A stretch of DNA of 64,000 nt. Origin: Candidatus Bathyarchaeia archaeon (lineage in GTDB: Archaea > Thermoproteota > Bathyarchaeia > Bathyarchaeales > Bathycorpusculaceae). Below, piece after piece: positions 1-64,000 of the stretch. The DNA lies in the NCBI GenBank assembly GCA_050010755.1, contig JBEKKK010000001.1:1120001-1184000 (forward strand). Reading direction: 5' to 3'. How positions within the stretch are numbered: position 1 is the stretch's first letter; each line of letters opens with the position of its first letter. A model generated the notes under the pieces. It was not told the DNA's origin. It saw only the letters and a program-made list of their open reading frames with translations, and made no database searches. The position numbers were made by a program, and so were the translations under genes.

Positions 1-441
1 CTGAGCGGAGTGTTAACTCCCTCGAACGTTAACAAACTCACCAACCTGCTGTCGAGTCAGGGTGGACCCGAGATGCCCAAAGTAATAGACTCGTGGTGCA
101 ACCTTACCTCGCGGATGTTTTGTCTACTGTTCAACTTCACCAACCCAACAGCGACCAACTTGATGGTAATCTCGTCATCGGCGAACGTGACGGATCATAG
201 CGACGGTTATCCTTTGGGGCAGATATCGCTCGCTGACCCCGTCACTGTCGGTGCTAACGAGACGGGTACGTTCCAAATGACCGGAACACTATCTGAGGAA
301 GCCGCCATGCACGTTGCAACCGCTCACTCTGGCGAGAGCAGTTTTAATGTTGACATTTCCAACGCGAACATCAACTGTTCAGGCATAATGCTGCAGATGA
401 ACGGAACGAGCACGATTACCAACGTTTCGATACTGAGGTGA
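1..441 (+). CDS. Hypothetical extracytoplasmic protein, 5'-truncated at window edge
   Basis: Frame open from base 1; N/T/S-rich beta-like sequence with several N-x-S/T sequons; stop is 4 nt before the next ATG. Confidence 0.6.
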   Translation: MSGVLTPSNVNKLTNLLSSQGGPEMPKVIDSWCNLTSRMFCLLFNFTNPTATNLMVISSSANVTDHSDGYPLGQISLADPVTVGANETGTFQMTGTLSEEAAMHVATAHSGESSFNVDISNANINCSGIMLQMNGTSTITNVSILR

Positions 442-445
442 CAGC

Positions 446-1120
446 ATGAAGGGCCTGAACTTGAATATGAAGAACCTACACGCAAAAAATGTGAACTGGT
501 TCGCTCTCGTCGGGGGTGCCTTGACCCTCGTGTTAGCAGTGTCGTCTTTGTCAGTTCCATGGTGGCAAATCACCGTGGGGCAAACTCTGGTAAGGGTAGG
601 CCTTTCTCCTGTACACGTGTCAACAAACATCGTGGGCTACGACGTGGCCCTTCCGATAATCGCGGCCATCGGCTGGATGTTCATGGTGATGCTCGTCTCC
701 GTCGGCATCGTTCTCGTCGTCTACTCGGTAGTCCCTACTAAGCCTTACTCAAAACGCCTGCTAGGCTTCGCTTACAAGAAGCCACTGGGAATCCTAATCA
801 CATTTATCATACTAATGCTGCTCGTAACGAACGCTGGGACTATGATCGGAACGATGATAATCGGAACGATGCTGAGACCCTCGACCATGTCAGTAGCAGA
901 CCTGAACGTCCCGTGGTCCGGGGCGAAAACGCTGCAACTACCCACCTCCGTGGCCCAAGGCACGGTACACGGAATCGCCGTCTCCTCAGAGGTAGAGTGG
1001 ACATTCTGGCTTGCAGTAACAGTAGCTGCACTCTGCATAACAGCCAGAGTATACCACAAAAAGCTCGACAGACCCACACCCGCCGAAAACGCCAAGCAAC
1101 CTCCCCAACACGCGGCATAG
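446..1120 (+). CDS. Hypothetical membrane protein (about 4 TM)
   Basis: Four hydrophobic segments; directly follows the upstream ORF. Confidence 0.7.
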   Translation: MKGLNLNMKNLHAKNVNWFALVGGALTLVLAVSSLSVPWWQITVGQTLVRVGLSPVHVSTNIVGYDVALPIIAAIGWMFMVMLVSVGIVLVVYSVVPTKPYSKRLLGFAYKKPLGILITFIILMLLVTNAGTMIGTMIIGTMLRPSTMSVADLNVPWSGAKTLQLPTSVAQGTVHGIAVSSEVEWTFWLAVTVAALCITARVYHKKLDRPTPAENAKQPPQHAA

Positions 1121-1266
1121 CTGGCGCAGACCTGGGTTAATGCTCTTTCTTCAACTCCGCCAAATTATACCATACCAGCCTCAGAGCCCATCTTTAAACA
1201 AAACGTTAATGAACGCTATTTGAGCAAAAATGTGTGAAGGTTACTAGAACTGGAAGGACCACATAT

Positions 1267-1533
1267 ATGCTGTTTAAGGTGATTGAACGTTTCAAAGATG
1301 CAAAAGCAGTTTACCGCAGGGTACGGGAAAGAGGCAGAATGCTGCCAAAAGGACTAAAATACATTGAAAGTTGGACAGAAGCCAACTACAGCCGTTGCTT
1401 TCAACTAATGGAATGCGACGATGCAAGTTTGTTCCATAAATCGGTGATTCAATGGCAAGACTTGGTGAACTTTGAGATCGTTTCAGTCATCGAATCCAAA
1501 CAAGCAGCGAAGCTAATTGAAACAAAAGAATAA
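1267..1533 (+). CDS. DUF3303-like small protein
   Basis: MLFKVIERF...GRMLPKGLKYIESW...RCFQLMECDD pattern; ATG at 1267 preferred. Confidence 0.7.
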   Translation: MLFKVIERFKDAKAVYRRVRERGRMLPKGLKYIESWTEANYSRCFQLMECDDASLFHKSVIQWQDLVNFEIVSVIESKQAAKLIETKE

Positions 1534-1570
1534 GGACGTTTTTTGAAAAATTCTGAGACAAACCATTCCA

Positions 1571-2209
1571 CTAAGTCCGGCTGCGTTTTACTTTTTTTAG
1601 AACAACAAGCCTCCCATCCATCACGCCCGCTATTGAGATCAGCGGAAATGGAAAAACTGGGCTGCTTTCGAAGCTCGAAGAGAAATATTTCTCGATTGCT
1701 TCTTCGGTCACTGGATTGAATCGGTCTTGAGCAGCAGATTCAACGCTTGCTCCACGGATGAGCGCACGTCCTTGGAGCTTTAGAACGCGGCAAAGTTCTG
1801 AAGAATACTTTGGTCTATCAACATCCTCAATCACGTGGAATAATCCGCGATCGGTTACGAAATCTACGGTTTCATCCTCGACTGGCAGATCGAGAACATT
1901 TCCAAGGCGCCAATCAACTTCCACACGAGCTTTCTTTGCCCTTCTTTCAGCAATTTTAAGCGCAACAGGGCTGAAGTCTAAGCCTATAACATTGAATCCA
2001 AATTGCGCAAGAAAAATCGCGTCTAAACCGCCTCCACACCCCACATCGAGAATCCTAGAGTTTTTCCTCAATATCCCTGTGGCGACGATAGCGACTAGTT
2101 CAGGCGACGGATAATTCAATTCCCAATGCTCAAACTCCCCGCTCCTGTAAGCTGAATCCCAGTAGTCATTGGCTGTCAAATCAGGAAACCCCTCATCGCG
2201 TAACTCCAA
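1571..2209 (-). CDS. Class I SAM-dependent methyltransferase
   Basis: ILDVGCGGG motif I, GLDFS, DRGLFH. Confidence 0.85.
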   Translation of the reverse strand: MELRDEGFPDLTANDYWDSAYRSGEFEHWELNYPSPELVAIVATGILRKNSRILDVGCGGGLDAIFLAQFGFNVIGLDFSPVALKIAERRAKKARVEVDWRLGNVLDLPVEDETVDFVTDRGLFHVIEDVDRPKYSSELCRVLKLQGRALIRGASVESAAQDRFNPVTEEAIEKYFSSSFESSPVFPFPLISIAGVMDGRLVVLKKVKRSRT

Positions 2210-2282
2210 CCTGGCCGACGATAAAAAGTATTTCTGCGCCTTAACGCGTCGCGGTAATGAGAGTTCGCTTCTTCCGCGTGTT

Positions 2283-3521
2283 TTAGAGCAGGAGAGTCAG
2301 CAAAGCTCCGGTTACTAAGGGGAGAACTAGGTTATCGTTTATCGGCAAGGGTAGAGTTTCAATCAGCATGGCTGCAGCCGCCCCTGATGCTGCGATGAAC
2401 GGGTTCACGAAGAATACCGCTGCCGAGAAGGCGAAAACGAAACCGAAGAGTGAACCCTCCAATGTTTTTCCTTTGTTAAACGCGAGCACGTTCCTTCCAA
2501 ACATTTTTCCAAAGATTGAAGCTGCACTGTCTCCAAACACGAAAATCACGATGGCAGCGTAGCTTGCAGGACGTGGAAACAGAAGGAGAGTGAACAATAT
2601 TCCGAAAGCATAGAATATGGGAGCAGCGCGGAACTCGTATTGTTCTTCCGGTGTCGTCGCGTGGCGAGTTATTGACGAGATAACTGGCAAGTTTCCTCTC
2701 TCCATTATCGTCAACTCGGAAATGACGTAGAACGCAGTCACAAACAGAATAAAGTAAGCAACAGGGTAGATGCCAATCAGGCTTGAAAGAAAAGGTACTG
2801 CGATGCCTGAGGCATGAATGATCTCTCGAACAGCATCATTCTTAGACGGCAATCTATGGGTTTTCGGTTGGCCTTGAATAATCGAAAGGACTTCGAGTGG
2901 ATATCCTGTGACCACGTGATCTGCTTTCATGCGGATTATAAAGTCGGGATTATAGCCTATCTTGAGAATTTCGGGAAGCATTAACGACGCGTTGTTACGG
3001 TCGTCTACGACCACAACACAATCCTTCGGCGTCAAACCCTCGGTTTCCAAGATCCTCTTCAGTATCGTAAGCTTTCCATCATGTTCGATGCTGTCCCCCC
3101 ATATCTCCCCCGTGACAACACCGTCTCTTACCCCTAACTCAAAACCGAAAGCATAATCTGCCCCAAGCGTTGACGCCAAGTCATTAACCACAAAATTCGG
3201 CAGCCCAGAGCTTATCAACGCTGTCTTCCAGCCTGTGCTGTGCAGTTTTTCAAAAACCTCTTTCACGCCGGGCAGCAAGGGAGTCTGTTTGAAAATTTGA
3301 ATAAGCTCATCCTGCGAGAAACCTTTGAAGACTCTGAACACGTGCTTCATCGTAGACTTCAGCGAAATTAGACCCAGCTCGTAGAATACTCCGAACAAGG
3401 CTATGCGTATAAACTGCGAAAAGCGAAGCTTCCTACCTACCTCAAAGAGGAGATAGCGCCTCTTAGGAATCAGCACGCCCTCAACATCGAACACTGCGAG
3501 CCTGCGTCTCTCCATCTTCAC
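2283..3521 (-). CDS. Fusion of SerB-like HAD phosphatase (N-term) and dolichol/phytol kinase-like CTP-transferase membrane domain (C-term)
   Basis: VFDVEGVL, LISSG, K, VVDDRNN HAD motifs; REIIH...FGDSAASIFGK...GKTLEGS...LPINDNL kinase motifs. Confidence 0.8.
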   Translation of the reverse strand: MKMERRRLAVFDVEGVLIPKRRYLLFEVGRKLRFSQFIRIALFGVFYELGLISLKSTMKHVFRVFKGFSQDELIQIFKQTPLLPGVKEVFEKLHSTGWKTALISSGLPNFVVNDLASTLGADYAFGFELGVRDGVVTGEIWGDSIEHDGKLTILKRILETEGLTPKDCVVVVDDRNNASLMLPEILKIGYNPDFIIRMKADHVVTGYPLEVLSIIQGQPKTHRLPSKNDAVREIIHASGIAVPFLSSLIGIYPVAYFILFVTAFYVISELTIMERGNLPVISSITRHATTPEEQYEFRAAPIFYAFGILFTLLLFPRPASYAAIVIFVFGDSAASIFGKMFGRNVLAFNKGKTLEGSLFGFVFAFSAAVFFVNPFIAASGAAAAMLIETLPLPINDNLVLPLVTGALLTLLL

Positions 3522-3667
3522 AAATCCTACCCGGTTCAGACCGCTGCAACGACAATTGTTCAGTCACTGCCTCAGGATTCTTTTGTAATTCCTTATAACT
3601 TGATTGCGTACGGTTGCGGCAAGAAAAGGTTTATACTGGAAACTACAAGAGGACAAGAAGGGATCAG

Positions 3668-4537
3668 ATGAGTGGCCTTTGGTTCGTCGACGTTGATGGT
3701 GTCAAACTGAATTATCTGGAAAACGGGTCTGGACAACCGGTGATACTGGTTCACGGTATACCCATGGACTATCGAGCGTGGGACGCTCAGGTTAAGGCAT
3801 TGTCAGACACATTTCGAACTATCAGTTATAGTCGAAGATGTTCGTATCCCAATACGAAAAAAGATTTCGAGAACAGTACGATAGAAAATAACGCGAATGA
3901 TCTCGCAGGGCTGATTTCGAAAATCGCTGAGAGTCCAGCCCATTTGGTCGGTCATTCCTATGGGGCATTCGTCGCAGCTTTCTGTGCGTTCAAGCATCCT
4001 GAACTCGTGAAGAGTCTGATCTTGATTGAGCCGTTCGTTCCAACGCTTTTGATCAGAAATTTGAATTCATCTCAGGATAGGCTGGCTCTCCTCTTGAGGA
4101 TGCCTTCGGTTGCGCTGGCAGCGCGGAAGCTGCTTAATGGTTCAACATATCCCGCCCTCAAAGAGCTCGACAGAGGAAACGGTGAAAACGCGCTGAAAAT
4201 CTTCGTCAACGGGTTGCAACAAAAGGAAAATGGTTTCGATGCATTTCCAGAACAGGTTAAGTCGATCATGCTGGACAACAAGGAAACCATCAGAGAGCTT
4301 ACGACCAAGCTTCCAGGCTTCACCCAGAAAGAAGCCGCGATGATCTCTCAACCAGCTTTGTTGATATCCGGAACGAACACTTCTCTGGCTTTGAGCAAGA
4401 TGGCGGAAATACTCTCCAAGAAAATGGTCAAAAGCCAATTAACAAAAGTCAACAATTCGGCCCATTTTCCACAACTAGAAAACCCCCAAGACTGCAACTT
4501 AAGAATAAAGGATTTCCTTTCAAAACAGACTGGCTAA
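3668..4537 (+). CDS. Alpha/beta-fold hydrolase
   Basis: LVHG, GHSYG nucleophile elbow, C-terminal AHF; ATG at 3668 preferred. Confidence 0.85.
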   Translation: MSGLWFVDVDGVKLNYLENGSGQPVILVHGIPMDYRAWDAQVKALSDTFRTISYSRRCSYPNTKKDFENSTIENNANDLAGLISKIAESPAHLVGHSYGAFVAAFCAFKHPELVKSLILIEPFVPTLLIRNLNSSQDRLALLLRMPSVALAARKLLNGSTYPALKELDRGNGENALKIFVNGLQQKENGFDAFPEQVKSIMLDNKETIRELTTKLPGFTQKEAAMISQPALLISGTNTSLALSKMAEILSKKMVKSQLTKVNNSAHFPQLENPQDCNLRIKDFLSKQTG

Positions 4538-4705
4538 ACCAAAACCACACAAGTGTGGTTAGCGCGCGCGCCACCCGACCCGTGAGCTTTTCTCATGGTG
4601 TCTAAGTGCCTTGAAGAGTAATCGGTAGTATTCTGTTCTTTTCATATATGTTAATAACTTTGCTCTTGCCTTGAAAGCGGTGGGCGATTAGAAGAGGCAG
4701 GTCAA

Positions 4706-5767
4706 TTGAAACGAAAAGGAGTGAGCTACGACGTGGGCATCCAATATTACTTCAATTGGCGCCCCATTTTCGATCTAAAGACAGTTCATCGCGAGCTGGA
4801 GATAATCAAAAATGACCTGCATTGTAACTCAGTCAGAATCTGCGGCCTCAGCATCGAGCGCCTTATGATTGTCGCAGAGGACGCCTTGAAACAGGGGCTG
4901 GAGGTGTGGCTTTCTCCCCTGTTGTGGGACAAGAGCCAGAAGGAGACGCTTGATTACATTACCAAAGCGGCGACCGCTGCGGAGAGATTGCAGCATGGAT
5001 GGTCAGATAAGCTCGTGTTCAGCGTGGGTTCGGAGTTAACCCTTTTTATGCAGGGCATAGTGGAGGGCAGAAATCTCCAGAAGCGAGTGAGCAACCCCAG
5101 AGTCTTGTCCAAACTCAAGGCTGGAGAGCACAACAAGCCGCTTAACGAGTTCTTGGCTAGGGCGAATGAGAAGGTGCGCTCAGTTTTTCATGGCAAAGTC
5201 ACGTACGCCTCGCTCGTGTTTGAACTGGTTGACTGGAGCCTCTTCGACTTCGTCGGCGTTGATCACTACCGAAGCAAGCGGATCGAAGACAAGTACGTCG
5301 AACTTCTCAAACCATCTTTCGCACATGACAAGCCAGTTGTGATAACCGAATTCGGCTACGGCACCTGTCAAGAGGGCATCGGCACGGAAGGCTTCCTGAG
5401 TTCAACAGGGCTCGGCGGCGACATCGTTGACCAAAGGTCCCAGTTTCTACATCATTTACCACTCTTGGGTCGATTCGTACGTCCGCACGTCAAAGGAAAT
5501 CATGTTCGCGACGAGGGTTGGCAAGCAAGTCAACTCGTTGACCAGCTCACCGTTCTAGACAGTGCAGGTGTAGATGGCGCTTTCGTATCCCAGTTCGTAT
5601 CGCCCCTTTGGCCCTACGACGATAATCCGAGGTACGACCTCGACATGGCGAGCTCCAGCCTAGTCAAAAGCTTCGGCGACGGAGGGCACGGCACCACCTA
5701 CCCGGACATGCCCTGGGAACCTAAAGAATCGTTCAGAGCCGTCGCGAATTACTATGCCGCACATTAA
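4706..5767 (+). CDS. Glycoside-hydrolase-like TIM-barrel protein of unknown substrate
   Basis: KGVSYDVG, DLHCNSVRI, VGSEL, DFVGVDHY, KPVVITEFG (clan GH-A-like Glu pair). Confidence 0.65.
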   Translation: MKRKGVSYDVGIQYYFNWRPIFDLKTVHRELEIIKNDLHCNSVRICGLSIERLMIVAEDALKQGLEVWLSPLLWDKSQKETLDYITKAATAAERLQHGWSDKLVFSVGSELTLFMQGIVEGRNLQKRVSNPRVLSKLKAGEHNKPLNEFLARANEKVRSVFHGKVTYASLVFELVDWSLFDFVGVDHYRSKRIEDKYVELLKPSFAHDKPVVITEFGYGTCQEGIGTEGFLSSTGLGGDIVDQRSQFLHHLPLLGRFVRPHVKGNHVRDEGWQASQLVDQLTVLDSAGVDGAFVSQFVSPLWPYDDNPRYDLDMASSSLVKSFGDGGHGTTYPDMPWEPKESFRAVANYYAAH

Positions 5768-5863
5768 ATGACCGCTCTAGCGAACACGACTAAAAAAAAT
5801 GAACAAATAAAGTGGACGACGCCCGGCGCTTCAGTCTTTAAATGTGTTAATCCAGGCGGACTG

Positions 5864-8473
5864 TTAGCTGTGTGGAGCAATCTGGTAGTTTTCTTTCCCG
5901 TTCTTGTTCATTCTGGGTATTGTTATCGTGAATTGGGCTCCTTTTCCCGGTATGCCTGTTTCCATGATTGTCCAGCCGTAGACTTCCATCATCTTCTTGA
6001 TGAGGTAGAGTCCGTAGCCTGTTCCGTTTCCTGTGGTGAATCCTTCTTTGAAGAGGTTGGGTTTTGTCTCCTCCCGTATACCCCCGCCGTCGTCTTCGTA
6101 GTACAGTTTCAGCTCATTCGGGCTCGTTTCCTGGTAGCGGATTTCAATTCTGGAAGTGTCTTGACCGTGTTTTAGCGAGTTATCGATCAGGTTGTAGAAC
6201 ATCCGTTTGAGCAGCGAGTCGGCCAGCACCGTCAGTCCGGCACAGTTGTTTGCTATGATGGTGTGCTTCAAGTCTGCGAAAAGTCCAATTGCTTTTTCAA
6301 AGGTTTTGTCCACGTCAACGTAAACGAGCTCTTCGACACCCAGCGATTCATAGTCCTTTGCAAATTCGAAAATCTGCGTGACCTGGTGAACTGCCTCTTC
6401 CATGTCTTTGAGTTTATCCATAACCCCAGCGTCGCTGGCCAGTTGTTTCCGTAACAGGTAAGAGTTTCCCAACACCGTGCTGAGCTTGTTTCTGACATCA
6501 TGTCTGGTCAATCCGCCGACGACTCGCAGTTTTTCATTCGTCAAAATCGTTTTCTGCATCATTTCCTTCATTGCTGCAACTGCCATCTTCAGTTCAGAAA
6601 TGTCCGTGTACATTGCCACGTAGCCGACAAGACTGCCCTCGACGACGATCGGAGCAGCCGAAACCGACACGGGAACGAGTGAGCTGTCCTTCCTCTTTCT
6701 AGCGGTGTCATGATACACGTAGCCTCTGGCTGCCCTCTGGTCCAGCACTTTTCCCTCTTCCTGCATCTCACTGGGCACTACGACTTCGTTGATGTGTTTT
6801 CCCTTGATTTCTTCAAGAGAATATCCGAAGAGGTCCTCGAAACGTGGGTTAACGTCCAGAATATGGAAGTCTGGCCCAAGGTAAGCCGCAGCCTCTGGAT
6901 TTCCGGTAAACAGGCCTCTAAACAGGGCGAAAGCTCTTTTTTGTTCAGAAACATCCTTGTAAACGCCGACGTAACCTATCAACTGGCCCTTAAAGGAGAT
7001 AGGTGCAGCTGACACAGATACTGGGATAGGAGAACCGTCCTTCCTTCTTCTGACAGTTTCGTGGTAAACGTAACCGTCTTTCGCCTTCGAATCCAGCATT
7101 CTTCCCTCTTCAGCCAGATTCTTGGGCACTATTAGGTCGTTGAGGCATTTGCCTTTGACCTCCTCCTGTCCATATCCAAAAAGGCTGATGAAGCGGGGAT
7201 TAACTTCAACGATGTTCAGGTTCGGGTCTATGAACACTGTTGCTTCAGGGTTGCCACTGAACAACCCTGCAAACTTTTCTTCGTTTTCTTCTAAAGATTT
7301 CTCGAGTTTCTTGTCCTCTGTAATGTCGCGGATGGCGGTCACTCTTGCAGTGCGTCCTTTGTACCGAATTGGTTTGGCGCGTACTCTGACTGGGAAAACA
7401 GAACCATCCTTTCTCAAAGCCAAATGTTCGTAGGGGCCTTCGATTCCTTTTCCCATGTTTTCGGTGACAAGATCCCGCGATTCTGGAGCCACGAAATCGA
7501 GTACATTCATTCCGACGAGTTCCCTTAGCTCGTATCCAAGCATCTTGGCCAACTGATTGTTAGCATCAACTATTTTTCCCTGTTCGCAGATGCCGATAGC
7601 TTCAAACGCGGCTGCAGATAATATAGCATAACGCTCCTCCCTTTCCCTCAACACCTCGTCAGTCTTTTTGTGTTCTGTGATGTCTCTAATGATGGCCAAG
7701 GATCCTGTTGGCGTGTTGTTCTCCTGAATGAGCGCGAAGCTTATTTCTATGAACCTTTTCTCACCGTTCTCTCTTTCGATTTCGAACTCGAACCTTCCCA
7801 TAGGCTCAGCCGTTTGCTTTCTTAGCCTCTCAACAAGAACGGGCATGTTCTCTGAACTAACTAAGCCGAGTTCAAGGAAAGATCTTCCGATAATATCCTC
7901 CCTTTTCTTTCCCGCAATCTCTGCTGCCTTCTCGTTTACGTCCAAGATTCTTCCAGCAAGATCTACGTAGACGAGTCCGTCGTTTGCTTTCTCGAACAGA
8001 ATCCGAAATTTCTGTTCCAGCTCGGACTGTTTTTCTTCAGCCTTACCGGTTTTTGCCAGTTCAGTAATGCTATGAGCCAGCTCCGTGTAAACGGTCTCGG
8101 TCTCCCCCAGCTTGTTGAGGTACTGATTGGCTCCCATGTTAAGAGCTCTTATCGCCACTTCCTCTCTGCCTTTTCCCGTGAACATGATGAACGGTATCGT
8201 GTTTCCGCTACTTCTCAGTGTCTTTAGCAGATCTAAGCCGTCTTTCCCCTGCATCTGGTAGTCGGAAACGACAATGTCAAACTTTTCCTTCTCCAGCTTC
8301 TGCAAAGCTTCCTCAACAGAAGCGGCCGTCTCAACTTGGACCGGTGCTTCTAACTCCAGAGCCTCTTTCGTAATCTTCAGGACGCCTGAATCGTCATCCA
8401 CGTGCAAGACTCGGATCTTCTGGATCAACTCAATTATTGCCTTCGAAACGGATTCCGCAACAGTTTTTTCCAT
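5864..8473 (-). CDS. Hybrid sensor histidine kinase (REC - 4x PAS - HisKA/HATPase)
   Basis: VLHVDDD...VSDYQM receiver; four PAS/PAC repeats; RHDVRN H-box, NLIDNSLKH, DDGGG, GTGYGL. Confidence 0.9.
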   Translation of the reverse strand: MEKTVAESVSKAIIELIQKIRVLHVDDDSGVLKITKEALELEAPVQVETAASVEEALQKLEKEKFDIVVSDYQMQGKDGLDLLKTLRSSGNTIPFIMFTGKGREEVAIRALNMGANQYLNKLGETETVYTELAHSITELAKTGKAEEKQSELEQKFRILFEKANDGLVYVDLAGRILDVNEKAAEIAGKKREDIIGRSFLELGLVSSENMPVLVERLRKQTAEPMGRFEFEIERENGEKRFIEISFALIQENNTPTGSLAIIRDITEHKKTDEVLREREERYAILSAAAFEAIGICEQGKIVDANNQLAKMLGYELRELVGMNVLDFVAPESRDLVTENMGKGIEGPYEHLALRKDGSVFPVRVRAKPIRYKGRTARVTAIRDITEDKKLEKSLEENEEKFAGLFSGNPEATVFIDPNLNIVEVNPRFISLFGYGQEEVKGKCLNDLIVPKNLAEEGRMLDSKAKDGYVYHETVRRRKDGSPIPVSVSAAPISFKGQLIGYVGVYKDVSEQKRAFALFRGLFTGNPEAAAYLGPDFHILDVNPRFEDLFGYSLEEIKGKHINEVVVPSEMQEEGKVLDQRAARGYVYHDTARKRKDSSLVPVSVSAAPIVVEGSLVGYVAMYTDISELKMAVAAMKEMMQKTILTNEKLRVVGGLTRHDVRNKLSTVLGNSYLLRKQLASDAGVMDKLKDMEEAVHQVTQIFEFAKDYESLGVEELVYVDVDKTFEKAIGLFADLKHTIIANNCAGLTVLADSLLKRMFYNLIDNSLKHGQDTSRIEIRYQETSPNELKLYYEDDGGGIREETKPNLFKEGFTTGNGTGYGLYLIKKMMEVYGWTIMETGIPGKGAQFTITIPRMNKNGKENYQIAPHS

Positions 8474-8805
8474 ATCGACCCGTCTATGCCAGTCGCTATT
8501 CTACGCTGAATAGTCAAAACAAAGCCCCGAGTCCCATAAAGCAGTTATGAACCCGCAATCAATACCAAAAATCACGCCCACGGCCGCGCTCTAATCGAAC
8601 GATAAAGCCCCGTAGTGGAACGCAAGTATCATATTTTCCAGCGACTATTTGATTCCTGTAACGCACGTACTGTTTGGGGGAGAGCTGTCAAGTTGTCGGT
8701 GAGCGCGCGCAGGACTCCTAGTTAGGCTTGCGGAATCACGATAGAAGGAAAAAACAAGTGGCTAACGATGATACAAAATGCAAGCCGGAATCAAAAATGA
8801 AGACA

Positions 8806-9330
8806 TCACGGACGCACTAATTCAGCCGTTGCAGCGTCAACAAAATAGTATCCGCGCGCGCTCAAAGTGGGGCCTATAGATTTACCACTCTTAGCGGGGC
8901 CTGAGTTATGGACGATGATCGTCCAGACGTATCGGTAAGTCGTGTCATTGACCTGTTTAGGTGACCAATCTGCGACTGAATGTGTCACTGGAGATAATAG
9001 CGCGAATCCTATCTCGGTGGAAGAATTAAGGAAGGCGCAGTAGTCCAGCTCAACGCTGATTGCCATATTCCATAGCGAGGTTACGCTCCATCCTCCGCTT
9101 GCTAACGCGATAATTAGGGCATTGTACATGGAGACTGGAGGAGAGAAGGAGTATTTGTACGCAGGCGTAGGGGTCTTGTTAAACTCATCGTAATATGCTT
9201 GCGAATAGGGGTCATTTGACTGCTGCGTTGGGGTTATGAACACGAAGAACTCGAAAAAGGCGACAACTATAATCATGACGCACACGGTTACTAAAATAGC
9301 GGCTTTCTTTCCCATGTTCCTCACTTTCAC
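8806..9330 (-). CDS. Hypothetical membrane-anchored exported protein
   Basis: Basic N-terminus plus one TM; ends with PepSY-like YFVDAATAELV. Confidence 0.6.
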   Translation of the reverse strand: MKVRNMGKKAAILVTVCVMIIVVAFFEFFVFITPTQQSNDPYSQAYYDEFNKTPTPAYKYSFSPPVSMYNALIIALASGGWSVTSLWNMAISVELDYCAFLNSSTEIGFALLSPVTHSVADWSPKQVNDTTYRYVWTIIVHNSGPAKSGKSIGPTLSARGYYFVDAATAELVRP

Positions 9331-9475
9331 TATTGGCTAGCCTAGCCAATAAACTTTTAGGGAAACACATCACCGAATCTTGACATGAACCTCGTTTCAC
9401 CGAAGACTTGACAGAACCTTGGGGGAACATGTTAATTAGGCGAAATAGCAAAGCATCATTTGAGGTAATAATGAA

Positions 9476-9679
9476 ATGCCCATAGTTCAAGTTTCCGTTT
9501 GGGAGGGCATGAGCCCTGAGAACAAGAAAAAAACAGTCGAAGGGATAACCAAAGTTTTCGAAGACTTAGGAATCCCCAAGGAAGCAGTCGAAATAGTTAT
9601 TTATGAAGCACCAAAAGGCAATTGGGCAACGGGAGGACAATTGCATTCAGAAAGACACGCGCACACACGCTCGCTATAG
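9476..9679 (+). CDS. 4-oxalocrotonate tautomerase family protein
   Basis: Catalytic Pro-1 (MPIVQV), 67 aa, NWATGG; GAGGT RBS upstream. Confidence 0.9.
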   Translation: MPIVQVSVWEGMSPENKKKTVEGITKVFEDLGIPKEAVEIVIYEAPKGNWATGGQLHSERHAHTRSL

Positions 9680-9708
9680 GCGGGCGACCGAGAGGGATAA
9701 CTCAAAAC

Positions 9709-10191
9709 ATGAGCACTGAAGAATCTGCACAGAGCAAGGTGAAGATTGGGGATCAAGCCCCGGATTTTACGCTTCCTAATCAGTCTGGTATGCTGGTGAG
9801 CCTGCACGACTTTATCGGCCAGAAAATCGTCGTATTGTACTTCTACCCAAAGGATTTCACGATGGGATGCACTGCTGAGGCCTGCGCGTTCAGGGACAGC
9901 TACGAGGTCTTCAAGGAAGCAGGTGCAGAGGTTATTGGCGTCAGCTCCCAGTCCGTGGATTCGCACAAGAAATTCGCCTCAACCAACACTCTGCCGTTTG
10001 TGCTTCTCAGCGACGAAGGCGGCAAAGTCAGAAAACTCTATGGAGCTACTTCAGCATTTGGATTAATGCCCGGAAGAGTCACCTTCGTCATCGACAAAAA
10101 AGGAACCGTCAGACACGTCTTCTCCTCCCAACTGAACCCCACAAAGCATATCGAAGAAGCCCTCAGAATCATAAAAGACATCAAAGACTAG
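9709..10191 (+). CDS. bcp: Peroxiredoxin, BCP/PrxQ type
   Basis: YFYPKDFTMGCTAEAC (PxxxTxxC plus resolving Cys), RVTFVID. Confidence 0.9.
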   Translation: MSTEESAQSKVKIGDQAPDFTLPNQSGMLVSLHDFIGQKIVVLYFYPKDFTMGCTAEACAFRDSYEVFKEAGAEVIGVSSQSVDSHKKFASTNTLPFVLLSDEGGKVRKLYGATSAFGLMPGRVTFVIDKKGTVRHVFSSQLNPTKHIEEALRIIKDIKD

Positions 10192-10312
10192 CTAAACGGG
10201 CAAGCCCCATTCTGCACGACCAAACATTTATCCAAATAGCCTAGGCCAGCGGAAGGTACAAAGCAGAACAGAGCGCCCCAAAAAAAAGATCCCCATTTGA
10301 AGAGAAAGCGAT

Positions 10313-10873
10313 TTATCCGAAGACTTCTTTGCCAGCCTCTTTGTAAACTTCGAGATCGTCTTCCGAAAAGAGGACAAACGTGACCTTGTCGAGGTTGTCC
10401 TCCTTTTCCAAGAAATCTTTAACGGTTGCCAATGCTATTCTGCTGGCTTTTTCAATGGGGTATCCGTATGCACCCGTGCTTATCGAGGGGAACGCTATGG
10501 TTTTCAGTCTCTTGGAGATTGCCGCTTTGAGACTGTTGCGATAGGCTTCCGCGAGGAGTTCTGGTTCCTTGTGTTTGCCTCCGTGCCAGATTGGCCCGAC
10601 GGTGTGGATAACATATTTTGCCTTCAGATTGCCTCCGGAGGTCACCGCGGCCTTTCCTGTCGGAAGACCCTTCGGCCATTCTCGTGCTCTCAATCGCTTG
10701 CACTCTTCGAGTATTCTCGGTCCGCCCCTTCTGTGGATAGCTCCGTCAACTCCTCCGCCTCCCATGAGAGACGAGTTGGCCGCGTTCACGATGGCGTCGG
10801 TGTCCATGTCGGTTATGTCTCCCTGAATGAAGTTGATCTTGGTGTTTCCAACTCGAAATTCTGACTCACTCAT
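10313..10873 (-). CDS. Macro-domain O-acetyl-ADP-ribose deacetylase
   Basis: GDIT, AIVNAANSSLMGGGGVDGAIH, FPSISTGAYGYP. Confidence 0.92.
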   Translation of the reverse strand: MSESEFRVGNTKINFIQGDITDMDTDAIVNAANSSLMGGGGVDGAIHRRGGPRILEECKRLRAREWPKGLPTGKAAVTSGGNLKAKYVIHTVGPIWHGGKHKEPELLAEAYRNSLKAAISKRLKTIAFPSISTGAYGYPIEKASRIALATVKDFLEKEDNLDKVTFVLFSEDDLEVYKEAGKEVFG

Positions 10874-11432
10874 CTTCCTTTTCCGTCCTTGCCAAACTGG
10901 CATTCTGCACATTCTCGCCTTGCATTAATCGGTTCTGCAGTTCCACGACTTCTGTGCTGTCTTTCGCGCTCGCGTAGCTTTCCAGTCTCTCATGGTTTAT
11001 CTCAAGAAATGTGTGTCCCCACTTGAAAACGGACAGCAACCCGTTCGCCTGTTCTTTGAATCCGCCGATGTAGAGTGCCGCTGCGAGAGCTTCCGCCGTC
11101 GTAAGCTTCGTGAGCTTGCCAAAGTTAACCGGGTTGCCAGCAACGAGTATCGGTAGACAGCGGGACGTTCCTCTAACGTGTTTCAGCAAGACCTTTTCAG
11201 CGTGTTCCCAGCTGCAATCCAAACCGACGAGTCCAAATCCTTCAACGCGCTCTCTGTCAGCAGGAGAAAAAGCAGTCTCGGAAAACGGGTTAAGCACAAC
11301 GGCTCTCTTCGGCAGAAACCGCAACTGAGTCACCTGTCGAACCAGACCGAACCGTTTGAGCTTCAGGGCCGTGCACTTCTTAGGGTCACACTGTCTCGCG
11401 TTGTAAACAACGATTCTAACCTGACGTTGCAC
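10866..11432 (-). CDS. tsr3: rRNA aminocarboxypropyltransferase Tsr3
   Basis: QCDPKKCTALKL, DCSW, LPILVAGNPVNFG, FKWGHTF. Confidence 0.92.
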   Translation of the reverse strand: MQRQVRIVVYNARQCDPKKCTALKLKRFGLVRQVTQLRFLPKRAVVLNPFSETAFSPADRERVEGFGLVGLDCSWEHAEKVLLKHVRGTSRCLPILVAGNPVNFGKLTKLTTAEALAAALYIGGFKEQANGLLSVFKWGHTFLEINHERLESYASAKDSTEVVELQNRLMQGENVQNASLARTEKEDE

Positions 11433-12951
11433 GCGCCTTCAGCACCTTCAAGTGACTCATAGGATCATTCAAAACCGCAGGCAGGTAACGAATCAGATCC
11501 GTGGCAACCATGTGAGGCCCCAACTCTTCAAAGACAAAGTCGCCCGCGGCGCCGTTCACAAAAGCTGCTGCAACAGCGGCCTCGAAACAGTCCGACTTCT
11601 GCGCCAGAAAAGCTCCAGCAACACCCGAAAGCACGTCCCCCGTGCCGCCGACCGTCATGCCAGCGTTGCCCGTGAAATTAAGCTTGACGCGCCTGCCGTC
11701 AGAAACAACGTCAACATGTCCCTTCAACAGCACGGTAGCGTTCAAGCCTGCAGCAGCCCTCTGCACCTGCAGAACCCTCTCAGAAAAGATGCCAGACGGC
11801 TTCTTCCCCGTCAGGATGACATATTCTCCGGCGTGAGGCGTCACCATCAAAGGCACGTCCAGCTTCCTCTTAAACTCGGCAAAGGCTTTCAGACCGTCCG
11901 CATCCAAGAGCAAAGGTTTCCCAAGCTTCTCCACCATATCGACTATTCCCCTCACAGCATCAACCGTTTCCGAGTGCAATCCCAGTCCCGGACCCACAAC
12001 AACGGCATCAGAAACCTCCGCATAGGGTTTCAACGTTTGCAGGTTACGTGGGCTCAGATGATTTCCTTCAAGCTTTACGGTGATGAGATCCGGAGACATT
12101 GACGAAATGGCATAAGCAGTTTTCTCCGGTGCAGCAACGTAGGCCAAATCGACACCTGTGCGCATGGCAGCTTGGGCGACGAGAGTTGGGGCTCCAGAGA
12201 AGGTTTCGCTCCCACCTATAACCAGCAGACGTCCAGAATCTCCCTTGTGCGACTCGGGCGGACGGGGTTTGGCGACGAGCAGAACGTCACCAGGCCCTGC
12301 AAACCTTTCAAACTCTTCTGGCAGACCGATATCTTTCACAGCCAACTCGCCTACATACTTCTTTGCTCTTTCAAGCCCCTTCTTCGACCTGTGAAAAGTA
12401 ACTGTGAGATCCGCCTTCACAGCTTCACCCTCAACCGCACCAGTGTCCGCATCGACTCCTGTCGGCACGTCAACAGCAACTCGGAAAGCGTCCATCTGGT
12501 TAATCCTTTCAACAAGCTGCAGGATCGGCGGCCTCAGCTTTCCTTTAGCGCCTGTCCCGAGCAAAGCGTCAATCACCACGTCCGCCTTTGCCTTCGACAC
12601 GAGCGCACTGTCATAAACCTCTTCAACGGGAATCGTGTCACTCAGAAAATGCAGTGCATGCCAGTTCTCCAGAGCCGCTTTATCCGATATGTCTTTGATC
12701 TTTCCGGCCAGAGAGACTTTAACCCTAAAGCCCATGCAGGACAGGTGTCTGGCCGCGACGAAACCGTCGCCACCGTTCCCGCCTAAACCGCAGAAAACCA
12801 CCACGGACTTCCCGGGTTTGAACCGTGAGGCAACCTCCAATGCTACGCCGTGCCCCGCGTTTTCCATCAACACAAGCCTGGAAACACCAAAATACTCCGC
12901 GTTCAACTCCAACGCTCGCATTTCGCGGCTCGTAATATGAGGTTTAAGCAT
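11416..12951 (-). CDS. nnr: Bifunctional NAD(P)HX epimerase/dehydratase (NnrE-NnrD)
   Basis: LMENAG, GGNGGDG, DALLGTG, HKGDSG, DADGL, TPHAGE, GGTGDVLSG. Confidence 0.93.
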   Translation of the reverse strand: MLKPHITSREMRALELNAEYFGVSRLVLMENAGHGVALEVASRFKPGKSVVVFCGLGGNGGDGFVAARHLSCMGFRVKVSLAGKIKDISDKAALENWHALHFLSDTIPVEEVYDSALVSKAKADVVIDALLGTGAKGKLRPPILQLVERINQMDAFRVAVDVPTGVDADTGAVEGEAVKADLTVTFHRSKKGLERAKKYVGELAVKDIGLPEEFERFAGPGDVLLVAKPRPPESHKGDSGRLLVIGGSETFSGAPTLVAQAAMRTGVDLAYVAAPEKTAYAISSMSPDLITVKLEGNHLSPRNLQTLKPYAEVSDAVVVGPGLGLHSETVDAVRGIVDMVEKLGKPLLLDADGLKAFAEFKRKLDVPLMVTPHAGEYVILTGKKPSGIFSERVLQVQRAAAGLNATVLLKGHVDVVSDGRRVKLNFTGNAGMTVGGTGDVLSGVAGAFLAQKSDCFEAAVAAAFVNGAAGDFVFEELGPHMVATDLIRYLPAVLNDPMSHLKVLKARATSG

Positions 12952-13130
12952 GTCCAAAGCCCGATAGTCTAGTGTCCCCAAAACAAAGATAAGCCTATCC
13001 GTGCCATCAACAAGAGATGCAGAAACCTGCCGACACAAGGCTCATGGACGGTGGTGGGTATGAAGAGTTTGCCTCAATCTTCAGCAAAATATTTTAATGC
13101 TTATACACAAACATAACTGTGGAGATTTAG

Positions 13131-13376
13131 ATGCCAACGGCTTTCGTGTTAATCAACACTGAGATTGGTTCAGAAAGCGACGTGCTAAAAGACTTGAAAA
13201 AGGTTGAAGGAGTAGAGCAGGCAAACGCTGTTTACGGGGTCTACGACATCATCGCCCGCGTTAGCGCGGACACGATGGACAGGCTTAAGGAAATCGTCAC
13301 GTGGAAGGTCAGAAGACTCGACAAGGTCAGATCAACGCTTACGATGATCGTCGTGGAAGAAGCCACAAAGAAATAG
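13131..13376 (+). CDS. Lrp/AsnC ligand-binding-domain-only protein
   Basis: AFVLIN...VYGVYDII...VRSTLTMIV; no HTH. Confidence 0.88.
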   Translation: MPTAFVLINTEIGSESDVLKDLKKVEGVEQANAVYGVYDIIARVSADTMDRLKEIVTWKVRRLDKVRSTLTMIVVEEATKK

Positions 13377-13381
13377 CACGC

Positions 13382-13399
13382 ATCCCCTCCTTTTTATTT
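13382..13399 (+). terminator. Pyrimidine/oligo-T terminator after the Lrp-domain gene
   Basis: ATCCCCTCCTTTTTATTT just after the stop codon. Confidence 0.5.
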
Positions 13400-13466
13400 G
13401 GACCCCACAGTTGGCCCTTTATATTTCGGCCCGAATCCTATTCCTGACACGGCTGAGTCCAGACGA

Positions 13467-14807
13467 ATGAACACGAAAACATTGCACATAGGACTTGACG
13501 ATACGGATTCTACGAGGAAGGGCTGCACAACCTACGTTGCGGCACTTCTCGTTGAAAAGCTGCAGAGACTCGGTGCAAGCTTCATCGATTATCCAAACCT
13601 GATCAGGCTGAATCCCAACGTGCCTTGGAAGACCCGGGGAAACGGGGCACTGTGCCTGAGAATAGGATGCGACGAAAACGTTGAGGATCAAATAAAAGAG
13701 ACAGTCATATCCGCCGTCGAAGAAAATGCAGATCTAGATTTCAGAGGCACAGATCCGGGGGTTGTGTTCCTTGAAAGAGCCAGAATTCCCAAGGAAATCA
13801 GAGCCTTTTCAAAACGGGCCATAACAGGAATCGTGACTCTGAAGGAAGCCTCAAGGCTATTGGCGAAATACAACGGAGAAGCCGTGGGTTTCAAGAGTGG
13901 CAGAGGAATCATCGGCGGTTTGGCAGCAATAGGCGAAACGCTCCAAGCAGACTGCACCTACGAGATCCTCGCGTATCGAGTTCCAGAAAACCGCGGACTC
14001 AAGAGAAGAGTCGACGAAACCTCAATATTCGAAATGGACCAGGCCACCGCCCCCTACACCTTCAACAACGTTGATTCGGAAAGACACAGGGTGATCATCA
14101 CACCCCGAGGGCCAGATCCTATCCTTTTCGGCATCAGGGGCGAGACCCCAGAAATCGTGAAAAAAGCATTCGAAATGGTCAAACCGCTGGAACCCGTTGA
14201 AAGATGGATCATTTTCCGCTCCAACCAGGGAACAGACGCGCATCTCAAACGAATCGGCAACCTGAGCCAACTAACACCCTACAGTTCAGTCATCGCAAAG
14301 GCAGTCGTGGCCGCACGCCCGAAAATGATTCGCGGAAAACACGTAATCTTTCCCATAAGAGACGAATGGGCCCAAGTTGACTGTGCCGCGTACGAACCAA
14401 CAGGAGTGCTGAACCGCGCCGCGAGAGAACTGATGTGCGGAGATCACGTACAAGTCTACGGCAGCGTCAGAGCCCCCACAGCAAGAAGACCCCTAACGGT
14501 GAACCTTGAAAAACTCCGACTGCTCAAGCCCGCCCCAAACATTGCTTATCAGAACCCGACCTGCCCAACATGCGGCAAACGCTTGAAATCCATGGGCAAG
14601 AACAAGGGTTTCAGATGCGAAAAATGCGGGCTCAGAAAAACAAACCAAGGAAAGGTCGAGGTCAAGAAGAAACGCAACATAAAAAAAGGCCTCTACATCA
14701 GCTCCGCAAGATCCCAGAGACACTTAACAAAACCCTCCGTACGCTACGGAATCGAAAAACACCACAAAACAAATGAAAAACTGATTGAAAACTGGCACAG
14801 CCCCTGA
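13467..14807 (+). CDS. tiaS: tRNA(Ile2) agmatinylcytidine synthetase
   Basis: IGLDDTDS...GCTTY, RLNPNVPWKTRGNG, RSNQGTD, OB fold, CPTC...CEKC zinc ribbon. Confidence 0.95.
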   Translation: MNTKTLHIGLDDTDSTRKGCTTYVAALLVEKLQRLGASFIDYPNLIRLNPNVPWKTRGNGALCLRIGCDENVEDQIKETVISAVEENADLDFRGTDPGVVFLERARIPKEIRAFSKRAITGIVTLKEASRLLAKYNGEAVGFKSGRGIIGGLAAIGETLQADCTYEILAYRVPENRGLKRRVDETSIFEMDQATAPYTFNNVDSERHRVIITPRGPDPILFGIRGETPEIVKKAFEMVKPLEPVERWIIFRSNQGTDAHLKRIGNLSQLTPYSSVIAKAVVAARPKMIRGKHVIFPIRDEWAQVDCAAYEPTGVLNRAARELMCGDHVQVYGSVRAPTARRPLTVNLEKLRLLKPAPNIAYQNPTCPTCGKRLKSMGKNKGFRCEKCGLRKTNQGKVEVKKKRNIKKGLYISSARSQRHLTKPSVRYGIEKHHKTNEKLIENWHSP

Positions 14808-14882
14808 CGCGGTAGATTGAGCACTTCGACACATTTCGAACACAATTCGATCCGCCTCAGGACAGCAGATGTTCGCGGATTC

Positions 14883-14963
14883 TCACCACTCAACATGCAA
14901 ATTTACGGTTACACATTACAAAGCAACATTACAACAGACGTAAAGAAAAAAAGGGGAGGGGGG
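14883..14963 (+). repeat. Dispersed intergenic repeat, copy A
   Basis: 77/81 identical to the reverse complement of 35165-35245 (manual alignment). Confidence 0.92.
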
Positions 14964-15105
14964 CGAACACACGAGAAAAGAGCATCGAAGCAGTTCGCAG
15001 ACAAACCTCCAAAAGACAAAACAGACCGAGCTTTACAAGCGCGCAAGCAACCGGCAACGATGGAAACGCGAGGGCGAAATGGTTTAATGTCCGTTTTGTT
15101 AATCC

Positions 15106-17937
15106 TTGAAATCAAAGTTCCCAGTTCAGGATGTTTACGCTTTGAAGCAGCAGTTTCCGAAAGAGGAATACGACCTCCCATTCTTCAAGGAAGCAGGTTA
15201 CGTCAGAAAACAGTGCCCCAAATGCAAAGAATACTATTGGACGCAGCTTCCCGATAAGCCCACTTGCGGCGAGTCTAACTCGGAAGGATGCGCATCCTAC
15301 ACCTTCATAAACAACCCGCCCACCCGCAAAAAGTACAGCCTGCCCGAGATGCGCGAAGCCTTCCTCTCATTCTTCGAAAAAAACGGCCACACCCGCATAA
15401 AACCCTACCCCGTCGTGGCAAGATGGAGAGGCGATATCTACCTAACCCACGCAAGCATAATCGACTTCCAACCATACGTAACAGAAGGAATCGCCCCACC
15501 ACCCGCAAACCCACTCGTAATCAGCCAACCCTGCATTAGACTCGTCGACGTGGACAACACAGGCCCCACGTTCGGCAGACACGAAACCATCTTCGAAATG
15601 GGCGGAGCCCACGCCTTCAACCTCCCAGACAAAGAAGTGTACTGGAAAGACCAGACCGTAAGATACCAAAACGACTTCGTAACAAACGTCCTCGGCGTCA
15701 AACCAGAAGAAATCGTCTACAAAGAAGCCGTCTGGATCGGCGGAGGAAACGCAGGACCATGCGTAGAATCCATCATCAGAGGCCTAGAAGTAGACACCCT
15801 CGTATTCATGCAATTCAAACTTGTCAACGACCAGTTCATCAAACTCCCAATCAGAACCGTCGACACAGGCTACGGCATAGACCGATACGCGTGGCTCAGC
15901 CAAGGCGCCCCCAGCGGCTTCCACGCAGCCTACGGCGAACTCCTCGACAAAGTCTTCAAGATGGCAGGCATACCCAAAATCGACCAAGCACTGCTGAAGA
16001 AAGTTGCCGAAGCCTCAGGCCTAGTCAACCTTGACAAGACCACCAGCAGAACCCTGACACGAAAGAAAGAAGCACAACTCGTCGGCACAAACGTGGAAGA
16101 ACTCGAAAAATTCGTAACACCCATCGAGAACGCCTTCGCAGTCACAGACCACACAAAATGCCTCAGCTTCATACTCTCCGAAGGCGTAGTACCCTCCAAC
16201 ATCCAGGAAGGCTACCTAGCAAGACTCATCTTCCGCAGAGTCTACCGCCTCCTAAGAATACTGGAAATACCAGACAAACTCCACGAAATCGTAGACATGC
16301 AAATCAACCTATGGGGCAAAGACTACCCCCAACTCAAAGAAATGCACAGCGAAATAACAGAAATGCTCAAAGTCGAAGAAGAAAAATTCGAAGAAACCAT
16401 CAAACGCGGAGAAGGAATGGTCAAACGCATCTCAGCCGAGCTGAAAAAACAAGGAAAGAAAACCATCCCCGTCGAAACCCTAACCGAACTCTACGACTCC
16501 CACGGCCTACCGCCCGAAATAGTCAAACAGGCCGCAGAACAAGAAAACCTCAACGTGGAACTGCCGGACAACTTCTACAACCTCATAGCCCAGAGACACA
16601 TGAACGCCCCGACAGCCATCGAAAAGGAAGCCACACCAGAACTGGAAATGAAGGCAAAGGTCACGGGCCTCCCACCAACGTTGGCCCTATACTATCAAGA
16701 TCAATACATGAAAGAGTTTGAAGCAAAAGTTCTGAAAGTGATAGAAAAACAGTACGTCGTACTCGACAGAACATGCTTCTTCCCAGAAGGCGGCGGACAA
16801 CCAGCAGACAGCGGACACCTAACATTCGAAAACAAGAAGACAGAGGTTACCGACGTCCAGAAAATAGGCAACGTCATAATCCACAAAGTAAAGGGCGACG
16901 TTCCCAAAGAAGGCAGCGTGCTCAGAGGAGCCATCAATTGGGAGAAACGTTACAGCCTGATGAAAAACCACACGGCGACACACGTGGTCGGCGGAGCCGC
17001 CAGAAGAGTCCTCGGCCAACACGTTTGGCAATACGGCACACAGAAAGGCGTAGAAGGCTCGAGGCTCGACATCTCACACTACCGCCGATTAACGTTGGAA
17101 GAGGTTCAAAAGATAGAGACTCTGGCCAACGAGGCGATCCAAAGGAACCTCCCTGTTGACACGAAGTGGATGTCCAGAAACGACGCTGAAAGCCTCTACG
17201 GCTTCAGGCTCTACCAGGGCGGAGCAGTGCCCGGCAAAGAAATCCGAGTGGTCAGAACCGACGACTGGGATGTCGAAGCCTGCGCCGGAACACACCTGAA
17301 CAACACGGGCGAAATTGGGTTTCTAAAGATAACCCACACCGAAAGAGTCCAAGACGGAGTCGAGAGACTCGCGTACTCGGTCGGAATACCAGCCGTAAAG
17401 GCCGTCCAGAAGAACGAGGAACTGCTCGTCAGAGTCTCCGAAACGCTGAACGCCCCCTTAGAAAAGCTGGACAAGACCGCTGAGAAACTCGTGAAGGAAC
17501 TGAAGGAAGCAGGCGTTGAAAGAAGAAGATTGCTCAAAGAAATAGCCATCCAGGACAGCGCCAAACTCAAGGGCCAAGTCCAGACGGCGGAAAGCAAGAC
17601 GGTAGCCGACGTCAAACTCGTAATCAGAGACTTCAAGGAATCCATCGACATCGACAGAATGGTCCAGACCGCAAACGAAATAATCAAACAAGACGAGGCA
17701 ACGGTCACCCTGTTCTACGGATCAGACGGAAAAAACGCGAGAATAATGGTCATGGCCGGCAAAGCCGCAGTCGAAAAAGGAGTCGACGCCAGCGAGGTTG
17801 TCAGAGAATCAGCCCCCATAATAGGCGGAGGAGGAGGCGGAAGACCCAACTTTGCACAGGGCGGCGGAACGCAGACCGCAAAACTGGCCGAAGCGGTTAG
17901 AAAGGCCGAAGAAACCGTGAGAAAAAGACTGAAATAG
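15106..17937 (+). CDS. alaS: Alanine--tRNA ligase (archaeal type)
   Basis: YPVVARWR, VDTGYGIDR, DHTKC, editing motifs HTATH and CAGTH, C-Ala GGGGGRPNFAQGGG. Confidence 0.97.
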   Translation: MKSKFPVQDVYALKQQFPKEEYDLPFFKEAGYVRKQCPKCKEYYWTQLPDKPTCGESNSEGCASYTFINNPPTRKKYSLPEMREAFLSFFEKNGHTRIKPYPVVARWRGDIYLTHASIIDFQPYVTEGIAPPPANPLVISQPCIRLVDVDNTGPTFGRHETIFEMGGAHAFNLPDKEVYWKDQTVRYQNDFVTNVLGVKPEEIVYKEAVWIGGGNAGPCVESIIRGLEVDTLVFMQFKLVNDQFIKLPIRTVDTGYGIDRYAWLSQGAPSGFHAAYGELLDKVFKMAGIPKIDQALLKKVAEASGLVNLDKTTSRTLTRKKEAQLVGTNVEELEKFVTPIENAFAVTDHTKCLSFILSEGVVPSNIQEGYLARLIFRRVYRLLRILEIPDKLHEIVDMQINLWGKDYPQLKEMHSEITEMLKVEEEKFEETIKRGEGMVKRISAELKKQGKKTIPVETLTELYDSHGLPPEIVKQAAEQENLNVELPDNFYNLIAQRHMNAPTAIEKEATPELEMKAKVTGLPPTLALYYQDQYMKEFEAKVLKVIEKQYVVLDRTCFFPEGGGQPADSGHLTFENKKTEVTDVQKIGNVIIHKVKGDVPKEGSVLRGAINWEKRYSLMKNHTATHVVGGAARRVLGQHVWQYGTQKGVEGSRLDISHYRRLTLEEVQKIETLANEAIQRNLPVDTKWMSRNDAESLYGFRLYQGGAVPGKEIRVVRTDDWDVEACAGTHLNNTGEIGFLKITHTERVQDGVERLAYSVGIPAVKAVQKNEELLVRVSETLNAPLEKLDKTAEKLVKELKEAGVERRRLLKEIAIQDSAKLKGQVQTAESKTVADVKLVIRDFKESIDIDRMVQTANEIIKQDEATVTLFYGSDGKNARIMVMAGKAAVEKGVDASEVVRESAPIIGGGGGGRPNFAQGGGTQTAKLAEAVRKAEETVRKRLK

Positions 17938-18057
17938 CAAGAAAACTGAGAAACTCGCGCCCGTTTTGACATAAGCGGTCCTCGCAGGCAAAAATCGTCT
18001 CCAAACAGCAAAGAGAAACCAAGGCAATAATCAACCCTTTTTCGGAATATGCGCAAA

Positions 18058-18128
18058 CAACATTGACACACACGTGGATCCATTACGCGGATCCATTACA
18101 TCTGATGTGTGTGAAAAAAAGGGAGGGG
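18058..18128 (+). repeat. Dispersed intergenic repeat, degenerate copy B1
   Basis: CAACAT...GGATCCATTAC twice at 13-bp period, ATCTGATGT, A7-GGGAGGGG. Confidence 0.75.
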
Positions 18129-18236
18129 CCAACCATTCATCATCGAAATCGCACATGATATCGGACGCAAACACGAAGAAAAAGGGGCAACGCTCAAGTC
18201 AGGATCAAGATTTAGCCTTTTCCGGAACGCTCAAAG

Positions 18237-18309
18237 CAACATGGAAAACTTACATTGCAACATTACATTGCAACATTACATCTGATGTAAAGAAAAAAAA
18301 GGGAGGGGG
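18237..18309 (+). repeat. Dispersed intergenic repeat, copy B2
   Basis: CAACATGGAAA-TTAC-N9-TTAC-N9-TTAC-N7-GTAA-AG-A8-GGGAGGGGG. Confidence 0.88.
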
Positions 18310-18318
18310 CCCGTTGAA

Positions 18319-19959
18319 CTATGCTTCCATGCTTGAAAAGAGTTTCTTCATGCCTTGCACGCAATAGTGGCGGGTCAACACGAGAAGGATTGCGCCAATT
18401 GCCGCTGTCGAGACGATTGTCAATAGCAATGATACAGTCAGCCCGCCTCCGAACCCAGTAAATAATCCCGTGCCTTCATACAATAATAAAGGAGTTAGAA
18501 TCGCCAACGTCGCCAAGCCACCCATAACGAACTCTATCAGGAACCCGGTTAGGGAGATGTATCTTGCCCTCGGTCCCGCGTCAAAGCTGGGGTATCGCGA
18601 GCCTATTCCAAGCCCCACATACCCTTGCACCATCATGTTGAAGGCCGCGAAAACCAAGGCAGCCAAGAACAGGCCTGGGGCAACAGGAGCCAGAAATTGC
18701 ATCAACAAAGCGATTGCCAGTATTCCTGCCCCTGAGAAAATCCATGGGAGAAAAAGCTTTCCGAGGATCAGTTCGTCCGCTGAGATGGGAAGCATATAGA
18801 TGTTGGCGATGGATCTTCCTTCCTGCCCAATGCTGATTGAAGAGAGAATCATGGGCAAAAACAGGGAAACTTCAACTAGAAGCACTAAGCTCACGCCCGA
18901 TAGCCCAGTCTTTGGATTCGATCCACTCGTCAACACCGGGAGCAAGGAAGCAACTACAAGCACCACGGGTACAGCTAGGAATCTGGCCATTTCTCTTCGT
19001 CTTGCTAGGGATCTTAATTCCTTGGAGGCTACCGCGAACGCGACTGGATCCAGCCACAGGAACGACCTGCCTTGAGGAACGTACACGGTTGAAGTCGACA
19101 AGGTAATGGTAACGGGCACCGGAGACCAGTATCTGATTCTCAGTCGAGTTGCAGCCTCGAATATCAAGAACGTGAACACGACGGAAAGTGCTCCAAAAAG
19201 GGCCGTTCTTGCCACGTCTGTTGTTATTAAGTAGACGACGGCGACTGATGGCCAGATTACGGGAACAAACCAAGCGAAGTTGACGCCCGCGGCGATGCCT
19301 GAAAGGGCAGTGTAGAGGATGTATGGATTGAAGGCTATCTGCACGGCGACTAAAAGGACAACGACGAGTAGGATGCGAAGGATGACTCCGAGCCTTCCGC
19401 TCTTCTTGTAAAGCGTTGTCGAGATGCGGTTCATCACCGACCTCAAGGCTTCCACAATCACAGCTCCCCAAAAGAACGCGAGGACGCAAATCACAACGAA
19501 AAACGGGACAATCGAAAGCATGCCTATATACGCGGCGAGCGGCACGGTCACCCCCAGACTGATAAATAGAATAGGCGAGTAAGTGAACACCACCGAAACG
19601 GCCGAGGCAACCACGTATTCTCTAGGAGACACTGGAAGCCAATTCACCGCTTCGCTCGAAGCAAGACCGCTGGCCTGCCCCAGCTCAAAGAGTATTCCCG
19701 CCAATATGACCACTGACGTGAGAATGACTGGAAGCACGATGAGAGAATTAATTGCGACAGGTCGAACCGAACTCATTAGGCTAGCCGGAATCAACGGTAG
19801 AGCAAACATGAGCAGCCCGAATGGAACCGCAAAAGCTACTACGTCCAAGAAGGCTAAGACCAACGGCTTCGAAAGAATGCTCCTGCGACCGAAACGGCTG
19901 GCTCGGAAGTACGACTTAAACAGAACAGAAGCGAGGCTCTTGACAGTTGACCAATTCAA
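18319..19959 (-). CDS. ABC exporter permease (multi-TM)
   Basis: About 14 TM; KELRSLARR motif; 4-nt overlap with the ATPase gene. Confidence 0.8.
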   Translation of the reverse strand: MNWSTVKSLASVLFKSYFRASRFGRRSILSKPLVLAFLDVVAFAVPFGLLMFALPLIPASLMSSVRPVAINSLIVLPVILTSVVILAGILFELGQASGLASSEAVNWLPVSPREYVVASAVSVVFTYSPILFISLGVTVPLAAYIGMLSIVPFFVVICVLAFFWGAVIVEALRSVMNRISTTLYKKSGRLGVILRILLVVVLLVAVQIAFNPYILYTALSGIAAGVNFAWFVPVIWPSVAVVYLITTDVARTALFGALSVVFTFLIFEAATRLRIRYWSPVPVTITLSTSTVYVPQGRSFLWLDPVAFAVASKELRSLARRREMARFLAVPVVLVVASLLPVLTSGSNPKTGLSGVSLVLLVEVSLFLPMILSSISIGQEGRSIANIYMLPISADELILGKLFLPWIFSGAGILAIALLMQFLAPVAPGLFLAALVFAAFNMMVQGYVGLGIGSRYPSFDAGPRARYISLTGFLIEFVMGGLATLAILTPLLLYEGTGLFTGFGGGLTVSLLLTIVSTAAIGAILLVLTRHYCVQGMKKLFSSMEA

Positions 19960-20720
19960 AGCTTCAATGCCTCAACGATCTTCTCCGTGTCTTCACTACC
20001 CGTAAGCTTCAAGAAGGTATCCTCAAGCGTCGAACCAGGCATCCCTGCCCTCGATCTCAGCTCTTGCACATTCCCCTCGGCAATGATATTTCCCTCATTC
20101 ATAATGGTGATTCTGCTGCACATCGCCTCTGCAATTTCAAGAACGTGAGTACTGAAAAGGATTGAAACGCCTTCGCCCGCCAAACGGTGAAGAACATCCT
20201 TGACTATCTTGGCTGACCTAGGATCTAAACCGTTCAACGCTTCGTCCAAAACGAGAGCACGCGGCCGGTGAAGCAGAGCCGAAGTAATTGCTATTTTCTG
20301 CTTCATTCCTTGAGAGAAGCCGCTCATAACCTCGTTCACATGCTCATCCATCTGCAACGCCTTAAGCAGCTCATCAACCCTCTCTCGCCGAACCTTCAAG
20401 TCGATACCGTAAGCTGTGCCTACAAAATCAAGATACTCCGAAGCCGTCAGATACTCGTAAAGATAAGGCAGTTCCGGAACATAGCCCACAAGTCTTTTGG
20501 CGTCAATGGGCCGCTGCAGCACATCCACGCCCCAAAGGCTGATCTTGCCACGATCAGGCTTGACAATACTCATGATCATCTTCATGGTCGTGCTTTTCCC
20601 AGATCCGTTCGGACCGAGAAGGCCATGAACCTCACCCGGCAACACGGAAAGCGTCATATCTCTTACAGCCACGTTATTGCCGAAGGATTTCGTCACCGAT
20701 TCTAAGATAATCCCGTCCAT
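19956..20720 (-). CDS. ABC transporter ATP-binding protein
   Basis: GPNGSGKST Walker A, FSQGMKQK signature, LVLDE, STH. Confidence 0.95.
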   Translation of the reverse strand: MDGIILESVTKSFGNNVAVRDMTLSVLPGEVHGLLGPNGSGKSTTMKMIMSIVKPDRGKISLWGVDVLQRPIDAKRLVGYVPELPYLYEYLTASEYLDFVGTAYGIDLKVRRERVDELLKALQMDEHVNEVMSGFSQGMKQKIAITSALLHRPRALVLDEALNGLDPRSAKIVKDVLHRLAGEGVSILFSTHVLEIAEAMCSRITIMNEGNIIAEGNVQELRSRAGMPGSTLEDTFLKLTGSEDTEKIVEALKL

Positions 20721-20900
20721 CTCAAATCCTCATTCTCACTAAATCTTACGCATTAAGGCAATCCAATGGAACTGAAATGCTTTGAACAACTTTCTTGACA
20801 AGTATATAGCTTTTAGTCTTTCACAATTGACTTCGCAGCTTCCTATTCGTCTGCTATCAGCTTTGAACGTTGGCGTTTCCGTGCTTTTTGCTGAGTAGGA

Positions 20901-21737
20901 TCACTGGTAGGACCAGCTCTCGTAGTTCCATTTGTAAGCGCTGCCGTTTGTCAGTAACCAAGCATCGCAACCCACTGGACCGCTCACCCATGTTTTCCCG
21001 CCGTCGCTAGAGTAGTACCATATCCACGAGTACCCCGCAGTATAGTTTGAGTTCGTGTAATCTGCCTTGTCGTTGATAGAATCAACAAATACATGGCCTG
21101 GTTGGGCAAAGGGGTCATAGCTGTATTTAATGACGGCTACTTTCTGAGTTATCATGAAAAGGGTGTAACCTGCAGGCACCCGAGTTTCATTGTCCCATTG
21201 CAGGGTTTGATTTCCATAATTGATTTCAATGCTCACAGACAGCGTAGTAGCTTCGCTAACTGACAGCCCTAATTCCCTAAATGCAGAGAGATTAAACAAG
21301 TCATAATACTCGCTGAGCAGATTTCCAAAATCCGTTTTTGTAACATTACCATTCTGCAGAAGTATTTCATAGTCGCTCAGAAGTTGATTATACGTATTGT
21401 TTATGTCTTGTTGGACGAACAAGTCGCTATAGTTCTTGCTGAACTCACTGATGAGGCTACGCAAAGGCGGCATCAAAGTCAGGTAGTTATTGCCTGTAAA
21501 GTATGAATAGTTGCCATACAACGTGCCGTATTCACTCAGGAGCAAATCGTACTTGTTCGTCGCATTGGAGTAGCTTGATGCGACTGTGTCCAGTGAGTTA
21601 TTAGCGCTATTCAGTTGTCCACTGTTGTTAGTATTCTCGAGGTAGTAGTAACCAACAAACGCCGAGGCTAGGGATGCCCACACAATTGTCGCGAGCATTG
21701 CGAATACAAGCGTTCTTTTTTCGACCATACTATCCAC
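20901..21737 (-). CDS. Membrane-anchored coiled-coil protein with C-terminal DUF4430/transcobalamin-like domain
   Basis: N-terminal TM, heptad repeats, GHVFVDSIN...SWIWY...GPVGCDAWLLTNG. Confidence 0.65.
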   Translation of the reverse strand: MDSMVEKRTLVFAMLATIVWASLASAFVGYYYLENTNNSGQLNSANNSLDTVASSYSNATNKYDLLLSEYGTLYGNYSYFTGNNYLTLMPPLRSLISEFSKNYSDLFVQQDINNTYNQLLSDYEILLQNGNVTKTDFGNLLSEYYDLFNLSAFRELGLSVSEATTLSVSIEINYGNQTLQWDNETRVPAGYTLFMITQKVAVIKYSYDPFAQPGHVFVDSINDKADYTNSNYTAGYSWIWYYSSDGGKTWVSGPVGCDAWLLTNGSAYKWNYESWSYQ

Positions 21738-22269
21738 CCGCTTTTGAGCCGTTCAGAGCATTTATAACTGGAAGAAACAGGACTCCAAAAACTACGGTGT
21801 TGGAAATTATATGTAACAGCGAATAAAATGCGCCAATAGCTATGGCAGTGAAAAAGGCTAAAGACAGGCTCTCCCCTGTTAAAACCAGCTGCAGGCCATA
21901 TCCTAAATTAGTGATTAAGTCATAGACAAGAGCGATGACAGCACCCAAAAGTGCGGTTTCCAAAGAGAACCTTGCTGAGAAATTCATGTTAGGTGTAAAC
22001 TTTCGGTAAGCGCCTCCCAGACCGCCGGCGATTATCATGCCTGCCATCTGGAAAGGGATGTTCAAGCCACCAAATCCATAGGGGGAAACGAACCCGTTAA
22101 TCAACATTATGAAACTTCCGAAACATGCGCCGACCACTGCTCCTTCCGCCAATCCGACAATAAATGAGAAGAAAGAGGTGAACTCCACATTTGGCGGCCT
22201 TGGAGCAATCTGGAGGGCTATACATGCCGCTGTCATGACTATGAAGAAAGCGAGTTTCCTTGCATCCAT
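21730..22269 (-). CDS. ECF transporter S-component (CbrT/cobalamin-like)
   Basis: PPNVEF, YDLITN, HIISN; 5-6 TM; overlaps the DUF4430 gene. Confidence 0.7.
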   Translation of the reverse strand: MDARKLAFFIVMTAACIALQIAPRPPNVEFTSFFSFIVGLAEGAVVGACFGSFIMLINGFVSPYGFGGLNIPFQMAGMIIAGGLGGAYRKFTPNMNFSARFSLETALLGAVIALVYDLITNLGYGLQLVLTGESLSLAFFTAIAIGAFYSLLHIISNTVVFGVLFLPVINALNGSKAGG

Positions 22270-22376
22270 GTGAGTTATTTCCTTGTTGGTTAGATAATCC
22301 ATCCAATAGTTATAAAAGAATTGCCGTGAAAATTCTATAAACAACTGCTAACAGCCTATAAGCGAGGAATGCTTAG

Positions 22377-23018
22377 TTGAAGACTCTTGAAATCATCGTC
22401 AAGGTGGCAGCAAAAATAGCGCCCGGGCGTTTGCCCTCGTTCGCTGAAGCTCATGTCGTCATGGCTCTAGAGGACATCGGCAATGCAGGAACTGTGGGCA
22501 GGTTGAAACTTTCAAAAGACCTTCAGCTGGGCGAAGGTGAAACGAGGACTCTAGTCAGGCATCTCCAGAAGGAAGGGTTGATTGAAATTTCAAGAACAGG
22601 AATTTCCCTGTCCGCAGCAGGGAGAAAGCTGCTCTCCAGCCTGAAGGGAGTCTTGAGTGAACAAGTGGAGATTCCCTCTTCCCCTTTGACCGTAGGGCGC
22701 TTCAACGTGGCAGTTCAAATCAAAGGAATGAAAAGCTCCGTAAGGTACGGTCTGGAACAAAGAGACGCCGCAATAACTGCAGGTGCAAAAGGAGCCACGA
22801 CTCTGGTGTTTACCAATAACAAATTAGCCATGCCTGGAACTGGAGAAGTCTTGTCAGAAACTGGCTCCTCCATCGTTGGAGTTTTGTCAAGACTGAGCTT
22901 GAAGGAGGGCGACGTCATAGTCATTGGAAGTGCAGATGATAGGTTCAAGGCAGAACTTGGAGTAAGGGCTGCAGCGCTTGAACTCCTAAAAACAAAAGAT
23001 AGAAAAGCCTTCGACTGA
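22377..23018 (+). CDS. Winged-HTH plus DUF4443-like putative regulator
   Basis: GRLKLSKDLQLGEGETRTLVRHL wHTH; GLEQRDAAITAGAKGATT. Confidence 0.75.
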   Translation: MKTLEIIVKVAAKIAPGRLPSFAEAHVVMALEDIGNAGTVGRLKLSKDLQLGEGETRTLVRHLQKEGLIEISRTGISLSAAGRKLLSSLKGVLSEQVEIPSSPLTVGRFNVAVQIKGMKSSVRYGLEQRDAAITAGAKGATTLVFTNNKLAMPGTGEVLSETGSSIVGVLSRLSLKEGDVIVIGSADDRFKAELGVRAAALELLKTKDRKAFD

Positions 23019-23125
23019 ACAATGAGCGATTTCTAATTTTAACTTTGTCTGGCGAACTTTTGAAATTTGGGTCGAATGTAACTTAATGCTCCGTGGCCCG
23101 CATTGGTATCGCGCGGGTAACAATC

Positions 23126-23521
23126 TCACAGATTGTCTAGAACTGTGTTAAAGAGCTGGGCGACCTGTACACCTGTTGGAAGTCCCAGGAGGAGGCTCTT
23201 GAGTGCGATTGCATCGTAATGAGCCGTGCTGGGTTCGAGTTTTTTAGATTCTACAAGCCAGCTACGGAAGTTTTTGACTTCCACTTCAACTTCGTCTTCA
23301 AGTTCCTTTCGTCTTTCTCTGGTTGCCTTTTCATATTCTAACCTGCGTGTTTTGATTGTCGCAAATATGTCACGCTGGCTGTACTCCTCATACAGCGTGA
23401 AGGTTTTTGGGGGTTTCGTCTTAGTTTCAAATCTAACTGGCTCGGGGAGTTCTCCAGTTTGGGGCTGCATAGGCAAAAGCTTACTGGACAGGGAATATCT
23501 TGTTTGCGAAAGCCCCATCAT
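23126..23521 (-). CDS. Hypothetical protein
   Basis: 131-aa ORF filling the gap; helical, protein-like composition. Confidence 0.55.
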   Translation of the reverse strand: MMGLSQTRYSLSSKLLPMQPQTGELPEPVRFETKTKPPKTFTLYEEYSQRDIFATIKTRRLEYEKATRERRKELEDEVEVEVKNFRSWLVESKKLEPSTAHYDAIALKSLLLGLPTGVQVAQLFNTVLDNL

Positions 23522-23709
23522 GATTTAGAATTCACATCAGGCTAGGGTTTCGTAACAGTGGACTTAGAGACGCTCGAGTCCATTTCTCTACCCAAAGTCC
23601 GGAAAACCCACTTGCTCATTTCCTATAATTGCTGCTCGCAGCGTCGAGACTACTTGGGACTACTTGGATTTGACAAGGCAGTGAAACATTCTTTCGAATC
23701 ACAAGGAGC

Positions 23710-24213
23710 TTATTCTGTTAGTTTCTCCTTCAAGAAGTCTCTTTGCTGTTTTCTGTCCATCTTTTCTAATTCGCTTTTGTATTTGGCGTGGATAAGCTTC
23801 AATTTGCAGCTGGCGTAGAGAGCATCGTAGACTACTCTTGCTTTTTCTACAGCTTCATGGTCGTCCTTGGCTGCTATGCCAATCCCTGTCATGATTGCTT
23901 CTAGACCTGCGGCTTCGGGGACTGTTTCCATCTTGTCTGTGTCTGCAGCTCGGACGATTTTAGCAAGTTCCAGAACCGTTGGGTCTTTTATTTTGTATCT
24001 TTCGACTATGGAGTCAAAACTGCATTTTTCGCCATGATGGCCTAACTCAACATTGGGGGCATCGTAGGGTATTGCGTTCTCCTTCTTCACGATCTCCTCA
24101 ATCTTCGCTGCTGCAACAAAGACAAATTCGGCTTCGCGGTCAACGAATCTCTTGATCAACCAGGGACAAGCTGTTCTGTCAACATGCACGTATTGTCTTG
24201 TCACCCATTTCAT
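23710..24213 (-). CDS. chrB: Chromate-resistance ChrB C-terminal-domain protein
   Basis: MKWVTR..VHVDRTACPWLIKRFVD, HHGEKCSFD, IVRAAD, PEAAGL. Confidence 0.85.
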   Translation of the reverse strand: MKWVTRQYVHVDRTACPWLIKRFVDREAEFVFVAAAKIEEIVKKENAIPYDAPNVELGHHGEKCSFDSIVERYKIKDPTVLELAKIVRAADTDKMETVPEAAGLEAIMTGIGIAAKDDHEAVEKARVVYDALYASCKLKLIHAKYKSELEKMDRKQQRDFLKEKLTE

Positions 24214-24400
24214 TCTTATCACCGACCAACAGCTGAAAATGCCAGACACATAAATAAGCCCTTTTCATGTAACGGTCAGTATGTTTATTCGAGTTGCGGT
24301 TCGCAAAATTGACCGTCCAATAGCAAAGGATTAATGCTGGTTCCCCCACTTTATTAGTGGGTGCCAGATGTGAGGAATAGCGTTCTCTGTTCGTAAGAAC

Positions 24401-24413
24401 AAAACCTTTAATA
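24401..24413 (+). promoter_or_regulatory. Putative BRE/TATA promoter of leuS
   Basis: AAAACC-TTTAATA about 30 nt upstream of the ATG at 24440. Confidence 0.5.
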
Positions 24414-24439
24414 CCCAACCGACCGACTCAGAAAGTTTT

Positions 24440-27361
24440 ATGGCGTTTTTGAAAAAAATCGAAGAAAAATGGCAGAAAAACTGGGAAAAAGCCAGAATCT
24501 TCGAAATAGACCCAGACCCTTCCAAGCCCAAGTATTTTGTAACCGTAGCCTATCCCTATCCTAACAGCCCACAACACATCGGCCACGGAAGAACCTACAC
24601 CATGGCAGACGTCCATGCACGGTACATGCGAATGCGCGGCTACAACACGCTGTTGCCGATGGCTTTCCATTACACGGGCACGCCAGTCCTGGCAATGGCC
24701 AAACGCCTCGCAGAGAACGACCAAGCCCTCATCAGCGACTTCATCAATGTCTACAAGATTCCAAAAGAAAAACTTAAGGAACTCACAGAACCCATCGCCA
24801 TGGCCCGCTACTTCCACAAGGAAATCAAAACCGGCATGAAAGAAATAGGCTACTCAATAGATTGGAGACGCGAATTCACCACCGTCGATCCGAACTATAA
24901 TCGCTTCATAGAATGGCAATTCCAAAAGCTTCGCAAAGGAGGATACATCACGCGAGGAAGCCATCCAGTCGGCTGGTGCCCCAAAGACGGAAACCCGGTG
25001 GGCCAACACGACACCGTCGGCGACGTTGAACCAGAAATAGGCGAATTCACCCTCATCAAATTCAAGCAGGATAACACTTTCTATCCAGCCGCCACGCTGA
25101 GGCCCGAAACAGTTTTCGGCGTCACAAACATATGGCTAAACCCCAAGGTAGAATACGTCAAAGCCACCGTTGACGGCGAACAGTGGATAATCAGCCAACA
25201 AAGCGCCTCGAAACTCGCCAGCCAAAACCGAAAAGTCAAAGTCCAAGAAACTATCAAGGGCAGAGAGCTGATAGGAAAACACGTCCAAAACCCTGTTACT
25301 GGAAAGAACATTCTCATACTTCCAGCAGATTTTGTGGAGCCCAAGAACGCGACAGGCGTCGTCATGTCAGTTCCTGGCCACGCTCCCTATGACCTTGTCG
25401 CCTTGGAGAACATAAAAAAAGAACCGCAAAAACTGAAACAGTACGGAATAACGGACAAAGACGTAGACTCGGTGCAGCCCATCTCGCTAATCGAAGTCAA
25501 GGAATACTCCGACATTCCAGCAGCTGATACGGTCAAGAAGATGAACATCAAAGAACAGTCAGACCCGAAGCTTGAGGATGCTACAAAAGAAGTCTACAGA
25601 CATGAGTTCCACAACGGCAAGATGAAAGCCAACACGGGCAAATACGCTGGCATGTCAGTGGCAGAAGCAAAAGACAAAGTCAAAGATGATCTAATACAGC
25701 AAGGCAAGGCTACAATAATGTATGAACTGCTAAACCGACCAGTCTTCTGCCGCTGCAAAGCAGAATGCATCGTCAAAATCGTCCAAAACCAATGGTTCAT
25801 CGACTATGGCAAGCCCGAATGGAAAACACTGGCACACAAGAACCTGGACACGATGGAAATACTGCCCGAAGAAGTGCGCCAAGAATTCAATAACGTAATC
25901 GACTGGCTACATGAAAAAGCCTGTGCCAGAAAATCCGGAATGGGCACACGCTTGCCCTGGGACAAGGACTGGATAATCGAATCCCTCTCAGACTCAACAA
26001 TCTACATGGCCTATTACACGATAGCTAGACACATCAAACAACACAGAATCCTACCAGATCAGCTGACGGACGAGGCATTCGACTACATATTCTTGGACGT
26101 TGGAGAACCCTCCGAAATCAGCATAAACACCGGCCTGGACGTCAAAGTCTTGAAGCAAATGCACGACGAATTCATGTACTTCTACCCGCTGGACAGCCGC
26201 CACTCAGCCCGCGAACTCATCCCCAACCACCTGACCTTTATGATATTCAACCACACCGCCATATTCCCAGCAAACCATTGGCCACGACAGATAGCCACCA
26301 ACGGACAGGTAATGATGGAAGGCTCAAAAATGAGCAAATCCTTCGGAAACATAATCCCCCTGCGCGAAGGCCTCGCCAAATTCGGCGCAGACCCGTTGAG
26401 ACTCAGCGTCCTGTCAACAGCCGAACTACTCCAAGACTCCGACTTCAGCCCAACAATAGCCAAATCAATGCACGACAGACTCGAAAAACTCTACAGATTT
26501 GCATCCGAAACCGCCAAAGTCCCGCGGAGGGAAATGCCGAAGAGAGCGTTGACGGCGATAGACAGGTGGATGCTCAGCAGACTTCAACAGCACATTAGAA
26601 ATGCAACTGAAGCTATGAACAAACTGGCCGTTCGCAAAGCCATACACACAACGCTCTATGAGCTAGACCAGGACATGCAATGGTACCAAAAACGCATTGC
26701 GGATGAAAAGGAAAGCCCTAGCAGAAAGGCCGCAACAGCCTACGTGTTCCATGAGGTTCTGGACTCGCAAATTCGGATGCTTGCACCGGTAGCCCCACAC
26801 ATGTGCGAAGAGATATGGGAAATGCTCGGCCAAAGAGACTTCATCGCCAGAACGCCTTGGCCGACACCAGAAGAATCGAGAATAGATATCAAGGCAGAGG
26901 AAAATGAATCCCTCATCATGAACGTGCTCGAAGACACTCAGAACATAATCAAAGCAACAGGCACAAAACCGAAAAAGATATGCTACTACACGGCTGCCCC
27001 GTGGAAATGGAAGACGTACCAGAAAGCCCTAGAAAAATCGGCATCAGAAAAAGTCCTACAGAAAGACCTCATGAAACAGCTCATGCAAGAACCCGACCTG
27101 AGGAAAAAAGCAGAAAAAGTAGCCAAATTCACCGCCCAAATCGTAGACGAAATCAACCGAACATCGGAAGAAACAAAACAGAGACGAACAAAAACTGGGA
27201 TCGTTCAAGAGGGCGAAACGTTAGAAGAAGCAAAAAACTTTTTCCAAAAAGAGTTTAACGTGGAAATCCAAGTCTGCAACGAAGAAGACACTAGGCGACA
27301 CGACCCCAAAGAGAGAGCACAACTCGCCAAACCCTACCGCCCAGCAATCTACGTAGAATAA
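24440..27361 (+). CDS. leuS: Leucine--tRNA ligase (archaeal type)
   Basis: HIGH and KMSKS motifs, ATLRPET, TGVVMSVPGHAPYD editing domain. Confidence 0.97.
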   Translation: MAFLKKIEEKWQKNWEKARIFEIDPDPSKPKYFVTVAYPYPNSPQHIGHGRTYTMADVHARYMRMRGYNTLLPMAFHYTGTPVLAMAKRLAENDQALISDFINVYKIPKEKLKELTEPIAMARYFHKEIKTGMKEIGYSIDWRREFTTVDPNYNRFIEWQFQKLRKGGYITRGSHPVGWCPKDGNPVGQHDTVGDVEPEIGEFTLIKFKQDNTFYPAATLRPETVFGVTNIWLNPKVEYVKATVDGEQWIISQQSASKLASQNRKVKVQETIKGRELIGKHVQNPVTGKNILILPADFVEPKNATGVVMSVPGHAPYDLVALENIKKEPQKLKQYGITDKDVDSVQPISLIEVKEYSDIPAADTVKKMNIKEQSDPKLEDATKEVYRHEFHNGKMKANTGKYAGMSVAEAKDKVKDDLIQQGKATIMYELLNRPVFCRCKAECIVKIVQNQWFIDYGKPEWKTLAHKNLDTMEILPEEVRQEFNNVIDWLHEKACARKSGMGTRLPWDKDWIIESLSDSTIYMAYYTIARHIKQHRILPDQLTDEAFDYIFLDVGEPSEISINTGLDVKVLKQMHDEFMYFYPLDSRHSARELIPNHLTFMIFNHTAIFPANHWPRQIATNGQVMMEGSKMSKSFGNIIPLREGLAKFGADPLRLSVLSTAELLQDSDFSPTIAKSMHDRLEKLYRFASETAKVPRREMPKRALTAIDRWMLSRLQQHIRNATEAMNKLAVRKAIHTTLYELDQDMQWYQKRIADEKESPSRKAATAYVFHEVLDSQIRMLAPVAPHMCEEIWEMLGQRDFIARTPWPTPEESRIDIKAEENESLIMNVLEDTQNIIKATGTKPKKICYYTAAPWKWKTYQKALEKSASEKVLQKDLMKQLMQEPDLRKKAEKVAKFTAQIVDEINRTSEETKQRRTKTGIVQEGETLEEAKNFFQKEFNVEIQVCNEEDTRRHDPKERAQLAKPYRPAIYVE

Positions 27362-27602
27362 GTCAAATGCTTTCCGCGCGCCGTTAAACGGTTGAGACGT
27401 AACTGCTGAAAACCATCTTTAAAACTCTTTTTACCCTATACCTAGATAGAACTCGCCCCGAATTTTCCCACGCAAAAGCCCCCACCACTTTTGCAGCGAG
27501 TACGCGACCAATCAGAGAATTCTGGTGAATTTGAAATTCTCACCATGAAGCAATATAGAATAAAATATATCGACCAAACCCTTCCATTTATTGGCTGGAA
27601 AA

Positions 27603-27713
27603 GGATCCGTAGCGCAGCATGGATACAATTTGAGCCATAAAGCGCGTCGGCCTTCTAAGCCAAAAGCTGTAGAAAGCCGAAAGTCCTGGGTTCAAATCCC
27701 AGCGGATCCGCCA
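27603..27713 (+). tRNA. tRNA-Arg(TCT) with two introns (27625-27640 in the D-loop; 27658-27674 at 37/38) and encoded CCA
   Basis: GGATCCG/CGGATCC acceptor, GCGC/GCGC D-stem, TCGGC/GCCGA anticodon stem, CTGGG-TTCAAAT-CCCAG; removing both inserts gives a 78-nt cloverleaf. Confidence 0.92.
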
Positions 27714-28215
27714 TCATCAAGTGATTTTTCCTTTGGCCATCTTCCATTTTCTTTTTGTGCGAAACGCTCGCGCTGTTTGACTCCCTTCGAAAGATGCCCA
27801 AGCAACCGCATCTGCGATCAGTTGAAATATCCAGCATATAGAAGCCTAATCGAGTGCTTCTGGGCGAGTTGAAGACCCAAGAATGAGGATGATATTTGCC
27901 ATGTTTTTGAAAGATGAAAGACAGGTGGGAAAGCCAATATCGTTGATTTGAAGAACGCATGTTTCGGATATAGACTTAAACGACAAGCTTCACTTTAGAC
28001 ATTTCACGTTTTCAACTCTTGCCGCATACTTATCATCAACGTAGAAAGAAAAGAAAGAATAAACTTGGATATTCTTGGATTAGGCACGTAGAAGTAATAG
28101 GAGAGACTTTAGGTTTTTTCGAGGTTAGCACGCTGCAAGCGCACTAGACCATTTGCATACCACTAAATTGAAAAGCACACCGAGTCAGTGAAATGCTTGG
28201 GCAATTAAGAATGAG

Positions 28216-29475
28216 ATGGGATATCGTTTGGGGATGATGCGTTCAGTTGGTCCTTGGACAAAAGTCCTATCCAACTTGTCATCAATCGTGCATGTGTTAG
28301 TGACAGTGTTCTTTGGGTACCTGATTTCGTTGAGACAGACTGTAAGCCTCGATTTCTTCTTTGTCGCCGTGTTTGTTGTAACGTCGAAGCTTTTTTCAAT
28401 AGTTTTCGCAGAAGACAGGAGCGCTTCGAAGAAGACGATAGTTTACTCCACCATAGTCTTAGCCTTGTTAATTCTCCTTCTAACGCGACTTTCAACTTTT
28501 GAAATAATAATGGGCCTATTGATTCTGGTGCTCTACTCCCTCTATCCCCTATGCAACGGAAAAGCCCCGTTTGACGTCTTACATCATGCACTGAGATACA
28601 TCTTTCTCTTCATCTTAGGCTTTGGTTCGCAAGCATTTTGGAATGAATCGGCCCTGATGACGATATCGGCAATAGTGCTCTTCTCTCTGGCTGGAGAACT
28701 CCTTGCAGGATTAGCCAAGGGCAGCGATTTTCCTAAGAGTGCGGCTTCATTATTAGGAACCAGAGGATCGCTAACTGCAATTACTTCCCTCATCTTCGTT
28801 GCCACATTGATATCATCCTTCGTTATGAATAATCTGTTTGAGTTTCCGATCCCAATCAACGGCACGCTTGTTCCTTTCTACGTGATACCTGCCTTGGCCA
28901 TAGATCTTTATTTGACGATTCCTTTGATGAGAAAACTGAACGCGAAACACGTGGAAGCATTTCATTTGATGAGAAGAAAAGAAGTGGCAGCCCTTGTAGT
29001 CATGTCACTCGTAATATTGGTTGTATTCCAAACTGGAAGAATCGGCACAACAGTGACAGTCAACTCAACAGATTACAGCTTCAACGTAGGCATCAGAACC
29101 TTCATAGCAGGACCGCACAGTTGGGACGTACCGTGGATAGTTTTCAATTACGTAAACGAAGATAATTATTACTACGTTGTCTTCCACAAAGAAGGAGCCT
29201 TGGAATTGTCGCAGAAAATTGATGGGCAGCTACGATTATACGTATCCTCGTGTGCAACGCAGCTCACGCCATTCGAATGGCACAACTTTCAAATCGTCCT
29301 CAACGCGACGACTGTAACGGTGGAATTGGACGGAAAATACCGATTAACGACACCAAGAGAGCTGTATGCTGAGAATTCCAGTATAATAATTTCTCCAACA
29401 ACACCAAACCTAGCCCTCTGGATCGCCTGCTCCTACCGCATAACACTAATCAATGAAACCGATGCAGGCGCTTGA
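28216..29475 (+). CDS. Membrane protein: degenerate UbiA-like TM region plus C-terminal beta-sandwich (lectin/LamG-like)
   Basis: About 10 TM, KAPFDVLHH; C-terminal DNYYYV...EWHNFQIVLNATTVTVELDG. Confidence 0.6.
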   Translation: MGYRLGMMRSVGPWTKVLSNLSSIVHVLVTVFFGYLISLRQTVSLDFFFVAVFVVTSKLFSIVFAEDRSASKKTIVYSTIVLALLILLLTRLSTFEIIMGLLILVLYSLYPLCNGKAPFDVLHHALRYIFLFILGFGSQAFWNESALMTISAIVLFSLAGELLAGLAKGSDFPKSAASLLGTRGSLTAITSLIFVATLISSFVMNNLFEFPIPINGTLVPFYVIPALAIDLYLTIPLMRKLNAKHVEAFHLMRRKEVAALVVMSLVILVVFQTGRIGTTVTVNSTDYSFNVGIRTFIAGPHSWDVPWIVFNYVNEDNYYYVVFHKEGALELSQKIDGQLRLYVSSCATQLTPFEWHNFQIVLNATTVTVELDGKYRLTTPRELYAENSSIIISPTTPNLALWIACSYRITLINETDAGA

Positions 29476-29799
29476 CCAGATGTGAAGCAATGGCGTCTTC
29501 TGTTGATGTACATATCTAAACTCTCTTTGAGATTGAGCGCAAACGAGCGCAAGCTAGACGCGTTGCCCTATCCCGATACCACTGTGTTTGGGGATTGAAA
29601 TTCAATCTCTTTCTTCTTCTATTTCGTCTATTTTAGCTTGCTATTAATTATCTCTCTTACTTTCCTCACCTTGACACAAGCAAAAAACAAGAAAACAAAC
29701 ACAGACAACAGATAGACACACGCAATGCGCGTGCTATCCCTGCTGGCCAATATGACCCCGCGTTTCATTTGGCGCTAGCTGCCTTATGAAAAACACGTA

Positions 29800-30042
29800 T
29801 CAAGGGAGATTGTATCGTTGTCTTCGTCCGCACTCAGGGCAGAAGCGAGCTGAGACGGAGATTTTGCTTTTACAGTAGGGGCAGATTTTTGAGATCCGTT
29901 GGGGACGCAACAGAGTCCCGCAAAAATTGCAGTAGTTAGAGTTAGAAGGAACTTGACTCCCGCATCGAGGACAAATCAAGTACTGTCCAGCGTATGAAGG
30001 AACGGGCATCAGGACCCAGCCTCCGATGTTCAACTCGTCCAC
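29800..30042 (-). CDS. Double zinc-ribbon protein
   Basis: CPRC, CNFC, CPYC, CPEC. Confidence 0.75.
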   Translation of the reverse strand: MDELNIGGWVLMPVPSYAGQYLICPRCGSQVPSNSNYCNFCGTLLRPQRISKICPYCKSKISVSARFCPECGRRQRYNLP

Positions 30043-30385
30043 CTCGTTCGAATTCGGCCCTCGATATTCACTTCGCGCGTGCTAAGCGTAGTCGCTTTTC
30101 CTAGACTTTCCACGAAGACAACAATTGCAACTCGTATTAACAAGGGTTACGGACAACAAAACCCTTTTGGTCCACACCTTTCTTTAGCAGCATTACCACT
30201 ATGACACACTATAACGTTAATAGCGTTCAAGCGTGGCTGACATGAGTGCGCGAGTTCAAACGCTCATAGGCTACTCCCAGATTGGACAAATCTGCTCAAA
30301 GAATGCCAGGCAAGAAATCGGACCGTTTTTTGAAAGTGTTTATATCATCGATCTCGTCGGGTTTTAGTTAGTGAGATGAAAAAAC

Positions 30386-30634
30386 ATGAAGTTGTGGAAG
30401 ACTATCCTGATAGCAATAAGCGTGGCAATCTTGCCCCTCGCACTTGTAGGGGTCGGACAAGCTCAACAGTTGAATTGCTGGGGTCTGAGACCAAATCTGA
30501 CCGAAAGATCGGAGAACGCCGACTTCCCCGAACAACTGTTGTCTCAAGAGAGTGAAGACGACCCAGAGCTGAAGAGCGACACTGGTCACCATGCAGAAGA
30601 CGAAAACGACGCAGAAAACATAGGATCCAGTTAG
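30386..30634 (+). CDS. Small secreted acidic protein (possibly a remnant)
   Basis: Signal peptide ending in GQA; D/E-rich mature part; TTTATAT box upstream. Confidence 0.5.
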   Translation: MKLWKTILIAISVAILPLALVGVGQAQQLNCWGLRPNLTERSENADFPEQLLSQESEDDPELKSDTGHHAEDENDAENIGSS

Positions 30635-30802
30635 CTCAGTTCGCCACCATGCGAAAGCGAAGCGCCCAATGCCTTATCGGTGAGACCTGTCCCTGACAGT
30701 TCTGATACGAAGTAGCCCGTAAATGTTTCACAAACTCTTCTTTTTCGAGCTAGTTCTGATAAGCTAAAATTCTAGTCCGTGCTCTAGACAAAGTGATACC
30801 TA

Positions 30803-31588
30803 TTGAAGTTCCGCCAGAAACTCGGATTAATGAAACGAAAGGCACCGCAACTGTTTCTTATTGCTATAGTTGTCATTGTGATTGCAATCGTATTTCTGGA
30901 CACCCTGGAAGACACTCTGATAGAGGGAGGCTCGTTCGCAGGGACACCTCTCGCCATGATAGCAAACGCAATCGTAGCGTTCACGCAGGGCGTTACAAAA
31001 ACAGTCTCGACTTGGGGTTATTCTGGAATTTTCTTGTTGATGCTGCTCGAATCGAGTTCTCTGCCGATTCCCAGCGAGGTCATACTTCCGTTTTCTGGTT
31101 ACCTTGTTTCCCTGGGCCAACTCAACGTGTGGATAGTCATAATTGTCTCAACTCTTGCCGGCATAGCAGGCTCGCTGATAGACTACTACATTGGAATGAA
31201 GGGAACAGACCTGCTCGCGCGACGAAGAATTCTGGATAAGCTTCTCTTCAACAAAGCGCGTCTCGAAACGGCTCAGAAATGGTTCGACAGGTACGGCGCC
31301 TTCGCAGTATTTCTGAGCCGAATGATCCCAGGATTTAGGACGCTGGTGTCATTTCCGGCGGGGGCCGTGAAGATGTCCGTATGGAAGTTTGTCGCGTACA
31401 CAACTGGCGGATGCCTAATCTGGAGTACCTTTCTAATTTACGTAGGAGTATATTTGGGCACCGACTGGCGAATGGTCGCGAGCGTATCACGTTACCTGAT
31501 CATAGGAGCTGTGGCGGTAATCCTTGTTTGGCTTGCCGTGTTCTTGATCAGAAGAAAAAAAGAAGTCCGTAAAATTCAGCATATTTGA
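30803..31588 (+). CDS. DedA family membrane protein
   Basis: LESSSLPIPSEVILPFSG, SRMIPGFRTLVSFPAG. Confidence 0.92.
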   Translation: MKFRQKLGLMKRKAPQLFLIAIVVIVIAIVFLDTLEDTLIEGGSFAGTPLAMIANAIVAFTQGVTKTVSTWGYSGIFLLMLLESSSLPIPSEVILPFSGYLVSLGQLNVWIVIIVSTLAGIAGSLIDYYIGMKGTDLLARRRILDKLLFNKARLETAQKWFDRYGAFAVFLSRMIPGFRTLVSFPAGAVKMSVWKFVAYTTGGCLIWSTFLIYVGVYLGTDWRMVASVSRYLIIGAVAVILVWLAVFLIRRKKEVRKIQHI

Positions 31589-31597
31589 TTATGAGGG

Positions 31598-32569
31598 CTA
31601 CGGTGGTGCCACCCATGGAATCATCATACTCTTCTGCCTGTCCATCTCCTTCCAGTAGTCCCACTCTTTTGCGGTCATTCTCTCTATTTCTTCGATCATG
31701 CCATGGGTCAGGTGTTCGAATCTTTTTTGCATTCTCAGATATTCCTCCACATGTTTCCTCGGTTCTGGCCTGAAACTCAGGCTGAATTTCCCGTTTTCAT
31801 ACTCCCATGAAACCCAGAGCCCAGTCTCCAGAGCGCTTCTGCTCAGGTCCAGAGTGTATTTTGGATCTGTGAACCAGCCCTTAGGACAGGGGACTAGAAG
31901 ATGGATGAACGCTGGGCCGTCGGCCGCCAAGGCCTTCTTCGCCTTGTTGATGAAGTCCAAAGGCGGGTAAAGCGTGGACGTAGCAACATATCTCACGCCA
32001 GGGTGTGCGGCGATTATCAAGGCCACGTTCTTCTTCATCCTCAAGTTGCCAATTCTCTTAACCTTGCCCGTGGGAGTGAACGTTGTAGACGCTCCCCATG
32101 GCGTTGTGCTTGATGCCTGAATCCCCGTGTTGGCGTATGATTCGTTATCGTACAACACGTACAGGAACCTCTTGTAATCGTAACTCATGGCCATGGACAA
32201 ACCTGAGAACCCAATGTCGCCCGTCCCGCCGTCCCCCCCGTACACAACGACGTTAACTTTCTCCTTCTTCCTCTTCCCCTTCATCATCAGACTTCTGAAC
32301 GCCGCCGCTGTGCCCACGCCCGCCGCTCCCCCAGCGCCGAGTTGGGTGTGATACCAGGGAACGGAATATGGCGAGGAAAGGAATTGATGGCCGTTCGCCA
32401 CGTACATGCATCCGGTCGGGCCGAGAATCACCGTTTTTGGACCCGCCGCCTTGAGCAGCAGACGGTAGCCCAAGGCTGCTCCGCATCCAGCGCACGTTCT
32501 GTGGCCACTCGTGTACAAGTCTGCTGAAGGGACGTCTCTGATGGTTCTGATAATAGGTCGTTCGCTCAT
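31598..32569 (-). CDS. 2-oxoacid:ferredoxin oxidoreductase beta subunit (oxalate oxidoreductase-like)
   Basis: GHRTCAGC, GPTGCMYVAN, GDGG TPP motif, YDNESYANTGIQ, PCPKGW. Confidence 0.9.
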   Translation of the reverse strand: MSERPIIRTIRDVPSADLYTSGHRTCAGCGAALGYRLLLKAAGPKTVILGPTGCMYVANGHQFLSSPYSVPWYHTQLGAGGAAGVGTAAAFRSLMMKGKRKKEKVNVVVYGGDGGTGDIGFSGLSMAMSYDYKRFLYVLYDNESYANTGIQASSTTPWGASTTFTPTGKVKRIGNLRMKKNVALIIAAHPGVRYVATSTLYPPLDFINKAKKALAADGPAFIHLLVPCPKGWFTDPKYTLDLSRSALETGLWVSWEYENGKFSLSFRPEPRKHVEEYLRMQKRFEHLTHGMIEEIERMTAKEWDYWKEMDRQKSMMIPWVAPP

Positions 32570-33816
32570 TGATTCTCACCTCTCAGTGTGGGCCACCACA
32601 CGTGTTTCTCAACTACTCCCTTTCGTGAGCCTTTCTGCAGCAACATGACGGCCTGTTCAAAATGCTCGACCGAAGGCTCTCTTCCGCCGACGAACATGAA
32701 GTCCAACAGCAGCGGCCGTGACCTGCTCTCATACAGGGCTGATTTGACCTCGTTAAACAACACACTGGAGGAGTCGGCAGAGCCAAAAGAATATGAAAAG
32801 TCAACAATTCCTACAGCCTTGACTTTCCCCAATGCTTCAACAAGCTCCTTCCATGGAAAGGGCCTGAAATAACGGATCCTGATGACGCCGACCTTGAGGC
32901 CTCCTTGTCGAAGCTTCGTTGCAACGTGCACCGCGTCTTTAGCGTATGCCCCCATGGTCACAAGCGCTATTTCCGCATCGTCCATGTACTTTTCCTCGAT
33001 GAATGGTGGATATTTTCTTCCGACGAAAGCTGCATAATCTCTCCACGCCTCTTGAATAACTTCCATTGCATGCGTCATCGCGTTATCAACTACCTTCCGA
33101 AGCTCGGGACCTATAAGAGATGGAGCTATGTGCTGTGCCTTAGTTACAGGTCCATAGGCAGGATCCAGCGGGTACTGAGGCTTGTACGGCGGGAGAAACC
33201 TCGCAACTCTCTCCCTGGATGGCGGCTCGACTGGAGCGGATATGTGTGTTATCGCTGCGCCGTCTACTGCCACGAAGCTCGGCAGGAGCACCCTACGGTT
33301 TTCAGAGACTCTGTACGCGGCTAGAACCATGTCCAGGGCTTCTTGAGGATCCTTGGCCCATGACATCAGCCAGCCGCTGTCCCTGAAAGTGAGCACGTCG
33401 TTCCATTCCATTCCGAAGTTGCCAGGATCATCAAGGGCCCTGCAGCCGGCCATGGCGACGACAGGCAGTTGCCCCATTGCCGTTACGATGATGGGTTCTG
33501 CCGCGTATGCAAGGCCCACACCTGAGCTTCCCACGAAGGTTCTGGCCCCGACCGCAGAAGCGTGTTTGGCTATTTCAAACTGTGAGTGTTCAGAGTCTGC
33601 ACCTATTATCTCGGCAGCAAACTCTCCGTCTGCCAGCATTTTGGCCAGAGAATTCATGACCCCCGTATACGGTCTAATCGGGTATGCAGCTATGACGTCA
33701 ACGTCCGCAAGCTTAACGGCTTCAGCAATCGCCCTCGTCCCAGTCCACATGAATCTCTTTGGCAGCGTTCTGACAACAGATTTTGGAGCGGTCTTCGGCT
33801 TGCTCAATACTTTCAC
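32566..33816 (-). CDS. 2-oxoacid:ferredoxin oxidoreductase alpha subunit (oxalate oxidoreductase-like)
   Basis: ADVDVIAAYPIRPYTG, SEH, GSSGVG, RALDDPGNFG, FRPFP. Confidence 0.9.
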   Translation of the reverse strand: MKVLSKPKTAPKSVVRTLPKRFMWTGTRAIAEAVKLADVDVIAAYPIRPYTGVMNSLAKMLADGEFAAEIIGADSEHSQFEIAKHASAVGARTFVGSSGVGLAYAAEPIIVTAMGQLPVVAMAGCRALDDPGNFGMEWNDVLTFRDSGWLMSWAKDPQEALDMVLAAYRVSENRRVLLPSFVAVDGAAITHISAPVEPPSRERVARFLPPYKPQYPLDPAYGPVTKAQHIAPSLIGPELRKVVDNAMTHAMEVIQEAWRDYAAFVGRKYPPFIEEKYMDDAEIALVTMGAYAKDAVHVATKLRQGGLKVGVIRIRYFRPFPWKELVEALGKVKAVGIVDFSYSFGSADSSSVLFNEVKSALYESRSRPLLLDFMFVGGREPSVEHFEQAVMLLQKGSRKGVVEKHVWWPTLRGENQ

Positions 33817-33819
33817 CGT

Positions 33820-34977
33820 CTAATAACCATATTCAACGAGCGCATCCTCAATCGCGGTTATCTCCTTCTCATTCAGCCCTTCTTCCGCCAGAAGTTCACT
33901 CATCATGCTAATCGCTTTCGAGGGGCAAATCCGCGCGCATATGCCGCAGCCCTTGCAATAATTCAAATCTATCACGATGCGCTTGGAGTCGATTGCACCA
34001 TCTGGACAGTAGAGAGAACACATCTTACAGTCGGTGCATTTGCTCTTATCTATGGTCGGCCTTAGGAATCTGGCGAATGAGGTCGTGAACCCGACGTTCT
34101 TCTTGTTCTTGGAAGGGCCGAATTCAATCAGGCCAGGAGACAAAGCCTGCCACGACGGTATCGCTTTTATTCTCTCCGCGTAGGACAATGCATCGGCCGC
34201 GGCCTTTTGGTACCTTCGGTACGTTTCTAAATCCCACATTCCTTCGGATTTGCAGGACGATTTTGACTTCCTCTTCTGAGCCATCAGCGTTTCTTTCGCA
34301 GTGATTCTGACCTCAACCGGATCCACATCAGAATAGACTCTTTTCACCAAACCAGTCTTATCTCCATCGCCCGCAGAATCGAGTGCATCCAGCAAATCGT
34401 CGACGCTCACTACATTCCAAGCCTTTGCTAACGCGGCTAACAAGGGAAACGCGATGTTAGTATCGTACTCTTTCGCCCTTATCGTAACCAGCTTTCCGCA
34501 CCAGTCCTGCGCGAGGCACCTCTTCTTAACCAACCTCACGACATCATTCGAGGACAACGACGTGTTAACAACGAGAACAGCGTCTTTCTTCGCGCCGTCG
34601 AACAGCAAAGCCCTCTGCGAAGTCTGGCTGACGAGTATGGTGGGTTCCATGACGACTATGGCGCTGAAAATCTCTCCAACAGGCTCAACCTCCTCGTGCA
34701 GAGTGACATCAATCTTGGGATTACCAATGACAGTGTAAAAGATCATGGGTATGTTATCCCGTTCGGGAGAGTCATCATACCTCATATAATAGTAAGATTC
34801 TCGCCCCGAGACCACGCCTGCAGTTGCCAAGATGCGAGCGAAAGCCGCTGCATGACCAGTGTTTAGCACTCCTCTGCCATGAATGATGACCCAATTCAAC
34901 TGGTCATATTCTGGTATCACGCTTTTCACATCCAGCTCCATGCTGCCGCAATCTAATAAGCCTAGTGTCGGCTTCAC
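33820..34977 (-). CDS. 2-oxoacid:ferredoxin oxidoreductase gamma-delta fusion subunit (2x[4Fe-4S])
   Basis: HGRGV, YDDSPER, LVVNT gamma domain; CTDCKMCSLYCP and CKGCGICARICP; start could be the ATG at 34941. Confidence 0.88.
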   Translation of the reverse strand: MKPTLGLLDCGSMELDVKSVIPEYDQLNWVIIHGRGVLNTGHAAAFARILATAGVVSGRESYYYMRYDDSPERDNIPMIFYTVIGNPKIDVTLHEEVEPVGEIFSAIVVMEPTILVSQTSQRALLFDGAKKDAVLVVNTSLSSNDVVRLVKKRCLAQDWCGKLVTIRAKEYDTNIAFPLLAALAKAWNVVSVDDLLDALDSAGDGDKTGLVKRVYSDVDPVEVRITAKETLMAQKRKSKSSCKSEGMWDLETYRRYQKAAADALSYAERIKAIPSWQALSPGLIEFGPSKNKKNVGFTTSFARFLRPTIDKSKCTDCKMCSLYCPDGAIDSKRIVIDLNYCKGCGICARICPSKAISMMSELLAEEGLNEKEITAIEDALVEYGY

Positions 34978-35164
34978 GATTTTTTTCTCACAACGGTTCT
35001 CGCCCTTCTTGCTGGAAGCTTGTGTTGAAATTCTGGATTTGTGTATGATTACTCACGCGTGTGCCTGTTCGATAATTCTGAGTGCCACGTTTTTGATTGC
35101 CTTGGCTTGGTGGCAAGGGGTTGCCCGTGGCTATTCGGAAGAAACCTGCGGCTCGTCCCGTCGA

Positions 35165-35245
35165 CCCCCCTCCCCTTTTTTTCTTTACGTCTGTTGTAAT
35201 GTTGCTTTGTAATGTGTGAGCGTAAATTTCCATGTTGGGTGGTGA
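35165..35245 (-). repeat. Dispersed intergenic repeat, copy C
   Basis: Reverse complement is 77/81 identical to 14883-14963. Confidence 0.92.
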
Positions 35246-35371
35246 TTAGTGTTCTGAAAATTGCTCAAATAACTGATTTCTCCTTTGCGGGTCGGAGGGG
35301 ACAAAAAATCGTCTTTGCGTGGGCGTGTCTTTTGTAAAAATGCCGTTAGTGGACGCGGTGTTTCTTGCTGG

Positions 35372-36130
35372 TTAGGTGTGAAGACTGGAGTCGTAGGGCG
35401 CTTTGACGTAGGTGATGACTTCGACTGGGCATTCGCCTGAGAGTTTCAGTGTTTTCTTCCAATCTTCTCCGACGGCTATGAGTAGGAAGACTCCTGACAT
35501 TTCGGCTTTGGCTTTCTTGACGAGGTTGACGAGTGCGGCTTGGGTTTCTCCGCTTTTTATCATGTCGTCTACGACGAGTACGCTGTCGCGTTTTTTGATG
35601 GCTTCTTTCGGGATGTAGATTGTGGAGGTGACACCTGAGCCTTTGAGGAGAACGTAGGTTTCTTCGAGGAAGGCTTTGACGCCAACTTCTTTGGATTTTT
35701 TCGCGACAACGAGGTTGACGCCGAGGGCGTTTGCTACCATGGTTGCGAGGGGCACGCCGTCCACCGCGGCTGACAGCACTTTTGTTACCCGTTTCCCAGC
35801 AAAGTTTGCGAGGGCGTGGTTGGCAGCCTGTTGCAGGATGTTGTAGTCGCCTATGATTTCGGTGTTATCAAAGTATCCGTCTTCGTCGAACCTAATTCTG
35901 CTGCGTAGTTCCGGTTCAAGACCGACGAGTCGTGTGAGAACTTTCCAGAGCTGCTTCGCCCGCGCCGTGTTGGGCAGAACGTGGCCCTTGGCGTACCTGC
36001 TGAGGACTGTTACTGGCAGGCCAGTTTTTGACGCCAATTCACGATAAGTTATGTTTCGTTTGTACTTGGCAGTTCTGAGAAGCTCGATGGTCATCAACCG
36101 AAGCTTCAAATCCTCTGCGTGCGTGCTCAC
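35372..36130 (-). CDS. HTH-XRE plus phosphoribosyltransferase-domain protein (PurR-like architecture)
   Basis: TYRELASKTGLPVTVLSRYAKGHVLP HTH; VLVVDDMIKSGET PRPP-binding loop. Confidence 0.88.
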   Translation of the reverse strand: MSTHAEDLKLRLMTIELLRTAKYKRNITYRELASKTGLPVTVLSRYAKGHVLPNTARAKQLWKVLTRLVGLEPELRSRIRFDEDGYFDNTEIIGDYNILQQAANHALANFAGKRVTKVLSAAVDGVPLATMVANALGVNLVVAKKSKEVGVKAFLEETYVLLKGSGVTSTIYIPKEAIKKRDSVLVVDDMIKSGETQAALVNLVKKAKAEMSGVFLLIAVGEDWKKTLKLSGECPVEVITYVKAPYDSSLHT

Positions 36131-36300
36131 GACAATAACCTCATTTACACTGATAAGTCAAACCGTAGCGTGTTCCTCTTCTTTTATTGCTTTTACGATA
36201 TATACTTTGCTGGGTCAGAAGAGCAGGTTGAAAACAGAAGTGTCGCTGAAACTTTTTTCTTTTGATTGCTGCGAAGAATGGCAGGGAGTTCCAGCCGAGA

Positions 36301-36630
36301 CTACCTCTTGAGCTCGCCATCGAGCCATTCGAGGTATTCTTTGCTTCCAGCAACGATGGGCACAGCGGTTATTTCAGGAGTCTCGTAAGGGTGTATTTCC
36401 TTGAGGTTTTTCTCAAGATCCTTGTAGAGACTCTTTTCGCTCTTGATAAGACACAGCCATTCTTCAACTGTCTCTTTTCTGTTCTTCCACCGGTACGTAC
36501 TTTGTATCGGGCCGATTATTTGGACACAGCCTGCGAGTCTCTTCTCTACCAAGATCTGCGCCACTTTTTCAGCATCCTCCCGTTTTTCGGTGGTCGTGAA
36601 TACATGAATGTACTTTTTCAATTTCGCCAC
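36301..36630 (-). CDS. cutA: CutA divalent-cation tolerance protein
   Basis: RLAGCVQ, STYRWK, HPYETPEI. Confidence 0.93.
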   Translation of the reverse strand: MAKLKKYIHVFTTTEKREDAEKVAQILVEKRLAGCVQIIGPIQSTYRWKNRKETVEEWLCLIKSEKSLYKDLEKNLKEIHPYETPEITAVPIVAGSKEYLEWLDGELKR

Positions 36631-36764
36631 ATCGTTTTTTGTTTCGTCGACTCTGCTTGGTTCAATGAAGCTCTTGAGGTTTTTGGCTGTGAATGAGAAC
36701 CTTTAGCAGAAACGTATTATATTCTTAGTATGATATTTTCATGCGCATTAGTCTGGGGTAGGTT

Positions 36765-38555
36765 ATGCAATTTACAACTAGACCGGTTTTGATGGGAACT
36801 AATGGCATGGTAACTTCGACGCATTACCTTGCTTCTCAGGCTGGATTCTGCTGCCTCAAGCGGGGAGGTAACGCTGTTGACGCCGGGGCCACGATGTGGT
36901 TCTGTCTGACAATCCTCGAACCCCATTTGGTTGGCGTAGCAGGAGAATCGCCCATCCTGACATATTTGGCCGAAGAAGAGAGAGTGATCGCGGTCAATGG
37001 TCAAGGTCCAGCGCCGAAAGCAGCCACAATAGACTGGTTCAAGGATCACGGCTATGATCTGATTCCACCAGACGGTTTCTTACCAGCTGTCGTCCCCAGC
37101 GCGTTCGACACTTGGGTCAAAGCCTTGGGCAAGTTTGGGACGATGACGCTCGAGGAGGTTCTGGAACCTGCAATAGAGTTAGCTGGCAAAGGCTTCCCAA
37201 TGTATCCGGAGCTAAGAAGAAGCTTAACTGAACCCAACCAACAAGTCGGCTATTCCACAAACGGCAGCAGCATGAAATCACATCAGATGAGCGTCGCGGA
37301 AAGATTCCTTAGAGAGTGGCGTTCTTCAGCCGAGACTTGCCTCGTTGATGGACAGGTCCCTCATGTTGGAGGGGTCATGTGCAATCCCGATTGGGCTCGC
37401 ACCTTTGAGGAAGTCATGAAAGTCGAAAAGAAAGCGCAGATAAACGGACGCGAGGCAGGTCTGCAGGCAGCCCGAGACTATTTCTACTTGGGTCCCATCG
37501 CCCAGAAAATAATCAAATTTATGCAGACGTTCGAGTGCCGAGACATCTACGGCCAAGAACATCACGGCCTGCTCAGTCGTGAGGATTTGGCGGAGTACAG
37601 TGCGCGTTTCGAAGAGCCAGTCACTGTCCAATACCGCGGGTATGATGTTTACAAGTGTGGACCTTGGACACAGGGTCCCGTGCTGCTAGAACATCTGAAC
37701 CTGCTGGAAGGTTTTGATCTTCGACGGATGGGTCACAACACAGCGAACTATCTTCACACGTGGGTTGAGTGCGCCAAACTTGCGTTCGCCGACCGGGAAC
37801 AATATTACGCTGACCCTGACTTTGTCAAAGTTCCCTTAGACAGACTTCTTTCAAAAGATTACGCCGACCATCGACGCGCGCTTGTTGACTCAGATCGTGC
37901 ATCTATGGAGCTGAGGCCGGGCGGAACAGCGCCTGCCAAACTGAAATCCAGAAGGGTAGGGCAGTCAGAGGGTGACACGGTGCATTTGGAGGCTGTGGAC
38001 AGGTTTGGAAACATGATTTCAGCAACGCCCAGTGGCGGCTGGATTTCTACTTCGCCTATAATACCCGGTTTGGGATTCTGTATGAACACTCGGGCTCAAA
38101 TGTTTCATCTTGATCCTAGCCACGTGGAAAGGCTGGAACCAAGTAAAAAGCCGAGCACTACTCTAAGCCCCAGTCTGGTGATGAAAGAAGAGGAGCCTTA
38201 CTTGTCCTTCGGCACTCCTGGAGCAGATCAGCAAGACCAATGGACGCTACAGTTCTTCCTGAATCACGTGGACTTTGGGATGGACATACAGCTCGCCTTG
38301 GACAAGCCGACTGTTCATTCAACTCACTTTCCTGGCTCCTTCTGGCCTCACGCAGCTCACCCTGGAGTCGTGCACGCGGAGACAGGCATACCAGATGAGG
38401 TGATTCTCGAACTCAAGAAGAAGGGGCACAAAGTCGTCGTGGACGAGCCGTGGAGCCATGGGCGCTGCTTGGCCATTCAGTACGACGTCAAAACAGGGCT
38501 AATGTCCGGCGGGGCGTCGCCTCGAGGTATGAAAGCCTACGCGATAGGATGGTAG
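36765..38555 (+). CDS. Gamma-glutamyltransferase-family Ntn hydrolase (YwrD/HpxW-like)
   Basis: GGNAVDAG, KLAFADREQYYADP, GD|TVH autocleavage Thr, TTLSPS, FGTPGADQQ. Confidence 0.88.
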   Translation: MQFTTRPVLMGTNGMVTSTHYLASQAGFCCLKRGGNAVDAGATMWFCLTILEPHLVGVAGESPILTYLAEEERVIAVNGQGPAPKAATIDWFKDHGYDLIPPDGFLPAVVPSAFDTWVKALGKFGTMTLEEVLEPAIELAGKGFPMYPELRRSLTEPNQQVGYSTNGSSMKSHQMSVAERFLREWRSSAETCLVDGQVPHVGGVMCNPDWARTFEEVMKVEKKAQINGREAGLQAARDYFYLGPIAQKIIKFMQTFECRDIYGQEHHGLLSREDLAEYSARFEEPVTVQYRGYDVYKCGPWTQGPVLLEHLNLLEGFDLRRMGHNTANYLHTWVECAKLAFADREQYYADPDFVKVPLDRLLSKDYADHRRALVDSDRASMELRPGGTAPAKLKSRRVGQSEGDTVHLEAVDRFGNMISATPSGGWISTSPIIPGLGFCMNTRAQMFHLDPSHVERLEPSKKPSTTLSPSLVMKEEEPYLSFGTPGADQQDQWTLQFFLNHVDFGMDIQLALDKPTVHSTHFPGSFWPHAAHPGVVHAETGIPDEVILELKKKGHKVVVDEPWSHGRCLAIQYDVKTGLMSGGASPRGMKAYAIGW

Positions 38556-38588
38556 ATGGTATTTCAATGGTAACGCCACTATTCGCCG

Positions 38589-39252
38589 TCAGCGAAGATG
38601 AACATCACATTTTTCTCTTCGGCATTCCTTGCCCAACCTGAGCAGCGCAGTCTCAAAGTGCACGAAGGTCAGTCTCGGAACACGGTGTTTTGCCCAAAAA
38701 ACCTTCAGCTGTCCCAAAGCTTTTTCACGTTCTAGACTCTCTTCCAAGATTCCGAGTCTTTCGCCAGCCAGGAGTTCAAGGCTCGTCGGATAAGGGTCAG
38801 CCTTCTCCCAGATGCCCCGCAACTCTCTCAGAAAAATGATCACCGTTACATCCCCGACCCCCTTTCCCAAGTTCTTCAGCCTTTTCTCCAAATCACGAGC
38901 GTCAGAAGCCACGCTCTCAATGCGAGTCAAACTTTCACCATACGCCTCTACGAGATTGTTCGCTACCTCCAAAAGTTTGTCCGCAGTCTTGTAGTCATAC
39001 CGCGTGTAACCTCCCTCATCCAGAATCGCTACCAGCCTCTTTCCAACCAGCATCAACAATCCTCCTCGGAGTCAAAACTCCGTGCCGCTCAAAACAATGA
39101 AAGGTTTTGATCGCCGCGGACTCGGTTATCGGAGCCCCGAACAAAAGCGAAGCCAAGAACCACTTAAAAATCTCCGCATCACCTCCATCAGCTAGCCTTA
39201 TGCCCATAACCTCAGAATACCTTCGCCCATAAGTTTCGACAAACTCTTTCAA
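38589..39252 (-). pseudogene. Frameshifted HhH-GPD/endonuclease-III-related protein
   Basis: N-half (FKWFLASLLFGAPI...VDAGW) and C-half (RLVAILDEGGYTRYD...KGVGDVTVIIFLRELR) join with one extra base at 39039-39042. Confidence 0.75.
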
Positions 39253-39333
39253 ACCGACAGTTTTCACAAGCCTTTTCACTCCCCCAACAAGCCTTATACA
39301 CGCAGAGCATAAACGGTTTACGAGGAAGAAAAC

Positions 39334-40359
39334 ATGCCAACGATAGAATGGCGCAACGGCATCGTGCAAACGATTGACCAGACAAAACTTCCCAACGAAG
39401 AAGTATCCATCACCATGAAAAACTGCCTAGACGTGGCTGACGCTATAAAAACTATGAAAATAAGAGGCGCACCCCTGCTCGGAGCAGCCGCTGCCCTCGC
39501 CCTCGCACTGACAGCCTTCCACGCGAACGCGAAAACCAAAAAACAACTCATCAAAGAACTGGAAAAAGCCGCAGAAACCATAAGGGCAACAAGACCCACC
39601 GCGGTCAACCTGTTCTGGGCCCTCGACAGGATACTCGACAAAGCCAAAGCGGCTCAGGGCACCGCAGACGAAGTCGCCGCGCTCGTCGTGGAAGAGGCAA
39701 ACAGAATCGCTGAAGAAGACGTCGCGACAAACCGTCTCATAGGCAAGCATGGCGCAAAACTCATCCATGACGGAGACGCTGTGATGACGCACTGTAACGC
39801 TGGCGCACTGGCCACAGTAGATTTTGGCACAGCTCTGGGCGTACTGAGAGCCGCGTGGGAGCAGGGAAAAAGGTTCAAGGTTTTTGCTGACGAGACTCGC
39901 CCGCTATTGCAGGGGGCGAGACTCACGGCGTATGAGCTTAAACGTGCAGGGATACCGGTCACGTTGATCACGGACAGTATGGCCGGCTACGTTATGAGCA
40001 AGCGCATGGTAAACAAGGTAATCGTTGGAGCAGATCGCATCGTCCGAGATGCTGTCATCAACAAAATCGGCACCTTCACTGTGGCCGTCTTGGCCAAGGT
40101 ACACAGAATCCCCTTCTACGTTGCTGCACCCAAGTCCACTTTCGACGAAGCGCACATGGCCCGACAGGTTGTCATCGAAGAACGGAAACCTGAGGAAGTC
40201 ACGCATATCGGCAAGCAGCGCATCGCCCCCGAAGGAATAGAAGTTTTGAACCCGGCCTTCGATGTTACACCGTTGAAGTACGTGTCCGCTATCATCTGCG
40301 AAACCGGAATCCTGCGCGGAAGAGATTTGAAACGGCTTGAGGCTAATCGCTATAAGTGA
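39334..40359 (+). CDS. mtnA: Methylthioribose-1-phosphate isomerase (eIF-2B alpha-like family)
   Basis: IRGAP, TRPTAVNL, THCNAGALAT, ETRPLLQGARLT, NPAFDVTP. Confidence 0.9.
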   Translation: MPTIEWRNGIVQTIDQTKLPNEEVSITMKNCLDVADAIKTMKIRGAPLLGAAAALALALTAFHANAKTKKQLIKELEKAAETIRATRPTAVNLFWALDRILDKAKAAQGTADEVAALVVEEANRIAEEDVATNRLIGKHGAKLIHDGDAVMTHCNAGALATVDFGTALGVLRAAWEQGKRFKVFADETRPLLQGARLTAYELKRAGIPVTLITDSMAGYVMSKRMVNKVIVGADRIVRDAVINKIGTFTVAVLAKVHRIPFYVAAPKSTFDEAHMARQVVIEERKPEEVTHIGKQRIAPEGIEVLNPAFDVTPLKYVSAIICETGILRGRDLKRLEANRYK

Positions 40360-40391
40360 AAACGCCGTTATGCATGCTGAGATGCGTTCAG

Positions 40392-40943
40392 ATGAGCAAG
40401 AACGAAGAAAAGGCACCCTCAGAACTCCGCGCCAAGGGTCTGCTAGCAAGAGATGGCGTGAAAGTTCCAGAAAAACGGTTCGTGGACGAGCTTTCCCAAA
40501 GAGGCTACGGCGTGCCTGGAAAGAAGAGTTTTCTCCTCACGTTCTACGAGGCGCTCTACCTCGTGGACAAGGCGATGCTCGAAGTTAAGGATGAGAACGG
40601 CGAAGAAGCCGGTTTTCAGAGACTGCTTCAATGCTACGAAAGTGCAAACGAGAACGCGTGGGCTTCCTACCTGGTCTTCCGCGACCTGAGAAGCAGGGGT
40701 TACGTGGTTCGTGAGGGTTTCGGCCAAGGCGTGGATTTCCGCGTCTACGAGCGCGGGGACTATAGTAAGGACACGGCCAAGTACCTGATAGTGAGTGTTC
40801 AAGAAGGCAAGCCTATTGGAGTTGAAAGCCTTAGCCGCGCGTTGAAGCAGAGCCTCAGCCTCAAGAAAGAACTCATCCTGGCCGTCATGAACCGCAGAGG
40901 AGAAATAGTTTACTACTCCGTCTCAGAACTAAACCTGAAATAA
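40392..40943 (+). CDS. endA: tRNA splicing endonuclease subunit, probably the structural (non-catalytic) subunit
   Basis: YEALYL, VFRDLRSRGYVV, DFRVYERG; catalytic His absent (TAKYL). Confidence 0.85.
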   Translation: MSKNEEKAPSELRAKGLLARDGVKVPEKRFVDELSQRGYGVPGKKSFLLTFYEALYLVDKAMLEVKDENGEEAGFQRLLQCYESANENAWASYLVFRDLRSRGYVVREGFGQGVDFRVYERGDYSKDTAKYLIVSVQEGKPIGVESLSRALKQSLSLKKELILAVMNRRGEIVYYSVSELNLK

Positions 40944-40958
40944 GAGCAGGGAACAGGC

Positions 40959-42260
40959 ATGGCCGAGTTCAAAACCGTCAGAGGCATGAGAGACTTTCTC
41001 CCAGAAGAAGCCAAACTGCTCAGACACGTCGAAGGTAGAGCAAGGGAAGTAGCTAGGCTCCACGGGTACAGGGAGATTGTCACGCCTGTCGTCGAGCCTT
41101 ACGAACTCTTGTCAGCCAAAGCTGGAGAAGAAGTAAAGTCGCGCATGTTCCTCTTCAAGGATCTGGGTGGAAGAGACGTCGCGTTGCGGCCGGAGTTCAC
41201 AGCCTCCGTGGCCAGGCTAGTGGCGACGACCTTGAGAAACGAGCCGAGACCGTTCAGACTCTTCTCCGTTGGAAGCATCTACAGGTACGACGAGCCACAA
41301 CGGGGCCGTTACCGAGAGTTCTGGCAGACGAACTACGAGCTGATGGGTTCAAGCAGGCCGGAAGCGGATGCTGAGATCTTACTCTTGACGAACAGTCTCA
41401 TGAAAGCCGCAGGGTTAGAGAAGTTCGCGTTTAAAATAGGCCACATCGGCATCCTCAAAGGCATACTTACTCAAGAAAAACTCGTTGACAAGGTGCAGAG
41501 TACGGTCATGCAGCTCATGGACAAAAAACAGTACGAAGATGCCCTTAGACTGGTGGAAAGCGCAGGCGTGTCAGAAACGTGCATGCCGACCCTTCGAAAA
41601 ATGATCGACCTCAAGGGCAGTGACGTCCTCGACGTGGTCACCCGAATAGCCGATCTCGTGAAAGACTATGAACAGTCCGTTGAAGCCGCGAAGAACCTGA
41701 GCGAGATCCTTGAGCTTGTTTTGGAAAGCAACGCAGATGTCGATATGACGGTTGATGCAGGTTTCGCTAGGGGGCTTGAGTATTACACGGGGATGATTCT
41801 TGAAGTTTACGTTCCAGATCTTGACATAGCATTAGGCGGCGGCGGAAGATACGACAGGCTGATTGAGCTGTTCGGAGGCGACCCAACTCCTGCAGTAGGC
41901 GTTGCTCACGGAGTAGACAGGATGATGCTGGCGTCGCAGCAACAGAACACGCACCAAAAAACCTTAGGAGAAACAGAGGAAGAAAAGACGGTTCTGGTAA
42001 TTCCAGTCAAGGAGCAGTTGAGAGGCGAAGCCCTGAGAGTTTCCCACATGCTCAGAAATGCTGGAACGTCTGTTGAGCTTGAAGTGATGGGGCGAAAAAT
42101 GACCAAGGCTTTGGAGGATGCAGACAGGAGAAATATAAGTTACGCAGTGATAATCGGCGAGAGAGAACTCGAAGAAAAAAAAGTTGTCGTCCGAAATCTT
42201 CGCAAGAGGGTGCAGAGCACCGTTAAGATTGAAGATGTTTCTGAAGCATTGAAAAGCTAG
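40959..42260 (+). CDS. hisS: Histidine--tRNA ligase
   Basis: VRGMRDF, LRPEFT, YRYDEPQRGRYREF, RGLEYYTG, GGGRYD. Confidence 0.97.
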   Translation: MAEFKTVRGMRDFLPEEAKLLRHVEGRAREVARLHGYREIVTPVVEPYELLSAKAGEEVKSRMFLFKDLGGRDVALRPEFTASVARLVATTLRNEPRPFRLFSVGSIYRYDEPQRGRYREFWQTNYELMGSSRPEADAEILLLTNSLMKAAGLEKFAFKIGHIGILKGILTQEKLVDKVQSTVMQLMDKKQYEDALRLVESAGVSETCMPTLRKMIDLKGSDVLDVVTRIADLVKDYEQSVEAAKNLSEILELVLESNADVDMTVDAGFARGLEYYTGMILEVYVPDLDIALGGGGRYDRLIELFGGDPTPAVGVAHGVDRMMLASQQQNTHQKTLGETEEEKTVLVIPVKEQLRGEALRVSHMLRNAGTSVELEVMGRKMTKALEDADRRNISYAVIIGERELEEKKVVVRNLRKRVQSTVKIEDVSEALKS

Positions 42261-42653
42261 ATCAACCTGTACGGCGATCAATACGCAGCGGTGAATTTTG
42301 AGCAATTGCTCTCGGGGCGGTTCCCTGTTTCTTCGTTGAACCGAATGACGAAAAAAAGGCATCGCACTTTCTGGAATAACTGGCATGAAGAGAAAAAGTT
42401 TCTGAATCAAATTGATCCATGGCCAAATGCCTCAACATAAATGAATGAACCCAGCTTAGTCCATTTTGTCATGGAAACTCTATTGACTGCTGGAGTTGCG
42501 AACAGCGCACGTCAATTGAACTGGTATATCGAAGATCAGACTAAGACTTATCTTCGTTGCAAATGGAATTAAAATCAATCGCATCAACAGTTGGGTCGCA
42601 AGCCATCCGGCTCGCTGAAGAAGAAGTTACAACGTTGTGGATGACGAAAGAGG

Positions 42654-43901
42654 ATGAGGAAAACAGAAACGATAGAGACTCCTACGAGTTTGCGACTAGG
42701 TCAGCTTTTTCGGGGCAACATCGGGGTTATCATCGGCAGCAACATGGTCAATGGCTTCGGAACGGGAATAATTAGCCCATTCCTTTCGCTCTATTTTGTT
42801 AGCATTGGAGGAGATCCTATCAGGTTAGGGCTCATGTCATCGTTGTCGACACTGATACAATGCTTGATACTTTTCATTGGCGGGCGTCTGGCGGACCATT
42901 ATGGAAGGAGAAGGCTAATTGTTATCGCAGCATTCTACGCTATACTCTTCCCAGCATTGTATGCTTTGATTCACGACTGGCGAATATTCTTCTTAACCTC
43001 AGCACTGGGCGCATTCGGGGCAGTTTCAAGCCCAGCCCTTCACGCTACAGTTGCAGATTCTGTCCCTCCTTCAAAACGAACCACCGCCATTTCAGTGCTT
43101 CAAGTCTTCCCTGCTTTTCCAACGGTGTTTTCTCCATTGATCGGAGGTTGGTTTATAGCTGCTTACGGCCTTCAAATCGGTTTCAGGCTAGCATGCGTCT
43201 TCGTTGCGGGAACGACATTGGTCTCTGCTTTAATCATGTTGCTATTCCTGAAAGAAACAATAAGACCTGAAAACGTCCAAGAATCTGCAACTCACAGCAA
43301 TTCGCCGTTGAGCGTCCGCCGCGCACTTTCATCCCAGTCCCTGCACAGCCTAGTCGCACTGCTTTCTGCTTACGGACTCATCGCTTTTGCCAACGCCCTG
43401 GTGAGCAACTACTACATCCTATACGCGAATAGCGTTATCCATATTGATGCGTTCAATTATGGAATCATCATCAGCCTTCAAATCCTCTTCATAACTCTCT
43501 TGAAGATTCCAGGAGGATGGGCAAGTGACAAGTATGGCAAGAAGAAAATCATGATTATATCGATATTAACGTGCATACCCTTTGTGATAGCGTTTACGTT
43601 TTCTCGATTATTCGTCCAAGCTGCGGTCACAATGGTCCTTTTAGCGATTGCAGGAATGTACTATGCACCGGCACATGAAGCCCTGCAAGCTGACCTCGCC
43701 CCCAGGGAAATTAGAGGAAGAGTCACGTCTTTTTGGGACATAGCTGGAGCAGTCGGCGGGGCTATAGGTGCACCTTTGGGCGGCTTCTTCTTTCAGGCGA
43801 TAGGCCCTGCAACACCCTTTTACCTTTTCGCCGTCGTTGAGGCCGCAGCTGCAATTCTGATAATTGTCTGTGTCAGAGAACCGCAAAGAGCAGAAAACTG
43901 A
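42654..43901 (+). CDS. MFS transporter
   Basis: GRLADHYGRR and GWASDKYGKK motif A; 12 TM. Confidence 0.9.
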   Translation: MRKTETIETPTSLRLGQLFRGNIGVIIGSNMVNGFGTGIISPFLSLYFVSIGGDPIRLGLMSSLSTLIQCLILFIGGRLADHYGRRRLIVIAAFYAILFPALYALIHDWRIFFLTSALGAFGAVSSPALHATVADSVPPSKRTTAISVLQVFPAFPTVFSPLIGGWFIAAYGLQIGFRLACVFVAGTTLVSALIMLLFLKETIRPENVQESATHSNSPLSVRRALSSQSLHSLVALLSAYGLIAFANALVSNYYILYANSVIHIDAFNYGIIISLQILFITLLKIPGGWASDKYGKKKIMIISILTCIPFVIAFTFSRLFVQAAVTMVLLAIAGMYYAPAHEALQADLAPREIRGRVTSFWDIAGAVGGAIGAPLGGFFFQAIGPATPFYLFAVVEAAAAILIIVCVREPQRAEN

Positions 43902-43962
43902 AGCATCTAGCAATGATTACATGGGCGAAACGCGAACCTGCAAAAAGTTTGGCACTGGAATG

Positions 43963-44631
43963 TCACGGAGCGCTTTCGGGTTCAGGAACGCTTTCTGCAG
44001 GCGCATTCCCATTCTTGTCGGTTCTCTTGTGTTGTACTTCTGAAACAACAGATTCGACTATGATTAACGCAATAATCAATACAACTATCACGAGTATCGC
44101 AGTAGAATTGCGCATGTCAAGCGCGATGTACCCGAGCCAAGGAATCCGCATCACAACTTTTCCAACTACATTCGCCGCAGGAGTCGGTGAATAAGGACCT
44201 GGTACAGCGTTACCGTCGCCTTGAGTTGTGAAATAGATTTGCCCGCTCACATTGGTTTCGGCAATGGCTCTGTGAACGATGAGTTCGTCACTGTCGGTGG
44301 CATGAAATACTAGTACGTCGCCAGATCTCCCAGTCTGGTTGTAGGGAGCCGTGTAGATATCCTCCGGGTTGACGCCTTCCACGATGATTAAATCACCTGT
44401 GTGCAGTGTCGGTGAGAAGGGACTTGCCCAGCCTGGATCGGGCTGAGAAACGCTCATGCTTCCAGAAGCAACCGCAAGCACTGGATAATTTGTGTTTAAT
44501 TCCCAACGGAGGCCATACCAAAATCCTATCACAATCGCGATTACAACGATAATCGTCAGAATGGTCCGAAAGTACTCGTTTTTCCACAATGACTTGGGTC
44601 CTTGTCCTGCCAATACGTTTTCCTTCCTCAC
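43963..44631 (-). CDS. Signal peptidase I (archaeal Sec11 type)
   Basis: VASGSM, GDLI, IVHRA (Ser-His dyad), TQGDGN. Confidence 0.9.
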   Translation of the reverse strand: MRKENVLAGQGPKSLWKNEYFRTILTIIVVIAIVIGFWYGLRWELNTNYPVLAVASGSMSVSQPDPGWASPFSPTLHTGDLIIVEGVNPEDIYTAPYNQTGRSGDVLVFHATDSDELIVHRAIAETNVSGQIYFTTQGDGNAVPGPYSPTPAANVVGKVVMRIPWLGYIALDMRNSTAILVIVVLIIALIIVESVVSEVQHKRTDKNGNAPAESVPEPESAP

Positions 44632-44863
44632 TCCTTAACTCAAACTGTAGATTAAATCAAAGCAGATCCTTTAAAAGCTAATGGTTTGCAACACTTTATA
44701 GCTCCTTAGCTCTCGCTGAGCGCGCGCAACTGAAGAGGACGTCAAAGAATAGGTGGAACAAGACGATCAATGTGGATGCGGTTGAAAGAACCAGACCATT
44801 TGAAGACTTCATTCAGACTGGGCCAAATGCCGCGTCAGATTTGTCGTGTGGGAGGTGTTTAGT

Positions 44864-45736
44864 ATGAAAGAAGAAAAAGTGAAGAAGATAGTTCGAGAAG
44901 GCTACGCAAAGATCGCTAAGAAAGGGAAAACGTCTGGAGACGCTCCGACTTCCTGCTGCTCTGACATCTTGACTTCTTGTTGTTCCAACACATCCGAAAT
45001 GAGCGAGGAAATCAGCAGGAGAATAGGTTACAGTGACGAAGAAATAGGCTCAGTTCCGCCAGGCGCAAACCTTGGTCTAGGATGTGGAAACCCCGTTGCG
45101 TTAGCTTCCCTGAAAAAAGGAGAAACCGTTCTGGACCTCGGTTCCGGAGGAGGTTTTGACTGTTTTCTGGCAGCCAGCAGAGTCGGCAAGAAAGGCAAAG
45201 TCATCGGCGTCGACATGACCCCTGAAATGCTCGACAAGGCAAGGGAAAACGCCAGAAAAGGCAAATACGGAAACGTGGAGTTCAGGCTCGGAGAAATCGA
45301 GAACTTACCAGTTGCGGACGAAAATGTTGACGTTGTGATCTCAAACTGTGTTATCAACCTTTCACCGAACAAGAAACGTGTGTTCGAAGAAGCGTTCAGA
45401 GTGCTGAAACCGAACGGAAGACTCATGGTCTCAGACATCGTTCTGCTGAAGAAGCTTCCAGAAATAATAAGAAAAAACGTTCAGGCATACATCGGATGCC
45501 TCTCAGGCGCAGAGATGAAGGACAGATACCTCCAAACCATAAGAGAGGCCGGCTTCCAAAAAGTCAAAATCGTCGAGGAAAACTGTTTCCCAGTAGAAAA
45601 CATGGCAAACGATACAACAGCACAGGCAATCATCAAAGATAATGAAATACCCGCTGAAAAACTCGCGAAAATCGCAAACACCGTTGCAAGCGTAAAAGTC
45701 AATGGCCTCAAGCCTGGAAGAAAAAGGACAAAATGA
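44864..45736 (+). CDS. arsM: Arsenite S-adenosylmethyltransferase
   Basis: SCC pairs, LGLGCGNP, LDLGSGGGFD, ISNCVINL, GCLSGA; GGAGGTG RBS. Confidence 0.92.
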   Translation: MKEEKVKKIVREGYAKIAKKGKTSGDAPTSCCSDILTSCCSNTSEMSEEISRRIGYSDEEIGSVPPGANLGLGCGNPVALASLKKGETVLDLGSGGGFDCFLAASRVGKKGKVIGVDMTPEMLDKARENARKGKYGNVEFRLGEIENLPVADENVDVVISNCVINLSPNKKRVFEEAFRVLKPNGRLMVSDIVLLKKLPEIIRKNVQAYIGCLSGAEMKDRYLQTIREAGFQKVKIVEENCFPVENMANDTTAQAIIKDNEIPAEKLAKIANTVASVKVNGLKPGRKRTK

Positions 45737-45768
45737 GCACGGAGCAGAAACTAGCCGTAGCGCGCACT

Positions 45769-46233
45769 CTATCTCTCTCTCCTTAGAAAGTCGCCCACGT
45801 CAAGAATGTTCTTCACAGCCACACCTTTCCTTTTTGCCTCCAGACTGCGAAGGATTTTGCCGAAACCCAAACACTCCTCGTACGAGTTTAGTACCAGCAC
45901 ATAGCCACCCTTTTTCGTCGAGCCCGTCACTTTGGTTATTCCTTCTCCAAACACGTCTCTTCCACAGATGAACAGCCATTCTGCCTTTTTCTCAACGTTT
46001 ATACTGTTTCCCTTTTTCTCTGCGATCATATTCAGCAGGTTGAAGCTTGGAAAAAACTCCCTATCCTTGGCTTCTCCCAAGTACTCTCCAGCATAATAGA
46101 AGTCTTTCGCCATCAGCCGCTTGACGTTCTCATCCAAGAGAAAGTATCGACCTTGCCCTTTCACGATGAAAGTCTCATCCAGCATGATCTTTGTTCCGAA
46201 ACGGCTTACAAAATCGTCTATGGGCTTGATCAT
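45769..46233 (-). CDS. Nip7-like PUA-domain ribosome biogenesis protein
   Basis: AEWLFICGRDV, LGFG, DVGDFLRRER; overlaps the m5C methyltransferase gene. Confidence 0.8.
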   Translation of the reverse strand: MIKPIDDFVSRFGTKIMLDETFIVKGQGRYFLLDENVKRLMAKDFYYAGEYLGEAKDREFFPSFNLLNMIAEKKGNSINVEKKAEWLFICGRDVFGEGITKVTGSTKKGGYVLVLNSYEECLGFGKILRSLEAKRKGVAVKNILDVGDFLRRER

Positions 46234-47120
46234 ACGTTCTCCCGCCGTTTCAGCTTACACACGAAGAACCCCTGGGTTCGCCCTGGCCAAATTCGCTTGC
46301 ATTCGGCAATAGAGCCATCGAGACTTTTCCCCAAAACATTCGTCAGGGCCCTCTGCCCATAACAGCTGATTCTTTCCACTCGAAGGCCAAGGTTTCTTAT
46401 GGCCCAATCGATATTTAACTCGTCCTCTTCCGGCTCCAAGGAACAGGTCGAATAAACTATTTCACCGTCGTCTCCTAGAACTTTTACGGTTTGAGCCAGT
46501 ATTTCTCTTTGAAGCGAAGCGTTTCTCTCCACGTCTTCCATCGTTCTTCTGTTGAACCAGTTTTTGTCTGTCGCGAAATTGCCCGAGCAGGGCAAGTCGA
46601 GAAGTATACGGTCAAACCTCACTTTCAGCTGGGATACTTGCCGCGCGTCTAAGAGGTAAACTACGGTGTTCTTGACGTGGCAACGTTCCAACTGGTTTGC
46701 CAACGCAGTGAGTCTCTGTCTTCCGATGTCCAGGGCGACTATTGCGCCTGTGTTGTGCATTGAATCGGCCAGTTGAACGGTTTTTCCTCCAGGGGCTGCG
46801 CAGGCGTCCAGCACTGTTTTATTTCCTGATTTTGCGAAAAGGGTGACGGGTATTTGGGCTGCCGCTTCTTGGATTGAGTACAAGCCTAGAAGATATTCCG
46901 ATGTGGCTCCGACCGAGAACTTTGATTCACAAACCCAGTAGCCTTGGTCGAGGGAGGAGACTCTTTCAAGCTCCATTCCAATCGAATGTAGCCGCTGCAA
47001 GAGAGCCTCTGTTTTCTCCACGTTCATAGTGTTTATTCTTATTGCTTGTCTGGGCGCAACGTCTCTGTATTTCCAGCCCAATTCTCGGTAGCGATCTGTG
47101 AAGAATTCCTTATTTGTCAT
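46230..47120 (-). CDS. RsmB/NOL1/Nop2-family RNA m5C methyltransferase
   Basis: IQEAA, LDACAAPGGKT, DLPCSG, YSTCS. Confidence 0.92.
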   Translation of the reverse strand: MTNKEFFTDRYRELGWKYRDVAPRQAIRINTMNVEKTEALLQRLHSIGMELERVSSLDQGYWVCESKFSVGATSEYLLGLYSIQEAAAQIPVTLFAKSGNKTVLDACAAPGGKTVQLADSMHNTGAIVALDIGRQRLTALANQLERCHVKNTVVYLLDARQVSQLKVRFDRILLDLPCSGNFATDKNWFNRRTMEDVERNASLQREILAQTVKVLGDDGEIVYSTCSLEPEEDELNIDWAIRNLGLRVERISCYGQRALTNVLGKSLDGSIAECKRIWPGRTQGFFVCKLKRRENV

Positions 47121-47353
47121 CGAGGATAGTCTGCCAACTGTTCATAAAAGGTTGGTGTTTATGCCTTAATTTGAAGTTCTACTTCGTCAATCTTCTCGTG
47201 AACCATTTCCTGATTTCTTCAACGAAGGCCGCGCCTATCTGTCGTCAAGAAAGACTAGCTCTTACATTTAGATCAATCGGACAATCGGAGACTGTTCTGT
47301 TTTGACAAATCTTAAATGTTTAGGTGGCTTATTTTGGTCGAAGGGTGGGATGA

Positions 47354-47815
47354 ATGAGTGTCAAACAGGCTTTTGTGATGATGGTTCAGAAAAGATGGTG
47401 GACTGAATTTTGTCGTCGCAATCGTGAGGGAAAGAAAATCCATTCATTCGTGCTCAGGGGAATAGCCCCGCCCAAAGATGCTTCGAAGGTTCTATTCTAC
47501 GTGACTAAACCAGTCGGTGAAATTTCAGGCTACGCCGACTTCATTGAACGAAAAGTTGGGGACGCTGACAGACTGTGGAAAGAACACGGCGATGAGTCGG
47601 TTTTGAGCTCAAAGGAGAAATATGATGATTTCGTGAAGGATTCGCAGAGAGTGTCTTTCGTCAGGTTCAAAGATCTGCACGAGGCAGCCAAAACCATCCC
47701 ACTTAATGATGTTCTGATGTCTATTGGAGTCAGAAGACTGGGCAGGAAAGGTTTCTACATCATGAAGGAAATCGAAGACGAGTTCGTTGCTTCGATGAAT
47801 GAAAGAGCCCTATAG
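47354..47815 (+). CDS. PUA-superfamily (EVE/ASCH-like) protein
   Basis: VLFYVTKPVGEISGYA...LWKEHG pattern. Confidence 0.6.
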   Translation: MSVKQAFVMMVQKRWWTEFCRRNREGKKIHSFVLRGIAPPKDASKVLFYVTKPVGEISGYADFIERKVGDADRLWKEHGDESVLSSKEKYDDFVKDSQRVSFVRFKDLHEAAKTIPLNDVLMSIGVRRLGRKGFYIMKEIEDEFVASMNERAL

Positions 47816-47993
47816 GACAACCGAATCCGTTTCCAACGGCATTAATGAAATGATTGACACAAAGTTAATAGGTCACTTTTTTTACATCCATGTAGCTCAT
47901 CTTTAGGCAGTGGAAACCTAGAATGTTCACAATGTCAAGGATAACTCCTTTGCAGCTATTCGAGTATTTCGTTATCGCATGGAAGGTTTGATT

Positions 47994-50210
47994 ATGGTAC
48001 GATACAGGCAAGTTGAAGAAATTCAGAAGTTGATGAATTATCGTGAAATGATAAGGAACACGAGCATCATCGCTCATGTTGATCACGGCAAGACGACGCT
48101 TTCAGACAGCCTCTTGTCCGCAGCTGGAATAATCAGTGAGCAGAGGGCAGGACAACAGCTTGCGCTTGACTCTTGGGAGCTTGAACAGAAGAGACAGATG
48201 ACGGTTTTTGCATCCAACATCAGCTTGGCTCACACCTTCAAGGGAAAGGATTATCTGATAAACCTCATCGACACGCCCGGGCACATTGATTTTAGCGGCG
48301 CAGTCACGAGAAGTCTCCGAGCTGTGGATGGGGCCCTTGTGGTGGTTGACGCGGTGGAGGGCCCAATGACCCAAACTGAAACCGTCTTGATGCAGGCTCT
48401 GCGCGAAAGAGTGAAGCCGATTCTCTTCATAAATAAGGTTGACAGGCTCATAAAAGAAATAAAACTAACGCCGGATGATATTCAGAAGAAATTTGCAAAA
48501 ATCATTATGAGGGTCAACACTCTCATCGAGAAATACGCGCCGCCTGAACACAAGAAAGATTGGCAGGTTAAAGTTGAAGACGGCGCCGTCGCCTTCGGTT
48601 CAGCCCTCCACAAATGGGGCCTAAACCTGCCGCACATGAAGGCGAAAGGCGTAACTTTCGTGGAAATCATCGATGCGTACACTGGAGAGCACGATGACGT
48701 TAACAGAAAGGTTGATGCCCTGAGCAAGAAGGCTCCAGTGCAAGATCCCATCTTGGACATGTTCATTGAACACTTGCCTAACCCTATAGAGGCTCAGCCC
48801 TACAGACAGGGTCAGATATGGCCTGGCGACGCCGATGGCCCCGTGGGCAAGGGGATGGCCAATGTTGACCCCAAAGGTCCGCTTCTGATGTGTGTGTCGA
48901 CGATTGAGGTTGACCCTCATAGTGGAGTTGTGGCCATCGGACGTGTCTTCAGCGGCACAGTGGAAAAAGGAAAGCTCGTTCAACTCATCACGAGCCATCA
49001 GAAAGGCACGATTCAACAGGTTTACATGAGCATGGCCGCTGACCGGGTTATAATCGACAGAGTTCCCGCGGGCAACATCGCAGCCCTCTCAGGTTTGCCC
49101 TCCATCCACGTCGGCGAGACTGTTGCAGAGGACGGTGTGGAGACGCAAGCGTTTGAAGGGTTGAAGTACGTTTCAGACCCTGTAGTAACGGTTGCCGTCG
49201 AACCTGCCGACGTTAAGGATTTACCGCTTTTCGACAAGGTCATACACAAATTGACGACTGAAGACCCGAACCTGCACTTTCTGATAAACAAGGAAAGCGG
49301 AGAATATCTGCTCAGCGGCATGGGAGAACTCCACTTGGAAATCACAGCCTATCGCATGCAGGAAGCCAACCTGAAAGTGAAGATTAGCAAGCCGATCGTA
49401 ATCTACCGCGAGACTATTAGCCATGACTACCAGGGCCCGCCGATAATGGGCAAGAGCCCGAACAAGCACAACAAGCTTTGGATTACGATGGAGAAGCTGC
49501 CCGACGAAGTTGTTGAAGCAATCAAGCTTGGAAAACTCACTGAAATGCAGACACGCGACGAAAGGCAAAAAACTCTGAAAGGATTCGGATGGTCGACAGA
49601 TGACGCTCGCAACGCCGTCGCGATCGAAGGCAACAACATTCTTGTCAACAGGATCAAGGGAAGACAGTACGTTGAAGAAATAATGGACCATATAAAATCG
49701 GGTTTCAGAGAAGCAGTGTTCACGTCTGTCTTGGCAAAGGAACCCGCTTTCGGGTTGAAAGTGAACCTGGAAGATGTGACGGTTCACGAAGACCCGGTTC
49801 ACCGCGGTCCAGCCCAGATCCTGCCAATGACTTGGCGTCCAATATGGTGCTCTTTTCTCCTGAGCGATCCCAGGCTCCTAGAGCCGCTCATAAGCCTTGA
49901 ATGCAAGGTTCCAAACCAGTTCGTAAGCAGCGTCATAGCCATAGTTCAGAAGCGCCGGGGCAAAATCTTGGACATGACAAATGAGGAAGATATGATAATC
50001 GTCAAGGCAGAAATGCCAGTGTCCGAGTCGTTCGGCCTAGCCGAAGAACTTCGTTCCTCAACCGAGGGCAGAGCCTTCTGGGCTACGCAGTTCAGCCGCT
50101 GGGCACCGGTTCCAGAGCAAATGAAAGATGAAATAATAAAGCAGATACGCGAACGCAGAGGCTTATCACCGACACCTCCGAGAGCTGAAGAATTCTTCGA
50201 GGAAGCATAG
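47994..50210 (+). CDS. fusA: Translation elongation factor aEF-2 (or paralog)
   Basis: AHVDHGKTT, DTPGH, NKVD, GMGELHL, HEDPVHRG diphthamide loop. Confidence 0.95.
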   Translation: MVRYRQVEEIQKLMNYREMIRNTSIIAHVDHGKTTLSDSLLSAAGIISEQRAGQQLALDSWELEQKRQMTVFASNISLAHTFKGKDYLINLIDTPGHIDFSGAVTRSLRAVDGALVVVDAVEGPMTQTETVLMQALRERVKPILFINKVDRLIKEIKLTPDDIQKKFAKIIMRVNTLIEKYAPPEHKKDWQVKVEDGAVAFGSALHKWGLNLPHMKAKGVTFVEIIDAYTGEHDDVNRKVDALSKKAPVQDPILDMFIEHLPNPIEAQPYRQGQIWPGDADGPVGKGMANVDPKGPLLMCVSTIEVDPHSGVVAIGRVFSGTVEKGKLVQLITSHQKGTIQQVYMSMAADRVIIDRVPAGNIAALSGLPSIHVGETVAEDGVETQAFEGLKYVSDPVVTVAVEPADVKDLPLFDKVIHKLTTEDPNLHFLINKESGEYLLSGMGELHLEITAYRMQEANLKVKISKPIVIYRETISHDYQGPPIMGKSPNKHNKLWITMEKLPDEVVEAIKLGKLTEMQTRDERQKTLKGFGWSTDDARNAVAIEGNNILVNRIKGRQYVEEIMDHIKSGFREAVFTSVLAKEPAFGLKVNLEDVTVHEDPVHRGPAQILPMTWRPIWCSFLLSDPRLLEPLISLECKVPNQFVSSVIAIVQKRRGKILDMTNEEDMIIVKAEMPVSESFGLAEELRSSTEGRAFWATQFSRWAPVPEQMKDEIIKQIRERRGLSPTPPRAEEFFEEA

Positions 50211-50237
50211 AACAAAGGAAAGTCGATCGTTTTCAGA

Positions 50238-50265
50238 CTTTCTTTTCCCTTCTTTCTGCAATTTT
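50238..50265 (+). terminator. T-rich terminator after EF-2
   Basis: TTTCTTTTCCCTTCTTTCT pyrimidine run after the stop codon. Confidence 0.45.
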
Positions 50266-50313
50266 CAGCAAGCTTTATTGATTTTGAGAGTTATAAGACT
50301 CTAATGAATTGTC

Positions 50314-50907
50314 ATGATACTTGGTATTTGCGGAAGTCCTAGAAAACAGGCGACTGAACACGTTTTGACAGAAGCCTTGAACACGTTGAGATTAATGGGT
50401 TTTGATACAGAGCTATTCACAGTCAGAGGCAAGAACATAGGATTCTGCCAACACTGCGATTACTGTTTAAGGAATAAAACGTGCAAGTTGAAAGATGACA
50501 TGTACGAGCTCTACCCATTACTCAGAAAAGCTGACGGACTTGTAATTGCCACGCCCGTTTACAACGGCGGAGTAAGTGCCCAAACGAAAACTGTCATGGA
50601 CAGATGCAGGGCCTTGTTTGCCGAAGACAAGAACGTGCTAAAATACAAGGCTGGCATGGCCATCGCAGTCGGGGGAGACAGAGCAGGAGGACAGGAACTG
50701 GCAATCCAACAAATCATAACCTTCTACGTTCTGAACGGTGCCATTCCCGTAAGCGGCGGTCCTTTCGGAGCAAATTTGGGGGCAACTTTCTGGTCCAAGG
50801 ACACTCTTAAAGATGTTAAAGAGGACAAAGAGGGATTCAAGACTCTGAAAAAGACTGTGAATAGATTCGCTGACCTTGTGAAACAGAGTGAAATCAAGAG
50901 AGCTTAA
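50314..50907 (+). CDS. Iron-sulfur flavoprotein (Isf/flavodoxin family)
   Basis: GSPRK, CQHCDYC-x5-C, TPVY, GGDRAGGQE. Confidence 0.9.
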   Translation: MILGICGSPRKQATEHVLTEALNTLRLMGFDTELFTVRGKNIGFCQHCDYCLRNKTCKLKDDMYELYPLLRKADGLVIATPVYNGGVSAQTKTVMDRCRALFAEDKNVLKYKAGMAIAVGGDRAGGQELAIQQIITFYVLNGAIPVSGGPFGANLGATFWSKDTLKDVKEDKEGFKTLKKTVNRFADLVKQSEIKRA

Positions 50908-50919
50908 AATGGTGGGACT

Positions 50920-51522
50920 ATGACTCAAGACCTAACAGGAACTGAGAAGAAGAGGAAAGTCGCGTGGGGGATCACGGGCAGCGGGGACAGATTGCCCGAA
51001 ACAATCGGCGTCATGAAGGAGCTGAAAGAAGAGTATCAGGATAGAGTAAGCCTGGGGGTTTATCTTTCGAAGGCTGGAGAACAGGTCGTCAGATGGTACA
51101 AGCTTTATGAACAGTTGAAACAGGATTTCGGAAAGGTCTGGGTTGAACTCAACTCGAACTCGCCGTTTCTTGCCGGCGATCTTGAGCTTGGAAAATTCGA
51201 GTTCTTGTTGATTGCTCCCGCAACTTCGAACACCGTGGCAAAGATTGCAGCGGGAATAACTGACACGTTACTCTGCAACTCGGCAATCATGGCTTTGAAA
51301 GCTTTCGTCCCAGTCTATGTCATGCCAAGTGATTACAAGGAAGGAACGGTGGTTACGAAGCTTCCTGACTGGAAGGATCTCAAGCTGAGAGTAAGGAAAG
51401 AAGACGCAGAAAATACGAGAAAACTGTCTCTCATGGAAAACGTGTTCGTGCTTGAAAAACCAGAAGACATCGGCCATGTCTTCAAAAAGCATCTGGACAA
51501 GATAAGCTGGAATGAGAGCTGA
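50920..51522 (+). CDS. afpA: Archaeoflavoprotein AfpA
   Basis: VAWGITGSG, YLSKAGEQV, NSPFLAG, APATSNTVAKI. Confidence 0.85.
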   Translation: MTQDLTGTEKKRKVAWGITGSGDRLPETIGVMKELKEEYQDRVSLGVYLSKAGEQVVRWYKLYEQLKQDFGKVWVELNSNSPFLAGDLELGKFEFLLIAPATSNTVAKIAAGITDTLLCNSAIMALKAFVPVYVMPSDYKEGTVVTKLPDWKDLKLRVRKEDAENTRKLSLMENVFVLEKPEDIGHVFKKHLDKISWNES

Positions 51523-51802
51523 GCCCAAAACAATGAATTTTGCACTGCTCATCGTTCCATTGGCGGCCGGCATCTTTGTCGGCTATTTCTTGCGCGAGAA
51601 GAGGAAAATCAATCTCGGCAAAGCCACGCTGGGGATAATTCTTGTCTTGATATTTGCGCTTGGTTTTGGAATAGGTTCAAACAGTGAACTGTTGAGTTCG
51701 CTGCCCGATGTTGGATTGAGCGGCGCTGTAATCGCTTCGCTTGCCATAGTGTTCAGTATTATCTTTGTCAAAGCAATCAGACGAAAGGCTGGTTTAGAAT
51801 GA
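51512..51802 (+). CDS. LysO/DUF340 N-terminal-like small membrane protein
   Basis: 3 TM, LIFALGFGIGSN; overlaps the next gene by ATGA. Confidence 0.7.
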   Translation: MRAEPKTMNFALLIVPLAAGIFVGYFLREKRKINLGKATLGIILVLIFALGFGIGSNSELLSSLPDVGLSGAVIASLAIVFSIIFVKAIRRKAGLE

Positions 51803-52431
51803 TAAAGTACATTCTAACCGCTTTAGTGCTTGGAGGTGTTGCAGGCTATCTGAACGCAAATTGGGCGACCGTCGTCGACAGCTTCTGGGTTTCGGATTAT
51901 TTACTCAATGCCTCACTTTTGCTGTTGCTGTTCGTTATGGGAGTTATATTTGCGATGGACAAAGACTCCATTTCTAAGATAAGACGCACAGGGTTTAGGA
52001 TACTGATTGTTCCATTGGCAATTGTGTTAGGCACCATTCTGAGCGGTGTGATCAGCGCACTAATTCTAGGCATCAACGTGGTTGCGACGACGGCGGTGAG
52101 CGCGGGGTTTGGTTGGTACACGTTGGCAGGTCCTCTTGTGAGCCAGATATTCGGAGCAAAGTGGGCAGCTTTGGGCTTTGCCGCAAACTTTCTGAGAGAA
52201 TTGTTCACCATACTCACCGCTTCTGTGATGGTCAAGGTTGACAAATACGCTCCGACCGCTTCAGGCGGTGCAACAGCCATGGACACTACGCTGCCTATAA
52301 TTGTGCGTTATTGTGGCTCTGACGCTCTGATTACGGCGTTCTCAAGCGGCTTTGTACTGAGCGTGATAGCTCCTTTCATGATAGTAGCGATTGCTTCGCT
52401 GGGCCATGTTCCCATCCCGCTATTCTTATAA
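51799..52431 (+). CDS. LysO/DUF340 family exporter
   Basis: GFGWYTLAG, NFLRE, GGATAMDTTLP. Confidence 0.88.
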   Translation: MIKYILTALVLGGVAGYLNANWATVVDSFWVSDYLLNASLLLLLFVMGVIFAMDKDSISKIRRTGFRILIVPLAIVLGTILSGVISALILGINVVATTAVSAGFGWYTLAGPLVSQIFGAKWAALGFAANFLRELFTILTASVMVKVDKYAPTASGGATAMDTTLPIIVRYCGSDALITAFSSGFVLSVIAPFMIVAIASLGHVPIPLFL

Positions 52432-52450
52432 ATTCACGGCATTTTAATGG

Positions 52451-53242
52451 ATGTTCATGCAAGCAGAAATCGGAATAATCGGGGGAACAGGCTTCTACGA
52501 TCCGCATCTCGTCAAGAAGGGCATGGAAACCAGGCTTGACACACCGTATGGGCCGCCTTCTGACTTGATCGTGGTTGGAGAATTGAACGACAGAAAGGTG
52601 GCATTTTTGCCGCGGCATGGAAAGAAGCACACGATAAGACCCACCGACGTTAATTCGAGAGCCAACATACACGCGTTGAAAGAACTGGGCGTTCAACGAA
52701 TTCTGGCTCCTTCGACTGTCGGATCTTTGAGGGAAGAGTATAAGCCTGGAGACCTTGTGTTCGTTGATCAATTCATAGATCGGACGACGAGAAGGGAAGA
52801 GTCTTTCTACACGGGATCGAAGGTCTGCCACATTTCAGTGGCTGAACCTACGTGTCCCGATTTGAGAAAGATTCTGGTAGAAGTTGCTGAGGAAATGAGC
52901 ATCAGTTATCACAGAACTGGAACCTACGTATGCATAGAGGGGCCGAGATTTTCAACGAAGGCTGAGTCCAAGATGTTCAGGAACTGGGGAGCCGACGTGG
53001 TGGGCATGACCCTCGTTCCCGAATGCGTTTTGGCTCGCGAAGCAGAAATATGCTACGCATCGATCGCGACCGTAACTGACTATGACGTTTGGAAAGATAA
53101 TCCAGTAAGTGCTGGCGAAGTGGCTAGGACTATGAAGAAGAACATCGAGAAGGTCAAGAATCTCGTCGTGGAAGCAACGGCGAGAATACCGAAGGAACGA
53201 ACGTGCGAGTGCAAGGATGCATTGAAAAGCGCATCAGTGTGA
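52451..53242 (+). CDS. mtnP: 5'-methylthioadenosine phosphorylase
   Basis: IGIIGGTG, FLPRHG, EGPRFSTKAES, VGMT, TDYD. Confidence 0.93.
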   Translation: MFMQAEIGIIGGTGFYDPHLVKKGMETRLDTPYGPPSDLIVVGELNDRKVAFLPRHGKKHTIRPTDVNSRANIHALKELGVQRILAPSTVGSLREEYKPGDLVFVDQFIDRTTRREESFYTGSKVCHISVAEPTCPDLRKILVEVAEEMSISYHRTGTYVCIEGPRFSTKAESKMFRNWGADVVGMTLVPECVLAREAEICYASIATVTDYDVWKDNPVSAGEVARTMKKNIEKVKNLVVEATARIPKERTCECKDALKSASV

Positions 53243-53267
53243 AAATGCATTATCAATTAAGAGTGAG

Positions 53268-53801
53268 GTGCCAGGTTTGAATCTTAAGTCGAAGATAAGA
53301 AGAATATCCGAGTTCAAGGGCGTCGTTTTCTGGGACATAACGCCGCTTTTGAAAGATAAGGATGCCTTCAGAGAATGCATCAAGCAGATGGCGAACCACT
53401 TCAGAACGAAGAAAATAGACTTGGTGGCTTCGAACGAGGCCAGAGGCTTCATAATCGGCGGCGCTCTGGCGTACGAACTCGGAGCCGGTTTCGTCCCCAT
53501 TAGAAAGAAGGGAAAATTACCTTCAAAAGTGGTGAATCTAACCTATAGCAAGGAATACGAATCGGACACGATAGAGATGCACCACGATGCGGTTCAACCA
53601 GGCCAGAAAGTGCTGCTCGTTGACGACTTGCTGGCAACGGGGGGAACCATTAAGGCAAACGCCGAGTTGGTTGAGAGACTCGGCGGAAAAATCGTCGGCA
53701 TGGGCTTTCTGGTAGAGTTGGGGTATCTGCACGGAAGAGAAAGCCTTGGAAAAAAGTATGATATATTCTCTCTCGTAAACTATGAAACGACGACTGGATA
53801 A
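53268..53801 (+). CDS. apt: Adenine phosphoribosyltransferase
   Basis: DITPLL, EARGF, RKKGKLP, VDDLLATGGT. Confidence 0.93.
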   Translation: MPGLNLKSKIRRISEFKGVVFWDITPLLKDKDAFRECIKQMANHFRTKKIDLVASNEARGFIIGGALAYELGAGFVPIRKKGKLPSKVVNLTYSKEYESDTIEMHHDAVQPGQKVLLVDDLLATGGTIKANAELVERLGGKIVGMGFLVELGYLHGRESLGKKYDIFSLVNYETTTG

Positions 53802-53843
53802 ACTCAAATAATCCTTGCACTAATCTCATTGAGGAGGGTAAGG

Positions 53844-54680
53844 ATGGACAAAATTCCTCTCTACCATGTAGATGCTTTTACGACAGAACCATTTGCAGGC
53901 AACCCCGCGGCCGTTTGCATCTTGGAAAAACCTTACAAGGACAACGTGCTCAAGTCAATCGCTGCGGAAATGAACCTTTCAGAAACTGCCTTTCTTCAAA
54001 AGCTCGAGCAGAAGCACATTGAAGACTCACGGTTGTTTTCTCTCAGATGGTTCACGCCACAGACGGAAGTGAATCTCTGTGGCCACGCGACTCTTGCAAC
54101 TGCCGCGGTCTTGTTTCATGAAATCAAGCTGAGAGCAACAGAAGTGTCCTTCGAAACAAGAAGCGGAACACTAACAGCAAGACTTGAGGACAACGGAATC
54201 CTCTTGGATTTCCCAAAAGACGAAACCACGCCATTCTACCCAAGCCAAAGCATCTTGGAAGCCCTTGGTATCAGCGATTTCACGAGCGCATACTACTCTA
54301 GAAAGAGTGGCTATCTTCTGATTTTAATGCCAACCGAACAGAACATTAGGAATTTGAAGCCCGACTTCGAACATCTCAAATCTGCTGAAACAAAAGACAA
54401 GATAGCAGGAGTCATCGTCACATCAAGAGGTAGCGCCCCATACGATTTCGTCTCGCGCTTTTTCGCGCCTTGGCTTGGTATAAACGAAGACCCAGTTACT
54501 GGGTCAGCCCACGCGACGTTGTGCGGGTACTGGTCAAAAGCACTGGGAAAAAAGGAGATGCAGGCTTATCAAGCCTCACAAAGAGGAGGACAACTCACTG
54601 TTAAAGTTCTCTCAACCGACAGAGTCGGACTAATCGGCAATGCTGTCGTCGTTTCCAAAGGAGAATTATATCTGCAATAA
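53844..54680 (+). CDS. PhzF-family isomerase
   Basis: VDAF..FAGNPAAV, EMNLSETAF, EVNLCGHAT, EDPVTGSAH. Confidence 0.93.
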   Translation: MDKIPLYHVDAFTTEPFAGNPAAVCILEKPYKDNVLKSIAAEMNLSETAFLQKLEQKHIEDSRLFSLRWFTPQTEVNLCGHATLATAAVLFHEIKLRATEVSFETRSGTLTARLEDNGILLDFPKDETTPFYPSQSILEALGISDFTSAYYSRKSGYLLILMPTEQNIRNLKPDFEHLKSAETKDKIAGVIVTSRGSAPYDFVSRFFAPWLGINEDPVTGSAHATLCGYWSKALGKKEMQAYQASQRGGQLTVKVLSTDRVGLIGNAVVVSKGELYLQ

Positions 54681-54735
54681 TGGAAAACATAAATTCGAAC
54701 AGCGGTCGCTCGCACCTTCAGCCGGGGGAGTTCTT

Positions 54736-55524
54736 TTGATCCACGTCCGTCTTATCCACTGGAACGCCACAGAAGCCAAACGAAAAGCATCGATTCTAGA
54801 GTCAGCGGGTTACGAAGTGGACTACGAGCTGATTGCTCCTAAGGTGCTTGGAGAATTGAGGAATAACCCTCCTGCCGCCGTAATTATCGACCTGTCGAGG
54901 CTTCCCAGCCAAGGGCGCGACATGGCCATAAATATCCGGCACGCCAAAGCCACACGCAACATTCCCATAATCTTCGTTGAAGGCGACCCACAAAAAGTGA
55001 GCCAAATCAAAACCCACGTTCCCGAAGCTCTCTACACAGACTACAATCAAATTCAGAGAGTGATGAAAGAAGCCGTGGCGCATCCGCCAAAAGTGACGCT
55101 GATCCCGAAAGACATATTCGAGCCATACAAACACACGCCAGTCGCAAAGAAACTCGGCATCAAACCAAATTCCACACTAGCACTTATCAACCCGCCAGAA
55201 GGCTTCACAAAGACCTTGGGCCCATTAACACAAGGAGTCACAATACAAGAACCACCCTTTCACCGATCAGATCTAGTCATATTTTTTACCAAAACACAAG
55301 AAGACCTCCAGAACCGCATAGTTAAGACGGCCTCTGAGCTTGAACCGAATGGAAAACTGTGGATAGTCTGGCCAAAGAAAGCGTCACAAACAACCGCCAA
55401 CCTAACGCAAGGCACGGTACGCAAAACGGGTCTCGCTCTAGGTCTGGTGGACTACAAGGTGTGCAGCATTGACCCAACATGGACGGGATTGCTGTTCGCA
55501 CGACGCAAACCCAGGAAAACTTGA
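54736..55524 (+). CDS. Atypical receiver-like domain fused to a DUF3052-like domain
   Basis: PAAVIIDL...NIPIIFV; KKLGIKP...LWIVWPKK...GLVDYKVCSIDPTWTG; TTG start after GGGGGAG. Confidence 0.7.
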   Translation: MIHVRLIHWNATEAKRKASILESAGYEVDYELIAPKVLGELRNNPPAAVIIDLSRLPSQGRDMAINIRHAKATRNIPIIFVEGDPQKVSQIKTHVPEALYTDYNQIQRVMKEAVAHPPKVTLIPKDIFEPYKHTPVAKKLGIKPNSTLALINPPEGFTKTLGPLTQGVTIQEPPFHRSDLVIFFTKTQEDLQNRIVKTASELEPNGKLWIVWPKKASQTTANLTQGTVRKTGLALGLVDYKVCSIDPTWTGLLFARRKPRKT

Positions 55525-55542
55525 AACGAGCACGGCGATTTT

Positions 55543-55642
55543 TGGTGCGGTCGCCGGGATTTGAACCCGGGATCGCAAGCTTGGAAGGCTTACACTGGCC
55601 TTTGGAGGCTTTGTGTCCTAAACCAGTCTAGACGACGACCGC
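55543..55642 (-). tRNA. tRNA-Gly(TCC) with a 21-nt intron at 29/30 (55590-55610) and encoded CCA
   Basis: GCGGTCG/CGACCGC acceptor, CAAGC/GCTTG anticodon stem after splicing, CCGGG-TTCAAAT-CCCGG; ACAC/GTGT central helix with 3-nt bulges. Confidence 0.93.
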
Positions 55643-55689
55643 CTTTTTCAGCATTAGATTAGGATGGGGGTGTAGATAAGATTTCTTTC

Positions 55690-56373
55690 TTATCTATGGG
55701 GTTTCTCGTCTGGCTTGAAGAGACTCTTCTCGTGTTTGGGTCTTGGCTTGAAGCTGCCGTGATACTTCGGCATAGTGGTTCTTTGGCGTTCTAGATTCTT
55801 TATTCTGGCGTAGAGTTTTGAGACCTTGGTCTTAGACGGCGTTTTGGGCTTCGGAATCCTCACGCGAACGGGCGTGAACGGCTTGATCTCGCTGCTGAGA
55901 CTCTTTCTTTTCATGGGCACTTCTCTGACCTTTTTGAAGACGACGTAGCCTTCTTTCGGGTTCACTTCTCGAACTTCCCAGCCCGCCTCCAACCAGCCTT
56001 TGGCATGGGGACTGCTGGGCAGGTTGCTCCACCATTCTTCGCTGCGGTAGGCGCTCATGGGCAAGTTCTCTCCGATTATTCCATCGATGCGAGCAAAACT
56101 GAGCTTGACTCTGTTCGTGAAAGCACCTCGGAACTTCAGATAGCCAGTCAATCCTCCGTATCGCGAAACGCTTCTCGGGGCAACAGTCCTTCTCGCGCAA
56201 TTCAGGCAAAGCAGCTTCGTCGGGTCGCCCGTCGACACGTCAGGAACCATGCAGTCTCTGCAGTAGAGTCGCCCACATCTCTGACAGCGTCTGAGATAAC
56301 TGTACGAGAGAACCCTACCGCATAGCCCACACTCGTCCTTAAACGGCATTCCAACCACTATGCTCTCAAACAC
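55690..56373 (-). CDS. Zinc-finger protein with a conserved WWSN/W-rich domain and basic tail
   Basis: CGLC, CQRC, CRDC, CLNC; LSFARIDGIIG..LP.SAY...WWSN...WLEAGW. Confidence 0.75.
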   Translation of the reverse strand: MFESIVVGMPFKDECGLCGRVLSYSYLRRCQRCGRLYCRDCMVPDVSTGDPTKLLCLNCARRTVAPRSVSRYGGLTGYLKFRGAFTNRVKLSFARIDGIIGENLPMSAYRSEEWWSNLPSSPHAKGWLEAGWEVREVNPKEGYVVFKKVREVPMKRKSLSSEIKPFTPVRVRIPKPKTPSKTKVSKLYARIKNLERQRTTMPKYHGSFKPRPKHEKSLFKPDEKPHR

Positions 56374-56488
56374 TAGGTTCTATCTTATGCAGAAGCTTTT
56401 GATATAGACTTCGCCAAACCGCGAGGGTGGTAAAAAGGGATCGCAAAATTTATAGATTCTAACTGACGAAAACAAGCTGAGGGTCTCA

Positions 56489-56869
56489 TTGCTTTTCAGT
56501 GAATATCTGCATGAAAAAGCAGAAGAGTCTAGGCATAACGAAACCATCAGCTACATGATAATCATCATCGGCTAAGTGTTCTTTGTAGGCGGACTTGTCG
56601 AAACAATAATAACAGCCGAATTGAGCGATGTGGGTCCAAACTGGTTTCTGATATTTCCGTCCCACTTTACGCTAAATCCGGACAGTCTTCTAGGCACGTC
56701 TTTGACTCTGTGGGCATTGCCCTAATCATTCTGGGAATAGTGTTTGTAACGCACTACGCCAGAGAGGTCATGGTACATGAGAGAGCTTCAAAAGGCACAT
56801 TCCGTGGAAGAGCAGAAACTGAGGACAGAAAAAGGACGAGCCCAACCTGAGCAGCCGAGGCAAGAATAA
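56489..56869 (+). pseudogene. Decayed small membrane-protein gene
   Basis: Coherent reading (FSEYLHEKAEESRHNETI...FFVGGLVET...GIALIILGIVF...SWYMRELQKAH) broken by TAA at 56573-56575 and two frameshifts (about 56710 and 56765). Confidence 0.65.
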
Positions 56870-56898
56870 CTGCGGCTGGGCCCTTGTTTGGAGTCTAT

Positions 56899-58377
56899 CT
56901 AGCCTTTCACGACTGCTATAGGAACTAGCCTAGCAACTTTAGTGGCTATGCCAGCCTTGTCGCTCACGTCCACGACGATGTCAACGTTCTTGTAGGCTGG
57001 ATCTGCTTCTTCGGCCAAGACCACTGGGCTTGCAGCTCGAACGTATATTCCTCTTCTTTCCATGGCCTTCTTGATGTCTCCGCCGTAGAATTTTCTTTTT
57101 GCGGCGCTTCGGCTCATCATGCGGCCGGCGCCGTGGGCTGTGGAGCCGAAGCTCACCTGCATGGCCTGTTCACGGCCAACTAGGAGCCAGGAGCTTGTGC
57201 CCATGCTTCCGGGGATGAGCACAGGCTGACCTACGGCTCGGTAATCTGCGGGTATTTCCGGGTGCCCAGGCGGGAACGCTCGTGTCGCGCCCTTTCTGTG
57301 AACCCAGACCTTCTTCTGGCCCCCGTTGACTCTGTGAGTCTCTATTTTGGCAATGTTGTGAGCGACGTCGTAGACAAGTTTCAACCCAAACTTCTCGGGT
57401 TTTTCTCTGAAGACCTGCTGAAAACTCTGGCGAACCCAGTGAAGGATCGCCTGTCGGTTGACGAATGCGTAGTTGACCGCGCACGCCATGGCCTGATAGT
57501 AATCTTCCGCCTCTTGGCTTTTTCCAGGTGCACAGGCAAGCTCCCTGTCTGGGAGAACTATTTTGTACTTTTCAATTGCCCTCTCCATGACTCGCAGGTA
57601 GTCTGAGCAAACCTGATGGCCGAAGCCTCTTGAGCCGCAGTGAATCATAACGGCGACTTGGCCTTCATGCTCCAGCCCGAAAACCTTGGCCGTGCGCTCA
57701 TCGACTATTTTGTCCACTTTCTGGATTTCCAAGAAGTGGTTTCCAGAACCAAGAGTGCCAATCTGCGTTAATCCCCTGCTTTTTGCGTTGGAAGAGACCT
57801 TGGCAGGGTTGGCGTTTTTCATGCAACCGTTCTCTTCGCAGTGTTCAGCATCCTCGGGCCAGCCCAGTCCCTTGTCAATCGCCCATGGGACCCCTCTCGT
57901 TGTAAGCGTATCCAGATCGTGTTGCGACACTTGGAAGTCTTTCCGACGGCTTCCAAGTCCGCAGGGGACGTTTTTGAAAATGGCCTCGGCGAGTTGGCCG
58001 AGCTTCGGTCGAATGTCTTGTTCAGAAAGGTTCGTCGTGACCAGGCGGACACCGCAGTTGATGTCGTAGCCTACTCCGCCCGGACTTATCACGCCTTCTT
58101 CATAGTCTGTTGCGGCTACGCCGCCTATCGGGAAACCATATCCTTCATGTCCGTCTGGCAGAGTTATTGAGTACTTGTATATGCCTGGCAAGTGCGCAAC
58201 GTTCACGCATTGCTGCAGGGTTCTGTCGGTCTGCATCTTGTCCAACAACTCTCTGTTAGCTAGGACCAGGCCGGTGACCTTCATACCAGGCTTGTACTTC
58301 GGAATGCGCCAAGAACAATCATCTATCTTTTCAAGTGGAACTCTCTCGGATGGCCCATGGCCTCCTCCTTCTTCCAT
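56899..58377 (-). CDS. rtcB: tRNA-splicing ligase RtcB
   Basis: PDGHEGYGFPIGG, GYDINCG, GSGNHF, HCGSRG, HN, HRKGAT, HGAGR. Confidence 0.97.
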   Translation of the reverse strand: MEEGGGHGPSERVPLEKIDDCSWRIPKYKPGMKVTGLVLANRELLDKMQTDRTLQQCVNVAHLPGIYKYSITLPDGHEGYGFPIGGVAATDYEEGVISPGGVGYDINCGVRLVTTNLSEQDIRPKLGQLAEAIFKNVPCGLGSRRKDFQVSQHDLDTLTTRGVPWAIDKGLGWPEDAEHCEENGCMKNANPAKVSSNAKSRGLTQIGTLGSGNHFLEIQKVDKIVDERTAKVFGLEHEGQVAVMIHCGSRGFGHQVCSDYLRVMERAIEKYKIVLPDRELACAPGKSQEAEDYYQAMACAVNYAFVNRQAILHWVRQSFQQVFREKPEKFGLKLVYDVAHNIAKIETHRVNGGQKKVWVHRKGATRAFPPGHPEIPADYRAVGQPVLIPGSMGTSSWLLVGREQAMQVSFGSTAHGAGRMMSRSAAKRKFYGGDIKKAMERRGIYVRAASPVVLAEEADPAYKNVDIVVDVSDKAGIATKVARLVPIAVVKG

Positions 58378-58448
58378 TTTTTCACCTGTTGACTAGCACA
58401 AAAAGTAGCTAAGCGCAAATATAAACGATTTCGATTCTTGCAGACATA

Positions 58449-59372
58449 TTATGAGGGGTGGCCACGGCTCTGCGCAAACTGCATGAACCCCTCTATACTA
58501 TTGGTGAGAACGGTTTCGTTCAACACTTGGTGAGTGTCGATGAATTTTACGACTTTCCGAATCTGCGGATCATTCTCAATGATGTTTTGGCGCACCTGTT
58601 CTAGGCTCTGCTTTTCCTGTACTCCACGCTGGGCAATTTTATCCCAAAGCCGCAACTGTTGAGCGTATGCCTTGAGCTTTCCAAAGGGGTCGGGGGCGTC
58701 CCCAAAGTGGCTGTAGTAGAGAGCCTTCGGTTTCAGGCCTGTCAGCTTGTCCAAGGCTTCTAGGGCAGCGTCCAGACGAAAGGGCGCAGGTGTCGTTGGT
58801 ATAATTGCATCGAATTCTCTCAAGTAAATGCCAGCTGCATCTCCAGGAAAGACTCCGCCGCCCGCAGTCTCGTAGTAGCTCTGATGATGTGAAGCATGAC
58901 CGAGAGTCTCCACGACTCTTAGGTTAACGTTTTCTCCAAGGCTGAAGGTCTCGCCGTTCTCTGTTGCAATAATCCTTTCAGGCGGAACAGGTTCAGGCTT
59001 CCCATACAATTCTGTTATATTCCCAAGAACCAACTTCGACTGTTGCCAAAGCTTCTCAGGATTGGCCAAATGAGGTGCCCCTCTCGGGTGCACGATAACC
59101 TTAGCGTTGGGTAGACTCTTCAACAGGGTTCCAGCACCTCCAGCATGGTCGAGGTGGATGTGGGAAACTGCAACGTATGTAACATCTTCCAGTTTGACGC
59201 CCAGTTTATTGAGACCGGCCAGAAGGTTGAGCACTGAAGAAGTAGGACCTGTCTCGATTACTGCAGCTTTTCTTCCTTTCAGAACGTAGCTCGCGATGAA
59301 GCTTTCGAAGCCAGCCGTTTCAAGATCAATCAATCCTACATGCTCATCAAGCTTTGTCACACGCATCTGCAA
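58449..59372 (-). CDS. Metallo-beta-lactamase-fold hydrolase
   Basis: HIHLDHAGG, GHASHH, GDAAG, HFG. Confidence 0.9.
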   Translation of the reverse strand: MQMRVTKLDEHVGLIDLETAGFESFIASYVLKGRKAAVIETGPTSSVLNLLAGLNKLGVKLEDVTYVAVSHIHLDHAGGAGTLLKSLPNAKVIVHPRGAPHLANPEKLWQQSKLVLGNITELYGKPEPVPPERIIATENGETFSLGENVNLRVVETLGHASHHQSYYETAGGGVFPGDAAGIYLREFDAIIPTTPAPFRLDAALEALDKLTGLKPKALYYSHFGDAPDPFGKLKAYAQQLRLWDKIAQRGVQEKQSLEQVRQNIIENDPQIRKVVKFIDTHQVLNETVLTNSIEGFMQFAQSRGHPS

Positions 59373-59846
59373 ATCATCTGCTCAGTTTCTCCTGAACCCT
59401 AGCATCGACAGACCGATTAAAGTTTTCGTCGAAAAATTCGTAATGATTGACTGGGCATAACTTGATAAGGAACATGAACCGAGCAAAGCAAGGATTGCTG
59501 CAATAGGTTTGTGCGGTGCCATCGTGCGTGAGCGTAGGCTGAGCCGAAGCCGTTTATCGCGCCTTCACATCATTGAAAGAAATAATCCTGAAATCGTCGG
59601 CAGATGAGACGGGCACGCGTAGAGTGGGTTTACATGTCGTTATGAGTGAATTCTGATTCTGAACAGAGCCTGTTGGGAGCTTCATTCGCAAAACGCAGTC
59701 TCCGTCCAGCCTTATTCTGGAAAAATTTTTTTTCTCGCATCAAAAACCGAGCCCAAACTCAAGGTCACCATTCTCAGCATCCAAAACCACGCCTTCCCAA
59801 ATTGTTTAACTAGCCTTCGCTGGCTGCGGGACTGTGGTGATGTTTG

Positions 59847-60077
59847 TTACTTGTGGGGCTTCTTTCTTGGCTCCTGCTCTTGATCAGCTGTTGGTTCCTC
59901 TGCGCCAAGCAGCATTCTCAGCGACTTTACTTCCTCTCTCAGCATGCCGACCTCGCTCTCAAGAGCCTTGGCCTTTGAGTCTGCCATTTTCTTGAGTTCC
60001 TCGATTTCTAGTAAAAGATTTTTGCGTTCGTTCTCTAAGGTTCTGAGCTTTTCCACAATGCTCTTGAAACCGCTCAT
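59847..60077 (-). CDS. Small coiled-coil protein
   Basis: Continuous heptad pattern; purine-rich RBS-like tract upstream. Confidence 0.75.
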   Translation of the reverse strand: MSGFKSIVEKLRTLENERKNLLLEIEELKKMADSKAKALESEVGMLREEVKSLRMLLGAEEPTADQEQEPRKKPHK

Positions 60078-60167
60078 TGATTCCAGTGTCCCTTCTCCCC
60101 TTTCTTATGTCATAGTAGCCATTCGGCTGCATATTAAGATTTTGAGGTCAGGTTCTTGGATGATTTC

Positions 60168-60605
60168 TCATATGTCAAGGATGAATTTCAGCGTCACTCT
60201 TCCTGGCTTTTCGAGAATTTCCATGCGGTGATAGGTGACGGCTTTGACGGCCACCTTCTGGAGGTGTTTTTTCGCGTTGAATTTTTCTCCCCAAATCTTG
60301 GCGATAAGTTTGAGGTCACTTGCAGTTCTTGTGATTTCTAGAATTTTGAATTTGGAGTAGAGCATCTGTTTTGTTTCAGACTTTATTAGCAGTGCCTCGA
60401 GCCAACTGTAGAGCAGGCTGTATTCGTCTTCGCCTTCAGCCGTGACTGAATCTTCAAGCCTAGGATCTACGGTTTTCACTTCGGTCATTACATCGAACAT
60501 TGCGACTGCAGCGTTTTCGAAAGCCTCTGCCAAATTCCCGCCGTAGGCGGCGACGTAAGCATCTGCAGTGTGCTCTAGAAATTCATAGCGTTTATTTTCG
60601 TCCAA
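60168..60605 (-). CDS. Archease
   Basis: YEFLEHTAD, VKAVTYH, C-terminal LDI. Confidence 0.95.
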   Translation of the reverse strand: MDENKRYEFLEHTADAYVAAYGGNLAEAFENAAVAMFDVMTEVKTVDPRLEDSVTAEGEDEYSLLYSWLEALLIKSETKQMLYSKFKILEITRTASDLKLIAKIWGEKFNAKKHLQKVAVKAVTYHRMEILEKPGRVTLKFILDI

Positions 60606-60669
60606 CCGTCTGACCGTGAGAATAATGAGGCAGTCGGTTTTAAAACACTTTTCAAATAGCGCGTGCTTT

Positions 60670-60688
60670 CAAAATAAAAAAGGGAGAT
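60670..60688 (-). terminator. Oligo-T terminator after the surface-protein gene
   Basis: Minus strand reads ATCTCCCTTTTTTATTTTG right after the stop codon. Confidence 0.5.
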
Positions 60689-60693
60689 GGTGG

Positions 60694-61677
60694 TTATTTG
60701 CCATGCTTTTTAAGTGCTATCATCATCGCGACTGCCAACATGGCTATCATAATCAACAACAACGACAGAACTGTGTATTCAGGTATTACTGTGTAGTATG
60801 CGCCGATTACATTGAAACCTCCGCTGTTGTCGTAGGCCTGGATGACATAGTAGACGACCGTTCCGCCGATATACCCAGGAATCGTGCCATCGTACAACCC
60901 AGTTGTACCGTTCAGCGTCATCGCAACAGTGGAGTTGTTAATCCAACCATCGGGTGAATAGACGAGAGTAACGTTCGCAATTCCTGTGCCACTGTTGTCA
61001 GTTACCTTGACCGACACCACGACAGGCTCGCTGTCATTAACGTGGATTATGTCAGGAATCTGAGTCCATGAGCTGATTGTTGGAGGAGCAGCGTAAAAGA
61101 GTACATAGGTTGCATCGTAGAGGTTGGCCGCGGAAACGATTGTGTTTCCGTTGACATCGTCGAAGAACGTGCCTGTGGTGCCGGTATAATTGATGTCAAA
61201 AAACCCAGTAAACGGGCCTGAGGTTGCATTGGGCACCGACGTAATGTTAAACTCAACATACATCAAACTGGCGTTCTCTTCAGGTACGTAGTCATTAAAT
61301 CCTAGAAGGCTCTCGCCAAACTCTACGCTGCCGGCGTTTTGGTCAACCACCGGAGCTGGGCCTACAATGGTGTGCCCGGCAAAGTATTCGCTTGTTGTTC
61401 CGGCTGTGTAGCCACACGCCACTTCCTGAAATACTGATGCAGTGAAGTTCATTGTAACCTGCCAATCAAACGTGCCGTTCTCCATGTTAGCCCACACCGT
61501 AAGATTGAACAGGGTTCCCACACTCGCATTGTCTGTGCTATACGATACGGTCGAAGGAGACACCCACATCGAGTTAAGCAATGATCCCTGACCTCGAACT
61601 GACCTAGCAGTGAAAGACAAAGCCATGGGGGACATAAGAAGCAACGTTATAATCGTTAAACAAACAATTCTTCTCAT
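60694..61677 (-). CDS. Secreted surface glycoprotein (cohesin-like plus Ig-like) with a PEF-CTERM-like tail
   Basis: Signal peptide, many N-x-S/T sequons, C-terminal VIPEY + TM + KKHGK. Confidence 0.8.
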   Translation of the reverse strand: MRRIVCLTIITLLLMSPMALSFTARSVRGQGSLLNSMWVSPSTVSYSTDNASVGTLFNLTVWANMENGTFDWQVTMNFTASVFQEVACGYTAGTTSEYFAGHTIVGPAPVVDQNAGSVEFGESLLGFNDYVPEENASLMYVEFNITSVPNATSGPFTGFFDINYTGTTGTFFDDVNGNTIVSAANLYDATYVLFYAAPPTISSWTQIPDIIHVNDSEPVVVSVKVTDNSGTGIANVTLVYSPDGWINNSTVAMTLNGTTGLYDGTIPGYIGGTVVYYVIQAYDNSGGFNVIGAYYTVIPEYTVLSLLLIMIAMLAVAMMIALKKHGK

Positions 61678-61921
61678 GTGTACCTCCCCGTTCACATAGA
61701 AAATGCCTGAAGAATGGTTTAAGGTTAGCGGGAGCGCTGCGGAAAAATATCTGATGGCTCAGAGATCTGCAATGCATTCAGAATATCGAATTGTACCCAA
61801 GGGTGGGCCCTCAGAGATCTCTGAATCGGCATTTCAAAGATCACTGAGGAAACTATACGAGAAAAGCAGCGCCTCGAAACACAAAAATGCGTTTAAGGAG
61901 CGAGTATTTGAAAGCACACGT

Positions 61922-62377
61922 CTAGGTTTTGTCTGGGCTGAGGGCGGTGAGGATTTCGATGGCGCTCTTGACGAAGGCGGGGCATTTCTTGTTGAACAGG
62001 TTTTCTTCGCGAGCCTTCTTGCGCTGTTCTGGGTCAGAAAGGTCGAGTCCTAGGAGTTCTCGACAGATGGTGCTTCCATTCTGTTTTTCGAAGCGTCGAT
62101 AGAACGTCTCAGCGAGTTCGTAAGCGTGTGCTGCTTTTTCTGATGAGGGTTCGTTCGTTCCGTATTTTATTCCTATGGCCATCAGGCCGCCGGTTAGAGC
62201 CCCGCAGGCTGAACCGCACCTTGCCATTCCTCCGCCAAACGTGGTGGCTATTTTAGGAATCAGTTCATCCTTGCATTTCCAATATTCGGCCATGGTTAGT
62301 AGGACGCTCTGGGAGCAGTTGTAGCCGTCTTTGAAGTGTTTTGTGGCTGTTTCACTCAGCGAGTTTGAGGGATTCAT
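61922..62377 (-). CDS. C_GCAxxG_C_C family putative redox protein
   Basis: YNCSQS, FGGG, CGALTG, CRELLG, KKC. Confidence 0.88.
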   Translation of the reverse strand: MNPSNSLSETATKHFKDGYNCSQSVLLTMAEYWKCKDELIPKIATTFGGGMARCGSACGALTGGLMAIGIKYGTNEPSSEKAAHAYELAETFYRRFEKQNGSTICRELLGLDLSDPEQRKKAREENLFNKKCPAFVKSAIEILTALSPDKT

Positions 62378-62460
62378 CGGTTTCACGCCTTTCAAAGGCA
62401 GGTTGAACACAGATATCTTTTGTGAAAGCTGTTTTGCTCCTGAAGAAGGATGTTTGCAAA

Positions 62461-63519
62461 TTAGAAGTATTTCGGTATTTTTTTGATTGCGGCGACGGTG
62501 AGTTTCACGGTGTTTTCCACGTCGGTTAGGTTCAGGAGCGATGTTGGGCTGTGAATGTAACGCGTTGGTACGCAGATGCTGAGGCTCGGCACGCCCTCTT
62601 TGGCCAGAGAGATGCGGCCCGCGTCTGTTCCTCCCCCCAAGCCTGTTTCAAGCTGGTAAGGAATCTTGTTTTCCTCCGCAACTTCCGTTAACAGCCTGAG
62701 AACCTTTGGATGGGATATGTGCAGTCCGTCAGAAATCACCAGTGCTGGCCCTTTCTTGAGCTTCGTGGGGGCTTCAATCTCTTTTACCCCTGGAATGTCG
62801 CCGGCCACTGTGACATCGAGTGCGAGTCCCACGTCGGGGTATATGCCGAATGCGGCGGTTGTTGCTCCTCTGCATCCGACCTCTTCCTGTACAGTTCCCA
62901 CGGCGTAGATCGTGCACTCTGTCTTTTGCAAACACTTGAGAACTTCTATCATCGCTGCGCAACCGACCCTATCATCCATGGCCTTGCCGATCACGACATC
63001 CTTGTTGATGGCCGCAAACTTGACGTCGAACTCTACCGAGTCTCCTATTCTCACTCCCATCTTCTTGGCTTCTTCCTGAGTTGCTGCCCCGACGTCGATG
63101 AACAACTCGTCGTAGGGAATGACTCTCTTGCGTTCATCTTCCTTCTGTATGTGTGGAGGTTTCGAACCGATTATCCCATGCAGAGATCCCTTCTCGGTGT
63201 ACACCATGACCTTCTGCGCAAGCAAAACGCGGTCATCTATCCCGCCTATTTTCGCGAACTGAAGATATCCCTCTTTCGAAATCGTCTTGATCATCAAGCC
63301 TATTTCATCCATGTGGCCCGCAATCATGACTTTAGGCGCGTTCTTCGCGCCTTCCTTGATTCCGATCACGTTGCCCAGCTTGTCCTCTTTGACCTCGTCC
63401 ACGAGCGGCTTCAGCAGTTTACGCATTAGACTCCGGACTTCTTCTTCCCTGCCTGCAACTCCACAAGCATTGCAGAGCTTTTCCAAAACCTCAATGGACA
63501 CCATCACGAACCCTCTCAA
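62461..63519 (-). CDS. M42 (TET) aminopeptidase
   Basis: GHMDEIG, DDRVG, QEEVG, GGTDAG, RYIHS. Confidence 0.95.
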   Translation of the reverse strand: MRGFVMVSIEVLEKLCNACGVAGREEEVRSLMRKLLKPLVDEVKEDKLGNVIGIKEGAKNAPKVMIAGHMDEIGLMIKTISKEGYLQFAKIGGIDDRVLLAQKVMVYTEKGSLHGIIGSKPPHIQKEDERKRVIPYDELFIDVGAATQEEAKKMGVRIGDSVEFDVKFAAINKDVVIGKAMDDRVGCAAMIEVLKCLQKTECTIYAVGTVQEEVGCRGATTAAFGIYPDVGLALDVTVAGDIPGVKEIEAPTKLKKGPALVISDGLHISHPKVLRLLTEVAEENKIPYQLETGLGGGTDAGRISLAKEGVPSLSICVPTRYIHSPTSLLNLTDVENTVKLTVAAIKKIPKYF

Positions 63520-63781
63520 TGAGACCTAAAGTTATTGTGTTTCATATTTAACGTTTTTCTAAATCCCAACGTTTTCAAATGCGAGTTGGCTGAATAGTAT
63601 CCATGTGCATATCGATAACAAAGTGTCGGTTAAATCATGTCTTAACCCAATTGGCGCGCGCATCTTGCCGTGTGACAATTTGGCGGATATTTGAAGAGTT
63701 GCTATTCCGAAAAATCTTGAAGAAAGAAGCCGAAGATAGCGCTGCCCTTCCCCCCCCCCGCTCGCCTGACCTCGATACTTT

Positions 63782-64000
63782 TTAGCTTAATGGTTTGTTC
63801 AGATTCATAACCTTCCTCAATGTTAGAAGAATGGGAACTCCAACAATGAGAGAAACGACAATGACCAGTGCGTCCTCTATGAAGGAGTCGATGCCTCCAC
63901 CCACGAAGGCGGGTAACACCATGTCCTGGGTCATGCCTATGACACTGTATAACCCTGCAGGAATCAACAAGAAAACGCGAGCGAGGCCGTCTGTTGCCAC
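63782..64000 (-). CDS. C-terminal part of a membrane protein (5' end outside window)
   Basis: Frame open to the window edge; hydrophobic helices. Confidence 0.55.
   Translation of the reverse strand: MATDGLARVFLLIPAGLYSVIGMTQDMVLPAFVGGGIDSFIEDALVIVVSLIVGVPILLTLRKVMNLNKPLS

Follow-up and report, generated by a model that had tools for sequence, protein, structure and literature searches.

Four copies of a modular element in the window

Within a 64,000-nucleotide stretch of the genome of an uncultured peat archaeon of the Bathyarchaeia (hereafter the window), a short non-coding element occurs four times, which raises the question of what kind of element it is and how its copies are kept alike. 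The four copies lie where the preliminary description had placed them (Table 1), and the same four were recovered by a covariance/sequence model based on 105 relatives. Exactly four window matches to this model, copies A, B1, B2 and C, were found at E < 1e-15; the next match (10.6 bits, E = 0.018) is intragenic and was left uncounted. The pattern TTAC-N9-TTAC-N9-TTAC-N7-GTAA, with at most one mismatch, has three matches in the window versus 0.00 expected from 100 dinucleotide shuffles. Copies A and C are identical at 77/81 positions when recomputed, as first reported.

Copy A consists of a CAACATG leader, TTTAC, two CATTAC boxes with a period of 13 nt, GACGTAAAG, A7 and GGGGAGGGGGG, in this order. 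The stop codon of tiaS is 83 nt upstream of it and the start of the alaS ORF 142 nt downstream. Copy B2 has ATTGCAA spacers, a perfect TTACATC-T-GATGTAA dyad, A8 and GGGAGGGGG. Copy B1 is without the outer TTAC and GTAA, as had been noted, and carries CACACAC/GTGTGTG outer boxes in place of TTTAC/GTAAA, with GGATCC in its spacers. It was mistaken for a degenerate copy: this combination of outer boxes and spacers is a recurrent subtype with at least eight occurrences in the genome. The element size of ~80 bp was likewise an underestimate of the real unit, since a T-run/CGGAACAC box upstream and linkers of ~110 nt are repeated as well.

Table 1. Features referred to in the text; positions are those of the window, except for cdc6
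Feature	Position	Strand	Description
Copy A	14886..14964	+	Core subtype T1; 74.8 bits
U box upstream of B1	18035..18057	+	T5 run plus CGGAA...GCGCAAA
Copy B1	18052..18131	+	Core subtype T3; 55.4 bits
B1-B2 linker	18132..18232	+	A/C-rich; itself a repeat, ~10-20 occurrences
Copy B2	18233..18311	+	Core subtype T2; 80 bits
Gene convergent to copy B2	18319-19863	-	Stop 8 nt from the end of copy B2
Ferredoxin-domain gene	33820-34977	-	Flanks copy C
Copy C	35164..35242	-	Core subtype T1; 78.7 bits
PRTase gene	35372-36130	-	Flanks copy C
Empty site	50225..50245	.	Occupied in related metagenome contig L005 by a composite repeat-family insertion of 653 bp
Empty site	54695..54703	.	Occupied in related metagenome contig L059 by a composite repeat-family insertion of 430 bp
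cdc6 gene	C1:514870-516111		Single copy; 810-bp upstream spacer with ORB-type dyad plus G-string elements

Copy number and arrays in the host genome

A profile scan of the host genome (2.19 Mb, 93% complete), which the preliminary description had proposed, found many copies beyond the four that it counted. At E < 1e-3 nhmmer gives 76 matches. At E < 1e-6 the count is at least 70 copies, distributed over 47 intergenic loci, of which 28 hold a single copy, 15 hold two and 4 hold three. In the arrays, two or three cores stand in direct orientation with linkers of ~110 nt between them, and core plus linker makes a unit of ~180 bp. The linker sequences are themselves repeated ~10-20 times, and their top strand is rich in A and C and poor in G (32% A, 30% C, 18% G and 20% T). 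The repeat family is the most repeated DNA in the host genome, and in two further peat runs the bins that contain the element are covered 22-34x as deeply as the flanks.

Anatomy of the core

The core, ~75 nt long, has a CAACATG leader and one to four CATTAC boxes, followed by a (TTAC)-N7-GTAA dyad, a run of 7-8 A and a G-string. The CATTAC boxes follow a strict 13-nt period, and the 7-nt spacers between them are free in sequence; 11, 43, 11 and 2 cores have one, two, three and four boxes, respectively. Many cores genome-wide are preceded by a U box (T-run type), and cores with a Z module in front have no T-rich box. Conserved phase with free spacers, first noticed in the window, is a property of the whole family and persists across genus-level divergence. 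The CATTAC and GAYGT columns of alignment A2 are invariant by construction, because the collecting pattern required those motifs. A second family in the genome, of TTACCAC type, is distinct in sequence and alike in grammar (TTAC at a 12-13 nt period, then a G-string); a strict regular expression for it has 32 matches in the genome versus 0 in the reversed genome.

The succession of dyad, A-rich stretch and G-string resembles the layout of archaeal ORB elements, and an origin-like or iteron-like site had been among the initial candidates. It is extremely improbable that the cores are Orc1/Cdc6 binding sites of this kind: there are 47 loci and one cdc6 gene, and the ordinary ORB-type elements next to cdc6 have another dyad and a spacer of 3-4 nt, whereas the core has an A-run of 7-8 nt and extra phased boxes. 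The nearest element locus lies more than 20 kb from cdc6. The Rep families PF02407 and PF01446 have 0 matches in the genome, with control genomes equally silent, and a scan of viral contigs gave two chance matches, both without the tail.

At the RNA level, the element matches no named Rfam family. Rfam returned nothing for the element at gathering thresholds, the whole window yielding one tRNA only, and in a permissive search of the copies the best models were C/D snoRNAs at 17-19 bits (thresholds 38-43; E 0.5-7). RNAalifold found 0 pairs and no consensus fold in 105 cores, and ~0 kcal and no consensus fold in 20 linkers on both strands. The mean fold z is only -0.8 on the plus strand and -1.2 on the minus strand. 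These results argue against a conserved structured RNA.

The dyad seems to be under some constraint: the outer 6-bp pairing, although weak, is more frequent than expected (86% paired vs 82% in shuffles; 0/500 shuffles as high), and the pair 32-64 is GC in 39, AU in 35, GU in 21 and other in 10 cases. The types of the 5′ and 3′ boxes are associated (45, 8, 6 and 2; odds ratio 30), although the association and the covariation counts overstate the independent support, as the copies are related by descent and gene conversion. Mixed 5′/3′ combinations make up 8/61 classified cores, and 13 + 5 were seen by eye in the metagenome set; since many such combinations persist, the outer stem is dispensable. 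Box conservation could partly reflect homogenization rather than selection.

Placement relative to genes and transcription

Judged by our own crude gene caller, 46 of the 47 loci lie outside predicted genes. The copies had been described as downstream of a gene and in its orientation. This holds for the four window copies and for 33/47 loci (P = 0.008), the remaining 14 being anti-oriented; it is incomplete in that copies A and C are also upstream of co-oriented genes. Across the genome, the downstream gene is co-oriented at 25 of 46 loci, and tandem spacers show an orientation split of 20:9. Divergent spacers hold 5 loci where their length predicts 13.6 (chi-square P = 0.019), and convergent spacers hold 12 versus 8.4 expected.

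The bias toward the upstream gene and the tandem split are consistent with an element that acts in RNA. Repeated CAUUAC and a purine tract (A7-8 plus SD-like GGGGAGGGG), located in the 3′ UTR or read-through of the upstream gene, would bind an RNA-binding protein or the 30S subunit and alter mRNA stability or translation. The top strand is A/C-rich, G-poor and weakly folding, the SD sites of host genes are of GGAGG type (-15 to -9), a motif that the G-string includes, and the partial covariation in the outer stem points in the same direction. We regard this explanation as possible but unlikely, given the anti-oriented loci, the lack of a consensus fold in cores and linkers, and the listed downstream sequences, in which no start codon was seen to follow the G-string at a constant distance. 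Moreover, a T5 run precedes the core in 14/30 co-oriented cases (7 in the U box and 7 further upstream), so transcription could stop before the core.

Intrinsic termination in archaea is signaled by oligo-T, which the element offers on both strands: A7-8 reads as T7-8 on the opposite strand, and the U box contributes T4-5 on the element strand. The cassette might thus be a bidirectional transcription stop or insulator that ends transcripts from either side, which would agree with the enrichment in convergent and the depletion in divergent spacers. Of the genes with their 3′ end toward the G-string side, 15/19 have the element T-run as their first T≥5 after the stop codon (18-379 nt past it, ≤130 nt in 13/15), and genome-wide a T5 occurs within 100 nt of the stop in only 26.5% of genes. 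The proportion of 15/19 follows almost automatically, however, because the element always carries a T-run and sits near a stop codon. The U box is the first T5 in only 7/30 co-oriented genes, and a T-run alone leaves the conserved phased boxes, dyad and G-string unexplained, so we give a stop function only a small chance of being correct. A Rho-type rut site was also rejected: the Rho factor family PF07497 has 0 matches in the genome, with controls positive in 9/14 genomes.

The U box could conversely mark a promoter, with the U box or linker end driving transcription from CAACATG, or the reverse-strand U box, as BRE/TATA, driving a small linker RNA that ends at the T7-8 run. Some U-box reverse complements do resemble the BRE/TATA consensus derived from 34 tRNA upstream regions, the best of them scoring 9-11.8 bits at a constant position (-29 to -34). 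Scores at or above the 95th percentile of random intergenic windows are found in 3/70 cases (reverse) and 5/70 (forward), which is the chance level. Cores preceded by a Z module do without the T-rich box, conserved folding is lacking in the linkers, and only a little more than half of the loci have a co-oriented downstream gene. A promoter function is therefore very improbable.

Turnover and mobility

For at least nine host loci, related metagenome populations carry the repeat at the corresponding site, with unique flanks 73-91% identical. In 12 orthologous pairs the spacers share 64.6% identity (93/144) versus 84.7% (1187/1402) for the unique flanks, which bears out the rapid spacer turnover suspected from the window copies. 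Differing core subtypes occupy the same orthologous site in relatives. Orthologous arrays differ by whole units, the 3′ junction being conserved and the variation lying on the 5′ side. By these sequence comparisons, loci are stable between related populations, but the exchange of spacers, subtypes and unit numbers outpaces flank divergence.

The preliminary description had also considered the end of a non-autonomous mobile element. A currently mobile element of MITE- or PATE-like type, whose TTAC boxes and hairpins would be recognized by a transposase or single-strand DNA enzyme, accords with the high copy number, the near-identity of distant copies such as A and C, the distribution limited to few genera, and the two composite insertions that related contigs carry and the host genome lacks (Table 1). 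TTAC also serves IS608 as its target or cleavage tetranucleotide. A search for a co-occurring enzyme in the 93% complete genome revealed no candidate: PF01797 (Y1 transposase/RAYT) has 0 matches, with positive controls in 6/14 genomes, the TnpB domain and RVT_1 (reverse transcriptase) are absent, with positive controls detected, and no protein family has more than three members at ≥70% identity. Neither an inverted partner nor terminal inverted repeats nor target-site duplications are visible in the two insertion/empty-site pairs, whose junctions are fuzzy because the flanks are 85-91% identical. Together with the occupied orthologous sites and the direct, not inverted, orientation of array copies, these results make current mobility improbable.

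Like PATE/IS608 elements (IS200/IS605-derived), the repeat has TTAC motifs beside small hairpins and no visible inverted terminal repeats, but no TnpA or TnpB was found in the host genome and the copies remain at orthologous sites. MITEs, including those with an internal minisatellite (PMC4596501, PMC10969869), are short, non-coding and multi-copy. The Bathyarchaeia repeat shares these properties and has an internal tandem repeat of variable number, but no parent IS was found, and no terminal inverted repeats or target-site duplications were seen at the two insertions.

Distribution and comparison with other repeats

Diverged versions of the element are present in 4/4 other genomes of the genus, whose coding sequences are only 76-80% identical to those of the host, and in a few genera of the family; none of 150 genomes sampled at class level has it. 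In the same-genus version the order of leader, phased boxes, GTAA box, A-run and G-run is kept with one CATTAC box fewer, and in another genus TTACCA boxes recur with the same 13-nt period, again with an A-run and a G-run. More than 100 peat or wetland metagenome contigs carry the element, many matches being at contig ends. Among the entries listed by a full-text literature search with sequence strings and with Bathyarchaeia plus repeat terms, no description of the repeat family was found.

In its organization the family resembles bacterial BIME and BOX elements. The BIMEs of enterobacteria are high-copy, strictly intergenic and mostly 3′ of genes, and combine REP units, in numbers that vary from locus to locus, with several linker types in species-specific sequence; each REP unit is an imperfect palindrome, neighboring units alternate in orientation, and the elements are associated with RAYT, a Y1 transposase. 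The Bathyarchaeia repeat shares the high copy number, the intergenic position mostly 3′ of genes, the mosaic build with repeated linkers, the variable unit number and the lineage-restricted sequence, but its units are direct, RNAalifold finds no single conserved palindrome, and no Y1 transposase was found. The BOX elements of Streptococcus pneumoniae are modular and intergenic, with modules of 45-59 nt, one internal module variable, and predicted stable folds. By description they resemble our repeat in modular build, variable module number, intergenic position and lack of a transposase of their own; they differ in that its variable modules are the 13-nt box unit and the ~180-bp core plus linker unit, and its fold is weak.

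Interpretation and significance

The window copies are four members of a high-copy family of mosaic intergenic repeats, BIME/BOX-like in organization and restricted to this lineage. We tentatively favor, with somewhat less than even confidence, the view that its core is a phased recognition array. The array would serve a sequence-specific protein of the host lineage, which may bind the boxes in double-stranded DNA or as presented by a weak hairpin; as a 13-bp period does not match a helical repeat, same-face binding on B-DNA is not the arrangement that suggests itself. The loci would be old and mostly fixed in place, while recombination or gene conversion would swap contents among copies and keep them alike within the genome. 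Slippage by 13 nt and by whole units would alter box and unit numbers, and the family would be tolerated or used, chiefly at the 3′ sides of genes.

A bolder proposal, which we consider speculative and of low probability, is that the CATTAC array, dyad, A-tract and G-string form the recognition module of a protein-guided archaeal exchange system of a new kind, or sites that load or organize a lineage-specific chromatin protein. In the former case, fixed sites would swap or gain cores or core-linker units in a polar fashion through an enzyme without kinship to the Y1/HUH, TnpB and RT families already known.

Interspersed repeats in uncultured archaea are almost unstudied. This family breaks short-read assemblies and is a marker of a narrow clade, and even if it is only a selfish or neutral repeat, it still serves annotation and strain typing. 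Its grammar of 6-nt boxes at a 13-nt period with free spacers, an A-tract and a G-string may be a bait for a new archaeal nucleic-acid-binding protein, and its cassette-like turnover may offer a system in which to study archaeal gene conversion.

Sequence organization of the repeat

The four copies claimed for the window in the preliminary description are all present as described, and when the window is searched with a sequence model of 105 related elements, exactly these four match strongly. Copies A and C are indeed identical at 77 of 81 positions, and the TTAC-N9-TTAC-N9-TTAC-N7-GTAA spacing occurs three times in the window versus 0.00 expected from 100 dinucleotide shuffles. Copy B1, which had been called degenerate, is instead a variant rather than a decayed copy, since its subtype, with outer boxes CACACAC and GTGTGTG, recurs as the third of three recurrent core subtypes. 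According to Pfam, the neighboring genes encode TiaS, alanyl-tRNA synthetase and a phosphoribosyltransferase. The alaS ORF (window 15106-17937, plus strand) is listed with a TTG start. Its Pfam core does not begin until residue 81, and an ATG farther in is preceded at about 30 nt by a TTTACAA box, so that translation probably starts downstream of 15106.

The core of about 75 nt consists, in order, of a CAACATG-type leader, a TTTAC box, CATTAC boxes, GAYGTAAAG, an A-run and a G-string. The CATTAC boxes recur every 13 nt, the 7-nt spacers between them being free in sequence, and number one in 11 cores, two in 43, three in 11 and four in 2, and GAYGTAAAG is the completing half of the TTAC-N7-GTAA dyad. 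The A-run has 7 nucleotides in 43 of 65 copies and 8 in 16. A T-run/CGGAACAC box (U box) is often found 5′ of the core, cores within arrays are joined by A/C-rich linkers of about 110 nt that are themselves repeated about 10-20 times, and in several loci a further module, TTTGTCAC...CAACATTACAAC...CTCACAAAC...G-string, lies ahead of the first core. A second family of distinct sequence (5-7 copies) has TTACCAC boxes at a 12-13-nt period followed by a G-string. A strict regular expression of the grammar common to both families matches 32 sites in the genome versus 0 in the reversed genome.

Features in the window and on contig C1 of the host genome
Feature	Position	Strand	Remarks
Copy A	window 14886-14964	+	model from 105 related elements; 55-80 bits across the four copies
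Copy B1	window 18052-18131	+	same model and range
Copy B2	window 18233-18311	+	same model and range
Copy C	window 35164-35242	-	same model and range
Intron-containing tRNA	window 55546-55642	-	97 nt; Rfam tRNA, 42.5 bits
Unrelated repeat	window 59352-59861 (C1:1179352-1179861)		about 10 loci besides the window copy, e.g., C1:1071506-1072148
cdc6 (only copy)	C1:514870-516111
Spacer upstream of cdc6	C1:516112-516921		810 bp; two oppositely oriented ORB-type elements (dyad + G-string), at about 516261 and 516440

Two other features of the window were recorded. The unrelated intergenic repeat is about 300-450 bp long, is present in about 11 copies and has a T8-9 run and no obvious ORF. The intron-containing tRNA was missed by ARAGORN and, with introns allowed, was called as tRNA-Arg (C1:1175543). 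ARAGORN with introns allowed also reported a “tRNA-Pyl” at window ~27603 (C1:1147603); this may be a false call, since Rfam shows no tRNA there at the gathering threshold.

Copy number and genomic placement

The host genome, of which the window is C1:1120001-1184000, is a metagenome-assembled genome (MAG), 93% complete, with an assembly of 2.19 Mb in 8 contigs and 47.7% G+C. The profile scan proposed in the preliminary description, using a model from the four copies, yielded 76 matches at E<1e-3, of which 70 also pass E<1e-6. These 70 copies form 47 loci, of which 28 have a single copy, 15 a direct array of two and 4 a direct array of three, and 46 of the 47 loci are outside the 2242 genes predicted by our own crude hexamer-based caller. 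The tail alone, searched as a regular expression, matches 56 genome sites, all but one with the element or part of it. In two other peat runs, bins containing the element reach 22-34 times the flank depth; joints in the four DNA runs analyzed connect core to core and look like repeat artefacts. None of the 21 runs listed as containing the locus is an RNA run. Three half-cores, consisting of the last CATTAC box, the dyad, the A-run and the G-string, were also observed. Those at C2:1352-1394 and C2:199369-199407 closely follow a strong BRE/TATA-like box (14.8 bits); that at C1:205487-205527, with a tRNA-Ser gene some 100 bp farther downstream, follows a TTTTAAAT stretch judged by eye.

At 33 of 47 loci the element has the same orientation as its upstream gene (P = 0.008, binomial test); for the downstream gene this holds at 25 of 46. 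The loci occupy 29 tandem, 12 convergent and 5 divergent spacers, against 24.0, 8.4 and 13.6 expected by spacer length (P = 0.019, chi-square test); by spacer count instead of length, P = 0.053. The element could act as a terminator, and its own T7-8 is the first T≥5 run past the stop codon in 15 of the 19 genes that end toward the G-string side of an element. This figure is, however, nearly forced by the layout of element and genes, and the first T5 lies in the U box for only 7 of 30 co-oriented genes. Termination is ranked below the BIME/BOX-like reading discussed at the end. A Rho-type rut site was rejected, as the genome has no Rho and the controls were positive. Association with tRNA genes was also rejected: 3 of 47 loci lie within about 300 bp of one, which by a rough estimate is chance level.

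RNA, coding and promoter readings

The preliminary description recognized no named element of this architecture; in Rfam, no family was matched at threshold, and no description of it was found in the part of the literature covered by full-text searches with the element sequence and with Bathyarchaeia repeats. An RNA-level function might be suggested by an outer stem drawn by hand, TTTACG/CGTAAA (in subtype 3, CACACAC/GTGTGTG), which is 86% paired, a level reached in 0 of 500 shuffles; one of its pairs is GC in 39 elements, AU in 35, GU in 21 and other in 10. In the host genome, an association exists between 5′ and 3′ box types (45, 8, 6 and 2). Against both observations stand the non-independence of the copies and the persistence of mixed combinations. 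RNAalifold found no pair across 105 cores and essentially none across 20 linkers on either strand, mean fold z-scores are weak (-0.8 and -1.2), and covariation is absent from the local TTAC-N7-GTAA hairpin. Given the Rfam result, the lack of an RNAalifold fold and the z-scores, a structured RNA gene was rejected as a general reading. We regard an RNA-level role as less probable than likeness to BIME/BOX elements.

A small ORF from the leader ATG can be dismissed, because the 13-nt period shifts the frame, copies differ in their number of units, and many have ATC, ATT or ATA in place of the ATG. As a promoter, the U box scores at chance level on either strand: with a BRE/TATA matrix trained on 34 tRNA upstream regions, 3 of 70 and 5 of 70 U boxes (two directions) exceed the 95th percentile of random intergenic DNA. 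The promoter reading is also ranked lower than the BIME/BOX-like one. The 3′ end of 16S rRNA was not found with two short conserved motifs in this assembly, which is 93% complete.

Site stability and turnover

At least nine loci, including those of copies A (tiaS-alaS) and C (phosphoribosyltransferase), have same-site counterparts in related metagenome populations, with flanks 73-91% identical. The tiaS-alaS spacer lacks the element in three more distant genomes of the same genus (G002, G003 and G004; L124-L126); there it is about 450 bp long and appears to contain a small opposite-strand gene instead of the repeat.

The local turnover of spacers suggested by the preliminary description is borne out between genomes. 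Among 12 orthologous pairs, picked for a unique downstream flank, spacers are identical at 93 of 144 positions (64.6%) versus 1187 of 1402 (84.7%) in the flank, and at three of the 12 paired sites the subtype differs between the two populations. Box columns in the alignment of metagenome members are fixed by the search pattern, and their identity is therefore uninformative on turnover. Where orthologous arrays differ, they do so by entire core + linker units, the junction 3′ of the G-string being conserved, and one ortholog of copy C has an extra 13-nt unit.

Empty orthologous sites, which the preliminary description had named as a check, were found at window ~50225 and ~54700 for two composite insertions of 653 and 430 bp that are present in relatives and absent from the host genome. 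Such insertions would be expected of an active transposon; at the two insertion/empty-site pairs no inverted ends or target duplications are visible. The co-occurring transposase sought on the same advice did not appear: the genome contains no Y1 transposase and no TnpB domain (controls positive for each), which rejects IS200/IS605 or REP-RAYT, and no RVT_1 (controls positive), which rejects a retroelement with a polypurine tract. No close-copy protein family has more than three members in the genome, and Rep searches gave 0 matches, with the controls silent too. An active transposon is considered less probable than a BIME/BOX-like repeat.

The origin-like reading entertained previously is not sustained, as canonical ORB-type elements lie elsewhere, upstream of the single cdc6 gene, and have another dyad and a short spacer in comparison with the repeat core. 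The spacer upstream of cdc6 is likely the replication origin. A polar chromosome signal was provisionally rejected, since strands are mixed on either side of the cdc6 region (locus list, by eye).

Distribution among relatives

A strict pattern finds 52 sites in the host genome and none in 40 relatives, and an exact pattern is absent from a species-representative collection (185,579 species). Both are too strict, since a profile search did recover diverged copies in all four other genomes of the genus, at least 1-26 matches each, counts that are lower bounds with 29 candidates scored per genome. The same-genus version lacks one box but otherwise has the parts in the same succession, although coding DNA is only 76-80% identical. 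Copies also occur in four genomes of other genera, bringing the family total to 9 of 151 with the host included; the positive genera include g61, with two genomes. In a class-level sample, 0 of 150 genomes have the element. Absences in relatives are weak evidence, because repeats often drop out of short-read MAGs or are collapsed there. A metagenome scan gave at least 123 loci, mostly on peat or wetland contigs; a simple A-run + G-run filter kept at least about 105 distinct members, and about a dozen of the matches listed are unrelated. Two matches in a viral collection are attributable to chance.

Three loci (L133 in G021, L134 in G107 and L136 in G003), from genomes that are among the nine with a match but are assigned to different genera, are virtually identical over at least about 200 bp, with 1-3 differences. 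This stretch surrounds a core like that of B2 (subtype T2) without a G-string and may reflect cross-contamination or a mobile element common to the three.

Evolution of the repeat

The element is a narrow-clade, high-copy, mosaic intergenic repeat, in which the phased grammar is conserved, the sites are stable and the contents are exchanged fast. The elements compared with it were REP/BIME, BOX, IS608 and ORB. We tentatively favor, as the most economical though far from assured reading, a repeat similar in mechanism to BIME/BOX elements. A putative lineage-specific protein would recognize the core, gene conversion and slippage would homogenize the copies, and the repeat may be tolerated or used at gene ends.

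Follow-up and report, generated by a model that had tools for sequence, protein, structure and literature searches.

Oxalate, an acid of plants and fungi, is plentiful in soils and peat, and to our knowledge the only known route for its anaerobic, CoA-free oxidation is one enzyme from one bacterium. The reference for comparison is the oxalate oxidoreductase (OOR) of Moorella thermoacetica (EC 1.2.7.10; PDB 5C4I, 5EXD, and 5EXE; NCBIfam NF045790-NF045792). Its layout of three subunits, in which domains III and V are fused, is described in PMC5020499; the same account names Asp116 and Arg31 as important in a "bait and switch" mechanism, gives Arg109 as common to the whole OFOR family, and gives the CXGC motif as a proximal-cluster ligand in that family. 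OOR requires no CoA, according to the descriptions in PMC5020499 and PMC12337175; domain III forms the CoA-binding P-loop in the account of PMC8091585.

The window (the whole 64,000-nucleotide stretch analysed, from a Bathyarchaeial genome) contains an operon for a three-subunit, TPP- and [4Fe-4S]-dependent OOR-type 2-oxoacid:ferredoxin oxidoreductase, which is most likely, at a probability of roughly 0.55, a CoA-independent oxalate:ferredoxin oxidoreductase. The three genes are tightly packed minus-strand ORFs (33820-34977, 32566-33816, and 31598-32569 in the ORF list of the window), with a 3-nt gap between gamma-delta and alpha and a 4-nt overlap between alpha and beta; public gene callers start gamma-delta either at GTG 34977 (385 aa) or at ATG 34941 (373 aa). 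The features are as follows.

33820..34977, minus strand: gamma-delta fusion subunit (domain III and two-cluster ferredoxin domain V), 385 aa
34867..34881, minus strand: HGRGV of gamma-delta, at the place of the canonical HGRGGQG loop in the gamma alignment
33925..34038, minus strand: two CX2CX2CX3C motifs in the ferredoxin domain of gamma-delta, Cys314-324 and Cys341-351 (Pfam Fer4 families)
32566..33816, minus strand: alpha subunit (domains I and II), 416 aa, with Pfam POR_N and PFOR_II
33670..33684, minus strand: YPIRP motif of alpha, residues 45-49; Arg48 aligns with Moorella OOR Arg31 (5c4i_A)
33412..33441, minus strand: switch-loop equivalent RALDDPGNFG of alpha, placed by alignment to 5c4i_A, clade column counts, and outgroup residues
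33418-33420, minus strand: codon of Asn133 in this loop, equivalent to position 116; Arg126 is equivalent to Arg109 and Asp130 to position 113
31598..32569, minus strand: beta subunit (domain VI; TPP pyrophosphate and proximal cluster binding), 323 aa, with Pfam TPP_enzyme_C
31874..32506, minus strand: span of beta with predicted proximal [4Fe-4S] Cys ligands, among them Cys228 in VPCPKGW, and the TPP/substrate motifs GDGG and YDNESYANTGIQ
32483-32506, minus strand: GHRTCAGC of beta, with Cys26 and Cys29
32393-32422, minus strand: GPTGCMYVAN of beta, with Cys54
32117-32152, minus strand: YDNESYANTGIQ of beta, a predicted TPP/substrate motif

The positions that the earlier note gave for YPIRP and for the Asn codon are exact, and the other motifs that it named (RALDDPGNFG, the RGV of HGRGV, and the beta motifs) are all present at the places listed above. 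Ligands for three [4Fe-4S] clusters are present in the alignments: eight delta-domain cysteines, all invariant across 27 aligned sequences, and Cys26, Cys29, Cys54, and Cys228 of beta. Beyond CXGC, the cluster and TPP assignments in beta are putative and follow from alignment.

Each subunit has OOR as its closest match. In phmmer searches of the PDB, alpha scores 323.8 bits against 5c4i_A (E=1.6e-95), followed by the four-subunit PFOR 9bt4_B at 219.9, and beta scores 303.9 bits against 5c4i_C (E=1.2e-89) and 227.9 against 9bt4_C; OOR delta is the closest solved structure for gamma-delta (E=2.6e-17). OOR models are also the top NCBIfam match for each of the three subunits, all under the cut-offs: 372.2 bits for alpha (NF045791; cut-off 500), 353.2 for beta (NF045792; cut-off 590), and 93.4 for gamma-delta (NF045790; cut-off 230). 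The gamma-delta subunit was modelled with AlphaFold (mean pLDDT 84.1, pTM 0.86; residues 1-18 below 50), and the eight best Foldseek matches of the model are without exception delta chains of Moorella OOR (E from 3e-19 to 4e-17; TM by target 0.74-0.81), which align across roughly 340-360 columns and rank above every PFOR; the predicted fold is OOR-like.

Enzymes with Arg31 fall into three clades: the archaeal "N-type", the bacterial "A-type", and the Moorella-type "D-type", which passes the OOR cut-offs and whose alphas score up to 583 bits on the OOR alpha model. The operon enzyme belongs to the N-type clade (Bathyarchaeia, Thermoproteota, Thermoplasmatota). In the alpha trees N-type and A-type are sister clades, true OOR is the sister of this pair, and ordinary pyruvate/isovalerate enzymes fall outside all three. 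In a tree of 116 rows the Arg31 superclade is supported by an SH-aLRT value of 99; a careful search with 61 rows gives 100/98 for the superclade, 100/100 for the archaeal clade, 99/95 for archaeal plus A-type, and 100/99 for the Moorella-type clade. The OFOR phylogeny that the earlier note proposed as a check, together with the PDB and NCBIfam rankings, thus groups the subunits with OOR and not with ordinary POR/VOR. The enzyme is a sister of OOR and no orthologue, since all three subunits fall under the OOR equivalog cut-offs and alpha lies outside the clade that passes (41.5-46.7% identity to it). Because three Bathyarchaeia sequences with A or S at position 116 branch at the base of the A-type clade in the 61-row tree, the LDDPG family as a whole may be archaeal in origin and have reached soil bacteria later.

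The YPIRP motif is found in 33 archaeal loci counted by script and in one further locus (L029), whereas position 31 in 94 ordinary relatives is Thr (90) or Ser (4). Fourteen alpha positions are common to all three Arg31 clades and rare in the 94 ordinary relatives, among them R31, D112, G115, F117, G118, and E120. The phmmer alignment to 5c4i_A (ADRT LDPPGDFGEE, in which T of DRT is residue 110) pairs Arg109 with Arg and Asp116 with Asn, bearing out the loop alignment that the earlier note had given. The change that marks the archaeal clade is instead Asp113, where OOR has Pro; A-type shares this Asp (LDDPG loop).

Asn116 is fixed in the archaeal relatives: among 37 loci it is present in 33 counted by script and in L029, and the remaining three are interrupted by a contig end. 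The majority residue at this position is Asn in 35 archaeal sequences (at least 90%), Ala in 78 A-type sequences, and Asp in 77 D-type sequences (at least 80% each). Ordinary relatives most often have Asn (39 of 94) or Ser (23), and 25 outgroup rows include 12 Ser and 8 Asn. Judged from these columns, Asn116 looks ancestral rather than altered; because Asn and Ser are usual in ordinary enzymes and Asn is fixed in the archaeal clade, it is Asp116 that more plausibly arose as a novelty, within the Moorella-type clade. The "altered switch-loop residue" of the earlier note is therefore correct in that Asn occupies the OOR Asp116 site, but not as a change away from OOR.

The other two subunits carry further marks of the superclade. 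Eleven beta positions are likewise common to the three Arg31 clades and rare outside them, as judged against seven canonical sequences, and OOR-type derived residues in beta include GCMYVAN, HTQ.G, and SYANTG. The glycine-rich HGRGGQG loop of gamma is missing in all three Arg31 clades and present in 7/7 canonical gammas (alignment of 29 archaeal, 25 A-type, 25 D-type, and 7 canonical sequences); all three clades also share an insertion, Y.D.P.R.N.P. Moorella OOR delta (5c4i_B) reads WARGVVMNK at the loop site and is likewise without the glycine-rich loop. The missing loop probably corresponds to the CoA P-loop of PMC8091585. Gene order, the gamma alignment, and the fold match agree with what had been claimed for gamma-delta, namely a fusion with RGV for RGGQG in an OOR-like three-subunit layout.

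The operon is surrounded in the window by genes for DedA, HTH-PRTase, CutA, gamma-glutamyltranspeptidase, and housekeeping functions, with no oxalate-related genes among these neighbours. The genome (93.5% complete) encodes CdhC and a [NiFe] hydrogenase; oxalyl-CoA decarboxylase was not found in it. Six other OFOR alpha genes are present (PorA/VorA-like, two KOR-like, an alpha-beta fusion, a two-subunit type, and IOR), so the operon enzyme is a seventh, specialised OFOR. Recent horizontal transfer was considered from composition and rejected: the operon, with a GC of 0.524, ranks among the highest 1.2% of genome windows, but the neighbouring housekeeping genes are similar in GC and GC3. In a peat-metagenome run (X8), 0.91 of the sampled sequence words are present.

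The same chemistry and fold (CoA-independent or CoA-poor, with an Arg31-type anion site) could instead serve another small acid, such as glyoxylate, oxamate, mesoxalate, hydroxypyruvate, or oxaloacetate, with specificity set by loop and pocket differences from Moorella OOR; this is a real but clearly less probable reading than oxalate. Alpha residues that set the archaeal clade apart from both bacterial ones are at 116 (N vs. A/D), 121 (W vs. H), 211 (H vs. Q), 38 (N vs. Q/M), and 35 (G vs. T/A), positions that lie near the Arg31 motif or switch loop in sequence or in other conserved columns. The failed equivalog cut-offs favor another acid as well, as do at least five bacterial assemblies with both a D-type and an A-type operon, which could mean different substrates for the two types. 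On the other side, Arg31, Arg109, and the scaffold D112, G115, F117, G118, and E120 are all kept as in OOR.

Transporter linkage bears on this choice in both directions. In each of the three clades, transporters linked to the operon belong to the oxalate/formate family: such genes adjoin 34/67 A-type and 43/69 D-type loci (463-486 bits), and oxalate/formate-antiporter-family MFS genes adjoin the operon in 5/38 archaeal loci, a count that leaves out the transporter of G013, four genes off and on the opposite strand. One of the archaeal transporters scores 383 against an OxlT equivalog cut-off of 335, and one scores 405 against the family cut-off of 375; the family also includes lactate carriers, and NF049980 scores close or higher in some loci. 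Four of the five lie in one alpha subclade, giving about two independent associations. A TctCBA tricarboxylate-type transporter is found instead in 7/67 A-type loci, the source genome has no good oxalate/formate-family transporter (best 71.6 bits vs. the cut-off of 374.85), and there is no enrichment across the class (E<=1e-40 in 2/9 genomes with the archaeal-type enzyme vs. 32/192 others; 201 genomes); these three points favor another acid. No purine, allantoin, or glyoxylate metabolism genes recur beside the archaeal operon, which counts against another acid and, with the oxalate/formate-family transporter as the recurrent neighbour where there is any, leaves the oxamate proposed in the earlier note without support.

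Public annotation names close relatives "pyruvate ferredoxin oxidoreductase alpha subunit", and an ordinary CoA-dependent pyruvate or 2-ketoisovalerate:ferredoxin oxidoreductase isozyme would also fit the residue at position 116, which is common in ordinary enzymes, and the second-best NCBIfam matches, PorA_Arch (304.7 bits) and PorB (296.8). Those scores are far below the cut-offs of 550 and 405, however, and such an isozyme is improbable: Arg replaces Thr31 of YPITP, gamma has no glycine-rich loop and is not a separate gene from delta, the clade is split from ordinary enzymes with 100/98 support, and the same genome already encodes a PorCDAB-type set of canonical form, which has both YPITP and GRGGQG (L054).

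A decaying, non-functional paralogue that has lost its catalytic Asp is already close to refuted, for although Asp116 is absent and the distribution is patchy (the archaeal-type enzyme is in 9/201 sampled genomes of the class and 0/27 other sampled genomes of its own family), the reading frames of all three genes are intact and under purifying selection (dN/dS 0.05-0.10 for each; reference L001), all cluster-binding cysteines and TPP motifs are kept, and members of the clade occur in several archaeal phyla, always in the same three-gene order where upstream DNA is available.

The oxalate:ferredoxin oxidoreductase reading must itself accommodate the absence of Asp116 and subunit scores of 372/500, 353/590, and 93/230 of the OOR cut-offs; no enzyme assay of any archaeal or A-type clade member was found in the literature. 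By analogy with Moorella OOR, oxalate would bind at the alpha/beta interface, with one carboxylate on Arg126 (the family-wide Arg109 equivalent) and the other on Arg48 (the superclade-specific Arg31 equivalent). Attack by the TPP ylide would be followed by release of the first CO2, two electrons would pass from the beta proximal cluster through the two delta-domain clusters to ferredoxin, and the second CO2 would leave without CoA. In the archaeal clade, which has no Asp at 116, Asp130 (position 113 of the same loop) may provide the negative charge, or the clade may work without the switch. A tentative extension, somewhat doubtful as it stands, is that the archaeal enzymes are genuine oxalate:ferredoxin oxidoreductases that work without Asp116 and that the Asp116 switch is a late add-on, replaceable by Asp113 or dispensable. 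Reduced ferredoxin could supply the acetyl-CoA synthase pathway or the [NiFe] hydrogenase, both encoded in the genome.

If oxalate is the substrate, Archaea would have their first described pathway of oxalate catabolism, here in a peat Bathyarchaeion with acetyl-CoA synthase and hydrogenase. Surveys for frc/oxc or Moorella-type OOR alone would then overlook an archaeal oxalate sink that, in peat and hot springs, supplies acetogenesis or H2 formation with low-potential electrons, and the label "pyruvate ferredoxin oxidoreductase" would be wrong for hundreds of archaeal genes. The three clades, with Asp, Ala/Ser, or Asn at 116 and Pro/Asp at 113, would also constitute a natural mutant series for the bait-and-switch mechanism.

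Among known systems, the operon shares with Moorella OOR the arrangement of alpha (I-II), beta (VI), and gamma-delta fusion (III-V); YPIRP, Arg109, and the loop scaffold D112, G115, F117, G118, and E120; the OOR-type beta motifs; and a domain III without the glycine-rich CoA loop, as well as the gamma-delta fold. It differs in having Asn for Asp116 and Asp for Pro113, Trp121 and His211 in place of the His and Gln of both bacterial clades, an archaeal host, about 45% alpha identity to the passing clade, scores below three equivalog cut-offs, and a gamma-delta of 385 aa vs. 315 aa with a conserved C-terminal tail.

The A-type clade (loop RALDDPGAF; hosts Methylomirabilota, Acidobacteriota, Armatimonadota, and others) is its sister in the tree (99/95) and likewise has the LDDPG loop with Asp113, no Asp116, the gamma-delta/alpha/beta order, and annotation as pyruvate ferredoxin oxidoreductase. 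A-type enzymes, with 42-50% alpha identity, have Ala (or Ser) at 116 in place of the archaeal Asn, and their operons usually begin with a GntR/FCD regulator and are followed by an OxlT-type transporter, both absent here. The four-subunit archaeal PorABCD (Methanosarcina acetivorans; PDB 9BT4) shares superfamily, cofactors, and domain set and is the second-best structural and NCBIfam match; unlike the operon enzyme, it has YPITP, the GRGGQG loop, and separate gamma and delta genes, and it lies in a separate clade at 29-39% alpha identity.

The operon would, at a probability of about 0.55 on the whole of the analysis, encode a CoA-independent enzyme that oxidizes oxalate to two CO2 and reduces ferredoxin. 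Its three genes lie head to tail, with a 3-nt gap between ORF 1 and ORF 2 and a 4-nt overlap between ORF 2 and ORF 3:

33820-34977, minus strand: ORF 1 (gamma-delta), 385 aa; by Pfam a pair of 4Fe-4S motifs, with no POR gamma domain recognised
32566-33816, minus strand: ORF 2 (alpha), 416 aa; Pfam POR_N and PFOR_II
31598-32569, minus strand: ORF 3 (beta), 323 aa; Pfam TPP_enzyme_C

Translation of the window reproduces every motif and coordinate of the earlier note, which had described an operon of the oxalate oxidoreductase (OOR) type with an altered switch-loop residue. The gamma-delta gene may start at GTG 34977 or ATG 34941, and both versions (385 and 373 aa) occur among public gene calls; the AlphaFold model has low confidence over residues 1-18.

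When compared with the sequences of every solved structure, the three subunits all match Moorella thermoacetica OOR best: alpha in 5c4i_A (E=1.6e-95, 323.8 bits; second, the Methanosarcina four-subunit PFOR 9bt4_B, 219.9 bits), beta in 5c4i_C (303.9 bits vs 227.9 for the next), and gamma-delta in 5c4i_B (E=2.6e-17, the ferredoxin part contributing most). The OOR equivalog models of NCBIfam are the top match for all three proteins at scores below their curated cut-offs (alpha 372.2 against 500, beta 353.2 against 590, gamma-delta 93.4 against 230), with PorA_Arch (304.7) and PorB (296.8) as runners-up. The loop alignment of the earlier note also holds: OOR LDPPGDFG faces LDDPGNFG in the window, with YPIRP and Arg109 kept, so that Asn stands in place of Asp116 and Asp in place of Pro113 (Moorella alpha numbering).

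When 1.84 billion cluster representatives are searched exhaustively with HMMER, [YF]PIRP occurs in 30 of the best 150 matches, many of them fragments, and these sequences split into three loop types.

Loop types of Arg31 alpha subunits, with identity to the window alpha
N-type (archaeal, including the window enzyme): RALDDPGNF; 57-89%
A-type (bacterial): RALDDPGAF; 42-50%; representative P0122, 46%
D-type (bacterial, Moorella-type): RTLDPPGDF; 41.5-46.7%; representative P0123, 45%
YPITP enzymes, for comparison: 29-39%

The OOR model, with its cut-off of 500, accepts D-type alphas (583) but not the representatives of the A-type (399) and N-type (385). By label, D-type loci are for the most part Acidobacteriota, and A-type loci come from Methylomirabilota, Acidobacteriota, Armatimonadota, and other groups. 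Column counts over 35 N-type, 78 A-type, and 77 D-type alphas and 94 ordinary (YPITP/YPISP) enzymes identify 14 positions whose residue is fixed throughout the three Arg31 clades but seldom found in the ordinary enzymes (R31, Y33, M37, Q62, G79, S80, G82, D112, G115, F117, G118, E120, W136, and P252, in approximate Moorella numbering); N-type-specific residues include W121, H211, N38, and G35. In beta, 11 positions are common to the three types and missing from seven canonical PorB sequences, with contrasts such as GCMYVAN vs GC.EV.S, HTQ.G vs H..FEN, and SYANTG vs AYMNTG.

Position 116 is Asn in N-type, Ala in A-type, and Asp in D-type enzymes; the ordinary enzymes have Asn (39/94) or Ser (23/94), outgroup rows of the 61-row tree described below have Ser (12/25) or Asn (8/25), and Ser is found in two further types (genome G003 and protein row P0161). 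The simplest reading of these residues is that a small polar residue is ancestral and that Asp would have arisen newly in the Moorella-type clade. At position 113, N-type and A-type enzymes have Asp, D-type enzymes Pro, and ordinary enzymes mainly Ala. As an oxidizer of oxalate, the window enzyme would either use Asp113 in place of Asp116 or dispense with the switch.

The main rival, a serious possibility with clearly less weight than oxalate oxidation, is that the enzyme acts on another small anionic substrate. The sole informative recurrent neighbour at the 38 archaeal loci (37 plus the window) is an adjoining MFS transporter of the oxalate/formate antiporter family, at five of them (L005, L014, L020, L021, and L025). 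The L005 transporter passes the OxlT equivalog (382.9 > 335) and that of L020 the oxalate/formate family model (405 > 374.85); the remaining three reach neither cut-off, and the L-lactate carrier model scores close to the oxalate/formate models for these archaeal transporters. Because four of the five loci belong to one alpha subclade, they represent about two independent associations. At bacterial loci an OxlT-type transporter (463-486 bits) accompanies 43/69 D-type and 34/67 A-type operons, usually with a GntR/FCD regulator as well; TctCBA takes its place at 7/67 A-type loci. Against the oxalate reading, the window's genome has no oxalate/formate-family transporter (best match 71.6 bits), and across 201 genomes of the class such transporters, counted at E<=1e-40 with no match over the family cut-off, occur in 2/9 N-type genomes vs 32/192 others.

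In the window the operon is surrounded by housekeeping genes: LeuRS, AlaRS, HisRS, EF-2, TiaS, a convergent DedA, CutA, gamma-glutamyltranspeptidase, and, upstream, an HTH-PRTase. The HTH_3 and phosphoribosyltransferase-domain protein (35372-36130, minus strand) is the immediate upstream neighbour in the same orientation, 394 nt away, and is a possible regulator; its gene clustered with no gene of the related loci.

Other loci show further arrangements. Two Pup-ligase-family genes (PF03136), a family unusual for an archaeon, follow N-type alpha and beta in a Bathyarchaeion (G013, L226:2924-5980), and at L011:10623-11886 and the related L012 and L032 the N-type operon is followed, some 3-5 kb further downstream, by FolD and the end of a formate-THF ligase gene. 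The Acidobacteriota D-type operons (L062:2156-6986 and most of L061-L140) differ in make-up, with a ketopantoate-reductase-like gene, a GntR/FCD regulator, a 756-aa Cdc48-type AAA ATPase, a separate 215-aa gamma, and a 610-aa GltD-like flavoprotein with the delta ferredoxin domain at its C-terminus; this fusion suggests that they may be wired to NAD(P). D-type and A-type operons occur together in at least five bacterial assemblies (L111/L208, within about 12 kb on one contig, L092/L187, L131/L215, L106/L209, and L079/L205), and several assemblies have two or three A-type copies; the coexisting D-type and A-type enzymes, which also weigh against the oxalate reading, may differ in electron partner or in substrate.

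An ordinary PFOR or VOR is what database names imply: among the best 120 alpha matches (64-100% identical) in a word index of 5.8 billion proteins, those named are called 'pyruvate ferredoxin oxidoreductase alpha subunit' or something close to it, and the name oxalate oxidoreductase is absent. This reading is improbable. When 301 alphas are thinned by identity to 116 rows (quick IQ-TREE, LG+C20, 394 columns), all Arg31 sequences form one clade (SH-aLRT 99; D-type 99, A-type 100, N-type 99, A+N 89). A careful 61-row tree combines 36 Arg31-type sequences, including three extra Bathyarchaeial ones, with 25 outgroup rows hand-picked from the nearest clades of the 116-row tree, the fragmentary or compositionally odd P0140, P0177, and P0200 being dropped; support is 100/98 for the superclade, 100/99 for D-type, 100/100 for N-type, 99/95 for A+S, and 99/95 for N + A/S. 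In neither tree does the window alpha group with ordinary POR/VOR enzymes, the outcome named in the earlier note as telling against it; its claimed OOR kinship stands as a sister relationship in the 61-row tree and fails as membership of the OOR clade. The three extra sequences (L223:2840-4042, L224:2851-4050, and L225:3058-4293), from three Bathyarchaeia genomes in the sample of the class, with loop RALDDPGAF or its Ser variant RMLDDPGSF, branch basal to the bacterial A-type clade, which hints that this clade may be of archaeal origin.

With each species represented by one genome, a scan finds 37 N-type loci, labelled Bathyarchaeia/Bathyarchaeota (17), Desulfurococcales/Sulfolobales/Fervidicoccaceae/Thermoprotei (8), Thermoplasmatota (5), Nitrososphaeria (2), other Euryarchaeota (2), Methanomethylicia (1), 'uncultured archaeon' (1), and a bacterium-binned short contig (1). 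The last, the 7.7-kb L034 binned as 'Candidatus Acidoferrum', has an N-type alpha of the archaeal kind, 76% identical, which probably reflects misbinning or recent transfer. YPIRP and R[AS]LDDPGNFG are present in 33 of the 37 by script and in L029 by translation; in the remaining three a contig end cuts off the start of the gene. ORF clustering shows the order gamma-delta, alpha, beta at 29 loci, and tblastn shows it at L001, L035, L029, and partly L019, the other loci lacking upstream DNA. Within the class, 9/201 sampled genomes, the window's included, have the N-type enzyme (>=57% identity), as do 0/27 other sampled genomes of the window's own family, a distribution that counts against the oxalate reading; operon composition gives no sign of recent transfer.

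The host genome (2.19 Mb, 93.5% complete) has six other OFOR alpha genes (PorA/VorA-like, two KOR-like, an alpha-beta fusion, a two-subunit archaeal type, and IOR), the PorA/VorA-like set having YPITP and a canonical gamma. It encodes CdhC (acetyl-CoA synthase) and a [NiFe] hydrogenase; oxalyl-CoA decarboxylase and formate-THF ligase were not found in it. A tRNA at 55546-55642 (minus strand; Rfam, 42.5 bits), missed by ARAGORN, which reports none in the whole window, is 97 nt long, a length that suggests an intron-bearing archaeal type. That the operon is dead is scarcely credible, all three genes being under strong purifying selection (dN/dS 0.05-0.10 vs L001, dS 0.67-0.79).

In the literature covered, which includes PMC5020499, PMC13768988, PMC12337175, PMC8091585, PMC10699278, and bioRxiv 10.1101/235028, no archaeal OOR-type enzyme and no YPIRP outside Moorella was found; the OFOR phylogeny published by Gibson et al. 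(2016) or the original OOR studies may mention them. Domain III binds CoA via its pyrophosphate (PMC13768988) and OOR has no CoA requirement (PMC5020499, PMC12337175). The glycine-rich loop HGRGGQG, present in 7/7 canonical PorC sequences aligned, would correspond to the CoA P-loop of PMC8091585; at this site the Arg31 types have HGRGVLNTG (N), YRGVFQK (A), and TRGIIMDK (D), and Moorella OOR delta has WARGVVMNK. An insertion, Y.D.P.R.N.P, is common to N, A, and D gamma sequences. In the gamma-delta alignment (27 sequences) all eight cysteines of the two CX2CX2CX3C motifs are invariant, and the C-terminus of the archaeal proteins is a conserved acidic tail, ...L.EEE....AL.EYG[YF] (33823-33900, minus strand), that Moorella OOR delta lacks. 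The AlphaFold model built on this alignment (mean pLDDT 84.1, pTM 0.86) has OOR delta chains as its top eight Foldseek matches, with E from 3.4e-19 to 3.9e-17 over some 340-360 columns and a TM by target of 0.74-0.81; PFORs (E about 1e-11) and PorC alone rank lower.
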